Assembly (NCBI GenBank): GCA_963743305.1
Contig: CAVUPH010000007.1
Span: forward strand, 1-64,000
DNA from: an uncultured delta proteobacterium
GTDB lineage: Bacteria > Desulfobacterota > RBG-13-43-22
Reading direction: 5' to 3'
DNA: 64,000 nucleotides
The notes beneath the pieces were generated by a model. The model had not been told where the DNA came from. It saw only the letters and a program-made list of their open reading frames with translations, and ran no database searches. Positions 1 through 64,000 of the stretch are shown piece by piece. Every line of letters starts with the position of its first letter. The first letter of the stretch is position 1. Position numbers and translations under genes: made by a program.

Positions 1-647
1 CCCGGACTTCCCGGCAGGTTTCCCCTCGTCGAAGGCCGCCATGACCCCCACGCAGACCGCCGAGATATGGACCTCGCCCCGGCCGATAGATGCTGGTACG
101 ACGATCCGGAGATGGGCGCGGGGGATAGGGAACAAGATGGAGGTCATCATTTCTCCCGGAGCCAGCGCGGTCAGCCGCGGTCCTTTGAAGAACCGGTCCA
201 GGGGCAGGCGTCTTTCGCGGGCCGGGCCGGCCAGGGTGACTTCCGCGCCCAGGGCCATGAGGGTGGGGGCGTTGTCCGCGGAAGGGGCGGCGTTGCAGAG
301 GTTTCCCGCCACCGTCCCATATTGCGGACCTGCACGTTGGCCGTTTCCTGGGCGGCGTAGGCCACCGCCGGATAGTGTTTTCGAATGGCGGGATGGGAAG
401 TCACGTCAACCAGTCGGGCCATGGCGCCGATGGTCAGGCCGACTTTAGGTTGAAAGCCTATGGCCTTCAACGTCTGGATCCCCTCCAGGCCGATGATCGC
501 CTGGGGCTTTAACAGACCCTGTTTCATCCGGATCAGCAGGTCGGTGCCCCCGGCCAAGATCCGGGCACTGTCTCCCTTTTCCGCCAGCAGGTCCAAAGCC
601 TCTTCCAGGGTCCGGGGTGCGAAATACTCAAATTTCGGCAGTCTCAT
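1..647 (-). CDS. CoxM/XdhB-like FAD-binding subunit of a molybdenum hydroxylase (frameshift near 320; runs off the window)
   Basis: N-terminus MRLPKFEYFAPRTLEEA..AGGTDL..QVRNMG is typical of CoxM; the frame shifts at the N(M)GTVGGN motif. Confidence 0.85.
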
Positions 648-1142
648 CCGGTCACCTCTTCTTCCTGGTGGTCCCGCATCTTTTCCGCGGCCACCGAGAT
701 CGCCTCTACGATCTGGTTGTATCCCGTGCAGCGGCAGAGATGCCCGGAGAGACCGGCCCGGATTTCCTTTTCCGTGGGCGAGGGGTTATGACTCAGCAGG
801 TTCAGGGCGGACATTTCCATGCCGGCGGTGCAAAAACCGCACTGAATCGCCCCGACCTGGATAAAGGCCTCTTGAATGGGGTGCAGCGTTTCGCCCGAGG
901 GGGCCAGGCCCTCCACGGTCCGGACGGATTTGCCGTTCACCGTCACCGCCAGGGTCAGGCAGGAATTGACGGACCGCCCATCGACCAAGACCGTGCAGGC
1001 CCCGCAGTCCCCGGTGCCGCAACCCAGTTTGGTGCCGGTCAGGTTGAGGTCCTCGCGCAGCACCTCATTCAAGGTCCGCCAGGGATCCACCGAAGGGAAC
1101 TTTTTCGTCCCCGTTCACGTTTAAGTTGACTTGATGCTTCAT
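644..1142 (-). CDS. CoxS-like [2Fe-2S] subunit (frameshift near the 5' end)
   Basis: GTKLGCGTGDCGACT, QCGFCT and LCRCTGY motifs; SD GGAGG plus ATG at 1142 (MKHQVNLNVNG) in a different frame from the 644-1090 ORF. Confidence 0.9.
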
Positions 1143-1160
1143 ATTACCTCCCTTAAAGAG

Positions 1161-1249
1161 TCGTCATTCCGGACAACGCGAGACGCGATCCGGAATCCAG
1201 CCCCGGTTAAGCTCTGAAAGCCCTGGATACCGGATAAGTCCGGTATGAC
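1161..1249. repeat. REP-like palindromic element (GTCATTCCG...CCGGTATGAC family), copy 1
   Basis: Terminal inverted repeats GTCATTCCGGAC / GTCCGGTATGAC; similar to 1399-1479. Confidence 0.7.
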
Positions 1250-1398
1250 TGCAAAGACAAAATCTCAAAAACATGCTTGGACCACTTAGAGTTGTCGCTT
1301 TTAGTTTAGAACCCCCATTGCCGGAGCCAAACCTCAGAAGTATGTAAAACTTCAAAGCGCCGGCGTCAGCTTGCGGACTGACATCGAGCTGAAAACAA

Positions 1399-1479
1399 TC
1401 GTCATTCCGCAAGCTAAGGCATGTCCAGCTGGATAAGCTCTGGAGGTCCTGGATACCGGATCAAGTCCGGCATGACGAT
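1399..1479. repeat. REP-like palindromic element, copy 2
   Basis: TCGTCATTCCG...TAAGCTCTG..CCTGGATACCGGATCAAGTCCGGCATGACGA matches copy 1. Confidence 0.7.
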
Positions 1480-1523
1480 CCAGGAAAAAGGCCTAAAATG
1501 TGGTGATCAATTCTATTTTCGTT

Positions 1524-3081
1524 TTAAACCCTTCTATCCTTTCCCTGCCAGTAATCGTCCCGGATCACCCGCTTGAGTATTTTTCCGGTAGGGCTTTTCG
1601 GAAGCTGGGAGCGGAACTCAACCGATTTGGGCTTTTTATAGCTGGCGAGGTTCTTTTTGCACAGGGCGATGATCTCTTCTTCCGTGGCCTGCCCGCCCGC
1701 CTTCAGAACGACCAGGGCCTTGACGGATTCCCCCCAGTAGTCATCCGGAACGCCGATGACGGCCGCCTCCAGGACCGCTTGATGGGTGTAGAGGACCTCC
1801 TCGATTTCCCGGGGATAGATATTTTTTCCGCCGCTGATGATCATGTCATTTTTTCGGTCGACAATAAAAACATAGCGATCCGCATCAAACCGGCAATAAT
1901 CTCCCGTGTGCAGCCAGCCGTCCCGGATGGTCCGGGCGGTTTCTTCCGGCAGCTCCCAATAGCCGATGGTCATGGCCTCGCTGCGGACGATGAGCTCCCC
2001 CACCGCTCCTGTTTCCACATCTCGGCCGTCTTCATCGACGATCCGCACCTCGTAATCCACGATCGGCCGCCCGGCGGAAGCCAACCGGGCCACTTGGGCC
2101 TCGGAACCCTCGAGCCGGTGATCCTCCGGCCGGAGGGCCGTGGTAGCCGGTCCGGTTTCCGTCTGGCCGTACAACTGCATGAACTGGCAGGGGAACTTTT
2201 TCATGGCCCGTTTGAGCAGTTCCACCGGCATGGGCGCAGCGGCGTAGGGCAGCAAACGGAAGCGGCTCAGGTCGTAGCCCTCCAGATCGTCCATTTGCAG
2301 CAAGGCGTTGATCATGGTGGGAACGAACTGGCAGATGGTGATTCCCTCTCGGGACAGGAGTTCCAGGACTTCTTTCGGATCAAAACGACCCTCCCGCCGG
2401 ACGGCCACGGTGTTGGACATCAGGAAATGACGCAGATTATCCACGAAGGTCACATGGTAAAAAGGAAACAGCAGCAGGGCGCGGTCGTCGTAGCGGACCC
2501 CCATTTCCAGGGCGCAGCTCATCATGTTGACCCAATCGTGGCGATGGGTCCGCATGGCTCCCTTGGGGCGGCCGGTGGTCCCGGAGGTCAGGAAAATGCT
2601 GATCAGATCATCGTCGGAAATCGAGATTTCGGGTTCCTGCTCGGCTCCGACTTCCATAAGGGCGCTATAGGTCAAATAAGCGGCGAGGTCCCCTCGCAGG
2701 CTGACCGGAAACTCCAGAAAAGGGTAATTCCGGCAGGATCGTCCGGATCATTTCGCCGAAATCGTCGTCAAAAACAAGGAAACGGGGCCGGATATAAGAG
2801 AGGATTTGAACCAGTTCTCCGGCGGTCAAGAGGTTGTTCACCGGGACAAAAACCGCTCCGGATTTGGCGCAGGCAAAATAGAGTTCAATGAACTCCGGAC
2901 CGTTGTGCAGCAACACGGCCGTTCGATCGCCCTTTTGCAGCCCCTGCTGCAACAGGCCGTGGGCGGCCCGGTTAACCCGTCGATTCAAGGCGTCATAGGA
3001 GATCCGCCGGTCTTCGAAAATCAGGGCGGTTTTGTCCGGAAAATTAAAGGCGCTCCGTCTAAGAATATTCCCGACTTCCAT
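1524..3081 (-). CDS. Long-chain acyl-CoA synthetase / AMP-binding enzyme (frameshifted near 2670-2720)
   Basis: TSGTTGRPKG, YGQTE, GWLHTGD and LPKSPTGKILK motifs; N-terminal part is in ORF 2665-3093. Confidence 0.9.
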
Positions 3082-3210
3082 AGGTATTCGCAAAAGTCAA
3101 AACGACTCTCTCGGCGGGAGGGCTCCCCTCCCCCCATTTGAAGTGATTCAGTTTCCACCCCCACCCCAGCCGCGCTTATCCGCGCTCGGGCGCTGACGGC
3201 TTTCATGGAC

Positions 3211-3699
3211 TCAATAATAAACGCGGGGAAATTTCGGGTTCTCCTCGTCGTCTTCCCAGAGGACGCCCAGTTTTTCCTTGAAAAATGTTCCCAGACGTTG
3301 GAAAAGCCTGGCCCAGTGGGTCTGTCCCTGCGCCAGACCGTCCAGAATTTCGGCCACGATTTCGGGCAGCCGCTGGATTTCCTCCTTGGGAATAAAGGAG
3401 ACCGCTCCCAGCTTGACCGACTGATCGAGGCTTTCCACATTGATGGCCTTGGCGGTCAACATAGCGGCCGGTTGCCTCCGAAGGCGACAGGCCTCCAGGA
3501 GGTCGAACCCTCTGACCCCCATAATGTCCAAAATGACCAGATCGAAGGTCTCGTTCTCAATGTGTCTAAGGGCTTCTTCAAAGTTTTCGGCAGTCACCAC
3601 CCGGGCGGGCTCCAGGACCTCGGCCACAGTTTCCAGGACATCGGGTTCATCATCGACCACTAAGATTTTTTTCCCGGCTAACGGGGTATCCTTATCCAT
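3211..3699 (-). CDS. Response regulator receiver-domain protein
   Basis: KILVVDDEPD...DLVILDIMG...LTA. Confidence 0.85.
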   Translation of the reverse strand: MDKDTPLAGKKILVVDDEPDVLETVAEVLEPARVVTAENFEEALRHIENETFDLVILDIMGVRGFDLLEACRLRRQPAAMLTAKAINVESLDQSVKLGAVSFIPKEEIQRLPEIVAEILDGLAQGQTHWARLFQRLGTFFKEKLGVLWEDDEENPKFPRVYY

Positions 3700-3789
3700 G
3701 ACTAACACCTCTTTTCGTAAGGAGGGGATTTTATCGTCCCCTCCTGATGAGCCCTCGAAAAGACGGGAGGGCCAAGGGAGTAAGCCCGG

Positions 3790-5398
3790 TTATTTCGGCA
3801 GATCGTCCGGCGATTCCCAGTCTTTCATAAAATGCATCCAGGGGGCCCGCTCCACGAAGACGTCGTGCGCCAGGGGCACCGGCGGATGGGACTTCCATTT
3901 GGGATCGAATTCGTTTTTGATCTTCAGCATGAATTCGTGATAGTTCGGCCCGTATTTCGGCCCGGTCAGATACAGCGGTTGATGGGGGCCCAGCAGGGAG
4001 GTGTAGAAGTGGTTCTTGATGTTCATCTTGGCGGTGTCCACATAGAACTGATCCACCGCATTGGTGTCATCATCCTGGTCCCAGTAGACCAGGAATTCCG
4101 AGTAGCCCTGGTGTCCCAGCTCGAAGCTCTGGAACCAGCCGGGGTCGCCGTAGTCCGGCATCAGCGGCGGGGTGTATTTCTTCTTCAGTTCGGCGTAGGA
4201 GGGGCCGTGGGTCCGGCGACTGGGTCAGGGTTTCGATGACGTAGTCCACCGAGACGTAGCCGCCGCACATGAGCCACATGCCGGCCGAGTCGGCGTTCTT
4301 GATCCAGGACTCGTCGGAGGGCTTGGTTCGGCGGGCAATGCCGCCCAAGGGCGTCATGATGTCCATCAGGACCCGTTCATCGTATTCCATCTGCTCTTCC
4401 GAGGTGAAGCCGATGAGCAGCACCCGGACGATGAAGAAGTTGGCCACCGTCTCCTCGTTTTCCTTGCTCCAGAGGTCCCAGAAATCTTCCTTGGACTCCG
4501 CCTTGGCAATGGCCCGCCAGAAGAGGGGCACCTTGGTGACGGCCCCGGCAATCTCGGCATGGCCGATTTCCCGCATGGCCTGGACCTGGGCCTCCTTGGA
4601 GGGCACGGTGAAATTGATCCACTTGATCCGCTTTTCCGGCAGGGCCAGGGCCGTGTTGGGCGAGATGCCGGTGGGCTCCAGGCGTTCCGGCTGGAAGGGC
4701 AGGATCTTGATGGCCATCCGGGTGACGATGCCGAGACAGCCGCGCAGCCCGGTATAGCCCCGCAGCAGACCCCGCAGGTCCGGGCCGGGGCTTTCTCCCC
4801 AGAAGGGATCGTCGCCGGTGGCCAGGGAACCCAGCCGGAGGATCTCGCCGTCCGGCAGGACCAGCTCCGTGCCCAGGATGCGCCGGTGGGGCAGGCCGAT
4901 CCGGTGGCTCAGGGGCGACCAGCCGTCGCCGATCAGGTTGGCGATGGCCGAGGCCTGGGCCCCGCCGCCGCCGATGACGACATAGGCCCCGTGCTTCATG
5001 CGATTCCTCCTGGATGGGCGAGTAGATCATCCCCGGGCCGACCTCGACGTAGAAGTGCTTTTCATCCAGGATCGAAATCGTTCATGCGCTTCAGGTCGAT
5101 CAGCAGGGCGTCCTCCACATGGGGGTGGGAACGGGGTCCGTAAAAGCCGGTGCTGTAGGGGACGTAGGGGATCTTGTGGCGGTTACAGACCTTGACTATC
5201 TTCTGAGACTTCCTCGGTGGTCCTGGGCATGATCACGCAGCCCGGGATGTTGGTCATCACCCGCTCGTACCCCAGCCCGCTCTCGTAGCCGCCCGGGCCC
5301 GCAGCGGTAGCCCTCGCAGATCACCGGGTCGTCGGAGATGTAGCTCGGCGCCGACCACGGATTCCAGCACCTTGATATGATTCTTCGGAAAGAGCCAT
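3790..5398 (-). CDS. FAD-binding oxidoreductase (GlcD/VAO-type), split by several frameshifts
   Basis: Fragments MALSEES.., ELVLPDGEILRLGS..GPDLRGL..GIVT and C-terminal KIKNEFDPK. Confidence 0.75.
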
Positions 5399-5400
5399 GC

Positions 5401-6735
5401 TTAACCCCCTTTCCCCTTGACCGCCGCGAGGATAGATACTTCGGAGATGTCGTGGACCTGCACCGCCGTCGCTCGCCGGCCGCGGCCTGGCCGAAGTTGT
5501 TCTTGCACCAGGGGCAGGTGGTGACCAGCGCCTCGGCGCCACCTCCCTGACCTCGGCCAGCCGCTGCTCCGCCGCCCAGCGGCGAAGTCGGGGAAGGCCT
5601 CCTTGGCGCCCCGGCCCGCCCCGCAGCAGAAGGCGTTCTCGCGTTGGCGGACCATCTCCACCAACTTGACGCCGGGGATGGCCTTCAGAATATCGCGCGG
5701 GGCTGTAGACGCCGTTGGTCCCGCGGCGTCGTTTCAGGCGGGGTTGCACCACCCCACCAGCCCCGCTTCCCCTCCCAGGGCGTCCAGGGCTCGCTGAGCC
5801 GGCTCAGGCTGCAGGAGTCATGATAGGCGAACCGCAGATTTGACGGGGTTGTTGAGTTTGAGCGTCGCCGTTCTTCAGCAGCCTCGTCGACGAATTCCAC
5901 CAGGTGCACCACCCTGAAGCCCAGCTCCTAGGTGGGGATGTTCAGCAGCTTCGGGTAGTCCACCTTCCACATGCGGTAGCCCTCGGCGCAGCTCAGCAGC
6001 AGCGTCTTGGCGCCGGTCTCGGCTGACCTTCTCGATGTTGCGCTCGGCCAGCTCCTTGGCCTCGATCGAACAGCCCGACGGAGAAGAGCGTGTTGCCGCA
6101 GCACCACTCGTCCGGCATCAGCATGAACGGGGTTCCGGTGGCCTTCAGTATCTTCGCCGTCGCCTGGGCGATCTCCGGATTGCGTAGGACGCCGAGCAGC
6201 CGACGAAGTAGAGGACATCGGCCTTGGCCGCCGGCTTGATCCCCGCGGTCAGCCACTTTTTCCGGTTGTCGTGCGGCGCCCCAAACTGGTTATGCGACTT
6301 GGCGATGTTTTCGGCGATCTTCTTGTGCGCGGGCATCGGGCCTGCGCCGTCTTTAACGGCCTTCATCCCGGAGCGCCTCCAGGCTCAGCTCGATCTCCAG
6401 GTCCAGGTTCCGCTTGCAGCCGACGTCGCAGGCGCCGCAGAGGGGGCAGGCGTAGATGATTTCCAGGGCTTGTTCGTCCAGGCGAGCTTCCCTTCGGCGA
6501 TGGCGTGGCCGATTCTCATTTTGCCGTAGGCCCCGTAGGCATCGAACTCATACTTGGCGGCGCTGGGGCAGCGGGTCATAAACCGGACGCCCGGCATATA
6601 GGTGTGGTCCACCCAGTAGCAGCCCTTGCATTTGATGCACCGGCTCATGTCGTAGACAAAGTTTTGGATATCGGCGATATCGAATTTGAAGTCCGCTTTC
6701 GGTTTGTAATAGCGGATAGGTTGTTCGTTGGCCAT
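5401..6735 (-). CDS. Fe-S oxidoreductase with CCG domains (GlpC/HdrD-like), heavily frameshifted
   Basis: CIKCKGC, EWCCG, YHDSC and FCCGAG motifs spread over different frames. Confidence 0.8.
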
Positions 6736-6746
6736 TGTCATCCTCC

Positions 6747-8207
6747 TTAGAAACAAAGTTGTGAAGGATTCATGATGTTGTTGGGATCAAAGACCTTTTT
6801 CAGCCGCTTGAGCTGATGGGCATACGCCGCGGCCCGCTCGTAGACCATCGGCGCCAGGTCCCCGTAAGGCCGGGTGAAGACCGCCCCTTCCTTGAGCAGT
6901 TCCTTGGCCGCTTCCTTGAAAAGGGCCCGGATGGCCTCTATCTCGGACGGATCCCGGGGATCGTAGAAAAAATTGAACTCCAGGCGGCAGGCCCGGTTGT
7001 GCTCGATGGGCTGGAAGTAGATGCCCAGTTCCCGGATGGGATAGTCGTAGCCCTCGGCGATTTCCACGACCCGATCGATGAAATCCGGGGCCATGAGAGG
7101 CCGGGTGTGAAAAAAGAGGCTCTGACAGGCCCCCTTGAGCCTATTCTTCCAGTGGGGCCGATCGGCCGGCCAGGGGTTGCGCAGCAGGTCCAGCATTTTA
7201 TGGTGCAGACCGGGAAATCCCGGGAGGGTCTCCCCCAGTTTCAGACCCGGAAATTCGTTCCGGAGGACTTCCGCCGAGAAAATGCTCTTCGTAGGCGATC
7301 TTTTCCTCCGGACGTCGCTTGAGCCCGCTGATCACCAGGATCAGAGTCCAGGGAGGCAGGGCCGCTTCCAGTCGGTCGAAATCCTCCGGCCATTCCTCGG
7401 CCAGCAGCGGCTCGCCAGGTCCACTTGATTCAGCAGCAGGACTTCCTGGCCGATCCGCCGCGGCAGGATACGGTGCAGAAACTGGATCGCCTCCTCCAGA
7501 TCATCCACCGGGGCGAAAAGGACCTTGTCCATCCTGGGGATCGATTCGATTTTTAGGTTGGTCCAGGTGACGACGCCCATGGTGCCCTGGGCGCACTGGA
7601 AAAACCGGTAAAAATCGAGACCCGGCCCCGAAGGATTCGCCCCCTTGGAGCTGGAGTCGGGATACCCGTTGACACTGGCGGAACCCATGCGGAAAATCTC
7701 ACCGGTGGGCCAGACCACTTCCATAGCCTGCAGGGGTTCGCCGTAATCATAGACCGGGTTGGTGGGTACCTCCCGCTCCAGGAAGTCGGTGAGTACGGAG
7801 CGCTCGGCCGGGGGGGTCAGGGGCATAATGACCCGGAAGCCCGTTTTTTTTAGTTCAGCGGTCAGTTGTCCCCAGGTGACTCCGGCCTCGAACCGGACCC
7901 GGCGGTTGTCGGCATCGATTTCCAGGATGCGGTTCATCCGCGACAGGTCGAGGACCACCCCTCCCTCCCTGGGGATGGTGGCGCCATAGAAATGGACCTT
8001 GGAACTGCAGGGCACGACCGGCAGGCTCTTTTCCTGACAGAACCGGACGACCCGAGCCACTTCCTCGGAACTCCCCGGTTTCACAACGTAATTGGGCGCC
8101 CCGGCGCGGGTGTAGCTGAAATCAGTGGCATAATTCCGTAATTGAACCGGGTCATCCGAGAAGTTTTCAGCTCCCACGAATTCGGACAGTTTTGATTTAA
8201 CGTCCAC
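6747..8207 (-). CDS. FAD-binding oxidoreductase (GlcD-like), frameshifted near 7200-7420
   Basis: VVKPGSSEEV..GGVVLDLSRMNRILEID, GTMGVVT and C-terminal FDPNNIMNP. Confidence 0.85.
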
Positions 8208-8253
8208 TGTTGACCTCCCTCGTTATTGAATTGGCAAATAATAAAAATGATTG

Positions 8254-8306
8254 ATAGTCAATGTATTGACTATTTTTTTTGTACCTAAACCTGAACCCCT
8301 TGTCAA
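8254..8306 (-). promoter_or_regulatory. Sigma70-type promoter of the catabolic operon with an adjacent palindromic operator
   Basis: TTGACA (8306-8301)-17 nt-TACAAA; perfect inverted repeat ATAGTCAAT-gt-ATTGACTAT at 8254-8273. Confidence 0.6.
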
Positions 8307-8395
8307 GGATTTTTTTTGCATCTTTTTTTACCCAGCTTAAAGTAGTCGATTCAGGAGATCGTCGTTCCTTGGGGGCATTTTGGATAGGTTTGAAC

Positions 8396-8520
8396 TTGAT
8401 TATGTAGGACTATTCTGTTATAAAATCGACATTTGGATAAGAAATCTGTTTGGCAACCCTTTAACGGAGGAGTCAATGCCAATTTGAAACCCTACTTCTT
8501 TTATGGAGGTGGGGTTTTTT
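8396..8520 (+). ncRNA. Candidate small transcription unit: promoter, SD, 3-codon minigene, intrinsic terminator
   Basis: TTGATT-17-TATAAA; TTTGGCAACCCT; GGAGG; ATG CCA ATT TGA (8476-8487); hairpin plus T-run; homologous to 12544-12675. Confidence 0.45.
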
Positions 8521-8541
8521 CAATATAGGGCATGAGACTTA

Positions 8542-9128
8542 TTGAGCTGGGGACCGAAAGCCAACAAGGAAAAGCCGATTTCCTTTGAAAGGCAGATGGA
8601 GGGGATTGCCAGGATACCGGAGCGGCACCGTGATATTTTTTATTTCGCAGTGGAAACGGCGCTTCGGATCGGGGAAGTTTGCGCCCTGCAGGCCCGAGAT
8701 TTCGAATTAGACCGCCGGCGCGTCTGATCCAACGGACCTATTCTCATTACAAATTAAGCGAGACGACGAAGCAGGGCAAGGTGGACTATATTCCGCTATC
8801 AGATAGGGCGCTTTCGCTGGCCGGGCGAAACCTTAAAAATAAGATCGGAACCGCTTGGGCCTTTACCCGGGACGGAGCCCATGGCTACCATCCGGCCTAT
8901 CTTCGCAAATTATGGCGGAAATACTCCGGGATTCCCGAAAAGCTTTACGTTTCGGTCAGGCACTCGACCCTTACCGATTGGGCTGCTCAGGGTGCCAACG
9001 CCTTTAAAGTCCAAGCGCTGGCCCGGCATTCGGATATTCGGACCAGTTCCAACTATGCGGAAGCGGCTCAAGGCCGGCTTTATGAGATTGTCAATCGTGA
9101 TACAAATGAAATGAAATTAAGACGTTAA
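8542..9128 (+). pseudogene. Tyrosine recombinase/integrase catalytic domain (N-terminally truncated, frameshift near 8720)
   Basis: TALRIGEVCAL (catalytic R), TK, YVSVRHS, QALARHSDIRTSSNY (H and Y). Confidence 0.85.
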
Positions 9129-9157
9129 AGCTACTCATTTTTTGAGGTAAATTCGAA

Positions 9158-9545
9158 ATGACTACGACCGACCTACTCGGCATTCTCGGGATTGGTAGCG
9201 TGATCGGCATCATAATCTCGAAGTTTTTTGATATCCTGTGGTTACAGAACACTATTATGCGAAACGAAAGCATCAAATGGCTCCGTGATCAAAGGCTCAG
9301 AGTCTTTACGGGAGATATGGGCCGATTTTGTCACGCTGGGGTTGAGAGATACCCGACAAGATTTTCTAGAAATAGTGGCAACAGCTTCGGAAGCTATTTT
9401 GCTGATAGGTGACAAGGTTCTGCAGGCCAGGATCGAGACATTTATCGATGAACTCTCGATGCTTCATAGAGAAACCAGAGACCCGCCTACTGAAAGCGAA
9501 ATAGACGAGGAATCGGGCGCCTTAGTTCCGAGGCCACGCTTATAG
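9158..9545 (+). CDS. Hypothetical protein with N-terminal TM helix (apparent frameshift near 9310)
   Basis: Hydrophobic LLGILGIGSVIGIII; two overlapping ORFs that read as one protein. Confidence 0.5.
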
Positions 9546-9621
9546 TTGAATCTTTGCGCGGAGCCTTGATGGATAGAAGTCTCGTTAGATTGATAAGAGA
9601 TAACAAGTAGATGGGTTGGAT

Positions 9622-10454
9622 ATGGTAAAACACGAAAAAATAGACAAGAATATAGACTGGATCGCGTATCGGTGCGTTAGTGGTCTCTTTCATTACTCTT
9701 GGCTATACGGTTTATAACAACCATGTTCAAAACAAGATAATCCAAGGCACCGGGTTTATTGCTCAGGGCCTACAAAACAGGCCTACATTGAGAATAATGG
9801 GAGAGCCTGAATTAATAAAAATACAATATCAATCAAGGGCCTTAGTGTCGGGCAAGGAGGTTACTAAAATAATTAAGACAACCCTAACGGTTGACACGAG
9901 AATAAAAATTAGGAATGATGGCAATTCCAACGCGCAGCTGATTTTTTATGCAATAACAGATCGTCTATCGGGGCTACCCGAGTTAAGGGACAAAAACTTC
10001 CAACAAAGAAGAGTTCAAGAAGTTCGCAGAAAAGCTTTCCATACAAGCACACTCAATGGACAATTACTACAAAACAATAGATATTCTGCCGGGAAAAGAG
10101 CAAACGCTTGAAGCAGTATCTAGGCAGGTGGCGGAAATAAGAGAAGGCGCATTCAATATCCATTATTACTTGGTCTACGAGAATGAGGCCGGCAATGTCT
10201 ATGATACCTATTACTGGGCAAGATTCCAATCGAAACAGTTTACCATTAATCCTCAAGCGGATAGCGCCACTATTGAGAAAGCTCTTAGAGACTCAATCGT
10301 TTTTATCGATGACCACCATTCCTACACGATTTACGACAAAGAAGATTCTCTTTTCTTGAGGAATTTTCGCGAGTTTCTAAAAAATGAGTATAAATATATT
10401 CCACCATCTCCACTAAGGGGTTCAGGTAAGGTTCAGGTAGCCGATTGGGCCTAA
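9622..10454 (+). CDS. AT-rich hypothetical membrane-anchored protein (apparent frameshifts)
   Basis: ORFs 9680-10111 and 10056-10454 overlap; N-terminal hydrophobic segment; low GC. Confidence 0.5.
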
Positions 10455-10471
10455 GTGAAATCAAATAGTTA
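10419..10471 (+). promoter_or_regulatory. att-arm-like region: direct repeat GGTTCAGGTA x2 and an IHF consensus site
   Basis: GGTTCAGGTA-A-GGTTCAGGTA; AATCAAATAGTTA matches WATCAANNNNTTR about 12 nt before the tRNA fragment. Confidence 0.45.
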
Positions 10472-10482
10472 GAACGGTAAGG

Positions 10483-10824
10483 GTGGGTTCGATTCCCATG
10501 CACTTCCGCCAGTTATTATTCTCCAATAATTTTTACCAGAACCCTTTTCTTTTTGCCTCCGTCAAACTCTCCGTAAAAAATCTGCTCCCAGGGGCCGAAA
10601 TCGAGTTTTCCGCCGGTGACGGCCACCACCACCTCCCGGCCCATGACCTGGCGTTTCAGGTGGGCGTCGCCGTTGTCCTCACCGGTCCGGTTATGGAGAT
10701 ACTGACTGACGGGTTCGTGGGGGGCCAGTTTTTCCAGCCAGCGGTCATAGTCCCGGTGCAGCCCGGACTCGTCGTCATTGATAAAGACCGAGGCGGTGAT
10801 GTGCATGGCATTGACCACGATGAG
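10483..10824. repeat. Array repeat 1: tRNA-Sec-like 3' end (10483-10511, +) plus 5'-truncated yjbQ (10516-10824, -)
   Basis: GTGGGTTCGATTCCCATGCACTTCCGCCA followed by sequence encoding NAMHITAS...[10 protein letters not shown], near-identical to 23588-24007. Confidence 0.92.
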
Positions 10825-10961
10825 GGCGGTATTTAAACATCCGGAGCCCCCATTTCCCCCGCTTCTTGATTGCTTATCTTTGTAAAAACATTCGTAAAAA
10901 TACATTATATACAATTCAATTCTAACTTGAATTTGATAAATGGAGTATATATAATGCAATT

Positions 10962-11207
10962 ATGCTATTCGATATCGGCAAGACAATTCGCGAGGCACGG
11001 AAGAACTGCAAAATGACCCAGGAGGAATTAGCCGAAAAACTGGGGATGAGCCGGACCACGATCGGGCAGATCGAAAATGGCACGGTTCAAGAGGTTGGAG
11101 TGCGGAAATTGATCCGCCTCCTCGATCTTCTAGGACTGGAGTTGAAGGTCCGGTCCAAAGGCAGGCCGCCTACCTTGGAGGAATTGCGTAACGAGGAGAT
11201 TGGCTGA
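10962..11207 (+). CDS. HipB-like XRE/HTH antitoxin
   Basis: MTQEELAEKLGMSRTTIGQIENG HTH; PTLEEL tail; coupled to the HipA-like gene; TTGAAT-17-TATAAT ends just before the ATG. Confidence 0.85.
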   Translation: MLFDIGKTIREARKNCKMTQEELAEKLGMSRTTIGQIENGTVQEVGVRKLIRLLDLLGLELKVRSKGRPPTLEELRNEEIG

Positions 11208-12418
11208 TGGGAGGAGTCACGTCGCTGGCCGTATGGGCCGGGGACAAGCCATCAGGTATTCTGGCCCGGGAGGGAGGTCGGGATTATGTCTTCGCCTATT
11301 CCCCGGAAGCCGCTGCCGACGCCCAGGTTTCCCTGACCATGCCGGTTCGGTTGGAGAGTTGGCTTAGCCGCGAACTGCATCCCATATTTCAGATGAACCT
11401 GCCGGAAGGTGCCCTGTTGGAGACGATTCGGCGGGCCATTGCCAAGCTGGTAGGCGAAGATGATCTGTCGATCCTCCGTGTAACCGGGGGGAATCAGGTG
11501 GGGAGAAACCGGTTCTCCCTCCCCGGGGACGATTCGCCCCGTCTATCCGAAACTCCCGAGTCTCTCGATGAGATGCTCACCTACCCGGATAGTCGGGAGC
11601 TCTTCCAGGAACTGGTGGCCCGCTACGCCCTCCGTTCGGGGATTTCCGGAATCCAACCCAAGGTTATGCTGGAGGCCACCGAGCGCGGCACCCTTTCAGC
11701 GTCGGGTTTTATCGTCAAGTCCGGGGGCACGGATTACCCGCAAATAGCCGCCAATGAGTATTTCTGCATGACGGCGGCCAAGCGGGCCGGCTTGCCGGTG
11801 CCGGAATTCCATCTCTCCCGGAACGGCGGCTTATTCATCCTGCGTCGATTTGACCTGACCCCGGAGGGCACCTCTATCGGGTTCGAGGATATGTGCAGCC
11901 TCCAGGCCCTGGGGACCGCGCAAAAATACACCGGGAGCTACGAACGGGTGGCCCGGAGCATCCGGGACTTTGTTTCCGGTGACTACCTGCCGGCAGCCCA
12001 GGAGCAGTTTTTCGCGACCCTGGTGCTGTCGGTGATGGTGCGCAACGGAGACGGCCATTTAAAGAATTTCGGAGTCCTGTACCCCACCCCTTCCGGTGTG
12101 GTGACGCTGGCGCCGGTCTACGACCTGGTGACCACCACGGCCTATCTCAAAAAGGACGTACCCGCTCTTTCCATAGCGGGAACCAAGAAATGGTGGCCCC
12201 GTAAAACACTGGAGCGCTTTGCCGTGTCTCATCTTTCGCTGCCGGTTAGGATCGTCGCCGACACCATCGAACGCCTGGCCGAGGCGGTAACGGAAACGCG
12301 GACAAGTCTTTCAGCCTACCGGAATGAACATCCGGAATTCCGGGAGATCGGCGGGCGGATGTTGGCGGAGTGGAATGAAGGGGTGAAGGAGATGGTTGAA
12401 CTTAGATCAGTAATATAA
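11207..12418 (+). CDS. hipA: HipA-family kinase toxin
   Basis: SGIQPK, NEYFCM, RRFD, FEDMC, NGDGHLKNF and LAPVYDL motifs. Confidence 0.93.
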   Translation: MGGVTSLAVWAGDKPSGILAREGGRDYVFAYSPEAAADAQVSLTMPVRLESWLSRELHPIFQMNLPEGALLETIRRAIAKLVGEDDLSILRVTGGNQVGRNRFSLPGDDSPRLSETPESLDEMLTYPDSRELFQELVARYALRSGISGIQPKVMLEATERGTLSASGFIVKSGGTDYPQIAANEYFCMTAAKRAGLPVPEFHLSRNGGLFILRRFDLTPEGTSIGFEDMCSLQALGTAQKYTGSYERVARSIRDFVSGDYLPAAQEQFFATLVLSVMVRNGDGHLKNFGVLYPTPSGVVTLAPVYDLVTTTAYLKKDVPALSIAGTKKWWPRKTLERFAVSHLSLPVRIVADTIERLAEAVTETRTSLSAYRNEHPEFREIGGRMLAEWNEGVKEMVELRSVI

Positions 12419-12543
12419 ACCCCGTTTTTTCCCCTGGATTATTCTTCAAACCGATTATTCGATCATTCCGCTGCAGGGCAAAGGTTTAATTCGTTCTTTT
12501 CTTATTATTATAGGGGACCCTTTAATTGGGTGATCAATATTTG

Positions 12544-12675
12544 TTGACTTTTTTCCTGGTAGGAGGTAGGAAAATTAGAGAAAATTAACAAAAATTCCTT
12601 TGGTAACCCTCTGACCAAGGAGGTCCAGTGAAAGAATAATAGACCCCATTTCTCATCAGAGAGATGGGGTTTTTA
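12544..12675 (+). ncRNA. Candidate small transcription unit: SD, 3-codon minigene, terminator (homolog of 8396-8520)
   Basis: TTGACT; TTTGGTAACCCT; AAGGAGGT; GTG AAA GAA TAA (12628-12639); hairpin ACCCCATTTCTC/GAGAGATGGGGT plus T-run. Confidence 0.45.
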
Positions 12676-12733
12676 TTCAGTGTTATCCCGAGGCAGGTGC
12701 AACTTATGATTTAAACCGGTACAGGGGGGGGAA

Positions 12734-13060
12734 ATGAATTATTTTGAAGATTTTGAAAAGATAATCGAAAGAGCAAAAACAAAGCCCAAAAAAACCATTA
12801 TAATACTTATAGTGTTATTAATATTTGCTTTTGCGATAGCATATGGCAAAGCATTTTTCTCAGCAATGGCAATAAATCATGCCAAACCTTCAATTCCTGC
12901 CCAAAGTGAAAAATCTGAATCATGCACAACGCTTATTAAACAAGCAGGTAGTGAAAAAGCCAATAACACAGCCATAATAGAACAGGAAACCAAAGGGAGC
13001 CAGAGCCCAGCGATTGTAACGAATAAAGACGTAAAGATAATTTACAAAGGTAGCAAATGA
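12734..13060 (+). CDS. AT-rich hypothetical membrane protein
   Basis: One TM helix; C-terminal EQETKGSQSPAI motif. Confidence 0.65.
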   Translation: MNYFEDFEKIIERAKTKPKKTIIILIVLLIFAFAIAYGKAFFSAMAINHAKPSIPAQSEKSESCTTLIKQAGSEKANNTAIIEQETKGSQSPAIVTNKDVKIIYKGSK

Positions 13061-13533
13061 ACAAATTGAAACTAATTGAACATTATGTGCTTGCTCTCGC
13101 TTCAGTTGCAATCCTTCTATTAGGCTCAATCCTCTTAGCTAATGCACAGCAAATAATCAAACAGGAAACACATGGTGTGCAAAGTCCAGCTATTAAAGCC
13201 GGTGGTAATGTGACGGTTATCTATAAGAGTCTACCTAAAGCAGAACGAGAGCTTATTTTTAGGCAAATGGGTAACAACCAACAGCTTATTGATCGCCTCT
13301 TAATGGAGTTGGAGGCACAAAATGCTGAATTGGAAAATAGCAGAGTTGAGATTAAAGAATGGGTAAAGAAATATGAGGAGTTAAAATTTAAAATTTCTGA
13401 ACTATCGGAAGCAACTGAACAGTCTAAAAAAGCTAAAGCAGAGGCTAAAGCAGCGCTGATTGGAGGAGACTTGAAAAAGGCCGAATCTGCAACTCTTAGA
13501 GGTGGTAGTATTAGCGGCGGATCGATTAGATAA
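13057..13533 (+). CDS. AT-rich hypothetical exported coiled-coil protein
   Basis: Signal-like N-terminus, KQETHGVQSPAI motif, heptad-rich C-terminal half; 4-nt overlap with the upstream ORF. Confidence 0.65.
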   Translation: MNKLKLIEHYVLALASVAILLLGSILLANAQQIIKQETHGVQSPAIKAGGNVTVIYKSLPKAERELIFRQMGNNQQLIDRLLMELEAQNAELENSRVEIKEWVKKYEELKFKISELSEATEQSKKAKAEAKAALIGGDLKKAESATLRGGSISGGSIR

Positions 13534-13645
13534 ATTGAAAGGAATGTGGGGGGAGAATTAGCATAATTCAAAGGGAATCAAGTTCAATTTTCCACTCCTT
13601 GGTTTATTATTAGGATAAACAAGTCTCTTATTAGGTAAAGGCCAT

Positions 13646-13982
13646 GTGGGTTCGATTCCCATGCACTTCCGCCAGTTATTATTCTCCAATAATTTTTACC
13701 AGAACCCTTTTCTTTCTTCCCCCGTCAAATTCTCCGTAAAAAATCTGCTCCCAGGGGCCGAAATCGAGTTTTCCTCCGGTGACGGCCACCACCACCTCCC
13801 GGCCCATGACCTGGCGTTTCAGGTGGGCGTCGCCGTTGTCCTCCCCGGTCCGATTATGGAGATACTGACTGACGGGTTCGTGGGGGGCCAGTTTTTCCAG
13901 CCAGCGGTCATAGTCCCGGTGCAGCCCGGACTCGTCGTCGTTGATAAAGACGAGGCGGTGATGTGCATGGCCTTGACCAGGA
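13646..13982. repeat. Array repeat 2: tRNA-Sec-like 3' end (13646-13674) plus 5'-truncated yjbQ (-)
   Basis: Same 29-nt tRNA end as repeat 1; about 300 bp of yjbQ with a 1-nt deletion near 13951. Confidence 0.92.
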
Positions 13983-14193
13983 CAGGCCTTCCGGATCGGC
14001 TGGCTTTGAACTGTACCCGGAGGGCATATGACAAACCGACATTATTAAGCGTAGAAAATCTTGATACGGCAGCGAAACATTCAAGCGCGAAGTGGCTGAT
14101 TTAAAAAAACAGCTTGCGGAGAAGCCCAACCCCGCGGTATTATCCGCAAAGAAGGCCGGGTAATCTGGGTGGCGTTTCAGGAGGAATCAAGCC

Positions 14194-14436
14194 ATGGAGT
14201 TAGCAAATCATACTTTGGAGTATGACGGCGGGGAGTGGCTGGCCATTCTCCCGGAACTGGAAATCTACGGCGATGGACTGACGGAAGGGGAGGCCATCGA
14301 AGACCTCAAGTCCGAACTGCTGGATCTTTATGAAGACCTGAACAGCATCCGGGCCCAAAAACTGGGGCGGGGTCTCCTGGCTAAAAAGCGGATTATCAAC
14401 AAGATCGTCCGGAAGACCAAAACCCGGCCTATATAG
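14194..14436 (+). CDS. HicB-like antitoxin-fold protein
   Basis: WLAILPELEIYGDGLTEGEAIEDLK; SD AGGAGG. Confidence 0.7.
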   Translation: MELANHTLEYDGGEWLAILPELEIYGDGLTEGEAIEDLKSELLDLYEDLNSIRAQKLGRGLLAKKRIINKIVRKTKTRPI

Positions 14437-14465
14437 ACATTATACATCAACCAAAGGAAAACGCC

Positions 14466-14807
14466 ATGCCTGAAGAAACCGCCTTATTTTTTAACGTCCT
14501 GATCAAGAAGACAGACGAAGGCTTTCTGGCCCATTGCCTGGAACTTGACCTGGTGACCACCTCGCCCACGGTAGAGCAGGTACGGGAAGATATTATTGAC
14601 GTGATCGCCTCCCAGGTGGACTACGCCTTCACCCATGACAATCTGGATTTCCTCTACCATCCGGCGCCTCCGGACGTCTGGACTGAATTCTTTTCCTGCC
14701 GTGGGGCATCGGTTGAGATAAAGCGATCCATAGCCTCCCCCGGGGGCACTGTTCCGCCCTGGATCATCGCCAAGACCTGTAAATCTCCTAATTTACAGCA
14801 TGTCTAA
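14466..14807 (+). CDS. HicB-like (DUF1902-type) protein
   Basis: FLAHCLELDLVTTSPTVEQVREDI...PAPPDVW. Confidence 0.7.
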   Translation: MPEETALFFNVLIKKTDEGFLAHCLELDLVTTSPTVEQVREDIIDVIASQVDYAFTHDNLDFLYHPAPPDVWTEFFSCRGASVEIKRSIASPGGTVPPWIIAKTCKSPNLQHV

Positions 14808-14862
14808 GCGACCGTTGACGGTCCGGGAACTCCTCCAAAATGAAATCAGCCACGGGCATCTT
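14800..14862 (+). pseudogene. Possible truncated HicA-like toxin N-terminus
   Basis: ATG overlapping the HicB stop reads MSKRPLTVRELLQ, then runs into repeat 3. Confidence 0.45.
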
Positions 14863-15115
14863 TTCGATTCCCATGCACTTCCACCAGCTACTATTCTCCA
14901 ATAATCTTTACCAGTACCCTTTTCTTTCTTCCCCCATCAAACTCTCCGTAAAAAATCTGCTCCCAGGGGCCGAAATCGAGTTTTCCTCCGGTGACGGCCA
15001 CCACCACCTCCCGGCCCATGACCTGGCGTTTCAGGTGGGCGTCGCCGTTGTCCTCCCCGGTCCGATTATGGAGATACTGACTGACGGGTTCGTGGGGGGC
15101 CAGTTTTTCCAGCCA
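14863..15115. repeat. Array repeat 3: tRNA 3' fragment (14863-14886) plus shorter yjbQ 3' part (-)
   Basis: TTCGATTCCCATGCACTTCCACCA; [10 protein letters not shown]...IIGE. Confidence 0.92.
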
Positions 15116-15117
15116 TT

Positions 15118-15534
15118 TTGGAAATAACAAATGAAGATAAAATGACTATAGTTTGTGATTATAATGATCTGCCAAATAAACCAAATAAAAATTTTACTAT
15201 CCGACCATGGTATAATAATATTGCCAGAGGTCCTGATATGTTTGTAAAAAATTCCCCTAATGGATTCTTTATAACCTGTCGCATCAATAAAATTCAGTCC
15301 AAAGAGATGGCTTTTACCAAAGATTGTTTTTTTCTTGGTGCCATGAAATCAAAAGTAATCAATATTGCAGTAAAAATATTTTGCGATGAATTTGCCGAAC
15401 CAAAACAAGAAAAGCTTGAGGTTGGTTTTGAAGTTAAGGATCGGATTTATCCAGTTGATGATTTAGCCAGGGCCCCGTGGACCTTGTCATCATTACCATT
15501 ACCCCCGCGGCCGGGGTGTCGGAAGAGACCCTGA
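15118..15534 (+). pseudogene. AT-rich hypothetical ORF fragment, apparently cut at its 5' end by repeat 3
   Basis: The open frame begins exactly at the repeat junction without an SD; composition shifts near 15470. Confidence 0.4.
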
Positions 15535-15587
15535 AGGAAAAGGTAGCCGAGATCCTGGCCCCCTACACCGTCCGGTATCAACTGATT

Positions 15588-16463
15588 TTAGGTTGAGGCA
15601 GACGAAAACCCGGGTCCGTTTTCCACTTTGATACCCAAACCCGCCCGCATTCGATCTAGTCCCTGTTGATGCACCGCCCATTGCCGTCCTCCGGTCAGAC
15701 CCCCGTCCACGATCAGGTTGTGGCCGTTGACAAAGGTGGATTCGTCCGAAGCGAGAAAAACGGCCGCCAGGGCGATATCCTCCGGAAGACCGGGCCGCGG
15801 AATGGGCTGCATGACCGCCAGGGCCTGTTTGATGGCTTCGATGCTTTGCTCGGCTTCCTCGGTCGGCAAGCCAAGGGCTTTGCCGAAAATGCCGGTGGCA
15901 ATGCCTCCGGGTGAGATGCAGTTGACCCGGATGTTACTCTCTCCCAATTCCATGGCCACGCATTTTGTCAGGTGGATAACGGCCGCCTTGGCCGCCGAGT
16001 AAATCATTGACGAGGAATATCCGGCCAGGACACCGGCGACGCTGCCGTTGTTAATGATGCTGCCTGAGCCCTGGGCCCGCATGACCGGCGCCGCGTGTTT
16101 CATGCCCAGCAGGACCCCGCCCAGCAGGACCGACAAGGCCGCCTCATATTCGTCCCAAGGGATGGTTTCTATCCCTCCCACCGGGGCCGGACAACCGGCG
16201 TTATTGAAAAGGCAATCCAGGCGTCCGAAACGTTTCACAGCGTAGTCGATCATGGCCCGGACATCGGCCTCCCGGGACACGTCGGTTTTCAGGAAATCGA
16301 CCCGGGGGCCTAAAGCCTCTGCCAGTTCGCGTCCCTCCTTTTCCCGCCGGGCGGCGATGAGAACGAAGGCCCCTTCCCGGAAAAAAAGTTCAACGGTCCG
16401 TCGCCCGATGCCGCTGGTCCCTCCCGTAATGATCGCCGTTTTACCGTTTAATCGTCCACTCAC
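15588..16463 (-). CDS. SDR-family oxidoreductase
   Basis: TGGTSGIG, NNAG, YSAAK, IRVNCISPG. Confidence 0.93.
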   Translation of the reverse strand: MSGRLNGKTAIITGGTSGIGRRTVELFFREGAFVLIAARREKEGRELAEALGPRVDFLKTDVSREADVRAMIDYAVKRFGRLDCLFNNAGCPAPVGGIETIPWDEYEAALSVLLGGVLLGMKHAAPVMRAQGSGSIINNGSVAGVLAGYSSSMIYSAAKAAVIHLTKCVAMELGESNIRVNCISPGGIATGIFGKALGLPTEEAEQSIEAIKQALAVMQPIPRPGLPEDIALAAVFLASDESTFVNGHNLIVDGGLTGGRQWAVHQQGLDRMRAGLGIKVENGPGFSSAST

Positions 16464-16653
16464 GTCTTTTTTTCCTTTCCGTCCCCATTCCCGGAAGGGA
16501 CTAACGTCTCCAAGGCTTTGTATACCCCTTCATCAAGGATAGGATTAATCTTCCTATTGAATATATATAACAATCGATCCTATTTCAATGCTTGAATTAC
16601 CTGGTTGGAAATGGGTGCCGACCTTCGTTCCCTTTATGACAGGATCTAAAACA

Positions 16654-17080
16654 TTCGATTCCCATGCACTTCCACCAGCTACTATTCCCCAATAATCTTT
16701 ACCAGGACCCTTTTCTTTCTTCCCCCGTCAAATTCCCCGTAAAAAATCTGCTCCCAGGGGCCGAAATCGAGTTTTCCCCCGGTGACGGCCACCACCACCT
16801 CACGGCCCATGACCTGGCGTTTCAGGTAGGCGTCGCCGTTATCCTCCCCGGTCCGATTATGGAGGTACTGACTGACGGGTTCGTGGGGGGCCTGTTTTTC
16901 CAGCCAGCGGTCATAGTCCCGGTGCAGCCCGGACTCATCATCATTGATAAAGACCGAGGCGGTGATTTGCATGGCGTTGACTAGAATGAGGCCCTCCCGG
17001 ATGCCGCTCTCCTTCAAACAGCGCTCGACCTCCTCGGTGATCCTGATGAAGGCCCGTCGCCCGGGGATGTTGAATCACAG
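16654..17080. repeat. Array repeat 4: tRNA 3' fragment (16654-16677) plus nearly full-length yjbQ pseudogene (-)
   Basis: Similarity extends to about codon 7 of yjbQ; the Trp codon is changed to TGA and the start is missing. Confidence 0.92.
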
Positions 17081-17213
17081 GGATTTTTTGCCGGACAAAA
17101 ATGATCTTGACAAATGTCTTTAATACTTTCATATAATTTCTTTCATTCCGACACATTCCCTTGAGTTTTTAGACAAATAAAATTTATAAAAGCGCCTCGC
17201 TGGATAAGGCAGA

Positions 17214-20200
17214 TTGGAGTGTATTATGCGAGTTTGCAGAAACAACCGGACTGTCAAACAATCGATTGGCGATAAGGTCGAATACGGTGAAAGGACAGGC
17301 GGGGGGGGCCTTTCCTTCCTAATCGTGATGGCGATATGGATCCTGGGCGCTCCCTCCGCTTGGGCCCAGCCGGTCACGCTGCATTTCGAAGAGTATCCGG
17401 GGGGGACCCGGATCGACAACCAGTACCAGCCGCTGGGGGCCCATCCCCATTTCATGAACGATTACCAACCGGATGTTACCTATTATCGCGCCAGCCCTAT
17501 AATCGAGGCCCACTCCAACGCCAAGAGCGGTTCCACGGTCCTGGTGAACGGGTATTCGGACCTGGAGTTTCACAGCAGCGCCACGGTGCCTCTGGTCGTC
17601 TGGTTTGAGCAGCCGGTGAGTGGGGTGGGAATGTGGCTGGGGACAAGAACGGGGATGGGCTGCAGCGGTGGGGTTCAGGCCAAGGTATCGATTTATGACG
17701 GCGGCGGCGCCCTCCTGGAAGAAAAAACGGCTACGGCCAGCAGCGCCTTCAACACACCACTGGAACTCGACGATACCCTGGGCAGGATCCGCAAGGTGGC
17801 CATCGATTACGGCGATTCGCTCTGTCCGGAGGCGATCGATGAATTCGCTTTTCAATCGGGTTCCGGCCAGACCGTCGACACCACTCCGCCCCAGGTGACT
17901 ATTACTTCGCACACCAATTTTCAAACCGTAGCCGGTAATTCCGTGCTGCTGGCCGGCACGGTCCAGGAAAATTCCGGGATCCTAACCAGCGTGATGGTCA
18001 ACGATAGCAACCCGATCCCCTTTTACCCGGTGGCCGGCGGCGGGGGAACGCTCTTCCAGTTCAGCAAGCCCCTGACCCTGCACGGCGGCAGCAACGCCAT
18101 CACCGTGGCGGCTTACGACGGGGCCGGCAATAAAGGTAAGGCCTCGCTGACTCTCAACCAGGGCACTCCTGCGGACATCACTCTGAAGCAGTTCCACCTG
18201 ACCCAGCGGGGAATCATGCAGAATATCTCCTGTGATGTGGACGGCAGTGGAACGAATAAGGAATTCGTGGCCGGAAAATCCGCCGTGGTCCGCATTTTTC
18301 TGGACGTCAAGACCGTCGCGGGGGACGACACCTATGTCTCCTCGGTGGAACTCCGGCTCTACCGCAAAGAGCAGGGGGTCGATCTGCTGGTCGATACCTT
18401 CATCGGAAGCGGCACGTCGCCTTTCATCAGCAATTTCAAATCCCCCAGTGAAATGGCCGGGATCCATTTCTATATCCCCGGAGACAAATTGGACCCGGCG
18501 GGGGAGTACAAATTCGAGGTTCAGGCCTATGTGGGTGTCAACCCGGTTTATCCAAAAGTAACCTCCTATTGCGGCGGTCCGAACCAGGACGGGGATTATT
18601 TCACCTTTGTCGAGACCAAACCCGTCCGCATATTCATTGTGCCGGTCGAGGCCGCCAACACCAATCCCCACCAGTCAGCGGACCATGTCAAAAATTATTA
18701 CAGCCAACTGGAGACCCTGGCCCGAACCTTCCCGGTTCGCGACGGTTACAGCCAACCGTGGGAGAACCGCAAGACCGGTGTCTATTTCATCGAAGGCGAT
18801 CCGCTGCGCCTTTGCGACGGCAGCGAGGCCATGCACCAACAATACCCCCAGGTGTGCGAAGGCAGCGGCTGGACCTGGCGGTTGACGGACAAGGACCCCG
18901 GCGGGATACTGAGAAGGGCCAACCATTTTTTTGTATATGACCCTAACAATCCGTCCATCACTTGCGGGGGCAACCCGGCGCTACGCAATCAGGGGGGCAT
19001 GGTGACTTTCAACGGTGCCCTTTTGACCGGCCCGCTGGAGACCGTGAATTTCGTTCCGGACCTGGGCCTTTTCCGCCCCGGGTCCCACCCGGAATGGGAT
19101 GATGGGGCGGGAATCATTAAATATTATGTTCCCATCGACGATGACCACGACGGCCAGATCGGTCCGGGCGATCTGCAGCATTTCGTGGCGGAGTACTACG
19201 ATAATTTCTCGAAGCAATGGCTCTCCGATCTAACCTATTACAATCACGGCGAGACCTATCGCTTTTTTCGAGATCAAGATGGAAACCAGTGTCAAAGCCG
19301 GGATGAGGACGGCAATCTTACCGAGCCCCAGGCCGATGTGGTGCGCCTGTGGGAGAATGCCGGAAAAGTGGCCTATCACGCGGCGGAAAAGGCCATGGAC
19401 GGCTACTATGCCAGTCACCCGGTCCCGGCAGAGGAAAAGGCCAATTTCGCCTCACTCTGGTTCCCCACCGTGGTGCATCCAGACCGGCGGGATTTTAATT
19501 TCTGGGGCCCCGGCTCTTCCACCGGCCGATCGAACTGGATCCGGGTCACCTATGACCAGACCATGGCTCATGAAATGGGACATAATGTGGGCGGCCTCAA
19601 AGATACCTATCATCAGGGCGGTTGTTTTAATCCCCCGAATCGACTCAATGCTTGGAACGCCTTCATCGGATTTGAAAGCGTGCCGGCTGCTAACATCGGC
19701 AACCTCTGGGATGTCATGGATTGTTCCAGAAGTCCGGAACAATCCATTTTCAATAAAGCGAATTATGACGCTCTGTTCGACAAGCTCAAGGTGTCTACCG
19801 CGTCTGTTGGAGGCCTCCAAGACGCCGGACCCAAACTCCTCATGGCCGGTAGGATTACCAACAGCGGACAGGCTGAAAACGTGCATATCCAACTCAGTAC
19901 CCACCTGGAAGCCACGGTGGCCAACCCGTTTGGTCCTTATTTGCTGCGCTTCGGTGCCGGCTCGGCCGCCCTGTCTGAGTTCCCCTTTGCGGTGGATGGC
20001 ACAATCCATCCTCCCCAGGGGGTTTCCAGTTGGCCCTTGCCCTTCAGCCCTTTCCGGGTCGTGGCGCCCGTCCCCGGCGGCACCGAGTGGGTGGAACTGC
20101 GCAATCAGGATGTTCTTTTAAAGAAATTCGTAAAATCGGCGAAGGCCCCCACGGTGCAACTCCTTTTCCCGCAAGGGGGGGAATCTTTCGGCGCCAATGA

Positions 20201-21146
20201 CGAGGTTACGATTCGCTGGACATCCGGCGATGCCGACGGGGACCCCCTGGTCCATACCCTTTACTATTCTCCGGACGGCATCAGCCGCTGGATGCCGATC
20301 GCTTCAGGTGTGGCCGGCAATGAGTTCCGTTGGAAACTGGCCGACTTTCCGGGGACCACATCCAACAGCGGATTGATCCGAATCGTGGCCTCCGACGGAT
20401 TCAATACCGGGGAGCACATCCTGTCCGCGGGGATTACCGTTGCCGGTAAGCCCCCTCAAGCGGCCATCTTCCATCCGGAAGCCGATCAGGTCTTCCTGGA
20501 ATGCCAACCGATCCGGGTCCGGGGAATGGCCCGGGAGCCTCAGGGCCAACTGTTATTCATCCTGTGGTACGTGGATGACGTCCTGGTCGACTGGAGCTTC
20601 AATCTGAACCCGGTCCTGGGACCTCTCGCGCCCGGGGTGCACAAGATTTCCCTGGTGACGTTCAATGTGACCTTGGCGGCGGCGGTCAGCAGCGTTTCGA
20701 TCTCCGTCCTGGCCGACAGCGACTGTGACGGTATGAGCGATTATTTTGAGGAACTTCATGGTCTGAATCCCTACTTTGCGGAGGACGCCCGACTGGACCC
20801 CGATCAGGATGGGATGAGTAATCTGGAAGAGGCCTGGCGGGGTACCGATCCCGACGTACCCGAACTGGCCAGCTTGACGATCGTCGTTCAGCCGGCCCAG
20901 GGAGGGATCGTCAAGGGGGATGGAATAGACTGCCCGGGAGTCTGCGGCAAAAAATTAAATTATGATGTGAGTGCCAACCTGACGGCCGGGTCGAAGCCGG
21001 GGTTTGCATTTGCCGGCTGGGAGAATTGTGACATCGCCCAAGGGGAATCCTGCACCGCTTACGTTTACGGAGACCGGACGATAACGGCAATTTTCGAGCA
21101 ATCGTTTTTTCACCTGCATCTCCCGATCATTTTTAGAAGTCAATAG
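17214..21146 (+). CDS. Large secreted multidomain protein, putative zinc metallopeptidase (start uncertain)
   Basis: Signal peptide ..APSAWA/QP; Ig-like DTTPPQVTIT; HEMGH zincin motif; DSDCDGMSD/DPDQDGMSN Ca-binding-type repeats; C-terminal HLHLPIIFR; upstream TTGACA..TATAAT at 17107-17137. Confidence 0.75.
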   Translation: MECIMRVCRNNRTVKQSIGDKVEYGERTGGGGLSFLIVMAIWILGAPSAWAQPVTLHFEEYPGGTRIDNQYQPLGAHPHFMNDYQPDVTYYRASPIIEAHSNAKSGSTVLVNGYSDLEFHSSATVPLVVWFEQPVSGVGMWLGTRTGMGCSGGVQAKVSIYDGGGALLEEKTATASSAFNTPLELDDTLGRIRKVAIDYGDSLCPEAIDEFAFQSGSGQTVDTTPPQVTITSHTNFQTVAGNSVLLAGTVQENSGILTSVMVNDSNPIPFYPVAGGGGTLFQFSKPLTLHGGSNAITVAAYDGAGNKGKASLTLNQGTPADITLKQFHLTQRGIMQNISCDVDGSGTNKEFVAGKSAVVRIFLDVKTVAGDDTYVSSVELRLYRKEQGVDLLVDTFIGSGTSPFISNFKSPSEMAGIHFYIPGDKLDPAGEYKFEVQAYVGVNPVYPKVTSYCGGPNQDGDYFTFVETKPVRIFIVPVEAANTNPHQSADHVKNYYSQLETLARTFPVRDGYSQPWENRKTGVYFIEGDPLRLCDGSEAMHQQYPQVCEGSGWTWRLTDKDPGGILRRANHFFVYDPNNPSITCGGNPALRNQGGMVTFNGALLTGPLETVNFVPDLGLFRPGSHPEWDDGAGIIKYYVPIDDDHDGQIGPGDLQHFVAEYYDNFSKQWLSDLTYYNHGETYRFFRDQDGNQCQSRDEDGNLTEPQADVVRLWENAGKVAYHAAEKAMDGYYASHPVPAEEKANFASLWFPTVVHPDRRDFNFWGPGSSTGRSNWIRVTYDQTMAHEMGHNVGGLKDTYHQGGCFNPPNRLNAWNAFIGFESVPAANIGNLWDVMDCSRSPEQSIFNKANYDALFDKLKVSTASVGGLQDAGPKLLMAGRITNSGQAENVHIQLSTHLEATVANPFGPYLLRFGAGSAALSEFPFAVDGTIHPPQGVSSWPLPFSPFRVVAPVPGGTEWVELRNQDVLLKKFVKSAKAPTVQLLFPQGGESFGANDEVTIRWTSGDADGDPLVHTLYYSPDGISRWMPIASGVAGNEFRWKLADFPGTTSNSGLIRIVASDGFNTGEHILSAGITVAGKPPQAAIFHPEADQVFLECQPIRVRGMAREPQGQLLFILWYVDDVLVDWSFNLNPVLGPLAPGVHKISLVTFNVTLAAAVSSVSISVLADSDCDGMSDYFEELHGLNPYFAEDARLDPDQDGMSNLEEAWRGTDPDVPELASLTIVVQPAQGGIVKGDGIDCPGVCGKKLNYDVSANLTAGSKPGFAFAGWENCDIAQGESCTAYVYGDRTITAIFEQSFFHLHLPIIFRSQ

Positions 21147-21387
21147 GTCGACTCCCGATTTTTGCCGACAATGGAGGCCAGGACGACCCTCCCTGAAGCT
21201 TGATCGTGAGACGCCGTTGGTCGTAAGGAATTCTCATGGGATACCGTTAACTGCTTCTGGTTTATTACACTCTCAGTTTTTAAAAAATCGCAAGATTTCG
21301 AAAATTGAGCAACGGTTCACGAATAAAGCATCTTTATTTTATTGATAATTGTAATTTATCGTGTTATTAATATAACTTAAGTCAAGT

Positions 21388-21535
21388 TTGAAGGAGTTGC
21401 AAAAGTCTGTCAGAGAGGGTTTGTCATTTTGAGTCCCGCGCTATCGCGGGACTCAGAATCTCGTTTTTTCAGATAGTTCCGAGATCCTTCACTTCGTTCA
21501 GGATGACAGTTCGGGACTTTTTGCGAGATCATCAA
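21388..21535. mobile_element. MITE-like element with terminal inverted repeats enclosing a REP-like hairpin
   Basis: TTGAAGGAGTTGCAAAAGTC ... GACTTTTTGCGAGATCATCAA; solo ends of the same type at 34342-34364 and 45637-45657. Confidence 0.6.
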
Positions 21536-21553
21536 GTCTCTCCTCGCCTAGAA

Positions 21554-21677
21554 TTGAATTAAAAAAATTGGACTTCTAAACTTAACCCCAACCTTTCGGG
21601 AGCGGGATATGAAGTGGGAGTTGAAGTTTGCGATGTGAAGCCTTCATAGGGAATTAAACCCTTGTGGAGGCTTTTTT
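21554..21677 (+). ncRNA. Candidate small transcription unit or leader: promoter, 9-codon ORF, terminator
   Basis: TTGAAT-17-TAAACT; ATG at 21609 (MKWELKFAM*); hairpin AAGCCTTCATAGGG/CCCTTGTGGAGGCTT plus T-run. Confidence 0.4.
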
Positions 21678-21801
21678 CTTAATGGGCTTATATCTAAATT
21701 TTTTTCGCATATCTTTATGTCATCGTTCTTAAAGGGTAATCTCCGTAGCTGAAAAATATTCAGCCCAGGCCTTAACCCGTTTATTTGTATCAGGAGGCAC
21801 C

Positions 21802-23346
21802 ATGAAAATAGGGAAATGGATGTGGACAGGGTTACCTCTGCTCCTGATGATTGGATGGGGTATTCCCCCCGGCGAGGGCTTGGGGCAAGATATAGGGTGG
21901 ATGCAGAAGGGAGTCCGCTTATGGTATTTCGGTGGTGTGGATAGCGGAGGGGTTACCTCATCAGATGCGGAAGAGGCCTATTTGATTGAATCGATTGAAG
22001 GCGCAGATGTTCGAATGACGCACTATGCCGCCTTAAACCATTGGGGGTCGCCTCACCCGACCGAAACCGGTGCTACTCCCCTCCTGGATAGCGGACCTTG
22101 CTGGATACACCCGCTGCAATTGAATAAACTTAAAACTAATGATTATTGGAGGGGCCAAAAGATTATCTTCTTAAAACGCTCCAGTTTTGCTAATGACCCC
22201 CCGCCATACCAGCTCCTGCCCGGAAACGCCCTTTATAATTTGAATCCCCAGAGAGAATTGGTGATGATTTCCTATATTCTTCCCGATTTCAGTACGGGCA
22301 ATGCCTATTTCGATGCGGAAACGGGCCTTCTGCTCTATTATCACAACTTGTGGGGAACAAATAATAAAATGTTCTTCATCCTGAGTGAGATCAATTATGA
22401 TTTTGACACCAGGAAGGCTTTTCCCGAAGATGGCGGTCCGCATACGGGTTTCCATTCCTGGGTGAGTGAACGATCGTTGGGTAATTTTCTTACGGGGGGA
22501 GGCACGGTAGATATTCATTCTCAGATTGAAAGCCGTTATGGAGATATTGTCAGAATGTGGGTTATAACGGACCTTTCCAAGTCCACTGTAATCCACTTGA
22601 CAGAGAACTATTGCTTTTTCGGCAGTATTCCCTTGGTGCGGCGCATCGATTACCTACTGCAGCCGCCCCAGACCCCGCCCGACCAGTGGGAGCCGTACGG
22701 CCAATACCTCTGGTGGTGGGTACCGCCCAATACCTTGGAAGGCACAAGCATCAATGTCCTTGGAGTTCCTATGTCCCGGACCGTTTCCACTTCTCAGACG
22801 ATCGGCGCGGGGCCGGTTACGTTTTCAGCCACCGAGGCCCCGCAACGCTTTCACTTTTCCGAACTGGTTTTCGGAGAGGACGGCTATTTGATTCAGTTTT
22901 CCGCCAAGGATCCTTCCATTGGGCTCGATGTAAATCCGGGCGATTACCTCTTTACGAACGGAACAGTTTTATATGGACTCGATTATTATCAAGAATACAT
23001 GGGTACGGCGACCCCATCCAAACCTTCGGCCTTTAATAAAGTCGGCCCGGCCAACGGAGCGACTATCCCGGTCAGCAACCTGACATTAAGCTGGAGGAAT
23101 AGCCCCGGGGCGGCCGGTTACGAATATTGCTATAAGAAAACTAACAATACCCTATGTGACGGAAACTGGATTACAGCCGGCTCCAGCAACTCTGTCGTTC
23201 TCAGTGGGTTGGACATAGGCATAAGCTATTATTGGCAGGTGAGGGCTCTTAACGATTTTGGAACCATTGACGCGGACGAAGGGAACTGGTGGGGGTTTAG
23301 TGCAACTCCCTATTATTACTTATATCTGCCGATGACTTTGAGATAA
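21802..23346 (+). CDS. Secreted protein with C-terminal FN3-like domain
   Basis: SD AGGAGG, signal peptide, LSW..SPGAAGYEYC..YYWQVRA; ends YLYLPMTLR. Confidence 0.8.
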   Translation: MKIGKWMWTGLPLLLMIGWGIPPGEGLGQDIGWMQKGVRLWYFGGVDSGGVTSSDAEEAYLIESIEGADVRMTHYAALNHWGSPHPTETGATPLLDSGPCWIHPLQLNKLKTNDYWRGQKIIFLKRSSFANDPPPYQLLPGNALYNLNPQRELVMISYILPDFSTGNAYFDAETGLLLYYHNLWGTNNKMFFILSEINYDFDTRKAFPEDGGPHTGFHSWVSERSLGNFLTGGGTVDIHSQIESRYGDIVRMWVITDLSKSTVIHLTENYCFFGSIPLVRRIDYLLQPPQTPPDQWEPYGQYLWWWVPPNTLEGTSINVLGVPMSRTVSTSQTIGAGPVTFSATEAPQRFHFSELVFGEDGYLIQFSAKDPSIGLDVNPGDYLFTNGTVLYGLDYYQEYMGTATPSKPSAFNKVGPANGATIPVSNLTLSWRNSPGAAGYEYCYKKTNNTLCDGNWITAGSSNSVVLSGLDIGISYYWQVRALNDFGTIDADEGNWWGFSATPYYYLYLPMTLR

Positions 23347-23385
23347 ATATTCCTTAATCTCTGTGAATCCGTAATTAGATCGTCT

Positions 23386-23470
23386 ATATCCCCGAGTGTC
23401 TTTGTCGGGGATCCAGAATCGTACCAGACCGGGTCTGGATTCCCGCCCGGAAGCGCTGCGGGAATGACGA
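23386..23470. repeat. REP-like palindromic element
   Basis: ATCCCCGA..TCGGGGATCCAG..CTGGATTCCCGC..GCGGGAATGAC. Confidence 0.6.
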
Positions 23471-23559
23471 TAAGAAAACCACAAGACGGTCGATTCTATT
23501 ATGAGACCATTAATACAAAGCATGTTTTTATTCCAATTGATTGATTGGCTGGGAGAGTA

Positions 23560-23583
23560 TTCGATTCCCCTGCACATCCACCC
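23560..23583 (+). repeat. Array repeat 5: most degenerate tRNA 3' fragment, abutting the intact yjbQ
   Basis: TTCGATTCCCCTGCACATCCACCC; IHF consensus on the minus strand at 23534-23546. Confidence 0.8.
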
Positions 23584-23587
23584 GTTA

Positions 23588-24007
23588 CTATTCTCCAATA
23601 ATTTTGACCAGCACCCTTTTCCTCCTTCCCCCGTCAAACTCCCCATAAAAAATCTGTTCCCAGGGACCGAAATCGAGTTTTCCCCCGGTGACGGCCACCA
23701 CCACCTCCCGGCCCATGACCTGGCGCTTCAGGTGGGCGTCGCCGTTGTCCTCCCCGGTCCGATTATGGAGATACTGGCTGACGGGTTCGTGGGGGGCCAG
23801 TTTTTCCAGCCAGCGGTCATAGTCCCGGTGCAGGCCGGACTCGTCGTCGTTGATGAAGACCGAAGCGGTGATGTGCATGGCGTTGACCAGGATGAGACCC
23901 TCCCGGATCCCGCTGTCTTTCAAACAGCGCTCGACCTCCACGGTGATATTGATGAAGGCCCGCCGCCCCGCGGTGTTAAACCATAATTCTTTTCGATAGG
24001 ATTTCAT
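23588..24007 (-). CDS. yjbQ: YjbQ/UPF0047 family protein (secondary thiamine-phosphate synthase family), intact copy
   Basis: [35 protein letters not shown]. Confidence 0.93.
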
Positions 24008-24741
24008 AGGAAAATTTCCTGATCATCGCGGGCGGCCAGGGTGTTGGGGAAGATTTTTCGAGCCTCGGCCTGGGCCTCCCGGCGGTCCTTGAGCGTCGTA
24101 TATAAACTGGCATCAAAATGGACCAGGACCAATTTTTTAGCGCCGGCTTCCTTCGCGGCCTGGGCGGCTAGGACCGGATTGAGGTGGGGCCATTTGGTGG
24201 TTTCCCCGCCCTTGTAGGCACATTCGGTAATCAGCAGGTCGGCCTGCCGGGCCAGGAGGCCTAAATTGCGGCAAGGACCGGTATCGGTGCAATAGACGAT
24301 GGTTTTTTGCTCCAGGGTAAAGCGGTAGCCGTAGCAGGGGGCCACATGCGCCAATTTTCTCGATTCCACCGAAAAAGGGAGGGCCGATAGGGAAAGCCGA
24401 CTGTGAATGCGCAAGGGAGTGTTCAGCTTTCTTAGGTCGGCGGTAAACGGCTGACGGATCAATTGGGTCAATAATTTTTTGGCGCCCGGCGGCCCGTAGA
24501 CCTCCATTCCTCGGGATAGATTGAATTTGTTCAGAATATGCAGACCCACCACATGATCCAGATGGAAATGGCTTAAAAAGAGGTAGATCGGTTTGCTGGG
24601 ATTAAGATAACGGTCAATTTTGTGAAGGCCGTTGCCGGCATCCAGGATGATGGTTTCTTTTTGGGTCTCCAGCAGAATACAGAGGGTATTGCCGGTAGGG
24701 GTATCGTACCAGCCGTTGGTTCCCAGGAAGACTAATCGCAT
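24004..24741 (-). CDS. MBL-fold hydrolase, RNase Z/BN-like
   Basis: FLGTNG, SHFHLDH, YCTDT, LITEC, LVLVH. Confidence 0.85.
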
Positions 24742-24979
24742 CCGCGCAGTGCTCCTTCCTTAAATTTGATAACCTAGTAAAACGGATCTTCTGCGAATCC
24801 GGCAAATTTTGGATAAAAATACCAAAGAATTAAGGAAAGCGGTAGAAAAAATTTTTACCGAATGAAATAATTCTCTGTGCTATAATCCACCGCTGGTTGT
24901 GATTTCTGGGGTGCGGGCGCACGAGGCCGTTTGGCCGTAAGAACCCGTCAAGAAATAAGCTATACCATCTCGCTAATAT

Positions 24980-25065
24980 CTCCGTTCATGCTGAGCCTGT
25001 CGAAGCATGGCTGTCTCGTTCACCCTTCGACTGCTCGACAGGCTCGCAGCTCAGGGCGAACGGAT
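24980..25065. repeat. REP-like palindromic element
   Basis: CCGTTCATGCTGAGCCTGTCGAAGC...CTTCGAC..GCTCAGGGCGAACGG. Confidence 0.65.
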
Positions 25066-25253
25066 ATGGGACCGTTTGTCAATGTTATTTGTTTACAGAT
25101 CCTAACCGCGACCTGTCGCGATCGATGAAAGCGCAGTCGTGCTTGCGCACTCCAAACGGGAATCCATATATTCGGTTGACAACAGAAGGGACTTCTTGTA
25201 CTCTTTTGAAATAATTTAATTGGAATAATTTAAAAAGAGTATAACAAAGGGGA

Positions 25254-26381
25254 GTGCTGTTGAGGAATCCATTCACTTTAGGAATGACCGGGAAGGACGA
25301 TTTCTGCGACCGGGATCAAGAAATGGAAGACCTCCTGCGCCATGCCAGAAACGGCGACAACACGGTCCTTTATTCCCCCCGCCGTTATGGAAAATCATCT
25401 CTGATCGCCATGGTTCTCGATAGGCTGGGGAGGGAGGGATTCACCACGGTCTATGTCGATTTGTTTCCCATTACCTCGGAACAGGATTTTATCTCCAGGT
25501 TTTCTACCGGCATTTTTAAGGGGATTGGAAGAGGGGCGGATCCGCGGACGGTTGGGGATAAGGTGGTCGGTCTGTTCAAAAAGATGATCCCCAGCATTGA
25601 CGTAACCCCTGACGGATATAACTTTTCCATTAAATTCGATCGCACGATGGATCCGGGATTACTCCTGGATGACCTCCTGGAGGGACTTTATACTTATGCC
25701 ACCACAAAGAAACTCAAGATCTGCATTGCCCTCGACGAATTTCAGGAGATCACTGAACTTCCCGAATCAAAAAAGATAGAAGGGATTTTGCGCTCGCATA
25801 TTCAGATTCACAGGGATATCGCCTACTTTTTTGTGGGAAGCCGCAGACGTATACTGAATGACATGTTTACGAATAAAAGTCGGGCCTTCTATAAAAGTGC
25901 TTTTTCCTATGTCCTGAAAGAGATCCCTGATGGTGATTTCAGTTCATATATCGTGAAAAAATTTAAGGACACCGGTAAGAAGTGCACCCCGGAGACGGCT
26001 TTAGAGATATACGATAAAGTAAGAGGGTACCCTTATTATGTCCAGAAACTGGCCTCGATTGCCTGGGATTTGACGACAAAACACTGTGCCCCGGACCTGG
26101 TAGGATCGGCATCTCGAACACTGCTTCGTATGGAAGCGGCCGACTTCGAGGGTATTTGGAGTGGGCTGACCTTGATACAGAGGTCCCTGCTCAAAGCCAT
26201 CGCTCAAGAGCCTACCCCCTCCCCATATGCCAGAGAATTTCTGGAAAGACATCGTCTTTCAGTAGGGGGGACTCAGAAGGCAATGAGTATCCTTCTTTCC
26301 AGAGATCTCATCGAAAAGGATCAGGAAAATAAATATAGGCTGACAGATCCCCTAATGGGAGCGTGGCTGAAGGAAACCTGA
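25254..26381 (+). CDS. AAA+ (archaeal-type ATPase_2) protein with C-terminal winged helix
   Basis: Walker A SPRRYGKSS, Walker B IALDEFQ, GYPYYVQ. Confidence 0.85.
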   Translation: MLLRNPFTLGMTGKDDFCDRDQEMEDLLRHARNGDNTVLYSPRRYGKSSLIAMVLDRLGREGFTTVYVDLFPITSEQDFISRFSTGIFKGIGRGADPRTVGDKVVGLFKKMIPSIDVTPDGYNFSIKFDRTMDPGLLLDDLLEGLYTYATTKKLKICIALDEFQEITELPESKKIEGILRSHIQIHRDIAYFFVGSRRRILNDMFTNKSRAFYKSAFSYVLKEIPDGDFSSYIVKKFKDTGKKCTPETALEIYDKVRGYPYYVQKLASIAWDLTTKHCAPDLVGSASRTLLRMEAADFEGIWSGLTLIQRSLLKAIAQEPTPSPYAREFLERHRLSVGGTQKAMSILLSRDLIEKDQENKYRLTDPLMGAWLKET

Positions 26382-26469
26382 CTCAGAGACTATTGATGCT
26401 TCCCGGGCTGGCCCTGCTTCCGGGAAGATTTAGAAACACTGGGGCCGGGTTAGAACCTATAGTGCAAGG

Positions 26470-26540
26470 TGGAAAACCCTTTCGCCGAGACCAGACGGCC
26501 AAACCGGATCTGGGGGGTACCCACCCAAAAGGGCGAAGCG
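26470..26540 (+). repeat. Dispersed ~70-bp repeat, copy A
   Basis: TTTCGCCGAGACC..GGCC..ACC.GATCTGGGGGGTACCCACCC.AAAGGGCGAAGCG; also at 34061-34130 (-) and 42652-42722 (+). Confidence 0.8.
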
Positions 26541-26552
26541 TCAAAAAATATT

Positions 26553-27777
26553 ATGGCTTGGAAATTTAGGATACCAATTCTTCTCTGCTTCCTTGCTCCT
26601 CGGGCAGCCCGTCCTGCTCTTCGCGGGCAGCGAGCCCTTGACCCTGACGGCCGTGGGGGACATTATGATGGGCTCCACCGGGCAGCGGACCGCGCTGCCG
26701 CCCGATGACGGGGAAGGGCTGTTTCAGGGGGTCAGTGAGCAGCTTCGGGACGGCGATCTGGTCTTCGGAAACCTGGAAGGTACCCTGTCGGATGGGGAAG
26801 AGGGAGGGAAATGCCGGGAGGATAAAAGCCCTTGGTGCTTCGAATTCAGGACCCCCGCCCGCTATGTCCGACACTTGAAGCAGAACGGCTTCAACGTGGT
26901 CAATCTGGCCAATAACCATGCCTGGGATTTCGGCCCGGAAGGGATCCGGAACACCCTCGAGACCCTTCAAGGCGCGGGGATCAAGGCCGCGGGCGGGACC
27001 GCCCTGGCTTTTTTCGAAATCCGAGGAAAGCGAATCGTGGTGGCGGGCTTCTCCTATCAGGCTTCAAAATATTCCTATTCGATCCTGGAAATTCCCCGGG
27101 CCGTGGAAATCGTCAGGCAACTAAAAGCCCATTACGACCTGGTGATCGTCTCCTTTCACGGGGGGGCGGAAGGGCGCTCAGCCCAACATGTGGCCGACCG
27201 GAACGAGGTTTTCCTGGGGGAGAAGCGGGGCAACGTGGTTCGATTCGCCCGGTCGGTGGTGGAGGCCGGGGCGGATCTGGTTTTGGGACACGGCCCGCAT
27301 GTCCTGCGGACCATGGAAGTGTATCAAGGAAAACTGATCGCTTATAGCCTGGGCAATTTTTTAACCTACGGGCTGTTTAACCTGAAAGGCCCCAACGGGA
27401 TCAGCGTGATTTTGAAAGTTCGCCTGGATGCGGATTCCGGGCGTTTTCTCGACGGGCAGTTGGTCCCGGTGAGGCTGGTCAATGGCGGCATCCCGGAAAT
27501 CGACCCGGAAGGGGAGGGGATCCGAATCGTTCGCCGGTTATTCGAGGAAGATCTCGATTCCCGCTCGCCTGACCTTATGCGAAAACGGGAGCCTCTGGGT
27601 GGCCGATGGAATCCGGACCTGTGCCGCGGAAAGGAATCAGGCCCTTGGAAGGCGTTGACGAAAAGGAGGCTGCCGCGCTTCGAGAACTGGCCGACTGGAA
27701 GGGGATTGAACGAGAATACACCGATCTCCGGGGTCAGGTCCATGTGCTTCCCGAGGAGACCCTGCGGGTTTTTTTAA
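26553..27777 (+). CDS. CapA/PGA_cap metallophosphoesterase-family protein (probable frameshift in the signal peptide; 3' end uncertain)
   Basis: AVGDIM, GNLEG, NLANNHAWDFG, VSFHGG, GHGPHV, YSLGNF. Confidence 0.85.
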
Positions 27778-29927
27778 AGGCCATGGGGCTGGACCTTCAG
27801 ACCCCGGAGGACATCGAGCAGGCCCTGCGCCAAGAGCGGGAGAGGTCCTGGAGACAACTGACCCAACCGGTTCGGGTGGAGTATCAGTCCCATGTGCCCG
27901 AAGAAATCGTTTTTCAATTTCCCCTGGCGGAGGGTTTCCCTCCGGATCATCTGATTCAGCATCTAAAAATCGAATTATCGATCGAAGAAGAGGAGGGTTA
28001 CCAACGAATCCAAAGCTTCGATCCCGAAGCGATCCGGATCGGGGAGTCGCAACACCTCGCGGAAGGGCTCTTCCAGAGGGCCGCCATTCCCTTTCCTAGG
28101 GGATTGCCTTTGGGGGTTCACCGCTTTTCGCTTACGGTGGCTTTTCAGGATAAGCGCTGGGAACAGGAAATCACCGTCATTCTTTGCCCGGATCGGGCCT
28201 ATCTTCCACCGGTCCTGGCGGAGGGCGGAAAACGGGCCGGGTTGATAGCGGCCGTGCACGGTCTGCGGTCCGCCCGCAATTGGGGGATCGGGGATTTCAG
28301 TGATTTAAAAAAACTGGTCGGCTGGGCCGCGGACCGGCTTCGGGTGGATGTGATCGGGGTCCTGCCCCTTCATGCCCTGGCTAACCGGGAGCCGTATAAT
28401 ATCAGCCCCTACTACCCCACCAGCCGGTTTTATCGGAATACGATCTACCTGGATGTGACCGCCATCGAGGAATATCACCGGTCCTGGCCGGCCCGGGCCC
28501 TGGCCTGTTCGCCGGAATTTGTAAAGATCGTTATCGAGCTCAGGGAATCGCCCTGGGTGGAATATGAAGTGGCGTCCCAATTAAAGGGGATGGTCCTGGA
28601 AGAAGTCTTTAAGACCTTCCTGGAAAGGCACTGGAAGCCTGATCAGGCGGGCGACCCCCGCCTGAAATCCTTTAAAAGTTATTTGAAACGGGAAGGAAAG
28701 CCCCTGGAGCTTTTTGCCGCCTTCTGCGCCCTGGACGAATTTTTTCGAAAGCAGCCCCCCTTCCGGCAGGTTTGGCGGGATTGGCCCCTGCCTTTTCAAG
28801 ACCCAGGTTCCAAGGAGGTGGAGGCCTTTTGCCGGGAGCAGGGAGAAAGGCTTTTGTTCCACCAGTACCTCCAATGGCAGGTGGAAGAACAACTGGAAGA
28901 GGTTCAGCGAGCCGTCCGGGAAAAGGGGGCGGAGGTCGGCCTCTGCCTGGACCTGGCCCTGGGTACGGACCCCGGGGGCGCCGATGCCTGGGCCTACCGC
29001 GATTTTCTGGTACCCGGGCTAAAGGCCGGGGCGCCGCCCGATGATTTTGCCCCCCTGGGACAGGATTGGGGCTTTCAGCCGGCCAATCGGGAAAAACACC
29101 GGGACCAGGGTTATCGCCTGCAGGCCGATGAAATTCGTAGAAACTGCCGGCCGGGAGGTGCCCTGCGGATCGATCACGTGATGAAATTCTTCCGTCTCTT
29201 CTGGATTGCGGAGGGGCAGGGCGCGGCCCAGGGGGGGTATGTGAGGGATTATTCCGATGACTTGATAAAAATCCTTTGTCTGGAAAGCCTGCGGAGTAAA
29301 ACGTTGATTATCGGCGAGGACCTGGGAACCGTCCCGACAGAGGTTCGGGAGGTTTTGCGGCAACATGGCATTTTTTCCTACCGGCTATTCTATTTTGAAA
29401 AAAAGGAATCCGGGGAATTCAAAGACCCGGGCGAATATCCGGAATGGGCCTTGGCGGCGGTCAGCACCCATGACCTGCCCACGCTGGCCGGTTTCTGGTC
29501 TTCCGGGGATATCCGCCTGCGCCGGGATTTGGGGTTTCTTCCTGATGATGTCGCTTTCCAGGGAAGCCTGCTTCAGCGCATTCATGATAAGCGCCAGATG
29601 ATCGACACCCTGCAGCGCTGCGGATTTCTGTCCGCCATCGAGGCTCGAGAGCTTCATGCCCAGGATCAACCTCGGGTCACTCCGGCGTTGCACCGGGCGG
29701 TCATCGGTTTTCTGGTTTCCACGACGGCTAAACTGGTGGTCCTCAACCAGGAAGATCTATTTTTGGAGATGAACCAGCAGAATCTGCCCGGCTCCACCAA
29801 CCAATATCCCAACTGGAAAAGCAAAATGCGCTATTCCCTGGAGGATCTGGTCCACCACCCCGAGGCCCGGGAACTGGCCGATTGCTACCGGGAGTGGATC
29901 GAGCGGTCGGGGAGGGGGATCCGGTGA
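27606..29927 (+). CDS. malQ: 4-alpha-glucanotransferase (GH77)
   Basis: GIGDFSDL, SPYYP, GAPPDDF..GQDWG, LRIDH, IIGEDLG, STHDLPT, QQNLPG. Confidence 0.93.
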   Translation: MESGPVPRKGIRPLEGVDEKEAAALRELADWKGIEREYTDLRGQVHVLPEETLRVFLKAMGLDLQTPEDIEQALRQERERSWRQLTQPVRVEYQSHVPEEIVFQFPLAEGFPPDHLIQHLKIELSIEEEEGYQRIQSFDPEAIRIGESQHLAEGLFQRAAIPFPRGLPLGVHRFSLTVAFQDKRWEQEITVILCPDRAYLPPVLAEGGKRAGLIAAVHGLRSARNWGIGDFSDLKKLVGWAADRLRVDVIGVLPLHALANREPYNISPYYPTSRFYRNTIYLDVTAIEEYHRSWPARALACSPEFVKIVIELRESPWVEYEVASQLKGMVLEEVFKTFLERHWKPDQAGDPRLKSFKSYLKREGKPLELFAAFCALDEFFRKQPPFRQVWRDWPLPFQDPGSKEVEAFCREQGERLLFHQYLQWQVEEQLEEVQRAVREKGAEVGLCLDLALGTDPGGADAWAYRDFLVPGLKAGAPPDDFAPLGQDWGFQPANREKHRDQGYRLQADEIRRNCRPGGALRIDHVMKFFRLFWIAEGQGAAQGGYVRDYSDDLIKILCLESLRSKTLIIGEDLGTVPTEVREVLRQHGIFSYRLFYFEKKESGEFKDPGEYPEWALAAVSTHDLPTLAGFWSSGDIRLRRDLGFLPDDVAFQGSLLQRIHDKRQMIDTLQRCGFLSAIEARELHAQDQPRVTPALHRAVIGFLVSTTAKLVVLNQEDLFLEMNQQNLPGSTNQYPNWKSKMRYSLEDLVHHPEARELADCYREWIERSGRGIR

Positions 29928-29950
29928 AGCCGGTCAGCGAGAGAGTCCGG

Positions 29951-32356
29951 TCACTCCCTTTTTTCCAGTACTGTTCTGACTTTGGCGGCCAGCTCTCTCA
30001 CCGAGAAGGGCTTGGGGATGAACTGTACACCCTCGTCCAGCATGCCCCGGTGGGCGATCACATCAGCGGTGTAGCCGGACATGAACAGGCATTTCATCGT
30101 CGGCCTGATCGCTTTAATTCGTTCCGCCAAGTCCCGGCCGTTCATTTCGGGCAGGATAACGTCGGCCATCAGAAGGTGAATCTCCCCGGTGTATTGCTCG
30201 ACCAAACGCAGGGCCTTCCCCGGTGCGCTCGCGGTCAGCACGATATATCCCAGCTTATTGAGGATCCCGCCGGCGAGTTTTAGCAGCGCGACCTCGTCCT
30301 CCACCACCAGCACGGTCTCGCCCTGACTTAACGGGAGCGCTCCCTCGCTTTCCTCCTGGATATCGACGGCCTGGCCCGCCTGACGGGCCAGGTAAACTTT
30401 AAAGGTCGTTCCTTTCCCCGGTTCACTATAGACGTTGATGAAGCCGTTGTTCTGTTTGACGATGCCGTAAACCGTGGCCAGCCCCAGACCGGTTCCCTGC
30501 CCCACCTCCTTGGTAGTAAAAAACGGTTCAAAAATGTGATCGAGGGTTCCTTTATCCATACCACAGCCATCGTCGCTTACGGCCAGCAGCGTGTACTCCC
30601 CCGGTACAAACCCCGGGTGATCGGCACAGTAGGCCTGATCAAAGACGGCGTTTCCCGTTTCGATGGTGACCTTGCCGACATGTTTAATGGCGTCCCGGGC
30701 GTTGACGCACAGATTGGCCAAGATTTGTTCGACCTGGCCGAGGTCCATCTTGACCGGCCACAGGCCCGACTCCGGCTGCCAAGCCAGATTGATGTCTTCG
30801 CCGATCAGCCGCCGGAGCATCTTGAGCATACCTTCCACAGTCTCATTCAGGTCGAGCACCTGAGGGTCGATCGTCTGCTTGCGGGCAAAGGCCAGCAATT
30901 GCCGAGTGAGTTCGACAGAACGCTGAGCGGCTTCCTGGATTTCCGTAAGATTGTCATGGAGGAGCGTCCCGGGACCCGCCCCGTCTAAAGCCATTTGCGT
31001 GTATCCTAGAATGATCCCCAGCATGTTATTAAAATCATGGGCCACACCGCCCGCCAGTCGGCCTACCGCCTCCATCTTCTGGGCCTGGCGGACCTGGGAC
31101 TCCAGGGAAAGTTTCTCGGTGATGTCCTCGACCATCTCGATCGCTGCCGTAACCTCGCCCGAGGCGTTGAGGATCGGAGAAGAAACGATGCGGTAATTTT
31201 GAACGCCACCGGCCCGCGGTGTTTGCGCCGTGGCTTCGTGGACCAGGCCGTCCTGCAGTGTCTTGTGGGTGGGACAATAGTCACACACCTCCTCGCGTGG
31301 CGGGTCGTTGAACGCGCGGTAGCAGATCGGGTGTTGCCCCGGATCGATGGCCGGGAACCACTCGCGCATCCGGTGGTTCAGGTCGAGAACCTCCATATTG
31401 GGACTGATAAGGGCCACGCCGATCCCGATATTGTCCAGGATGCTGCGCATCTTGGCTTCACTCCCTTCTAAGTCCCTCTCGGCCTGCTTGCGGGCGGTAA
31501 TGTCACGGGCGATCGCCTGGATGGCTATAGGTGTTCCGTTGGATATGACGGAAGATCCTTGTGTCTCAACGTATACAGGGGTACCGTCTTTGCGCCACAA
31601 CCTGAACTCAATCAAGGTCTTTTGAATACCGGTTTCGCGAATCTCCTCTAGTATTTTGATTGCCAGCGGAAGCTGATCTTCGCTTAAGAGGGAGGCAAAA
31701 TTGAGGGAACGGATCTCTGGCCTTGTATAGCCAAGACGATTCAAGGCGGCTTGGTTGGCATCGATGAAGCGACCTTCGATATCCATGGTGTAGACCAGGT
31801 CGAGCGAACGGTCGAAAAGAGCCTTGTAGCGCTCCTCGCTCTCCCGCAGGTTCTCCTCCGCCCGCTTGCGCACGATGATGTCCTGCTGAAGGTTTTCCAG
31901 GACGTGCTTTATTTCCTCGGTCCTCCTGGTTACCTCGAACTCCAGCTCTTTCTGGTAATTACGCATCAAGTCGTTGTAGGCCTTGACCCGCAGCAGGGAC
32001 CGGACCCGGGCTAAAAGCTCCAGCTTATCAACGGGATATGAAATAAAATCATCACACCCGGCTTCAATTCCCTTTATCCGATCTTCCGTTTCCTGCAATA
32101 CGGTAACCAAGATTATCGGAAGCAATCGCTGGGCCTGATCTTGTCTGACCCTGCGGATAACTTCAAAACCATCCATGCCGGGCATCATTACGTCCAGAAG
32201 GATCAGATCGATTGGATTATCAGAAAGTATCTCCAGCGCTTCTTCACCGTTGGTCGCCTTGACAATTTCATAACCTTGCGGAAGAAGATAGGCTTCGAGC
32301 AGTTCAATGTGTTGGGGCTCGTCATCTACAACTAAGATTACCGGTTTGTCTCTCAT
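29951..32356 (-). CDS. Hybrid sensor kinase REC-PAS-PAS-HisKA-HATPase-REC
   Basis: AHDFNNML, FEPFFTTK..GTGLGL, two receiver domains. Confidence 0.93.
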   Translation of the reverse strand: MRDKPVILVVDDEPQHIELLEAYLLPQGYEIVKATNGEEALEILSDNPIDLILLDVMMPGMDGFEVIRRVRQDQAQRLLPIILVTVLQETEDRIKGIEAGCDDFISYPVDKLELLARVRSLLRVKAYNDLMRNYQKELEFEVTRRTEEIKHVLENLQQDIIVRKRAEENLRESEERYKALFDRSLDLVYTMDIEGRFIDANQAALNRLGYTRPEIRSLNFASLLSEDQLPLAIKILEEIRETGIQKTLIEFRLWRKDGTPVYVETQGSSVISNGTPIAIQAIARDITARKQAERDLEGSEAKMRSILDNIGIGVALISPNMEVLDLNHRMREWFPAIDPGQHPICYRAFNDPPREEVCDYCPTHKTLQDGLVHEATAQTPRAGGVQNYRIVSSPILNASGEVTAAIEMVEDITEKLSLESQVRQAQKMEAVGRLAGGVAHDFNNMLGIILGYTQMALDGAGPGTLLHDNLTEIQEAAQRSVELTRQLLAFARKQTIDPQVLDLNETVEGMLKMLRRLIGEDINLAWQPESGLWPVKMDLGQVEQILANLCVNARDAIKHVGKVTIETGNAVFDQAYCADHPGFVPGEYTLLAVSDDGCGMDKGTLDHIFEPFFTTKEVGQGTGLGLATVYGIVKQNNGFINVYSEPGKGTTFKVYLARQAGQAVDIQEESEGALPLSQGETVLVVEDEVALLKLAGGILNKLGYIVLTASAPGKALRLVEQYTGEIHLLMADVILPEMNGRDLAERIKAIRPTMKCLFMSGYTADVIAHRGMLDEGVQFIPKPFSVRELAAKVRTVLEKRE

Positions 32357-32390
32357 CCTCTATCTTTCTCGAATTTGATTTTTCAGTAGA

Positions 32391-32765
32391 TTAGATAGCC
32401 GACTTAATAAATTGACTAATTTCTTTCGCAAAGGTGCGCGTATTTATCGGCTTGCCTATAAATCCGGTGTTGGATATGTCTTTTATCTCTTCTCGGCCTT
32501 CTGCCAAAACAGAAGCGGTCACAAAAACAATGGGAATATCGCCTGTTTCTTTTTCTTGACGTAATATTTTGGCGGCTTCGGTGCCGCGCATATCCGGAAG
32601 CCGCACATCCATTACTATAATATCCGGTATTTCTCTCCTGGCAATGGCCATTCCATCGGCAGCATTTTCAGCTCCAAATACTTCAAAGCCGGCGACCATC
32701 AAAAGGTCTTTCTCCAACATCAGATTGTTTCCGTTATCATCGACAATTAATGCTTTCGGCCTCAT
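32391..32765 (-). CDS. Single-domain response regulator (DivK-like)
   Basis: IVDD, MDVRLP, VTA, GKP. Confidence 0.9.
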   Translation of the reverse strand: MRPKALIVDDNGNNLMLEKDLLMVAGFEVFGAENAADGMAIARREIPDIIVMDVRLPDMRGTEAAKILRQEKETGDIPIVFVTASVLAEGREEIKDISNTGFIGKPINTRTFAKEISQFIKSAI

Positions 32766-34023
32766 CGCACACCACCCTCCTGGATATAATAGGAAGAGTA
32801 AATCGGACCGAGGTGCCTTTATTTAGCCCCTCTGATTCTACAGAAAGATCCCCGCCGTGAAGCTCAACCAGTTTTTTAGAAAGCGGCAAACCGAGTCCGG
32901 TCCCCTCAGTTACCCGAGAATAGGGAGTATCGACCCGGAAGAACCCTTCAAATATCTTCCCCATGTTTTCAGGGGCGATACCGACCCCCGTATCCCAGAC
33001 CACTATTTCTATCTCGGAATCAGCTTTCTTCGCCCGCATGCCAATCTTACCACCCTCGGGGGTAAATTTAACCGCGTTTGAAAGCAGGTTGTAAATTATC
33101 TCTTTCACCTTGAGATCATCTGCCTCTATATTTGGCAGATCTTCGGCTATTTCAAGCAACATTTCAATTTTCTTTTTGCTCATCAAATCCGCTACCAGCA
33201 GTGAAATCTCATTTAATAGGCTTTTCATGGGTAAGTTGGACAAAGCCAACTTCATCTTTCCGGCTTCAACTTTGGCCATATCAAGTATCTGGTTAATCAG
33301 TAAGAGAAGGTGCTTCCCGCTGGTTAAAACATTCGTAACGTATTTTTTCTGCTTCTCATTAAGCGGTCCGAAGGTCTCATCGTATAATACCTCAGAGAAA
33401 CCGTTAATGGAGTTAAGCGGGGTCCTGAGTTCATGCGACATGTTGGCCAGAAACTCAGATTTTACCTGAGCGGTACGTTTTAACTCGCTGGCCAACTCCT
33501 TCAATTCTTCATGGGCTGTTTCCAGACCGTTTTCTATTTCCCTGCGCTCAGTGACGTCCTCGATGGCCAGGAGGATGATACGCTCTTTTCCCCACACTCT
33601 TTGAATCTGCCGGGCATTCAAAAGCATGGTGCGCCTGCCGATGGAAGCAAAATCATGTTCAACCTCATAGTTATCAAAGGTTGTCTTTTGAGGAAGTATG
33701 GTTTCCAGCAATTCCCGCAACTTAGGGATATCCCACTGTTTATTGCCCAGGTCATAAATAAGGTGTCCCACGGTCTCTTCAGGCATTACCTTAAAGAATT
33801 CATAAAAGGAGCGGTTGACCGTGACCACCCTTAAATCCTGATCCAGGGCGATTAAGGGTTCCCGTACGGTGTTGATGATGCTCTCGGCATAGCGACGGGC
33901 CTCCTCGACTGCCAGCTCAGCCGACTTATTCCCGGTTATTGATTTTTCCAGCGCGGCATTTTTCGAACGTAATTCCGATAATTCATGGACGAATTGCGCT
34001 CTGGTTTTGTCATCATCTTTCAT
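32737..34023 (-). CDS. PAS sensor histidine kinase
   Basis: FLANMSHELRTPLN, NLLSNAVKFT, GTGLGL. Confidence 0.93.
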   Translation of the reverse strand: MKDDDKTRAQFVHELSELRSKNAALEKSITGNKSAELAVEEARRYAESIINTVREPLIALDQDLRVVTVNRSFYEFFKVMPEETVGHLIYDLGNKQWDIPKLRELLETILPQKTTFDNYEVEHDFASIGRRTMLLNARQIQRVWGKERIILLAIEDVTERREIENGLETAHEELKELASELKRTAQVKSEFLANMSHELRTPLNSINGFSEVLYDETFGPLNEKQKKYVTNVLTSGKHLLLLINQILDMAKVEAGKMKLALSNLPMKSLLNEISLLVADLMSKKKIEMLLEIAEDLPNIEADDLKVKEIIYNLLSNAVKFTPEGGKIGMRAKKADSEIEIVVWDTGVGIAPENMGKIFEGFFRVDTPYSRVTEGTGLGLPLSKKLVELHGGDLSVESEGLNKGTSVRFTLPIISRRVVCDEAESINCR

Positions 34024-34060
34024 GCGGCCACCTATTAGATGTTAGAACTGAAACAAAAGG

Positions 34061-34130
34061 CGCTCCACCCTTTCGGGTGGGTACCCCCCCTATCTGGTAT
34101 GGTCGAAGGGTCTCGGCGAAAAGATTTATC
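34061..34130 (-). repeat. Dispersed ~70-bp repeat, copy B
   Basis: Reverse complement matches copy A; perfect CCACCC-GAAA-GGGTGG hairpin. Confidence 0.75.
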
Positions 34131-34144
34131 ATAACACCACCATT

Positions 34145-34250
34145 CCCCAGAATAAGGTAATTGATTCTAAAAAGCCAGAAATTGATGATCCGATCACCGA
34201 TGTACTTCGCCAGGGAGTCCGGCAACTGTTGACCGCCGCTTTAGAGGCCA
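34145..34250 (+). mobile_element. IS256-like transposase N-terminal remnant
   Basis: Translates as KPEIDDPITDVLRQGVRQLLTAALEA, resembling IS256-family N-termini. Confidence 0.55.
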
Positions 34251-34420
34251 TCCCTACCTTAGAGGATCCCTTCAGTGCCCTATGCAAGAACTATTAATGC
34301 TGTCCATAGTTCACTTTGGTCTTATCCGAGCTCACCACCATGGGACTTTTTGCGAAACCATCAAAAGGTCTATATTTCCATTTTTTCCCGATGGCTAAAT
34401 CGAATTTATGAATCGAGGGA

Positions 34421-35530
34421 CTAAGGCGTAATCGGACGGATTTCTATTCGAATTGCAACCGGCTCTTCTTGGGGAGGAGGGAGACGTCCTTTTCCCTGGA
34501 TTTCACCCAGGGTGTTCAGTTGGTCGAGGAGTTCGGGGATTGTTGGAGACGCTACGGCGGCGGTAATAATCTCTACCTCAGGCCTTGTCTCCTGGTGGAC
34601 ATTCTTAGCGCCTATCTGCCGGAGCAGGTCCAGGGCTTTTACTGCGGCTTCCTGAACGTCTCGAACCCGGAGGGTAAACCCTGTCGGGGTTGATTTAAAA
34701 GCGGCGGCCGGTCCGACCGTTGAGCGGCCTGAGGCCGATTTACCCTTCTCTTCCAATAATTCAAAGGCTCGTGGTTGCGCCCGGTCCTTTTCTTTCGTGA
34801 CCGCCCCCAAGGCTGGGGCCGGTTTGCTTTCAGAGGGCTCCATTTTTTTCAGAGGGGCAGCGGGATTTACGGGCGCCTCCATTTTATTGGCGAAGATTTC
34901 ATTCGGGGTTTCCCTGGCCGGCGGCATCGAGGATCCGGCTGCCGCAGCTCTCTTCTCTTCCGCACTTTTATCCCCCGGGATCCCTGATCCCGAGAGTTGG
35001 CGGGCAGCCGGTTCTTTCTCCAGCCGACTCCGGGCCGCAGTTTTGGTTTCCAGATTTGGGGGGATTATCGGGGCTGCCGGGGCCGTGGGAACCGGAGCAG
35101 TCTCCTTTCCCTTTTCCTGATAGGCAAACTCCTTAGGGACGGGGGAAACCGATTCCGAAGGCGCCCTTAAAAGCGGCGTCTCCGGTTCGTTGACTTGGAA
35201 GACATAAACCGCCAGAATCACTACCAGGACGGAAGCCATCGCCTCCAGGGGAATTTTAATATGGAGGGGATAAAACAATTTTCTAAGGAGACCTCTTTCC
35301 CCGGCTGCTTCTTCACGGACCCGGACCATAACCTTTTGAGTGAACCAGGGAGGGGGAGCGACCTCCGGGAGACGGCTCAAAAGGTCCTTGGTCCGGTTCA
35401 GGTCCTGGAGAGCCCGGCGGCAGGGTTCACAGGAGTGAAGGTGGTTTTCCAGGTCCTTTTGGTCCTGACCGGAAATCAATCCTTCCTGATAGGCCGGGAG
35501 TCTTTTCTCAAATTCCTGGCAGGGGTTCAT
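34421..35530 (-). CDS. Zinc-binding anti-sigma factor (zf-HC2, one TM helix)
   Basis: HLHSCEPC (HxxxCxxC) plus TM helix; coupled to the ECF sigma gene. Confidence 0.85.
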   Translation of the reverse strand: MNPCQEFEKRLPAYQEGLISGQDQKDLENHLHSCEPCRRALQDLNRTKDLLSRLPEVAPPPWFTQKVMVRVREEAAGERGLLRKLFYPLHIKIPLEAMASVLVVILAVYVFQVNEPETPLLRAPSESVSPVPKEFAYQEKGKETAPVPTAPAAPIIPPNLETKTAARSRLEKEPAARQLSGSGIPGDKSAEEKRAAAAGSSMPPARETPNEIFANKMEAPVNPAAPLKKMEPSESKPAPALGAVTKEKDRAQPRAFELLEEKGKSASGRSTVGPAAAFKSTPTGFTLRVRDVQEAAVKALDLLRQIGAKNVHQETRPEVEIITAAVASPTIPELLDQLNTLGEIQGKGRLPPPQEEPVAIRIEIRPITP

Positions 35531-36171
35531 AAGTCACCAAAACCTTTTTTCAGACAATTCTTGACGGACTCCCTGGCCCGGAAAAGACGGGATTTGACCG
35601 TTCCATCGGGGAGTTTAAGGGTCTGCTGTATCTCCTCATAGGAATGTCCCAGAATATCGCGGAGGACCAAAACTTCCCGATAGCCCTCGTCCAATTGACT
35701 GATGCATTCCTGAACCTTTTTTTCGATTTCCTTCTTTTCCAATTGGACCAGGACCGAGGCCTCCAGGGAGGGAGGATCGGGGTCCAAACGTCCCGACCCT
35801 GCCGCCGGAGGATCATCGAGGGACAGCGCGTGGTGACGTTCCCGGGAGGCGATCTGCTTCAAGCGGTTTCTGACCTGATTGAGCACGATGCCATAGAGCC
35901 AGCTCGAAAATTTTGCCTCGCCTCTAAATTTTCTGATGGCGCGGAACGCGGATAAAAAGGCCTCCTGCACTGCGTCGGCGGCCTCTTCATAATCCCCCAG
36001 CAGCCGGTAGGCGAGGTTGAGCATCTTCTTCTGGTACTTTTCCACCAGGGCTTCAAAGGCTCGGAGATCTCCCTTCTGCGTCGATCGGACCAGGACTTCG
36101 TCCTCATCGGCCATCGACCGGATTGTTCCATCGTTACTATTAGAGCTGTTCACCGGCTCAATTGTTCCCAT
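35527..36171 (-). CDS. ECF RNA polymerase sigma factor (start uncertain)
   Basis: DAVQEAF..FRGEAKFSSWLY; SYEEI..GTVKSRLFRAR. Confidence 0.93.
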   Translation of the reverse strand: MGTIEPVNSSNSNDGTIRSMADEDEVLVRSTQKGDLRAFEALVEKYQKKMLNLAYRLLGDYEEAADAVQEAFLSAFRAIRKFRGEAKFSSWLYGIVLNQVRNRLKQIASRERHHALSLDDPPAAGSGRLDPDPPSLEASVLVQLEKKEIEKKVQECISQLDEGYREVLVLRDILGHSYEEIQQTLKLPDGTVKSRLFRARESVKNCLKKGFGDL

Positions 36172-36240
36172 CGGAATGACTTGGGCACCCTTTGTTTTAA
36201 AATATAGAGTTATAGCTTTTTTTATGCTACAAAACAACCT

Positions 36241-36978
36241 ATGGATCTAAAGGTCCCCTCATCCGTAACCCTGTTTATTCCCTGTCTGATGGATTCCCTT
36301 TATCCTCAGGCGGCCCGGGATCTGGTGGAATTGCTGAAAAAATGCGGCTTCCGAGTGGATTATCCGAAAGGACAGACCTGCTGCGGGCAGCCGGCTTTTA
36401 ACCAGGGCTATTTTGATGTCGCCCGGAAGCTGGCTCGCCGGTTTCTCGATATTTTCGAAGCGGCGGAATGCATTGTCTGTCCCTCCGGTTCCTGCACGGC
36501 CATGGTCAGGAACCACTACCCGGAACTATTGACGGCAGAGCCGGTCTGGCTGGAAAAGGCCCTGGCCGTGGGGGGGAAAATATTTGAGGCTTCACAGTTC
36601 CTGACCGCCTTCGCGGCCTCCGAAAAGATTCGGGCCCATTTCCAGGGAAAAGTCACTTATCACGACTCCTGCCACTCCGCCCGCAGCCTGGGAATATACG
36701 AGGAGCCCAGGCGGTTGCTCTCTCAAGTCCAAGGGCTGGAGTTGGTTGAAATGGCCGATTCCAAGGCCTGCTGCGGTTTCGGCGGGCTGTTTTCCCGGCG
36801 TTTTCCCGAGGTCTCGCAGGCCATCACCGTGGAAAAGATAAAACAAATCCTGGCCACCGGGGCGGAATGGGTGGTCGGCAACGACCCGGGCTGCCTGATG
36901 AATATCCAGGGCGGTTTGAACCGGCTCAAGTCGCCGATCCAGGTTAAACACCTCGTGGAAATACTAAATAGCCGATGA
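36241..36978 (+). CDS. lutA: Lactate utilization Fe-S protein A
   Basis: QTCCGQPAFN, YHDSCH, CCGFGG. Confidence 0.88.
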   Translation: MDLKVPSSVTLFIPCLMDSLYPQAARDLVELLKKCGFRVDYPKGQTCCGQPAFNQGYFDVARKLARRFLDIFEAAECIVCPSGSCTAMVRNHYPELLTAEPVWLEKALAVGGKIFEASQFLTAFAASEKIRAHFQGKVTYHDSCHSARSLGIYEEPRRLLSQVQGLELVEMADSKACCGFGGLFSRRFPEVSQAITVEKIKQILATGAEWVVGNDPGCLMNIQGGLNRLKSPIQVKHLVEILNSR

Positions 36979-38336
36979 ACATACGAACCGAACAGTTTAG
37001 AAAACAGGCCGCCCTGGCCCTGGAAGATAAGACCATGCAGGAGGCCATATCCCGGGCTTCCGGTCGTTTCAGCCAGAACCGGACCAAGGCCTTCGGGGAG
37101 CTGCCTGAGGCCGAGGCCCTTCGGACCCGGGCCCACGATATCAAGGCCGAAGCCATAGCGCATCTGGACGATTACCTGGAGGAATTCACGGCCTCGGCCC
37201 AAAAGCTGGGCATTACCGTGCACCGCGCCGCGGACGGGGCCGACGCCTGCCGCTATATCGGAGACCTGGCTCAATCCCAGGGGATCGAGATGGTGGTCAA
37301 GGGCAAGTCCATGACCACTGAAGAGATCGACCTGAACCGCTACCTGGAGGCCGCCGGAATCCAGGTCTGGGAGACCGACCTGGGCGAATTTATCATCCAG
37401 TTGGCCGGGGAAGGGCCTTCCCATATTATCGCCCCGGCCCTGCACAAGACCCAGCAGGAGATCGCCCTCCTTTTCAATAAAAAATTAGGGGTGCCGCTCT
37501 ATGATGACCCGGTAAAACTGACCCAGGTGGCCCGGGAATTCCTGCGGGACAAATATTTTCAGGCCGGTCTGGGGATCAGCGGGGCCAACTTCGCGCTGGC
37601 CCGAACCGGAACCATCGTCATCTTGGAAAACGAGGGTAACGCCCGTTTCTCCACTACCTTCCCCCGGATCCATGTGGCGCTGGTGGGGATAGAAAAGGTG
37701 ATTCCCGGACTTCGGGAACTGGGGATCTTTCTGAAACTACTGGCCCGAAGCGCCACCGGACAGAAAGCCTCCACCTATGTTTCTCTGATCCAGGGGCCCC
37801 GTCGGCCCGGAGAACTGGACGGTCCGGAAGAAATGCACATCGTGCTGTTGGATAACGGACGAAGCCGCTTCCGCCGGGACGACGAAATGCGGCCGTCGCT
37901 GTATTGCCTGCGTTGCGGAGCCTGTTTGAATGTCTGCCCGGTTTACCAGCGGATCGGCGGTCATGCCTATGGCTGGGTTTACAGCGGACCCATCGGGTCC
38001 CTGATGACGCCCCAATTCTTGGGGATTCAACGGGCTAAATACCTGCCTCTGGCCTCCACCCTCTGCCGGGCCTGCGCCGAGGTCTGTCCGGTCCGGATTC
38101 CTCTGCCCGATTTGCTCCTGACCCTGCGCCGGCGGATTGTGGAGCAGCACGGTCTTCCCTGGCTGGAAAGAAAAATGATGGAAATCTGGGGGTTCTGTCA
38201 AAGCAGCCCGGAAAGATACCAAGCGGCCCTTGGTCTGGCCCGGATCGGGGAGGGATTCACCTCAGGTCTTTTGCCGACCGGGGGAGACCTGCCTGAAAAA
38301 AACTTTCATCGGATTTGGGAAGATGGACAGGACTGA
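36975..38336 (+). CDS. lutB: Lactate utilization protein B
   Basis: KGKSMTTEE, ETDLGEFIIQ, CLRCGACLNVCP. Confidence 0.92.
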   Translation: MNIRTEQFRKQAALALEDKTMQEAISRASGRFSQNRTKAFGELPEAEALRTRAHDIKAEAIAHLDDYLEEFTASAQKLGITVHRAADGADACRYIGDLAQSQGIEMVVKGKSMTTEEIDLNRYLEAAGIQVWETDLGEFIIQLAGEGPSHIIAPALHKTQQEIALLFNKKLGVPLYDDPVKLTQVAREFLRDKYFQAGLGISGANFALARTGTIVILENEGNARFSTTFPRIHVALVGIEKVIPGLRELGIFLKLLARSATGQKASTYVSLIQGPRRPGELDGPEEMHIVLLDNGRSRFRRDDEMRPSLYCLRCGACLNVCPVYQRIGGHAYGWVYSGPIGSLMTPQFLGIQRAKYLPLASTLCRACAEVCPVRIPLPDLLLTLRRRIVEQHGLPWLERKMMEIWGFCQSSPERYQAALGLARIGEGFTSGLLPTGGDLPEKNFHRIWEDGQD

Positions 38337-38898
38337 TTGGCTCGACCGGCTGGAACTGGAACTCAAGGCCCTGCAGGCCCGAACCTTTCGGGCCGAGGAC
38401 CCGGCCGCTTTAAAGGAAATTTTACAAACCCTATGTCGGGACTGTCTTCCTGAGGCCGTTGCCCGGGAAGACCGCCCCTGGCTGGAAAAACTGGATCTGG
38501 GGTTTCCCGTTTATCAGCCGGCGGATAGACTTCATCCGGGAAACGGGTCATGGAAACCGCTTCGGGATATTACCGTGGGGATCACCGGGGTGGATTACGC
38601 TTTGGCGGAAACCGGCACCCTGGTGCTGACTTCGGGACAGTCGAGAGGACGAGGACTTTCCTTGGCCCCTCGTCACCATATCGCCTTGTTGCCCTTGGAA
38701 CGGTTGCTGTTCTCCTTAGACCAGTTCCTGGATCTTTATTCCGACGGGGAAAGCTTTTTGACCCAGGGCAGCGCCGTGACCTTTATTTCCGGGGCCAGCC
38801 GCACGGCGGACATTGAGCTGAATCTGGTCCTCGGCGCCCACGGTCCCAAGGAATTGAGTGTCGTGACCCTGTGTTTTCCGGTGGGGATAGCGGGTTGA
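38323..38898 (+). CDS. lutC: Lactate utilization protein C (LUD domain)
   Basis: ALAETGTLV, SRTADIEL..GAHGP. Confidence 0.88.
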   Translation: MDRTDWLDRLELELKALQARTFRAEDPAALKEILQTLCRDCLPEAVAREDRPWLEKLDLGFPVYQPADRLHPGNGSWKPLRDITVGITGVDYALAETGTLVLTSGQSRGRGLSLAPRHHIALLPLERLLFSLDQFLDLYSDGESFLTQGSAVTFISGASRTADIELNLVLGAHGPKELSVVTLCFPVGIAG

Positions 38899-38972
38899 TA
38901 GTTTGAGGTTACGCCCAGAACGAGAATAGAATCGATGATCTCGTCACTAAAGAAAACGAGGAGTTTCAGGTC

Positions 38973-39962
38973 ATGCCCATTTTTATTCAAGGAACCGGAT
39001 CATATCTTCCTCCCCAGGTGTTGCACAACCGAGACCTGGAAAAAATATTGGACACCAACGATGAATGGATCACCCAGCGGACCGGGATTCGTGAGCGGCG
39101 GGTGGCCGAGCCCCAGGTGGCCGCCTCCGATCTGGCCCTGGAGGCCTCCCGGAGGGCTTTGGAAATGGCCGGCGTGAGCGTGACGGACTTGCAGCTCATC
39201 ATCGTAGCCACCATCACCCCGGATACCCACTGCCCGGCCGCGTCCAACTGGCTGCAGGCCAAATTGGGGGCCGACCAGGCGGTGACCTTTGACATTACCG
39301 CCGCCTGCTCCGGTTTCGTTTTTGCCCTGAACGTGGCGGAACAATATCTGAAGGCCGGGACTTTCCAGACTATCCTGGTCGTGGCCTCGGAGATCATGAC
39401 CCGGACTTTGAACTGGAAGGACCGGACTTCGGCTATCCTCTGGGGGGACGGGGCCGGCGCCGTGGTGTTGACCGCGAACCCGGGAGGGCAGGGTCATCCG
39501 ATCCTTTCCACCCACATTCACACCGACGGGGCCAACGGGGCCAATCTGCTCCTGCCGGGTGGCGGCTCCAAGACCACGCCCATCTCCCATGAAAGCGTGG
39601 ATCGGGACCTCCATACGCTTAAACTAATCGAGGCCAGCGCCTCGGTGCGGGTGGCGGTGAAACATTTTGCTGAAGCCTGTGTCGAAGCCGTGGAAACCAA
39701 CGGGTACACCCTGGGAGAGGTGGACTGGGTAATTCCCCACCAGGCCAACCTGCGAATGCTCCAGTCTCTGGCCAAGCGGCTGAATGTGCCTATAGAGAAG
39801 TTCTACCTGACGTTGCAGAAATTCGGGAATATTTCGTCGGCCTCCATCCCCATCGCTTTGGACGAGGCCGTCCGGACAGGGGCCATTCGGAAAGACCAGT
39901 TGGTAGTGCTAACGGCCTTTGGGGGAGGATTGACTTGGGCGAGCGCGTTGATTCGCTGGTAA
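38973..39962 (+). CDS. fabH: 3-oxoacyl-ACP synthase III
   Basis: AACSGF, GDGAGA, PHQAN, GNISSAS, FGGGLTW. Confidence 0.93.
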   Translation: MPIFIQGTGSYLPPQVLHNRDLEKILDTNDEWITQRTGIRERRVAEPQVAASDLALEASRRALEMAGVSVTDLQLIIVATITPDTHCPAASNWLQAKLGADQAVTFDITAACSGFVFALNVAEQYLKAGTFQTILVVASEIMTRTLNWKDRTSAILWGDGAGAVVLTANPGGQGHPILSTHIHTDGANGANLLLPGGGSKTTPISHESVDRDLHTLKLIEASASVRVAVKHFAEACVEAVETNGYTLGEVDWVIPHQANLRMLQSLAKRLNVPIEKFYLTLQKFGNISSASIPIALDEAVRTGAIRKDQLVVLTAFGGGLTWASALIRW

Positions 39963-40037
39963 ATAGGACCCAGTGAGTAGTAGGCGGTAAGCAGTAAGGG
40001 GAGTGGGGCCAGGGGTTTAAAAAAAGGGAACTAAATC

Positions 40038-40074
40038 AAAAAGGGGGCTGGAGTCTTCTCCAGCCCCCTTTTTT
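40038..40074. terminator. Bidirectional intrinsic terminator between fabH and ahcY
   Basis: AAAAAGGGGGCTGGAG-tctt-CTCCAGCCCCCTTTTTT. Confidence 0.85.
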
Positions 40075-40088
40075 GTTCATCGGTTGGA

Positions 40089-41348
<1,260 letters not shown>

Positions 41349-41378
41349 TTATCCTTTCTTTTGAGGCCTATTTCGCGG

Positions 41379-42575
41379 TTATTTTTTGGAAGCCCGCGGT
41401 TTATTATGAATTCCGGCTTTTCCCCGGAGGACGTCGATCTTGTCGATCTTTTCCCAGGTGAAACCGGGTTCAGTCCGTCCGAAGTGGCCATAGGCCGCTG
41501 TGTCTTTAAAAATCGGGCGCAACAAGTTCAGATGCCGGATGATGTCGGCCGGTTTGAAACTGAAGGTCTCCCGGATGATGCGGTTTAACTGATCATCGGG
41601 AAGCTTCCCGGTCCCGCGGGTATCCACGAAAATGGAAAGCGGGTCGGCCTGCCCGATGGTATAGGCCACCTGGAGCCGACAGACGTCGGCCAGACCGGCG
41701 GCGACCACGTTTTTGGCCACATAGCGAGCCATGTAGGAAGAACTGCGATCCACCTTGGAGGGATCCTTCCCGGAAAAGGCCCCGCCTCCGTGGCTTCCCC
41801 GGCCCCCGTAGGTGTCGGCGATGATTTTTCGGCCGGTCATACCGCAGTCCCCCAAGGGGCCGCCGACGACGAAACGCCCGGTGGTGTTGATCAAAAACTG
41901 GGTTTTCTTGCTCAGCAAAGAGGCCGGAATGACTTTCTTGATGACGGTTTCAATAATGCCTTCCCGGAGTTTTTTATAGGTGACATCAGGGGTGTGCTGG
42001 GCGGCAATCACCACGGTGGGGATGGAAACCGGTTTTCCATTTAAATACTCCACGGTCACCTGAGTCTTCCCGTCAGGACGGAGGAATTTAAGGATCCCCT
42101 TCTTGCGGACCTCCGCCAGTCGGCGTGCCAGTCGATGGGCGTACCAAATAGGCATGGGCATATAATCTTTGGTTTCGTTGCAGGCGTAACCGAACATCAT
42201 CCCCTGGTCTCCGGCCCCCTGTTCTTTCTTCACGTCTCCGTTGACCCCCTGAGCGATATCCGGAGACTGCTTGTCGATGCTGGTCAAAACGGCGCAGGTC
42301 TCCCAGTCGAAACCCATGGAAGAATCGTTATACCCTATTTCCTTGATGGTCCGCCGGACGATTCCCGGCATTTCCACGTAAGTGTTCGTGGTAATCTCTC
42401 CGGCAATTAGAACCAAACCGGTGGTGACCAGGGTCTCGCAGGCGACGCGGGAGTTGGGGTCATCCTTTAAAATGGCATCCAAGATGGAATCCGAGATCTG
42501 ATCGGCTACTTTGTCCGGATGACCTTCGGTGACCGATTCCGAGGTAAAAAAATAGTTGGCTGAACTCATGGGCAA
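41379..42575 (-). CDS. metK: S-adenosylmethionine synthetase
   Basis: [28 protein letters not shown]. Confidence 0.97.
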
Positions 42576-42651
42576 CCCTCCTTGAAAAAATAAACCATAT
42601 TAGTCAATCAGTTACAATTGTCAAGCCTTAAATATATGATTGTTCGCCCTT

Positions 42652-42722
42652 TGGAAAACTCTTTCGTCGAGACCCGACGGCCATACCAGATCTGGGAGGT
42701 ACCCACCCCAAAGGGCGAAGCG
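42652..42722 (+). repeat. Dispersed ~70-bp repeat, copy C
   Basis: Matches copies A and B. Confidence 0.8.
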
Positions 42723-42732
42723 GCAAATATAT

Positions 42733-43389
42733 TTAAGCAGACGGCGGGCGGGCGGCGGAGCCGGAAGAAGGGTGGCTGTTGGCCCCCGGGGCGATCAAGC
42801 CTCCGGAAACAATCAGCTTGAAGGCCTCTTCAACGGTCATTTGAAGAAAATGCAGCTCTTTTTTCGGGGCCAGCACGTAATAACCGGTGGTGGGATTGGG
42901 GGTACAGGGGATAAAAATATGCCAGATCGGTTCGCCGGCCTGACGTTCCAGTTCACCCCGGGCCGGGCCCGCGGAGAATCCTATGGAAAATACCCCCTGA
43001 CGAGGGAATTCCAACATCACCACCTGTTTAAAATGGCCGCCCGAATTCAGGAAGATGGCCTCAGTGAATTGTTTTAAGGCCTGGTAAATATTCCGGACTA
43101 TGGGAATTCGGCGTACTAAGGCCTCCCATAAGCCCACCATCTTTTTCCCGGCATAATTGTGGGTCGCTATACCGACCACCAAGAGGAGCAGGGTCAAAAG
43201 GACCAGCCCCAACCCGGGGAGGTGAAACCCCAGCAGGGTGTCAGGGTGGTAGGTCTTGGGGATAACGGAGAGGAATTCATCCATGACCCCGATCAGGGCC
43301 TGGATGATATAGAGGGTGATGGCCACCGGAACGACGACGATCAGCCCGGTGAGGAGGTAACTTTTTATCCAGTTTTTTAGGCGGGACAC
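42733..43389 (-). CDS. DUF502 membrane protein
   Basis: Two TM helices, IPIVRNIY, PCTPNPTTG, EEAFKLIVSGG. Confidence 0.88.
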   Translation of the reverse strand: MSRLKNWIKSYLLTGLIVVVPVAITLYIIQALIGVMDEFLSVIPKTYHPDTLLGFHLPGLGLVLLTLLLLVVGIATHNYAGKKMVGLWEALVRRIPIVRNIYQALKQFTEAIFLNSGGHFKQVVMLEFPRQGVFSIGFSAGPARGELERQAGEPIWHIFIPCTPNPTTGYYVLAPKKELHFLQMTVEEAFKLIVSGGLIAPGANSHPSSGSAARPPSA

Positions 43390-43401
43390 CCCGGGCCTCT
43401 A

Positions 43402-43761
43402 CTAGGCGGCTCTGAGCAAACGGCGATTCCCGGCGTCCACCTGGACGATCTTCGGTTGAAAATTTTTTAGCTCTTGTTCGTTCAGCGCAGCGTAGGTGGC
43501 AATGATGATCAGGTCCCCCACCACTCCTCTGCGGGCGGCCGCTCCGTTCAGGCAGATCTCCCCGCTTCCGCGGGCCCCTTCCACGGCATAGGTTTCAAAT
43601 CGCTCCCCATTGGAAATGTTATAGACGTTGATTTGCTCAAAGGGAAGGATATCGGCGGCTTCCATCAGGTCCAAGTCTATGGTCATACTGCCCTGGTAAT
43701 GGATATTGCTATCCGTGATCGTGGCCCGATGAATTTTGGATTTCAAAAGGTGACGCAGCAT
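43402..43761 (-). CDS. panD: Aspartate 1-decarboxylase
   Basis: [26 protein letters not shown]. Confidence 0.96.
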
Positions 43762-43763
43762 GG

Positions 43764-44612
43764 TTACTCTACCTCCAAGAGACAGTTATCGATCAGTCGG
43801 GTCTTGCCGACCCGGACCGCCAGGGCTAGAATGCCCTGAGGATTGATTGTTTCCAATTCTTTCAGGGTTTGGGGGTGAACGATTTTGGCATAGTCGATCC
43901 GATTTTCCGGGTGGCCGGTCAGAACCCGGGTTACTTCGGCCAGGATTAATCCGGTCTCCCGTTCTCCCTCTCGGCACCTTTTTTGGGCGGCTGAAAGGGA
44001 TTGAGAGAGGGACAGGGCGGCCATTCGGTCCTCCGCGGAAAGATACACATTTCTGGAGCTCATGGCCAACCCGTCGGCTTCCCGAACAGTCGGTCGACCG
44101 ATGACCTCGATGTCCATATTCAGGTCCCGGGTCATTTGCTTAATGGTGACCACCTGTTGGTAGTCCTTCAGCCCGAAAATCGCCATGTGTGGTTTAACTA
44201 ATTGAAACAACTTGCAAACAATGGTGGCTACCCCCCGGAAATGCCCCGCCCGGCTGGCCCCGCATAAGCCCTTAGTGACCTCCTCCACGGAAACGTACGT
44301 CTGATAGTCCTCCGGGTAAAGGTCTTCATGGCGGGGGGTAAAGAGGATATCCATCCCCGCCTCTTCGGCTAGTTGACGGTCCCGCTCGAAGTCGCGGGGG
44401 TATTTTTCGAAATCCTCCCCGACCCCGAACTGCAGGGGGTTGACGAACAGACTGACCACTACCTTATCGGCCACATCCCGGCCGTGGTTCATTAAATTCA
44501 GGTGGCCGGAGTGGAAAAAACCCATGGTCGGCACCAGGGCAATCGTCCGGCCGGTCCGACGTTGATTATCCGCCCAAGATTGCATGACTTTAAGTTCTTG
44601 AATGATCTCCAT
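43764..44612 (-). CDS. panC: Pantoate--beta-alanine ligase
   Basis: [28 protein letters not shown]. Confidence 0.96.
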
Positions 44613-44628
44613 TTGCGAGCCCGTCAAA

Positions 44629-44720
44629 CAAAAAAAAACCCCCGGACTTCTCCCAGAGGCTGTTCAGCGCTTTTTCAGGAAGTCTCAGTCCAATCCGCTT
44701 GGATCCAAGCCGCCAAGTTA
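44629..44720 (-). ncRNA. pan RNA motif leader with terminator
   Basis: GCTTGGATCC..GGACTGAGAC followed by hairpin plus U-run directly upstream of panC; matches my recollection of the pan motif consensus; promoter TTGACA-17-TATACT at 44762-44734. Confidence 0.7.
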
Positions 44721-44819
44721 AATTAACTTAAACAGTATAATTTTTTTAATTCAGAATGTCAACTATCATGTGATGGTCTTTTATAATCATGGAGAAGGAC
44801 TTCTCCGAAGAGAGTTTTC

Positions 44820-44997
44820 TTGACGGCTGGAACCCTTCGGGTTATACTCTTTATTATGTTGATGTTATTAGTATTATGGCGACCTTGCAGACCACCGATT
44901 CCATCTACCCGTACCAGTAGACAACTTTAACCACCAACCCCTGGTGATTTGTTCCCTGAGAAGAATCAGGTCTTCAAAGGGATTTCACCATTTTTTG
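44820..44997 (+). ncRNA. Orphan small transcript candidate (sRNA or leaderless 24-aa ORF)
   Basis: TTGACG-17-TATACT; ATG at 44856 to TAA at 44930; hairpin TGGTGA..TCACCA plus T-run. Confidence 0.4.
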
Positions 44998-45100
44998 CGA
45001 GAGCTTAGGAAACTCGGAGGGTATTTCAGAGGGTTGAATTCCCTTGACATATAACGACTTTTGATTATAGTAAACAGTTTATTTTAATTGCGGATAGACT

Positions 45101-45640
45101 TTGATGGCTGATTTAGCCCCGAAGACGAAAATTATCCCGGTAGAAGCCATCCTCCGGGAGCGCTTGACCATAAACCAGGTCCTTGACCGGGACTGGTTAA
45201 AAGAGCAGATCCGGGAAAGAAATCTGGACTTTTCCACCGTTGGAGACTTCTCTTTGGCCGGAGATCTTTTCGCTGCCGGATCGGAGATTTTTTTTCGAGG
45301 ACGCCTGAAAGCGGAGTTTCGTCTTTCCTGCGGTCGGTGTCTGGAAGAATTCAGCATCAAAATGGACGATCCGCTGGAAGCGCAATGGCGGGTGTTCAGT
45401 CCCCCGGGGTTGAAAGGCGGCGGGAACCTGGATCAAAGGATTCAGTTGGAGGACCTGGAAACCGGGGTCAGGCAGGAAGGTGGGATTGATCTTTGGGAGA
45501 CGATGCTGGAACAGGTTATTCTGCATCTTCCCATGCGGCCTTTGTGCCGTGATTCCTGTCAAGGTTTGTGTCCGGTCTGCGGCGAAAATAGAAATATCCA
45601 CCCCTGCCGGTGCGGAGAAAAGGGGAAAAACGACAATTGA
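45101..45640 (+). CDS. yceD: DUF177/YceD family protein
   Basis: CGRCLE; P..PLC..C.GLCPVCG.N; upstream of rpmF. Confidence 0.9.
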   Translation: MMADLAPKTKIIPVEAILRERLTINQVLDRDWLKEQIRERNLDFSTVGDFSLAGDLFAAGSEIFFRGRLKAEFRLSCGRCLEEFSIKMDDPLEAQWRVFSPPGLKGGGNLDQRIQLEDLETGVRQEGGIDLWETMLEQVILHLPMRPLCRDSCQGLCPVCGENRNIHPCRCGEKGKNDN

Positions 45641-45691
45641 TGACCTCGCAAAAAGTCAAAATACAGCTTAGCTGATTCTGGAGGAAACGCA

Positions 45692-45874
45692 ATGGCTTTA
45701 CCTAAAAGAAGACATTCCCGGTCGCGGCAGGGAAAAAGGCGGGCCCATGATGCCTTGACGGCTCCGTCTCTGTCCGTCTGCCCGCAGTGCCACGAACCCA
45801 AACTTCCCCATTTTGTCTGTCCCTCCTGCGGGACCTATCGTGGGCGGAAAGTGGTTGTTCAGGAAGAGGAATAG
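45692..45874 (+). CDS. rpmF: 50S ribosomal protein L32
   Basis: [25 protein letters not shown]. Confidence 0.97.
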
Positions 45875-45907
45875 GGATCAGCGCGGGACCATCCAACTTG
45901 GGCCGGC

Positions 45908-46987
45908 TTGGGGAATCAATTTTTGAATCCGATTAGAATTGCCGTCGATGCCATGGGCGGGGATCAGGCGCCGAGCGCCGCGGTACTGGGGGCTGTTCTG
46001 GCCACCAGGGAACTGGGCATCCCTATTGTCCTGGTGGGGAACCCCGAGGCCATTAAGCAGGGATTGGCCGGACAAACATTTAACCGGGAGCTGATAACCA
46101 TCCACCCGGCTGCGCAAGTGGCCGAGATGAGCGATGCCCCCATCGAGGTCATTCGAAAAAAGAAGGATGCCTCCATTCGGGTAGCCTTGGAGCTGGTCAA
46201 AAGGGGGGAAGTCCAGGGGGTAGTCAGCGCCGGGAACTCCGGCGCCACCATGGCCTTAGGGGTAGTGGTCCTGGGCAAGCTGCCCGGGGTGGACCGTCCG
46301 GCCTTAGGGGCTATTTTACCTTCCCCCCATACCCCGACGCTGGTCATCGACGTAGGGGCCAATGTGGATTGTTCGGCATCCCAGTTGATCCAGTTCGCCA
46401 TCATGGCCGAACCCCTGGCTCGGTATATCATGAAACGGCCGAATCCCCGGATCGGCCTGTTGAGCATCGGGGAGGAAGAGTCCAAAGGAAATGAACTGGT
46501 TCACCAGACCTTCGAGGGGTTGAAGAAGACCCCCTTGAATTTCATCGGCAATGTGGAAGGACGAGACCTATTCAGCGGGAAGGTCGACGTGATCGTTTGC
46601 GACGGATTCGTGGGGAATGTCTGCCTTAAATTGAGTGAGGGACTGGCCGAAGCCCTTGGCCAGATGCTGAAGCAAGAAGTCCTCAAGGCGGGCCTGGTTT
46701 CCAAGCTGGGGTCTCAATTGATGAAGCCGGCTTTTAATCGTTTTTTTAAAAGGGTGGATTACGCCGAAGAGGGAGGGGTTCCTCTTCTGGGGGTCAACGG
46801 GGTAGTGGTCATCAGCCACGGGGCTTCCGGACCCAAGGCCATCATGAATGCCGTTCGGGTGGCCCGGCGGGCGGTTGAGAACCGGATCATCGACCAGGTT
46901 CTCGATTCTTTGAACCGGCACGAGCCTTTCTATCGAAAAAATAAACCCCAACGCTTTTGGGAGAGCTTCCGGAAGAAAACCGGGTAA
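45908..46987 (+). CDS. plsX: Phosphate acyltransferase
   Basis: IAVDAMGGD, SAGNSGA, DVGANVD, CDGFVGN. Confidence 0.96.
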   Translation: MGNQFLNPIRIAVDAMGGDQAPSAAVLGAVLATRELGIPIVLVGNPEAIKQGLAGQTFNRELITIHPAAQVAEMSDAPIEVIRKKKDASIRVALELVKRGEVQGVVSAGNSGATMALGVVVLGKLPGVDRPALGAILPSPHTPTLVIDVGANVDCSASQLIQFAIMAEPLARYIMKRPNPRIGLLSIGEEESKGNELVHQTFEGLKKTPLNFIGNVEGRDLFSGKVDVIVCDGFVGNVCLKLSEGLAEALGQMLKQEVLKAGLVSKLGSQLMKPAFNRFFKRVDYAEEGGVPLLGVNGVVVISHGASGPKAIMNAVRVARRAVENRIIDQVLDSLNRHEPFYRKNKPQRFWESFRKKTG

Positions 46988-46993
46988 CGGCCT

Positions 46994-47082
46994 AAATCCC
47001 CCCTGGCCCCTCCTTTGCTAAGGAGGGGAATAAATTCCACTGGACTCCTCCCTTTTTTAAAGGGAGGTTGGGAGGGATTTTT
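46994..47082. repeat. REP-like double-hairpin element
   Basis: AAATCCCCCCTGGCCCCTCCTTTGCTAAGGAGGGG ... CTCCCTTTTTTAAAGGGAGGTTGGGAGGGATTT. Confidence 0.6.
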
Positions 47083-47153
47083 CAGAGGATTTTGAATAAA
47101 GCAATAATCGGTTCGAGATACCGAACCAGGAAATATAGAATGAGGGGTTCAAC

Positions 47154-48314
47154 ATGGATTACTTCCTGACCGAAGAGCAGCAGATGATTAAAGAGATTGC
47201 CCGAAAAATCGCCGATGAGCGCATCAAACCGGTTCGGGCTGAATTGGATGAAAAGGAGGAATTCCCCTGGGATATTCTTAAGCTGATCGGCCAGTCGGAC
47301 CTCTTTGGCGTCTATATACCCCAGGAATACGGCGGTTTCGGGGGAGGGAGCTTCGAAAATTGTCTGGCTGTGGAGGAATTGTCCCGGGCCTGTCTGGGCG
47401 TTTCCACCAGTTACGCGGCCAGCGCCCTGGGGGCGTACCCGCTCCTTTTATACGGCAACGAAGAGCAGAAGAAAAGATATTTGCCCGAAATCGCCAGCGG
47501 CCGGAAGCTGGCCGCTTTCGCGCTGACCGAATCCACGGCCGGCAGTGATGCCAGCGGCATCATGACTACGGCGGAATTAAAGGGGAATGACTATATCCTC
47601 AACGGCACGAAACAATGGATTACCAATGGGGGCGAGGCGGAGATCTATACCGTGATCGCCATCACCGACCGCAGCAAGGGCCCTCGCGGGGCCAGCGCCT
47701 TTATCCTGGAAAAGGGCGATCCCGGTTTTGATTTCGGTAAGAAAGAAAGTAAAATGGGTATACGGGCCTCGGCCACCCGGGAACTGATTTTCAACCAATG
47801 CCGGATCCCCAAAGACCGGTTGATCGCCCGGGAGGGGATGGGTTTTATCGTGGCCATGAAAACCTTCGACCAGTCCCGTCCCGGGGTGGGGGCTCAAGGG
47901 GTCGGCTTGGCCCAGGGGGCGCTGGAGGAGGCCGTCCAATACGCCCGTACCCGCGTCCAATTCGGCAAACCCATTATAGCCTTTCAAGCCATCCAGCACC
48001 TGCTGGCTGACATGGCTACGCTGACCGAGGCGGCCCGAGCCCTGGTGTACTCGGTGGCCCGGTATGTCGACAGCGGGGCCAAGGAGGTATCCAAGGTGTC
48101 CGCCATGGCCAAAGTCTTCGCCAGCGACGCGGCCATGAAAGTGACTACCGACGCCGTTCAAGTTTTTGGAGGGACCGGATACATGCGGGATTACCCGGTT
48201 GAAAAGATGATGCGTGATGCCAAGATCCTGCAAATCTACGAGGGAACCAACCAGGTTCAGCGCAACATCATCGGCCAGGAGCTGAATAAGGAAGGCGGAA
48301 GGAAGAAAAGCTGA
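47154..48314 (+). CDS. Acyl-CoA dehydrogenase (Bcd-like)
   Basis: FALTESTAGSD, NGTKQWITNG, R.QFGKPI, QIYEGTNQVQR. Confidence 0.95.
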   Translation: MDYFLTEEQQMIKEIARKIADERIKPVRAELDEKEEFPWDILKLIGQSDLFGVYIPQEYGGFGGGSFENCLAVEELSRACLGVSTSYAASALGAYPLLLYGNEEQKKRYLPEIASGRKLAAFALTESTAGSDASGIMTTAELKGNDYILNGTKQWITNGGEAEIYTVIAITDRSKGPRGASAFILEKGDPGFDFGKKESKMGIRASATRELIFNQCRIPKDRLIAREGMGFIVAMKTFDQSRPGVGAQGVGLAQGALEEAVQYARTRVQFGKPIIAFQAIQHLLADMATLTEAARALVYSVARYVDSGAKEVSKVSAMAKVFASDAAMKVTTDAVQVFGGTGYMRDYPVEKMMRDAKILQIYEGTNQVQRNIIGQELNKEGGRKKS

Positions 48315-48315
48315 A

Positions 48316-48460
48316 GACGCGAAGCGCGGAGCGCAGAGCGCTGAGCGCCAAAAAAGAAGCTTCTGGCCAGATTCCTTGTCGGAACAGGTAAAAGAGCATC
48401 AGCAAAATAATTTTCGAAAGATTTTGGTCTTAACGCTCCGCGCTCCGCGCCTTGCGCTTC
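48316..48460. repeat. Inverted heptamer tandem repeats (GCGC(G/A)GA-type)
   Basis: GCGCGGA GCGCAGA GCGCTGA ... CGCTCCG CGCTCCG CGCCTTG. Confidence 0.6.
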
Positions 48461-48483
48461 GCCAATAATATCGATTCCATAGC

Positions 48484-49311
48484 ATGCATATCATCGTTTG
48501 TATCAAACAGGTCCCCGATGCCCGGCAGGTCAGGCTGGATCCGGAGACCCATACCCTGATTCGTACCGGGGTGGAAAGCATCATCAATCCGTACGACATG
48601 TATGCCCTGGAAGAAGGGTTGCGGCTCAAAGAGCGGTTGGGAGGCACCGTGACGGTGCTGACCATGGGCCCGCCACAGGCCGAGGCCGCGTTACGGGAGG
48701 CCATTTCCTACGGGGCGGATGAGGCGGTATTGCTTTCGGACCGGGCCTTTGCCGGGGCCGATACCTGGGCGACTACCTATACCCTGGCCCGGGGCGTTGA
48801 AAAAATCGGTCCCTTTGATTTGATCCTTTGCGGCAAGCAAGCCGTAGACGGGGACACCGCCCAGGTAGGACCCGGGCTGGCCGAACGGCTTTCTCTGCCC
48901 TATGCCGCCTGGGTGCGAAAGATCGAAACCCTGGAGCAGGGGTTGATCCGGGTCCAACGCCTGATGGATGACGGCTACGATCGTCTGGAACTTGCCCTTC
49001 CGGCCCTGCTGACCGTGGTTAAGGAGATCAATGAACCGCGGGTTCCTTCATTGAAAGGGAAGATGCGGGCCAAGAGTCAGAAGATCCCCCTTTACGGCGC
49101 AGCCGCTATCGGGGCCGATCCCCAGCAGACCGGTCTGGCCGGTTCCTATACCCAGGTCATTCGGATTTTCGCCCCGGTGCGCGCCCGGGAAAAGGAGTGG
49201 TTGACGGGTTCGGTGGAGAACCAGGTGGGGCAGCTCCTTCAAAAATTATCCGCCCGGCAATTAATACCTGCTGCTATTTCCTGTTCGAGGTCAGCGCACG
49301 ATGGGTTCTGA
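48484..49311 (+). CDS. etfB: Electron transfer flavoprotein beta subunit
   Basis: CIKQVPD, DRAFAGADTWAT, GKQAVDGDTAQVG. Confidence 0.96.
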   Translation: MHIIVCIKQVPDARQVRLDPETHTLIRTGVESIINPYDMYALEEGLRLKERLGGTVTVLTMGPPQAEAALREAISYGADEAVLLSDRAFAGADTWATTYTLARGVEKIGPFDLILCGKQAVDGDTAQVGPGLAERLSLPYAAWVRKIETLEQGLIRVQRLMDDGYDRLELALPALLTVVKEINEPRVPSLKGKMRAKSQKIPLYGAAAIGADPQQTGLAGSYTQVIRIFAPVRAREKEWLTGSVENQVGQLLQKLSARQLIPAAISCSRSAHDGF

Positions 49312-50500
49312 AATTTTGATCGACTTAGAGCGGTGTTCCGGTTGCGAAAGCTGTCTGGAAGTCTGCCCCTTCAGTGCGCTGGAATGGCGCGACGGAAAAC
49401 CAGTGGTCAACGACCAATGCACTCTCTGCGGGGCCTGCGCCGAGGTTTGCCCGGAAGAAGCGATTACCCTTCCGGAAAGGGCTTCGGCGAGCGGTCCGGA
49501 AGCAGGCTATCAGGGCGTGATGGTTTTTGCTGAACAGCGTCTGGGGCGATTGGCGGATGTGGCCTTTGAACTGCTGGCCAAGGGCCGCGAATTGGCCGGT
49601 ACCCTGGGCGTGAGCCTGACGGCGGCCTTATTCGGGCGGAATCTGGCCCCCTTGGCGGCGGAGCTGGTGGCGCAGGGGGCCGATCGGGTCTATACGGTGG
49701 ATCATCCCCGGGTGGAGGGATTTACCGACGAAGCTTACGGGGAGGCCCTGACCCAGATTATCCGGGCGGTACGGCCGGAAATCCTGCTGGCCGGCGCCAC
49801 CTCCGTCGGCCGTTCCTTTATCCCCAAAGTGGCCACCCAGGTGGGCACGGGGTTGACGGCTGACTGCACCGATTTAACTATCGATCCGGAAAAAAAACAT
49901 CTGCTGCAGACCCGTCCGGCCTTTGGGGGCAATATTATGGCCACCATTATCTGTCCGCGGAGGCGTCCGCAAATGGCCACGGTCAGAGCCCGGGTGATGA
50001 AACGAGGGTCGGTACAGCCCGGACGACCCGGGGAAGTGATTCCCTTTGAGGTGGATTGGAAACGGGCGCCCGGTAAGACCAGGCTGCTGGAAATTGTCGA
50101 AGAACTTACGGAGAAAGTGCGGCTGGCCGAAGCCGATATTATCGTGACGGGAGGCCGGGGTTTGCAGGAGGGAAAAAATTTTTCTCTGATCCGGGAATTG
50201 GCCGATTGTCTGGGCGGGGCCGTGGGGGCCTCCCGGGGGGCGGTGGATTCGGACTGGATTCCCTACGCCCATCAAGTGGGGCAAACCGGGAAGACCGTGG
50301 CCCCTAAATTGTATCTGGCCGTCGGCGTTTCCGGGGCGGTCCAGCATTTGGTGGGGATGCAGTCCTCCGAAACCATTGTGGCCGTGAACATTGATCCCCA
50401 GGCCCCTATCTTTGAGGTGGCCACCTATGGTATAGTGGGCGACCTTTTTGAGGTGGTCCCGGAGATGATCCGGCAATTAAAAGCGGCTGGGGGGCGGTAA
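49301..50500 (+). CDS. etfA: Electron transfer flavoprotein alpha subunit with N-terminal 2[4Fe-4S] ferredoxin domain
   Basis: [12 protein letters not shown] and [12 protein letters not shown]; GLTADCT; QVGQTGKTV. Confidence 0.96.
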
Positions 50501-50517
50501 AGCCTAAGGGAGGACGT

Positions 50518-51261
50518 ATGTCGGAACAGAAGATGATATTAATTACCGGAGCTTCCCGAGGGATCGGCCGGGCCATCGCCCTGCGGCTGGCCCAGCCGGG
50601 GGTTGTCCTCCTGTTGAACCATTACGACCGGGAACCGGACGCGGCCGAACAAACACTGCAGGACATTGTGGAGCGGGGCGCTCAAGGAAAGATTTACTAT
50701 TACAATGTGGCCGACTTCCAGGAAACCCAAGCTCAGGTGGAAGGGATGCTGACGGAATGGGGTCGGATCGAGGTGCTGGTCAATAATGCCGGCATCACCC
50801 GAGACACCCTGTTGATGCGCATGAAAGAAGAAGATTGGGACCTGGTGCTGAACATCAATCTCAAGGGCGTTTATAACTCCACTCAGGCGGTCATTCGCTC
50901 CATGATTAAAAATAAGTCCGGTAAGATCGTCAACATCGCCTCGGTGGTCGGAGCTATAGGAAATGCCGGGCAATCCAATTACGCCGCTTCCAAGGCGGGG
51001 ATCATCGGGTTCAGTAAATCGGTGGCTAAGGAAGTAGCCGGTCGGGGCATTACAGTCAACGCCGTGGCCCCCGGTTTTATCGACACGGAAATGACCGCCG
51101 TTCTACCTGCACCGGTACGCCAGGAATTTTTGAAATCCATCCCCATGGGCCGCAGCGGGCAACCCGAGGAGGTGGCCGAACTGGTGGCCTTCCTGATCTC
51201 GGGAGCGGCCGCCTATATTACCGGCCAGGTGATTCATATCAACGGGGGGATGTATATGTAA
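50518..51261 (+). CDS. fabG: 3-oxoacyl-ACP reductase
   Basis: TGASRGIG, NNAGITRD, GNAGQSNYAASK. Confidence 0.96.
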   Translation: MSEQKMILITGASRGIGRAIALRLAQPGVVLLLNHYDREPDAAEQTLQDIVERGAQGKIYYYNVADFQETQAQVEGMLTEWGRIEVLVNNAGITRDTLLMRMKEEDWDLVLNINLKGVYNSTQAVIRSMIKNKSGKIVNIASVVGAIGNAGQSNYAASKAGIIGFSKSVAKEVAGRGITVNAVAPGFIDTEMTAVLPAPVRQEFLKSIPMGRSGQPEEVAELVAFLISGAAAYITGQVIHINGGMYM

Positions 51262-51434
51262 GGGGCTCGGATGAGTCCCCCCCTTCGAAATATGAAAATA
51301 AGGGGCGACAGAATACACCGGACATTAATAGTTAATAATCAATTGTTAATTATTAATTATTATTCCATGCCTTGTGATGCCGAATTATACAATCATAATA
51401 AAGTAAGTAAGCAAGTAAAGGAGGGTAATCACCC

Positions 51435-51668
51435 ATGACTGTCGAAGAAAAAGTTAAAGCTATTATTCGTGAACAGTTGAGTGTTTCCGAGGAGGACGTG
51501 GTTTCCCAGGCCTCCTTTGTGGATGACTTGGGAGCGGATTCTTTGGACCTGGTGGAAATGATCATGGCCATGGAGGAAGCCTTTAATATTTCGATTGCTG
51601 ATGAAGATGCCGAGAAAATAAAAACCGTTCAAGACGCCATAAATTATGTGCAGGAACATTCCAAGTAA
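51435..51668 (+). CDS. acpP: Acyl carrier protein
   Basis: DLGADSLD. Confidence 0.97.
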
Positions 51669-51710
51669 CGGGAAGCCAAACCCCTGCTCCCCGGTGTGAG
51701 GAGGTAGGTC

Positions 51711-52952
51711 TTGAAAAAACGCGTAGTGGTAACCGGTCTGGGACTGGTGACTCCGGTGGGCATCGGGGTGCAGGAGAGCTGGGAAGCACTCTGCCGGGGT
51801 AAATCCGGGATCGGGCCGATTACCCGTTTCGACGCCGGCGGTTTTAAAACCCGGATCGCGGGCGAGGTCAAGGGGTTTAAACCCGAGGACTTTGTTCCCC
51901 AGAAGATGATCAGGCGGTTGGATGTCTTTATCCACTACGCCTTGGCGGCCGCCCGCATGGCGAAGGAACAGTCCCGCTTGCGGATCACCCCGGAATTGGC
52001 CCCTGGGGTCGGGGTAATCACCGGCAGCGGGCTGGGGGGGTTGCGGACCATCGAGGAAACCCATAAGACCCTGCTTTCCAGGGGTCCGGATCGGATCAGT
52101 CCGTTTTTTATCCCCATGATCATCGCCAATATGGCCCCCGGTCAAATCGCTATCGAATTCGGGGCCAAAGGCCCCAATCTTTCACTGGAGACGGCTTGCG
52201 CCGCCGGGGCCCATGCCATTGGGGATTCCTTCAAATTGATTCAGCGCGGGGCGGCCAAGGTGATGTTCTGCGGGGGGGTGGAATCGGTTATCACCCCCTT
52301 GGCGGTGGGCGGGTTCAATGCCATGAGGGCCCTGTCCACCCGGAACGACGAACCGGAAAAGGCCTCCCGTCCTTTCGATCGGGACCGGGACGGGTTTGTC
52401 ATGGGCGAAGGCAGCGGCATCTTGCTGCTGGAGGACCTGGACTTTGCCCTGGAACGAGGGGCTTTGATCCTGAGCGAAATTGTGGGCTATGGATTGACCG
52501 GGGACGCCTATCACATGACGGCCCCTTCACCGGATGGAGACGGGGCCATTCGCTGCATGCAGATGGCCCTGAGTGACGCCGGATTGGCCCCGCAGGAAGT
52601 TCAATACATCAACGCCCACGGCACCTCCACCGAGTTAAATGACGCCGCCGAGACCAAGGCCATCAAGGCCGTGTTCCGGGAGCACAGCCGTCAATTGGCG
52701 GTCAGTTCGACCAAGTCCATGACCGGTCACCTCCTGGGGGGCGCGGGCGGGGTGGAGGCGGTAATATCGGTCCTGGCCCTGATGAACGGGATGATCCCGC
52801 CAACCATCAACTATGAAACGCCGGATCCGGATTGCGACCTGGATTATGTCCCCAACCAGGTCCGGAAGGCGGATCTCTCTTGCGTCCTTTCCAACTCTTT
52901 TGGCTTCGGGGGGACCAATGCCGTGCTGATATTCAAAAAGTATGTGCCCTGA
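51711..52952 (+). CDS. fabF: 3-oxoacyl-ACP synthase II
   Basis: RVVVTGLG, TACA, NAHGTST, SNSFGFGG. Confidence 0.97.
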   Translation: MKKRVVVTGLGLVTPVGIGVQESWEALCRGKSGIGPITRFDAGGFKTRIAGEVKGFKPEDFVPQKMIRRLDVFIHYALAAARMAKEQSRLRITPELAPGVGVITGSGLGGLRTIEETHKTLLSRGPDRISPFFIPMIIANMAPGQIAIEFGAKGPNLSLETACAAGAHAIGDSFKLIQRGAAKVMFCGGVESVITPLAVGGFNAMRALSTRNDEPEKASRPFDRDRDGFVMGEGSGILLLEDLDFALERGALILSEIVGYGLTGDAYHMTAPSPDGDGAIRCMQMALSDAGLAPQEVQYINAHGTSTELNDAAETKAIKAVFREHSRQLAVSSTKSMTGHLLGGAGGVEAVISVLALMNGMIPPTINYETPDPDCDLDYVPNQVRKADLSCVLSNSFGFGGTNAVLIFKKYVP

Positions 52953-53409
52953 AAAAAGAAAAATCGACCTGATCCTCGGCGCCGATCACGGGGGAGTGGC
53001 CTTAAAGGATGTATTGCTACCCTACTTGACGACCCGGGGAATCCCTTGGGAGGATGTCGGGACTTTTGGGACCGAGTCGGTGGACTATCCGGATCTGGCC
53101 GGAAAAGTGGCCCAGGCTGTTTCCCGGGGGAAAGTCCCTCGGGGAATCCTGATCTGTGGGACCGGGATCGGGATGGCCATCACCGCCAATCGCTTTCCCA
53201 AGGTGCGGGCGGCGGTCTGTAACGACCTTTTTTCGGCCAAAATGGCCCGGGCCCATAATGATGCCAATATCTTGGCCTTGGGCGGACGAATGATCGGACC
53301 GGGGCTGGCCCTGGAAATCGTGGAGACTTTTCTAAACACACCCTTTGAGAGGGGCCGTCACTTGAGAAGGATCCGAAAACTGGAGGTGGGTTGCTCGTGG
53401 GGGAAGTGA
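52942..53409 (+). CDS. rpiB: Ribose 5-phosphate isomerase B
   Basis: DHGG, DYPD, CGTGIG, HNDANIL. Confidence 0.95.
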
Positions 53410-54665
53410 GGAAAGGCAAAGGGCCGGCGCTGGCGCAGGTGGATCCCGAAGTCGCCCGGGCCATTCGCGGTGAGTTGAAAAGACAGAGCGAGAGGCTGGA
53501 ATTAATCGCCTCGGAAAATTTTACCAGCCGGGCCGTGATGGAGGCCCAGGCCAGCGTGTTGACCAATAAATACGCCGAAGGATACCCGGGAAAACGGTAT
53601 TATGGGGGCTGTGAATTCGTCGATCAGGTGGAAATCCTGGCCATTGATCGGGCCCGAAGGCTTTTCCAGGCCGACTATGTCAATGTACAGCCCCATTCCG
53701 GTTCTCAAGCCAACATGGCCATATTATTTTCAGCCCTGGAACCCGGGGATACCATTTTGGGCATGGATCTGGCCCACGGCGGACATCTGACCCACGGCAG
53801 CCCGGTCAGTTTTTCCGGGCGGTTTTTTAAAGTCCGCTCGTACGGGGTGGACCGTCAGACCCAGCGGATCGATTACGGTCAGGTGGCCGATCTGGCCGGA
53901 AGCTGTCGTCCCAAGCTGATTATTGCCGGGGCCAGCGCCTATTCCCGAATCATCGACTTTGCCGCCTTTGCCCAAATCGCTCGGGAAGTCGGGGCCTTCC
54001 TGATGGTCGATATGGCCCATATCGCCGGGTTGGTGGCCGCCGAACTTCACCCTTCCCCGGTGCCTTATGCCGACTTCGTCACCTCCACCACTCACAAGAC
54101 GCTGCGTGGTCCCAGAGGCGGGCTGATTCTGGCCAAGGAAAAATACGGCAAACTTTTGAACAGCCAGATTTTCCCGGGAATTCAGGGGGGGCCCATGATG
54201 CATACCATCGCCGCCAAGGCCGTGTCTTTTAAGGAGGCCTTGACTCCGGAGTTCAAGGTTTATCAGCAGCAGGTAATTCGCAACGCCCAAAAATTGGCGG
54301 CTGAACTTATAAACCGTGGCTATAAACTGGTGGCCGACGGAACGGACAATCATTTGATGCTGGTCGATTTGAGCACCAAGGATCTGACCGGGCTGGAAGC
54401 GGAAAAGGCCCTGGAAGCGGCCGGGATCACAGTGAATAAGAATAGTATTCCCTTTGAGACCAAAAGCCCGCGGATCACCAGCGGAGTGCGCATCGGAACC
54501 CCGGCCGTCACCACCCGGGGGATGAAGGAGTCCGAAATGGGACGCCTGGCGGAATTCATAGATCGGGCCTTGGCGCCGACGGCCAATAGCCAAGCGCTCC
54601 GGACTATTCGGGAAGAGGTTCGAAAATTCAGCCGGAAATTCCCGCTGTTCCCTCAAATCGGCTGA
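53391..54665 (+). CDS. glyA: Serine hydroxymethyltransferase (start uncertain)
   Basis: [27 protein letters not shown]. Confidence 0.97.
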
Positions 54666-54668
54666 CCG

Positions 54669-55124
54669 ATGAATGCCGCGGGGCGACCTAGCTGGATTGA
54701 GTATTTTATGGATATCGCCGACCTGGTAGCCAAGCGATCCACTTGCCTGCGCAGGCGGGTGGGGGCCGTGGCGGTCAAGGAAAAAAGGATCCTGGCCACC
54801 GGGTACAACGGAGTGCCGTCCGGGATTCCCCATTGTCTGGATGTCGGTTGCCTGAGGGAACAGGAAGGAATACCTTCGGGGGAACGGCATGAGCTTTGCC
54901 GGGGGATTCATGCCGAGCAGAACGTGATCATCCAGGCGGCCTATTCCGGGGTAGCGATCCAGGGGGCCTCGCTGTACTGCACCAACTTGCCTTGCCTTAT
55001 CTGTTCTAAGATGCTGATCAATGCCGGGATTCGGGAAATATTTTATCGGCAAGGGTACGCGGATCGTCTCTCCGAGGATATGCTCGAGACCGCTCGGGTG
55101 CCTTTAATCCAGATTACCCGGTAA
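54669..55124 (+). CDS. dCMP deaminase/ComEB-family zinc deaminase
   Basis: RSTC, TGYNG, HAEQN, PCLIC. Confidence 0.92.
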
Positions 55125-55163
55125 AAAATACGGCCGGAACTTGCGGACGGAAAAAGGGTTGCC

Positions 55164-55664
55164 ATGAAATGTCCCTATTGCAGTTCGTTCAATAATAAAG
55201 TGGTGGATTCCCGGTTGAGCAAGGAAGGGCTGCTGATCCGCCGGCGAAGGGAATGCGACGATTGTCAAAAACGTTTTACCACTTATGAAAAAGTGGAGGA
55301 GATCAACCCGGTGGTCATCAAGAAAGACGGCCGTCGGGAACCCTACGACCGGGACAAGGTGGCCGAAGGGATCCATCGGGCCTGTCGCAAGCGGCCCATC
55401 AGTGTGGAGGACATTGAAGCTTTTCTGGATACCCTGGAACAAGCGCTGCAGGAGTCAGGACGGAAGGAGATCTCCTGCTCGGAGATCGGAGAAAGGGTCA
55501 TGGCCCAGCTTCATGAATGGGATGATGTGGCCTATGTCCGCTTTGCCTCGGTTTACCGGCAATTCCAGGATACCAGCGATTTCATGCAGGAACTGAAAGA
55601 CCTCCTGGAGAGCAAAAAACGGGGGAAAAAGGTCGGTAAGGGCAGGAAAGCGGACGGCCAGTGA
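55164..55664 (+). CDS. nrdR: Transcriptional repressor NrdR
   Basis: MKCPYC..RRRREC..RFTTYE; [10 protein letters not shown]. Confidence 0.97.
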
Positions 55665-56767
55665 CCGGGAAACCCGAAGAGTCCAGCGCCTATCTGCGGC
55701 TGGCTTTGCGTTTGGCCCGCAAAGGATCGGGCCGGACTTCGCCGAATCCCCTGGTGGGGGCGGTAGTGGTCCGGGGCGGCCAGGTGGTCGGGGCGGGATA
55801 TCACCAAAAAGCGGGAGGCCCTCATGCCGAACGAATCGCCTTGGCGCAGGCCGGCCCCAAGGCCCGTGGGTCCACTTTGTACGTGAACCTGGAACCCTGC
55901 AACCATACGGGGCGCACCCCTCCCTGCACCGAAGCCATCCTGGAAAGCGGCGTCAAGAAAGTGGTTTTCGGGATGGAGGATCCCAACCCGCGGGTCACCG
56001 GCGGCGGCGGCGCTTATCTGCGGTCCCGGGGAATTGAGGTGGCGGGTGGGCTCCTGGAAAGGGAATGCCGGGCCCTGAATGAAGTTTACCTGAAGTGGGT
56101 GACCACCGGCTTTCCCTTTGTCACCTTGAAAGCCGCCCTGAGCCTGGACGGAAAGATTGCCACCCGAAGTGGTGATTCCCAGTGGATCAGTAATGAACTA
56201 TCCCGGGCCAAGGTACATCGGCTTCGGAGCCGGGTGGCTGGAATCCTGGTGGGCAGCGGAACGGTCCTGGCCGACGACCCGCTCCTGACTCCCAGGCACT
56301 CTCGAAAAATTGTCCGGACCCCGTTAAGGGTGATTGTGGACCCGCACCTGAAAACCCCCCTGCCGGCCAGGTTGTTTTCAGACCCGGGACCGGTGCTGAT
56401 TGCCGCCGCTGAAGGCGCGCCGAAAAAGAAGGCGGCCGCCCTGGAGCGAAAAGGAGTCAACCTGTTATTCCTTCCGGCTCGGGGAGGACGGTTCGATCTG
56501 AAGGCCTTGCTGGCCTATTTGGGGCGGAAAGAGATCACCGATCTTCTGGTGGAAGGAGGGGCAGAGATATTCGGTTCATTTCTAAGCCAGGGACTGGCCG
56601 ATCGGATCTGGCTGTTTTACGCCCCGATACTCATCGGCGGTCAATCGGCCAAGGGAATGATCGGGGGGCGCGGGGTGGCCACGGTGGCCGAGGCCTCAAA
56701 ATTTGAGCGCCTGAAGTGGCAGTCTCTGGGTGGTGATTTTTTTGTGGAAGGCTATCTCCAGAAATGA
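55661..56767 (+). CDS. ribD: Riboflavin biosynthesis deaminase/reductase
   Basis: PNPLVG, HAE, LEPC.H.GRTPPC, SLDGKIA, VEGG. Confidence 0.96.
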
Positions 56768-56807
56768 AAAGGTGCTACTATAATCAGAGGACGCCAGAGG
56801 ACAGACA

Positions 56808-57464
56808 GTGTTTACCGGATTGATTGAAGGGCGGGGGACGGTCGCGCGTCTGGAAAAAAATGGCCGGAGCCTCCGTCTGTGGGTCAAGGCTGGATTTCCC
56901 TGGCCCGATCCCCGGGTGGGAGAGAGCATTGCGGTCAATGGAGTCTGCCTGACGGCCACCTCCTGGCAGGATGCGGTCTTTTCCGTGGATGTTTCCGAGG
57001 AAACCCTTTCCCGTTCCACCTTGAATCTGTTAAAGATCGGGGCCGGCGTAAATCTGGAAAGGGCCTTGAGACTCTCCGACCGCCTGGGAGGCCATCTGGT
57101 GACGGGTCATGTGGACGGGTTGGGGGAGATCAGCCGCAGAGAAATCCGAGGAGATTTTTGGTGGATCCAGATCGCCTTTCCCGAAAACTTGGGGCCCTTT
57201 ATCGTCGAAAAAGGGTCCATTGCCGTGGAGGGGATTAGTTTAACGGTCAATAAGGTTTCCGGGCTCACCTTGGACTTGACGATTATCCCCCAGACGGCCG
57301 ACCAGACGACCCTGGCGGCGAAAAAGGTGGGGGAGGCGGTTAACCTGGAAACCGACCTGATCGGTAAATATGTGGTTCATCTTTTCCAGCGGACCCGATC
57401 GGCAGGAGCGAAGCCGGAATCCAAAATAAACGCGGATTTCTTAGCCCGGCACGGATTTTTATAA
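56808..57464 (+). CDS. ribE: Riboflavin synthase (alpha chain)
   Basis: MFTGLI, NGVCLT, VNLERAL, GGHLVTGHVD. Confidence 0.96.
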   Translation: MFTGLIEGRGTVARLEKNGRSLRLWVKAGFPWPDPRVGESIAVNGVCLTATSWQDAVFSVDVSEETLSRSTLNLLKIGAGVNLERALRLSDRLGGHLVTGHVDGLGEISRREIRGDFWWIQIAFPENLGPFIVEKGSIAVEGISLTVNKVSGLTLDLTIIPQTADQTTLAAKKVGEAVNLETDLIGKYVVHLFQRTRSAGAKPESKINADFLARHGFL

Positions 57465-57501
57465 TGAACGTTAGAAATTTCGAAAACAAGGAGCAGCGCG
57501 T

Positions 57502-58707
57502 ATGCCCATGGTAGCGATTGAAGAGGCATTGGAAGATATTAAAGCCGGGAGAATGGTCATCCTGGTGGATGACGAAGACCGGGAGAATGAGGGGGACCTG
57601 ACCATGGCCGCCGAGAAGGTCACCCCGGAGGCGATAAGTTTTATGGCCAAGCACGGGCGGGGTTTGATTTGCCTCTCCCTGACCCCGGAACGGATCGAGC
57701 AGTTGCAGTTGCCCATGATGGTCCAAAACAATACCTCCCCGTTTAAAACGGCCTTTACTATTTCCATCGAGGCCCGGCGGGGTGTAACCACCGGTATTTC
57801 AGCCCACGACCGGGCAACGACCATCCGGACGGCTATTGCCGAAGATACCCTCCCGGAGGACCTGGTCAGTCCCGGTCATGTGTTCCCGTTGCGGGCCCGT
57901 AAGGGCGGGGTTCTGGTGCGTACCGGTCAAACGGAAGGGTCGGTGGACCTGGCCCGGATGGCCGGCTTAAAACCCTATGGGGTGATTTGTGAGATCATGA
58001 AGGATGACGGGACCATGGCTCGCCTTCCGGATCTGGAGATCTTCGGCCGGGAACACGGGTTGAAAATTATTTCCATCCGGGACCTGATTGAATACCGATT
58101 CCAGAACGAATCTTTCGTGCACCGGCGGGCGGAAACGGTTCTGCCCACGGCCTATGGGGCTTTCACGGCCATTGTCTATGAAAATGACGTGGATGAACAC
58201 CAGCATCTGGCCCTGGTAAAAGGGGAAATCAAATCGAAAGAGGAAATCCTGGTCCGGGTTCATTCCGAATGCCTGACCGGGGATGTCTTTAGATCGTTGC
58301 GCTGTGACTGCGGAGACCAGTTGATTTCCGCCCTGCAGCGGATTGAGGAAGAAGGCCGGGGGGTCCTCCTCTATATGCACCAGGAGGGTCGCGGGATCGG
58401 ACTGGTCAACAAGCTGCGGGCCTATATGCTCCAGGATCAGGGAAAGGACACCGTGGAAGCCAATGAGGCCTTGGGGTTTAAGGCCGACCTGCGCGATTAC
58501 GGTATCGGGGCCCAGATCTTAGCCGATTTGGGAGTGCGCAAAATGCGCCTGATGACCAATAATCCCAAAAAAATAATCGGCCTGGAAGGCTACGGGATCC
58601 AGGTAACCGAACGGGTGCCGATCGAGGTCTTTCCCCAGAAAGAGAATATCAACTACTTGAAAACCAAATGCGAAAAAATGGGGCATCTGCTAAATTTGCC
58701 CCTCTGA
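57502..58707 (+). CDS. ribBA: DHBP synthase / GTP cyclohydrolase II
   Basis: [11 protein letters not shown]; [15 protein letters not shown]; QEGRGIGL. Confidence 0.97.
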
Positions 58708-58729
58708 ATTTAATTGTCGGGAGGGGAAC

Positions 58730-59200
58730 ATGACTAGAGTCTATGAGGGAAAACTGCAAGCGGAAGGGATGAAATTCGCTTTGGTGGTCAGCCGCTTTAA
58801 TGATTTTATCAGTGATCATCTGCAGGGAGGGGCCCTGGATGCCCTGATCCGCAACGGGGCCCGAGCGGAGGATGTGGATGTTTTTAAAGTCCCCGGGGCT
58901 TACGAGATCCCTTTCCTGGCCAAGAAAATCGCCCTGCTCAACAAATACGATGCCGTGATTTGCCTGGGGGCGGTGATCCGGGGGGCTACGCCCCATTTTG
59001 AATACGTCAGCGCTGAAGTATCCAAGGGGGTGGCCACTGCCTCCCTGGAAACCGGGGTGCCGATGGTCTTCGGCGTGATCACGGCCGATACCTTGGAACA
59101 GGCCATTGAAAGGGCCGGATCCAAGGCCGGCAATAAAGGTTGGAGCGCGGCCATAGCGGGGATTGAGATGGTCGATCTCCTTCGTCGGCTGAACGATTAG
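58730..59200 (+). CDS. ribH: Lumazine synthase
   Basis: [23 protein letters not shown]. Confidence 0.97.
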
Positions 59201-59237
59201 CCTTTTATAGAAAATCCCGAAGACTTCTTCCGACGTT

Positions 59238-59750
59238 ATGGCCAGTCGACGGCAATCCAGGGAATCGGCCATTCAGGCCCTTTACCAACTGGACTTAAAT
59301 CCCGGGGACTTTCTACAGGGGTTGATGCTTTTCGAGAACAATTATCCTCCCCCGGAGGACGGCTATCCCTTCTTCCGAAAATTGGTTCAAGGGGTTTGTG
59401 AACAAAAGAAAGCCATTGATCTACTGATTCGCCGTCATTCTCAGCATTGGCGGTTGGAGAGGATGTCTCCGGTGGATCGCAATATCCTGCGGTTGGCCGT
59501 CTATGAACTGCGGTTCGGCGGTGAGACGCCTCCCAAGTCCGCCATCAATGAAGCCATCGATTTGGGAAAACGATATGGAAGTGAAGAATCCAGCGCCTTT
59601 ATCAACGGGATACTGGATAGTATTTTAGCCGAGATCCAAACGCCGGTCGCAGAGGCGGGGTCGCCGGAAGAAATAGATCGGGAGGGGAATAAAACACCTC
59701 TTCCGGCCTCCGGAAAGGCGAAGGGACGACCGAGGAAGGGCAGGGCATAA
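59238..59750 (+). CDS. nusB: Transcription antitermination factor NusB
   Basis: RRQSRE.A.QALYQ, DRNILR, INEAI, FINGILD. Confidence 0.96.
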   Translation: MASRRQSRESAIQALYQLDLNPGDFLQGLMLFENNYPPPEDGYPFFRKLVQGVCEQKKAIDLLIRRHSQHWRLERMSPVDRNILRLAVYELRFGGETPPKSAINEAIDLGKRYGSEESSAFINGILDSILAEIQTPVAEAGSPEEIDREGNKTPLPASGKAKGRPRKGRA

Positions 59751-59800
59751 ACCTAAGTTATTCTTGCTCGGATGGACTGTGGAAGGGTTACTGGAAAACA

Positions 59801-59884
59801 TGAACATCGAACATCGAACGTCCAACATCCAACGTCGAATGGGGATGTTTGTTTTTCATTCGATGTTGGACGTTCGACGTTCAT
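59801..59884. repeat. Inverted heptamer tandem repeats (AAC(A/G)TC(G/C))
   Basis: AACATCG AACATCG AACGTCC AACATCC AACGTCG ... CGATGTT GGACGTT CGACGTT. Confidence 0.75.
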
Positions 59885-59958
59885 CTTTCAAAACACCCCT
59901 AGACGGCACAAATGAAGTCTTTGAATGTTTATAAAACAACTTATCGCTTAGGGGGGAA

Positions 59959-62463
59959 GTGGGATTGGTCATAAAAAACAAATATAATCCGGAAGCGATT
60001 GAAACCAAGTGGCAGGTCCGCTGGGGAAAGGAAAAACCGTACCGGGCCCAAGAAGCGCCGGATCGGGAGAAATATTATCTCCTGGAAATGTTTCCCTATC
60101 CCTCCGGGAAGATCCACATGGGGCATGTGCGCAACTACTCCATCGGAGACGTGGTGGCCCGTTATAAAAGGATGCGGGGTTTTAACGTCCTCCATCCCAT
60201 GGGCTGGGATGCCTTCGGAATGCCGGCGGAAAATGCGGCCCTGGCCCGCGGCATTCATCCGGCCCGCTGGACCTACGACAATATTGCCGCCATGCGGGTT
60301 CAACTGAAACGCTTGGGTTTCAGTTACGACTGGGACCGGGAGCTGGCCACCTGTGATCCCTCCTATTATCGCTGGGAGCAGCTTTTTTTTCTCAAGATGT
60401 GGGAACGCGGGCTGGTGGTTCGAAAAAAATCGCAGGTCAACTGGTGCGCCCACTGCCAAACGGTCTTAGCCAACGAGCAAGTGGTGGGCGACGGCCGTTG
60501 CTGGCGCTGCGATCAGACTGTGGGCTCCAAAGAACTGGAACAGTGGTTTTTTCGGATCACCCGGTATGCCGATGAGCTGTTGGAGGGTTGTGCCGCCCTT
60601 TCCGGTTGGCCGGAAAAGGTCCTGGTCATGCAGCGCAACTGGATCGGCAGGAGTGAAGGGGCGGAAATCGATTTTCCTTTGGAAAAGGGATCGGGCGTCC
60701 TGTCGGTCTTTACCACGCGTCCCGACACCTTGTTCGGCGCCACCTTCATGAGCCTGGCGCCGGAACATCCCCTGGTCCGGGAATTGATCCGGGGCACGTC
60801 ACAGGAAAATCCGGTTCAGGATTTTATTCGGAAGGTGCAGGCCCAGGATCCGTCCCAGCGACTGGATGCGGACCTGGTCAAGGAAGGCATCTTTACCGGG
60901 GCCTATTGTCTCCATCCGCTGACCGGGGAGCGGATGCCCATTTATGCGGCCAATTTCGTAGTCTGGGGTTACGGAACCGGAGCGGTTATGGCGGTCCCGA
61001 CCCATGACCAGCGGGATTTTGAATTTGCCCGCCAATACGGGCTTCCTCTCCGGGTAGTGGTCCAGCCGCCAGAAGCGCCTCCGTTGACGCCGGAGGCTAT
61101 GACCGAGGCCTATGAAGGGCCCGGGCATCTGGTCCATTCGGGACCCTTCAACGGCCTGGAGAACGAGGCCGGCAAAGAAGCCATTACCCGGCATCTTGAA
61201 AAATCGGGGCAGGGGCGGAAGAAAGTCCAATACCGGCTGCGGGACTGGGGGGTATCCCGTCAGCGTTACTGGGGGGCGCCGATCCCCATGGTCTATTGTC
61301 CGCAATGCGGTATTGTTCCGGTGCCCGAGACGGAGCTGCCGGTGGTGTTGCCCCTGGAGGCCCAAATTCCGCCCAGCGGAGGATCGCCTTTGCCGCTGCT
61401 TCCGGAATTTGTCCAGACCCGTTGTCCGAAATGCCAAGGTCCGGGAAGACGGGAGACCGATACCATGGACACTTTTGTGGAATCCTCCTGGTATTTTGAG
61501 CGGTATACCTGTCCGGACTTCGATCAGGGGCCATTGGATCCGAAAAGGGTCCGCTATTGGATGCCCGTGGATCAATACATCGGGGGCATCGAGCACGCCG
61601 TCCTGCACCTCCTCTATTCCCGTTTTTTTACCCGAGTGCTCCGGGATCTGGGCTGGGTAACGGTCAGTGAACCCTTTACCAATCTCCTCACCCAGGGGAT
61701 GGTGATCAAGGACGGTTCCAAGATGTCCAAATCCAAGGGCAATGTGGTTGATCCCGATGCCCTGATTCGCCAATACGGGGCCGATACGGTCCGTCTTTTC
61801 TGCCTGTTCGCCGCACCGCCGGAAAGGGACTTGGACTGGAACGATCAGGGAGTGGAGGGATCCTTTCGTTTTCTGAACCGGGTCTGGAATCTGATCCAGG
61901 AAGATCGGGAGCTTCTGGAAGGAGCGGGTGCTATCCCGGACGCGGCCGCCCTGGACGGAAAAAATCGAAGTCTGTACATCAAACTGAATCAAACCATTAA
62001 AAAAGTCACCGAGGATATCGAGGACCGTTTTCACTTTAATACGGCCATCAGCGCCATTATGGAATTGGTCAACGCCCTTTATCTGTTCCGGGGTGAAGGA
62101 CTGCAGGATCCTCCGAGCCGGTCTGTTTTTTCTCAAGCCCTGAAAACCCTGCTGATCCTGCTGTCCCCCCTAGTCCCTCACCTGGCTGAAGAGCTTTGGG
62201 AGCTATTGGGCCAGGAGGGGCAGGCCCAGGGTCAGCCCTGGCCTGCCTGGGATCCCGGGGCCTTGACTGAAGAGGACCGGGTACTGGTGGTTCAAGTCAA
62301 CGGGAAGGTTCGCAGCCGGCTGACCGTGAAGGTCAGCGCCGCGGAAGGGGAAATGATACGGCAGGCCCTGGAAGACCCCAGAATTCAGGAATGGCTCCAG
62401 GGGAAGGAAATCATCAAAACGGTGGTCGTTCAGAATAAACTGATCAATATCGTCATTCGATAA
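59959..62463 (+). CDS. leuS: Leucine--tRNA ligase
   Basis: MFPYPSG.IHMGH, SRQRYWG, KMSKS. Confidence 0.98.
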
Positions 62464-62546
62464 TCAGGCCGGCTGGCAAACCCCAGGGGTTTAAGAAAAA
62501 CGGATCACCCGGAAAAGGTTCGCACCGTCCGGAAAGAAGGAAAAAG

Positions 62547-63077
62547 ATGAATAAAAAAATAATCTTGAGGGTACTCCTGCTGCTGGGGTTTATGGCTTTG
62601 GGGTTGGTTAGCGGATGTGGGTATGGATTTCGGGGAGCGGTGAATAACCTGCCCCCCGATATTAAGGGGGTTAATATCCCGGTATTCGTCAACAATACCA
62701 CCGAAGGGGGGGCCGAGGTCGTTTTTGCCAACGCCTTAATTTACGAATTCACCCGCGGCGGGGTTATTGGGGTGGTTCCGGAAGCCAACGCCCAGGGAAT
62801 CATTTACGGAAGGATTAAATCGGCTACAGTGGATTCGGTGATTTACGCCAGTCAGACCCAGTCGGTGGACCGGAAGGTGACCGTGGTCCTGGAGGTCATT
62901 TTTCGGCGGGCGGACAACAAGAAAATCCTCTGGCAGAATCTGGATATGATCCGCTATGAGAATTTCCGAGCAGGGGCGGATCCCAATCAGAACGATCGGA
63001 ATCGGGAGGAAGCCCTGAGAAAGATTGCCAAGGACCTGGCGGAAAGAATTTATAGTGGAATTTTAGAAAATTTTTAG
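62547..63077 (+). CDS. lptE: LptE-family lipoprotein
   Basis: Lipobox VSGC-GY; position directly after leuS. Confidence 0.8.
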   Translation: MNKKIILRVLLLLGFMALGLVSGCGYGFRGAVNNLPPDIKGVNIPVFVNNTTEGGAEVVFANALIYEFTRGGVIGVVPEANAQGIIYGRIKSATVDSVIYASQTQSVDRKVTVVLEVIFRRADNKKILWQNLDMIRYENFRAGADPNQNDRNREEALRKIAKDLAERIYSGILENF

Positions 63078-63141
63078 TCGCCGCCTAAGGAGACCACCGG
63101 TCGTCCTTTCGTTGGATCATGGAGCGGAGACCGGCGTTTTC

Positions 63142-63417
63142 TTACGCGGACGGGACGGAGTGTCGGTTCAGCTTTTTCGACAACCGGGATATCTTCCGCG
63201 AAGCCGTACGAGGGTGTACGACTCCTTTGGAGGCGGCTCGGTCGATTTGGGCCATGGCCTGAATCAACGCCGGGCGGGCCGATTCAACGGTGCCAGTCTC
63301 CAAGACTTGATAAAATTTCTTAATAGTTGTTTTAACTAATGATTTTGTGCTCACGTTACGCAGGCGACGCGCCTGGGACTGCTTCACCCGTTTCAAGGCT
63401 GAGGGATGGTTGGCCAA
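63142..63417 (-). CDS. rpsT: 30S ribosomal protein S20
   Basis: MANHPSALKR...KGVVH..TASRKISRL. Confidence 0.96.
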   Translation of the reverse strand: MANHPSALKRVKQSQARRLRNVSTKSLVKTTIKKFYQVLETGTVESARPALIQAMAQIDRAASKGVVHPRTASRKISRLSKKLNRHSVPSA

Positions 63418-63503
63418 AAGGTTCTCCTTTTTCTTGAAAAAAATTTAAAATAGGTATACTATAGTCATTTATTAAAAAAGTCAACGAATTTATTTGGCAC
63501 GAT

Positions 63504-63579
63504 GGGGATGTAGCTCAGATGGGAGAGCGGTACGTTCGCAACGTACAGGCCGGGGGTTCGATCCCCCCCATCTCCACCA
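63504..63579 (+). tRNA. tRNA-Ala (anticodon CGC)
   Basis: GGGGATG..TAGCTCAG, anticodon arm GTACG-TTCGCAA-CGTAC, GGTTCGATCC, G3:U70, ends ACCA; 76 nt. Confidence 0.96.
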
Positions 63580-63701
63580 ATGAATATTCATTATTAATTC
63601 ATAATTTATCTTCCCTTTATTTTCATGCCTCACGGGGCATGATGTTGAGTACGGCTTCGTCCGGAAACCCCTTTTGCCGAAGGGGATTTAAGGTATGTAG
63701 G

Positions 63702-64000
63702 ATGCCCCCGAAGCGGATTGGAAAAGTAGACCGAGAAACCAAAGAAACCCAGGTTCGCGTTGCCTTGCGGTTGGACGGTACCGGGAAAACCCGGATTCAA
63801 ACCCCGGTCCCTTTTCTGAATCATATGCTGGAGCTTTTGGCCCATCATGGCCGGATGGATTTGACCATTCTGGCCTCCGGGGATATTGAGGTGGGTTTTC
63901 ATCATACGGTCGAGGACATCGGGCTTTGTTTGGGCGAGGCCCTGAATCAATGCTTCCAGGATTTGGCTGGGGTGAATCGCTACGGGAGTGCCCTCTTGCC
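63702..64000 (+). CDS. hisB: Imidazoleglycerol-phosphate dehydratase (partial, runs off the window)
   Basis: Manual translation: RETKETQVRVALRLDGTG..FLNHMLE..HHTVEDIG. Confidence 0.93.
   Translation, partial: MPPKRIGKVDRETKETQVRVALRLDGTGKTRIQTPVPFLNHMLELLAHHGRMDLTILASGDIEVGFHHTVEDIGLCLGEALNQCFQDLAGVNRYGSALL

Follow-up and report, generated by a model that had tools for sequence, protein, structure and literature searches.

A stack of unrelated cargo between repeated tRNA-Sec and yjbQ pieces: island growth that looks like recombination

How does a bacterial chromosome come to carry five copies of one composite sequence, the end of a tRNA gene followed by the end of a protein gene, with a different set of genes after each? 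The locus lies in the window, by which we mean the whole stretch of 64,000 nucleotides that was analyzed. A first-pass annotation had read it as an integron-like array without attC sites, a gene-accretion platform growing either by integrase-borne circles or by homologous recombination anchored in yjbQ. The features of the locus are collected in Table 1.

Table 1. Features of the array and its flanks, with window coordinates; numbers in brackets under Basis are the boundaries returned by each search, or bit scores where so marked.
Feature	Coordinates	Strand	Basis
FAD-linked oxidase gene, split by small indels (7276, 7410, 7413)	6747-8207	-	Pfam FAD_binding_4, FAD-oxidase_C
31-nt segment; on contig C25 directly against the yjbQ stop codon	8385-8415	+	
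Tyrosine-integrase pseudogene, frameshifted once and reduced to the catalytic domain, no N-terminal domain	8530-9128	+	
Cargo 0: orphan ORFs 9228-9545, 9680-10111, 10056-10454	9228-10454	+	no Pfam or NCBIfam family
Unit 1: tRNA-Sec 3′ end (10483-10511), 4 nt, yjbQ 3′ part	10483-10826	+	repeat search (start 10487), profile search (10488-10826)
Cargo 1: HipB 10962-11207, HipA 11207-12418, terminator-like hairpin, orphan ORFs 12734-13060 and 13057-13533	10827-13645	+	Pfam HTH_3, HipA_C (158.8 bits), Couple_hipA
Unit 2: partial tRNA-Sec and yjbQ, 1-nt deletion, right end a deletion joint	13646-14010	+	comparison with L168; repeat search (start 13650), profile search (13651-14010)
Cargo 2: ORF 14194-14436 (weak PHD_like), ORF 14466-14807 (no family)	14011-14862	+	
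Unit 3: partial tRNA-Sec and yjbQ, shortest	14863-15116	+	repeat search (start 14862), profile search (14863-15116)
Cargo 3: orphan ORF 15118-15534 (+), short-chain dehydrogenase 15588-16463 (-)	15117-16653	.	Pfam adh_short_C2 (196 bits)
Unit 4: partial tRNA-Sec and nearly complete yjbQ lacking about the first 8 codons, frame open	16654-17087	+	repeat search (start 16653), profile search (16654-17087)
Cargo 4: 1310-aa Big_7-domain protein 17214-21146, 514-aa protein 21802-23346, ~128-nt repeat 23388-23515	17088-23559	+	Pfam
Unit 5: diverged partial tRNA-Sec (23560-23583), 4 nt, intact yjbQ (23588-24007, -)	23560-24007	+	repeat search (start 23559), profile search (23560-24007)
MBL-fold gene, right backbone and proposed homology anchor	24004-24741	-	Pfam Lactamase_B_2

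The composite repeats themselves are borne out. A repeat search of the window returned one family of five direct copies, each made of 24-29 nt of the tRNA-Sec 3′ end, 4 nt, and a 3′ part of yjbQ, with pairwise identities of 89.9-97.2%. The 24-nt tRNA part has five matches with at most 3 mismatches, versus none in 100 shuffles, and a profile search of the 64 kb found no further degraded unit. As the annotation had claimed, the left end lies in the tRNA T-arm: all copies begin at the T-loop, copies 1 and 2 with 5 extra bases of the T-stem. Unit 5 holds the sole intact UPF0047 gene of the genome (Pfam UPF0047, 123 bits; TIGR00149 YjbQ, 107.6 bits, cutoff 67.75), which abuts the MBL gene; the stop of MBL and the start of yjbQ overlap by 4 nt. 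The other copies are all 5′-truncated, and in the downstream direction of the gene each is followed by the tRNA piece, which we call a scar for short, and by unrelated cargo. In the profile search 339 of the 448 unit positions remain in copy 1 and 254 in copy 3, and copy 2, put earlier at about 335 bp, measures about 350-365 nt.

The locus had been described as selC-yjbQ, a name that does not hold: neither ARAGORN nor Rfam finds an intact tRNA-Sec in the window, the intact gene of this genome lies on another contig (G000:C6:26765-26857, 75.1 bits), and the sister genomes also have no selC here. The left 36-38 nt of copies 1 and 2 follow the 3′ end of that real tRNA-Sec, at 35 of 36 positions in copy 1 and 36 of 38 in copy 2. 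And tRNA-Sec is an island hot spot in the family. Extra partial copies occur in 5 of the 21 genomes searched (G000, G003, G005, G019, and G020), and the two tRNA-Sec matches of G007 are one intact gene and one partial copy. The three tRNA-Sec islands examined in relatives show repeats of only 67-70 nt, so the view that our array is not the outcome of simple attP × attB recombination at a tRNA stands.

In all three sister genomes the interval from the FAD-oxidase gene to the yjbQ-MBL pair is hypervariable within a conserved backbone, and we read it as a hot spot of recombination. The left backbone is collinear with G002 and G003 at 85.8-88.3% identity up to window positions 8316-8340, and the right backbone is 86-88% identical to relatives; MBL adjoins yjbQ in 3 of 3 same-genus loci versus 0 of 27 other loci. 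Two-unit versions of the array occur in the sister genomes G001 and G003, on the metagenome contig L168, in a genome of a distant family (G031), and on contig C25 of the same bin, a second copy of the locus that is 78-87% identical and breaks off inside yjbQ. A 23-nt pattern from the 31-nt segment of Table 1 has a single match in the window, versus none in 100 shuffles, and a single match on that contig, at C25:362-384. Comparing loci thus found what the annotation had expected of related genomes, the same architecture with variable cargo, and the accretion array of unrelated cargo delimited by the composite repeats is real.

Cassettes are shared between these genomes. L168 has cargo 2 as well, and so does a Logan contig from run X1. 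The HipBA cassette of cargo 1 is 96.6-97.3% identical in G003 and C25, versus 78-88% for the backbone. The window and G003 agree to the nucleotide on its left end (10824, oriented position 7817 of L041), and the yjbQ fragment to the left of it differs by genome; that of C25 has 96.9% identity to copy 4 and 85.7% to copy 1. The scars to the right of the cassette, in G003 about 240 nt to its right, are of the same type, and the side-28 joint of X1 ties this scar directly to the end of hipA. As for the remaining cargo, the genes called HicB-like have no Pfam or NCBIfam support, only a sub-threshold PHD_like match for 14194-14436, and the repeat at the end of cargo 4 is dispersed, with copies on many contigs. 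The integrase listed as cargo does have integrase sequence, yet it is only a frameshifted C-terminal fragment: two ORF pieces that match Pfam Phage_integrase at 21.7 and 21.5 bits, each below cutoff, joined in a three-frame reading. The array holds no intact integrase, only this 5′-truncated remnant at its outer end, which has no homologue at E ≤ 1 × 10^-10 in 20 family genomes.

Where do the yjbQ fragments come from? Copies 1, 3, 4, and 5 and three sister yjbQ genes compare at pN/pS 0.06-0.19 and pS 0.17-0.34, and intact yjbQ between sister species at pN/pS 0.09-0.13 and pS 0.30-0.32. Among the truncated copies most differences are synonymous (pN/pS ~0.1, pS about 0.1-0.3), as in orthologues of different species, and the copies are therefore once-working alleles of several lineages rather than local duplicates. 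Copies 1-3 are 94.7-95.9% identical to the G003 yjbQ and 91.5-93.3% to the resident copy 5; and since all three are that close to the same G003 allele, the linkage of cargo to its right-hand unit is weak. The units are also mosaic. In the left ~45 nt copy 1 equals copy 2 and copy 3 equals copy 4, and between 23625 and 23812 only 2 listed sites separate copies 2 and 3; the mosaic breakpoints fall 45-65 nt inside the unit and not in the T-loop. This patchwork fits recombination or gene conversion within units.

The annotation had treated the units as having one end site-specific and the other variable from the primary event on. At least for copy 2 this is not supported. L168 has a complete yjbQ plus 146 nt at the position of the truncated copy 2, then cargo 2, then another unit, and removing some 230-245 nt from that arrangement yields copy 2; at the joint the two alignments overlap by 14 nt. 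Because L168 has the full gene there, the right end of copy 2 is the product of a later deletion in a once complete yjbQ. Variants of this joint occur in single, low-depth Logan contigs of runs X1 and X4 (23937 plus 12 nt to 14064; 23994 to 14063), and three other fragments are deletion-trimmed.

Growth of the island looks like recombination and not like the work of an integron-like enzyme. We infer a route, a polarity, and a part for toxin-antitoxin genes as follows, and give the whole a probability of about 45%, somewhat short of even odds. The array would have grown by sequential displacement anchored on the conserved yjbQ-MBL side. DNA arriving from related lineages, carrying the MBL side, an intact yjbQ, a tRNA-Sec scar, and its own cargo, would pair by homologous recombination in the conserved MBL and 5′ yjbQ side, and its far end would be attached by illegitimate joining within the resident yjbQ or a short way upstream. 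The resident gene would lose its 5′ end and be driven outward with its scar and cargo, and the incoming yjbQ would become the working copy beside MBL. Repeated cycles would stack modules of yjbQ fragment, scar, and cargo, with the newest on the MBL side. Once formed, stacks could move between species through ordinary homologous recombination in the yjbQ copies, and could be trimmed afterwards by microhomology deletions. The tRNA-Sec pieces would be old att scars of T-loop-type tyrosine-integrase elements that brought cargo beside yjbQ, and the truncated integrase at the outer end a relic of one of them.

Several observations argue for sequential displacement. The topology, an intact gene at MBL and 5′-truncated copies outward, matches that of displacement arrays, for which homology-facilitated illegitimate recombination with a conserved upstream anchor has been proposed (PMC5361080). 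The first-order truncations fall close to the 5′ end of yjbQ, which is the side of the anchor. The alleles of several lineages, the hypervariable locus, the shared HipBA cassette, the mosaic units, and the L168 joint are all consistent with it, and the array has neither a working integrase nor an attC-like fold. On the other hand, homology running through yjbQ and scar should lead to simple replacement of cargo, which speaks against repeated duplication; the only explanation we can offer is that toxin-antitoxin cargo (HipBA and others) may favor events that keep old modules. The fixed left end of HipBA fits a discrete cassette, for instance a circle, at least as well. And five cargos meeting the scar at one T-loop nucleotide points to site-specific recombination.

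Circles could also arise by RecA alone, a reading we consider unlikely but the strongest of the rivals. Recombination between flanking yjbQ copies would free a circle of cargo, scar, and one yjbQ copy, which after transfer would enter any yjbQ by a single Campbell-type crossover, duplicating the homology without an integrase; the first duplication would be a rare illegitimate event. The repeats (254-448 nt, 90-97% identical, with long identical runs) are adequate RecA substrates, and the mosaic units agree with such crossovers. A HipBA left end that is constant in two genomes beside differing left fragments is what a fixed joint plus a crossover inside the repeat would give, and the complete yjbQ at the inner position of L168 is expected if the circle holds the whole gene. 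However, truncation points cluster toward the 5′ end instead of falling at random (n = 3-4), the origin of each distinct cargo-to-scar junction is left unexplained, and no circle or empty-site junction was seen among short contigs of other samples.

The left boundary raises the question of an integrase directly. It is the same T-loop nucleotide in 5 of 5 units with five different cargos, and the conserved short motifs left of the core fall into two classes, one of them common to a partial tRNA-Sec of another genus (G005:C21); together these suggest that site-specific recombination made the junctions, and that an integrase had some part. The first of the annotation's two mechanisms goes further: circles would carry the tRNA-Sec and yjbQ pieces, picked up through aberrant excision in the manner of specialized transduction, as an extended att arm, and a tyrosine integrase would insert the circles into a resident scar at its T-loop core. 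The hot spot at tRNA-Sec agrees with this, as does the 5′-truncated remnant at the outer edge, a form expected after aberrant excision, and kin of the cargo sit beside real tRNA-Sec genes: a HipBA homologue 86 nt away in G009, and a ~80% paralogue of the cargo-2 ORF 14466-14807 just downstream in G002. We still hold it to be somewhat less likely than the RecA circles. The array has no intact integrase, the remnant has no homologue in the 20 family genomes, the left yjbQ fragment of HipBA is not co-inherited with the cassette, the mosaic breakpoints lie away from the T-loop, and copy 2 owes its variable right end to a later deletion. Moreover, the profile search found no tRNA part on the yjbQ fragments of C25, G003 (left), G031, G030, and G018, and the window has no scar without a yjbQ fragment after it, although plain attP × scar events would leave them. 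Of the two mechanisms first offered, the homology-driven one anchored in yjbQ fits better than the integrase-type platform.

The five-unit array is known from one contig of a metagenome-assembled genome (G000; 90.1% complete, 5.7% contaminated, 43 contigs), and an assembler might have threaded the single cassettes of several strains through their shared yjbQ, so that no cell has five units. The second locus copy in the bin, ending inside yjbQ, would suit this, the patchy sharing of neighboring units could be a consensus artifact, and the best public run contains at most 13% of the sampled words. But each exit from a yjbQ fragment into cargo is a unique junction that has to be physically real, four independent assemblies (G001, G003, L168, and G031) contain two-unit arrays, and copies 3-10% apart are usually separable by assemblers; we regard a chimera as improbable, and if it were one the phenomenon would remain and only the array length would be smaller. 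Local tandem duplication of the yjbQ region, with later divergence and cargo inserted in situ, would give direct repeats in one orientation but is already contradicted and hardly credible, since species-deep, mostly synonymous divergence (pS up to 0.34) requires long evolution as working genes, impossible for truncated copies, and copies 1-3 are closer to the G003 gene than to copy 5.

Finally, how does the array compare with known systems? Like an integron, it is one-directional, with unrelated, mostly integrase-less cassettes and a recurring element between them. Unlike an integron, it lacks intI, attI, and Pc (its sole integrase being a broken tyrosine recombinase of generic type), its cassettes are multi-gene and on both strands, and the recurring element is not an imperfect palindrome; seven folds gave no attC-like structure (z from -0.73 to +2.48). 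The reading as an integron-like platform is not supported, as the array has neither a working integrase nor such a fold. The prophages e14 and phage 21 in icd of E. coli bring a long alternative 3′ end of their target gene, and integration leaves a diverged icd fragment with mostly synonymous differences; in those cases one element has a functional integrase and crosses over at a fixed place, whereas our array has many modules, no integrase, and variable ends shaped by deletion. Site-specific accretion of ICEs, IMEs, and CIMEs also yields tandem elements with common att repeats, including integrase-less ones mobilizable in cis, but those repeats are short att sites, and the portions of that literature available to us do not describe long diverged target-gene fragments at each junction.

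Additive tRNA islands of the tycheposon type (10.1101/2020.12.28.424599) share repeated partial tRNA 3′ ends between cargo modules, degenerate integrase fragments, and new modules that push older ones along; they differ in being anchored by an intact tRNA, absent from our locus, and in repeats that are tRNA only, where ours continue from the scar into 230-420 nt of a neighboring protein gene of a different lineage. The orphan "displacement" arrays of T6SS effector-immunity genes in V. cholerae, with C-terminal displacement in Rhs, differ in that the repeated gene here is a small enzyme-like YjbQ/UPF0047 and not a toxin, that our remnants each bear a tRNA-Sec scar, and that in place of immunity genes our array carries toxin-antitoxin pairs, an SDR, orphans, and large Ig-domain proteins; retention in those arrays is put down to immunity. 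Yet in them (PMC5361080) the same features recur: an intact conserved gene on the anchor side, then 5′-truncated remnants, each with downstream cargo and horizontally transferred from other lineages, and a proposed origin by illegitimate recombination with the help of homology, followed by spread through ordinary homologous recombination. Its authors, too, remark on an integron-like look without an integrase.

This window comprises the initial 64 kb of C7, a contig of a metagenome-assembled genome (G000; 43 contigs, 90.1% complete, 5.7% contaminated), and the array found in it is real and unusual. A repeat search of the window returns one direct-repeat family with five copies, starting at 10487, 13650, 14862, 16653 and 23559, and a profile built from the copies delimits the units in the table and finds no further degraded unit within the 64 kb. 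All copies start at the T-loop of tRNA-Sec (copies 1 and 2 have five extra T-stem bases), and a block of 24-29 nt from the T-loop to the CCA is present in 5/5 units. The 24-nt tRNA part has 5 matches at ≤3 mismatches, versus 0 in 100 shuffles. The yjbQ stop codon is four bases past the CCA equivalent, and the yjbQ part of the repeats spans 225-420 nt. The units are 89.9-97.2% identical pairwise. The first-pass annotation had described five composite direct repeats, each a tRNA-Sec 3' end followed by a yjbQ 3' part, and the repeat search, the profile and the shuffles all bear this out.

Coordinates and content of the array units, cargos and compared loci
Feature	Position or locus	Content or extent	Source
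Unit 1	10488-10826		profile search
Unit 2	13651-14010		profile search
Unit 3	14863-15116		profile search
Unit 4	16654-17087		profile search
Unit 5	23560-24007		profile search
Cargo 0		5'-truncated, frameshifted tyrosine-integrase fragment and three orphan ORFs	
Cargo 1		HipB-HipA and two orphan ORFs	
Cargo 2		two small ORFs, one with a sub-threshold PHD_like match	
Cargo 3		orphan ORF and SDR on the opposite strand	
Cargo 4		1310-aa Big_7-domain protein and 514-aa protein	
Sister genome locus	G002	one yjbQ	
Sister genome locus	G001	second, internally deleted yjbQ fragment, T-loop bases kept at its start	
Sister genome locus	G003	47-nt yjbQ fragment, HipBA (96.6-97%), tRNA-Sec scar, dispersed repeat, yjbQ	
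Second contig of the G000 bin	C25	64-nt fragment, HipBA (97.3%), yjbQ running off the contig end	
tRNA-Sec islands	L072 (G019:C6), L073 (G020:C6), L074 (G005:C1)	0.7-7.7 kb	

The genome has six UPF0047 matches, the five copies and one on C25, and only copy 5 is an intact gene, of 139 codons (Pfam UPF0047, 123 bits; TIGR00149, 107.6 bits), whose start overlaps the stop of the MBL-fold gene by 4 nt. The position of yjbQ is genus-specific, since it adjoins the MBL gene in 3/3 same-genus loci versus 0/27 other loci examined. Gene content between yjbQ and MBL varies from one sister genome to the next (L039, L040, L041). In G002 a 139-aa ORF (L040:11448-11867) overlaps the MBL stop by 4 nt, as the window yjbQ does; we rejected it as a yjbQ paralogue (BLASTP E 0.73). 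The full-length yjbQ of G003 (L011 / L041) is matched by tblastn in two pieces, residues 1-45 and 31-139, and may be frameshifted. In the best 80 genome matches (L082-L161), from many phyla including Chloroflexota, Nitrospirota, Acidobacteriota and Planctomycetota, YjbQ shares 77-87% protein identity with the window copy, an unusually high conservation for a protein of 139 aa. None of these 80 loci has a yjbQ fragment within flanks of up to 10 kb per side (less at contig ends), so the pattern is lineage-restricted; one of them has an unrelated 32% paralogue.

Neither ARAGORN nor Rfam finds an intact tRNA-Sec in the window. At E ≤10 over 5-26 kb, Rfam gives chance-level matches only and no tRNA-Sec, because the tRNA fragments are too short. 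The single good tRNA-Sec of the genome is at G000:C6:26765-26857 (75.1 bits), and the left ends of copies 1 and 2 match its last 36-38 nt plus the first downstream bases at 35/36 and 36/38 positions. The intact tRNA-Sec genes of the sister genomes are also on contigs other than that of the array locus. The 25-nt tRNA-Sec 3' end is present in 19 of 21 family genomes, with additional partial copies in G003, G005, G007, G019 and G020; G019 also has one, at a 56-nt offset, inside the tRNA region, and one in G007 (L046, G007:C176) begins in the variable arm about 0.8 kb from a tmRNA gene. The three tRNA-Sec islands examined (G019, G020 and G005) have 67-70-nt repeats beginning in the anticodon loop and no flanking-gene duplication. 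Rfam reports no tRNA-Sec within 1.5 kb on either side of yjbQ at 20 relatives' loci, a flank that missed the intact one of G004, which is 1.6 kb from yjbQ with four ORFs in between, namely a toxin-antitoxin pair, a 255-aa ORF (1931-2698) and a 90-aa ORF (2714-2986). We rejected G004 as evidence of an ancestral direct adjacency of tRNA-Sec and yjbQ, given that 1.6 kb is not a 4-nt junction.

How do the units end? On the left, five different cargos abut the tRNA scar at an identical T-loop position, and the 10-20 nt preceding it fall into two loose classes, one made of copy 5, the G001 fragment and a partial tRNA-Sec of another genus (G005:C21; not a tRNA by ARAGORN), and the other of copies 1 and 2 and both units of a 1564-nt metagenome contig, L168. 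The scar junctions resemble attR sites of the sort that T-loop-type tyrosine integrases produce.

On the right, the first-pass annotation had proposed one variable end. At least part of this variation is later decay of copies that were once complete. L168, the only match of a 22-nt junction pattern in metagenome contigs (a 31-nt pattern has 0 matches there, and the exact tRNA'/yjbQ' junction 0 in genome contigs), has, in order, a scar, a complete and open yjbQ, a 146-nt spacer, the left part of cargo 2, an ORF equivalent to 14194-14436 (96.3%), a second ORF unlike that of the window, a further scar and a yjbQ. Copy 2 aligns to L168 8-375 and window 13997-14213 to L168 606-811, with a 14-nt overlap in the window, so that copy 2 is the L168 arrangement minus some 230-245 nt (yjbQ 5' end and spacer). 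Logan contigs from other sequencing runs have two more variants of the copy-2 joint (23937 plus 12 nt to 14064 in run X1; 23994 to 14063 in run X4), and an 845-nt X1 contig with 20 differences bridges cargo 2 to unit 3; these are single, low-depth contigs from other samples, taken at an 88% likeness threshold. The four runs used consist of short contigs, and no run has more than 0.13 of the sampled words; stretches of the array that these contigs leave uncovered carry no weight. Joints between two yjbQ copies (e.g. 10692 to 23840) are simply other alleles. The 64-nt fragment of C25 stops where a short run common to the hipB promoter region starts; after HipBA, G003 has the window arrangement, except that both orphan ORFs are gone and the scar has lost its initial bases; and the G001 fragment has an internal deletion. 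An idea suggested by one fixed and one variable end, rolling-circle (IS91/ISCR-like) one-ended transposition, was rejected, there being no HUH or Rep family in 19 array and flanking ORFs (Pfam). XerCD/dif modules were also dropped, as no dif-like sequence was seen by eye against the dif consensus.

The sequences of the copies tell us about their origin. Copies 1, 3, 4 and 5, compared with each other and with the three sister genes, have pN/pS of 0.06-0.19 and pS of 0.17-0.34; the sister species' intact yjbQ genes have pN/pS of 0.09-0.13 and pS of 0.30-0.32. For copy 2, which has a 1-nt deletion and a right end non-homologous to yjbQ, pN/pS is higher (0.26-0.38). This mainly synonymous divergence means that the fragments evolved apart while still functional, each in a lineage of its own, and that their truncation is recent. 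Copies 1-3 are 94.7-95.9% identical to the G003 gene, versus 91.5-93.3% to the resident copy 5. The variants are patchy (copies 1 and 2 are the same across the left ~45 nt, as are 3 and 4, and between 23625 and 23812 only 2 of the listed sites separate copies 2 and 3), which indicates recombination or gene conversion within units.

Our comparison set for the locus is three sister genomes of the same genus (G001-G003) and L168. The backbone is collinear in all three sisters (86-92% identical), including MBL and beyond on the right, and on the left through the FAD oxidase to window 8316-8340 in G002 and G003, the G001 stretch ending short. The interval from FAD oxidase to MBL, 4-10 kb, is different in each of the three. 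The FAD-linked oxidase gene (6747-8207) is split in the window, where positions 7276, 7410 and 7413 carry bases that both G002 and G003 lack; these indels are not of homopolymer type and so give no clue to the sequencing technology. A second copy of the locus and left backbone is found in G000 itself, where C25:1-12642 (reverse strand) is collinear with window 3-8272 at 78-87%; it stems either from a sister population in the same bin or from a large duplication that has diverged. The C25 yjbQ has several indels and one in-frame TGA.

HipBA is 96.6-97.3% identical among the window, G003 and C25, versus 78-88% for the backbone. The yjbQ fragment to its left varies by genome (that of C25 has 96.9% identity with copy 4 and 85.7% with copy 1), and the start base of the cassette is identical in the window and G003. 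In G031, a distant member of the family, the order is yjbQ fragment, VapBC, two DUF genes, RHH-ParE pair, intact yjbQ; the fragment, of 133 nt, has 78% identity to the G031 gene and lacks a tRNA part. G030 and G018 have yjbQ fragments on other contigs. Just right of the MBL gene, window 25173-26384, with an ATPase_2/AAA ORF at 25254-26381, is 97.9% identical to G003 versus 87-89.5% for its flanks, and looks like a further recent exchange.

The cargos are 0.85-6.5 kb long with 2-4 ORFs each. The "HicB-like" genes reported earlier for cargo 2 are unsupported, the only match there being the sub-threshold PHD_like one. Immediately past its intact tRNA-Sec, on the downstream side, G002 has a ~80% paralogue of ORF 14466-14807 (L076:7253-7745); at that position G000:C6 (L001) retains only a deleted remnant of it. 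In G009, 86 nt separate the intact tRNA-Sec from the end of a 75% HipBA homologue. Dispersed MITE-like repeats (~60-130 nt, 76-92% identical, with copies on many contigs) occur at 23388-23515, 21401-21535 and 12614-12677; in G003 one copy sits between the tRNA scar and yjbQ.

How did such an array grow? Along the gene, the order is MBL, intact yjbQ, scar, cargo, and then four modules of 5'-truncated yjbQ, scar and cargo, the outermost ending in the 5'-truncated integrase. This is the topology of T6SS/Rhs orphan arrays, for which PMC5361080 proposes that displacement occurs sequentially, through homology-facilitated illegitimate recombination, and that the arrays then spread by homologous recombination. 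We take sequential displacement as the best explanation, with a probability of about 0.45. Here the conserved MBL / yjbQ-5' side would be the anchor, with the illegitimate joint inside the resident yjbQ or a short way upstream of it. The history is likely a mixed one, in which integrases would have brought cargo beside yjbQ, leaving scars, and later recombination would have stacked the modules and shuffled them. Retention of old modules may be favoured by toxin-antitoxin cargo; PMC8978831 reports that HipAB stabilises a composite island.

More tentatively, the locus could be an integrase-free cassette platform, in which the conserved yjbQ is a portable homology arm, multi-gene cassettes flanked by yjbQ are exchanged across species by host recombination, and addictive toxin-antitoxin cargo forces accretion over replacement. 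If true, the platform would be a functional analogue of the integron built on homologous recombination, with the tRNA-Sec att scars as a second, site-specific entry for fresh cargo. Among the other readings, a variant with circles driven by RecA is unlikely. Less likely again is the earlier model of an integrase acting on circles with an extended att arm. A current role for an integrase is opposed by the state of the one in the array, a frameshifted catalytic-domain fragment with sub-threshold Phage_integrase matches and no homologue at E ≤1e-10 in 20 family genomes, a search that ties it to no other array, by the lack of an attC-like fold in the unit (seven ssDNA folds of unit left ends, z -0.73 to +2.48), and by the yjbQ fragment found behind every scar.

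That the assembly is a chimera of several strains' shorter arrays seems improbable. Finally, local duplication is contradicted by the mainly synonymous divergence of the fragments and can be set aside with near certainty.

Models of genomic-island growth mostly involve integrases acting at short att sites, or replacement of whole islands via flanking core genes. This locus would be a third pattern, known up to now chiefly from toxin/immunity loci, in which each incoming allele of a conserved gene brings along cargo, and old modules are kept and pushed outward. Prophage e14 and phage 21 in icd are a known case akin to this idea. Should the pattern extend to an ordinary gene whose cargo is toxin-antitoxin and metabolic, displacement could be a general route, independent of integrases, by which uncultured sediment bacteria build defence and accessory islands, and gene fragments at island junctions could be read as donor history. 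The locus offers a concrete, testable case of site-specific scars alongside homology-driven stacking.

With respect to known systems, the first-pass proposal of an integron-like platform fails on all three defining features tested. Integrons have an IntI-type integrase beside the array, whereas here there is only the broken catalytic-domain fragment; their attC sites are imperfect inverted repeats that fold as ssDNA, whereas the unit is a direct gene fragment; and most of their cassettes consist of one promoterless ORF, all oriented alike, whereas here there are several ORFs per cargo and an SDR on the opposite strand. The array is better explained as a displacement/accretion stack shaped by recombination and deletion. 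It shares with additive tRNA islands the direct repeats of the tRNA 3' end, but not the intact target tRNA gene at one end, nor repeats of the att block alone with a cognate integrase. Tycheposons (bioRxiv 10.1101/2020.12.28.424599) are additive tRNA islands in which partial tRNAs are scattered and integrases fragmented; they have the scars in common with our array and not the gene fragments. Orphan displacement arrays have an intact gene on the anchor side, followed by 5'-truncated copies with differing downstream cargo, the truncated copies coming from functional genes of other lineages, and all this is found here. Their cargo is polymorphic-toxin C-termini and immunity genes, whereas here it is HipBA, an SDR, Ig-domain proteins and orphans. 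The array works like an orphan displacement array, yet outside the toxin-locus family.
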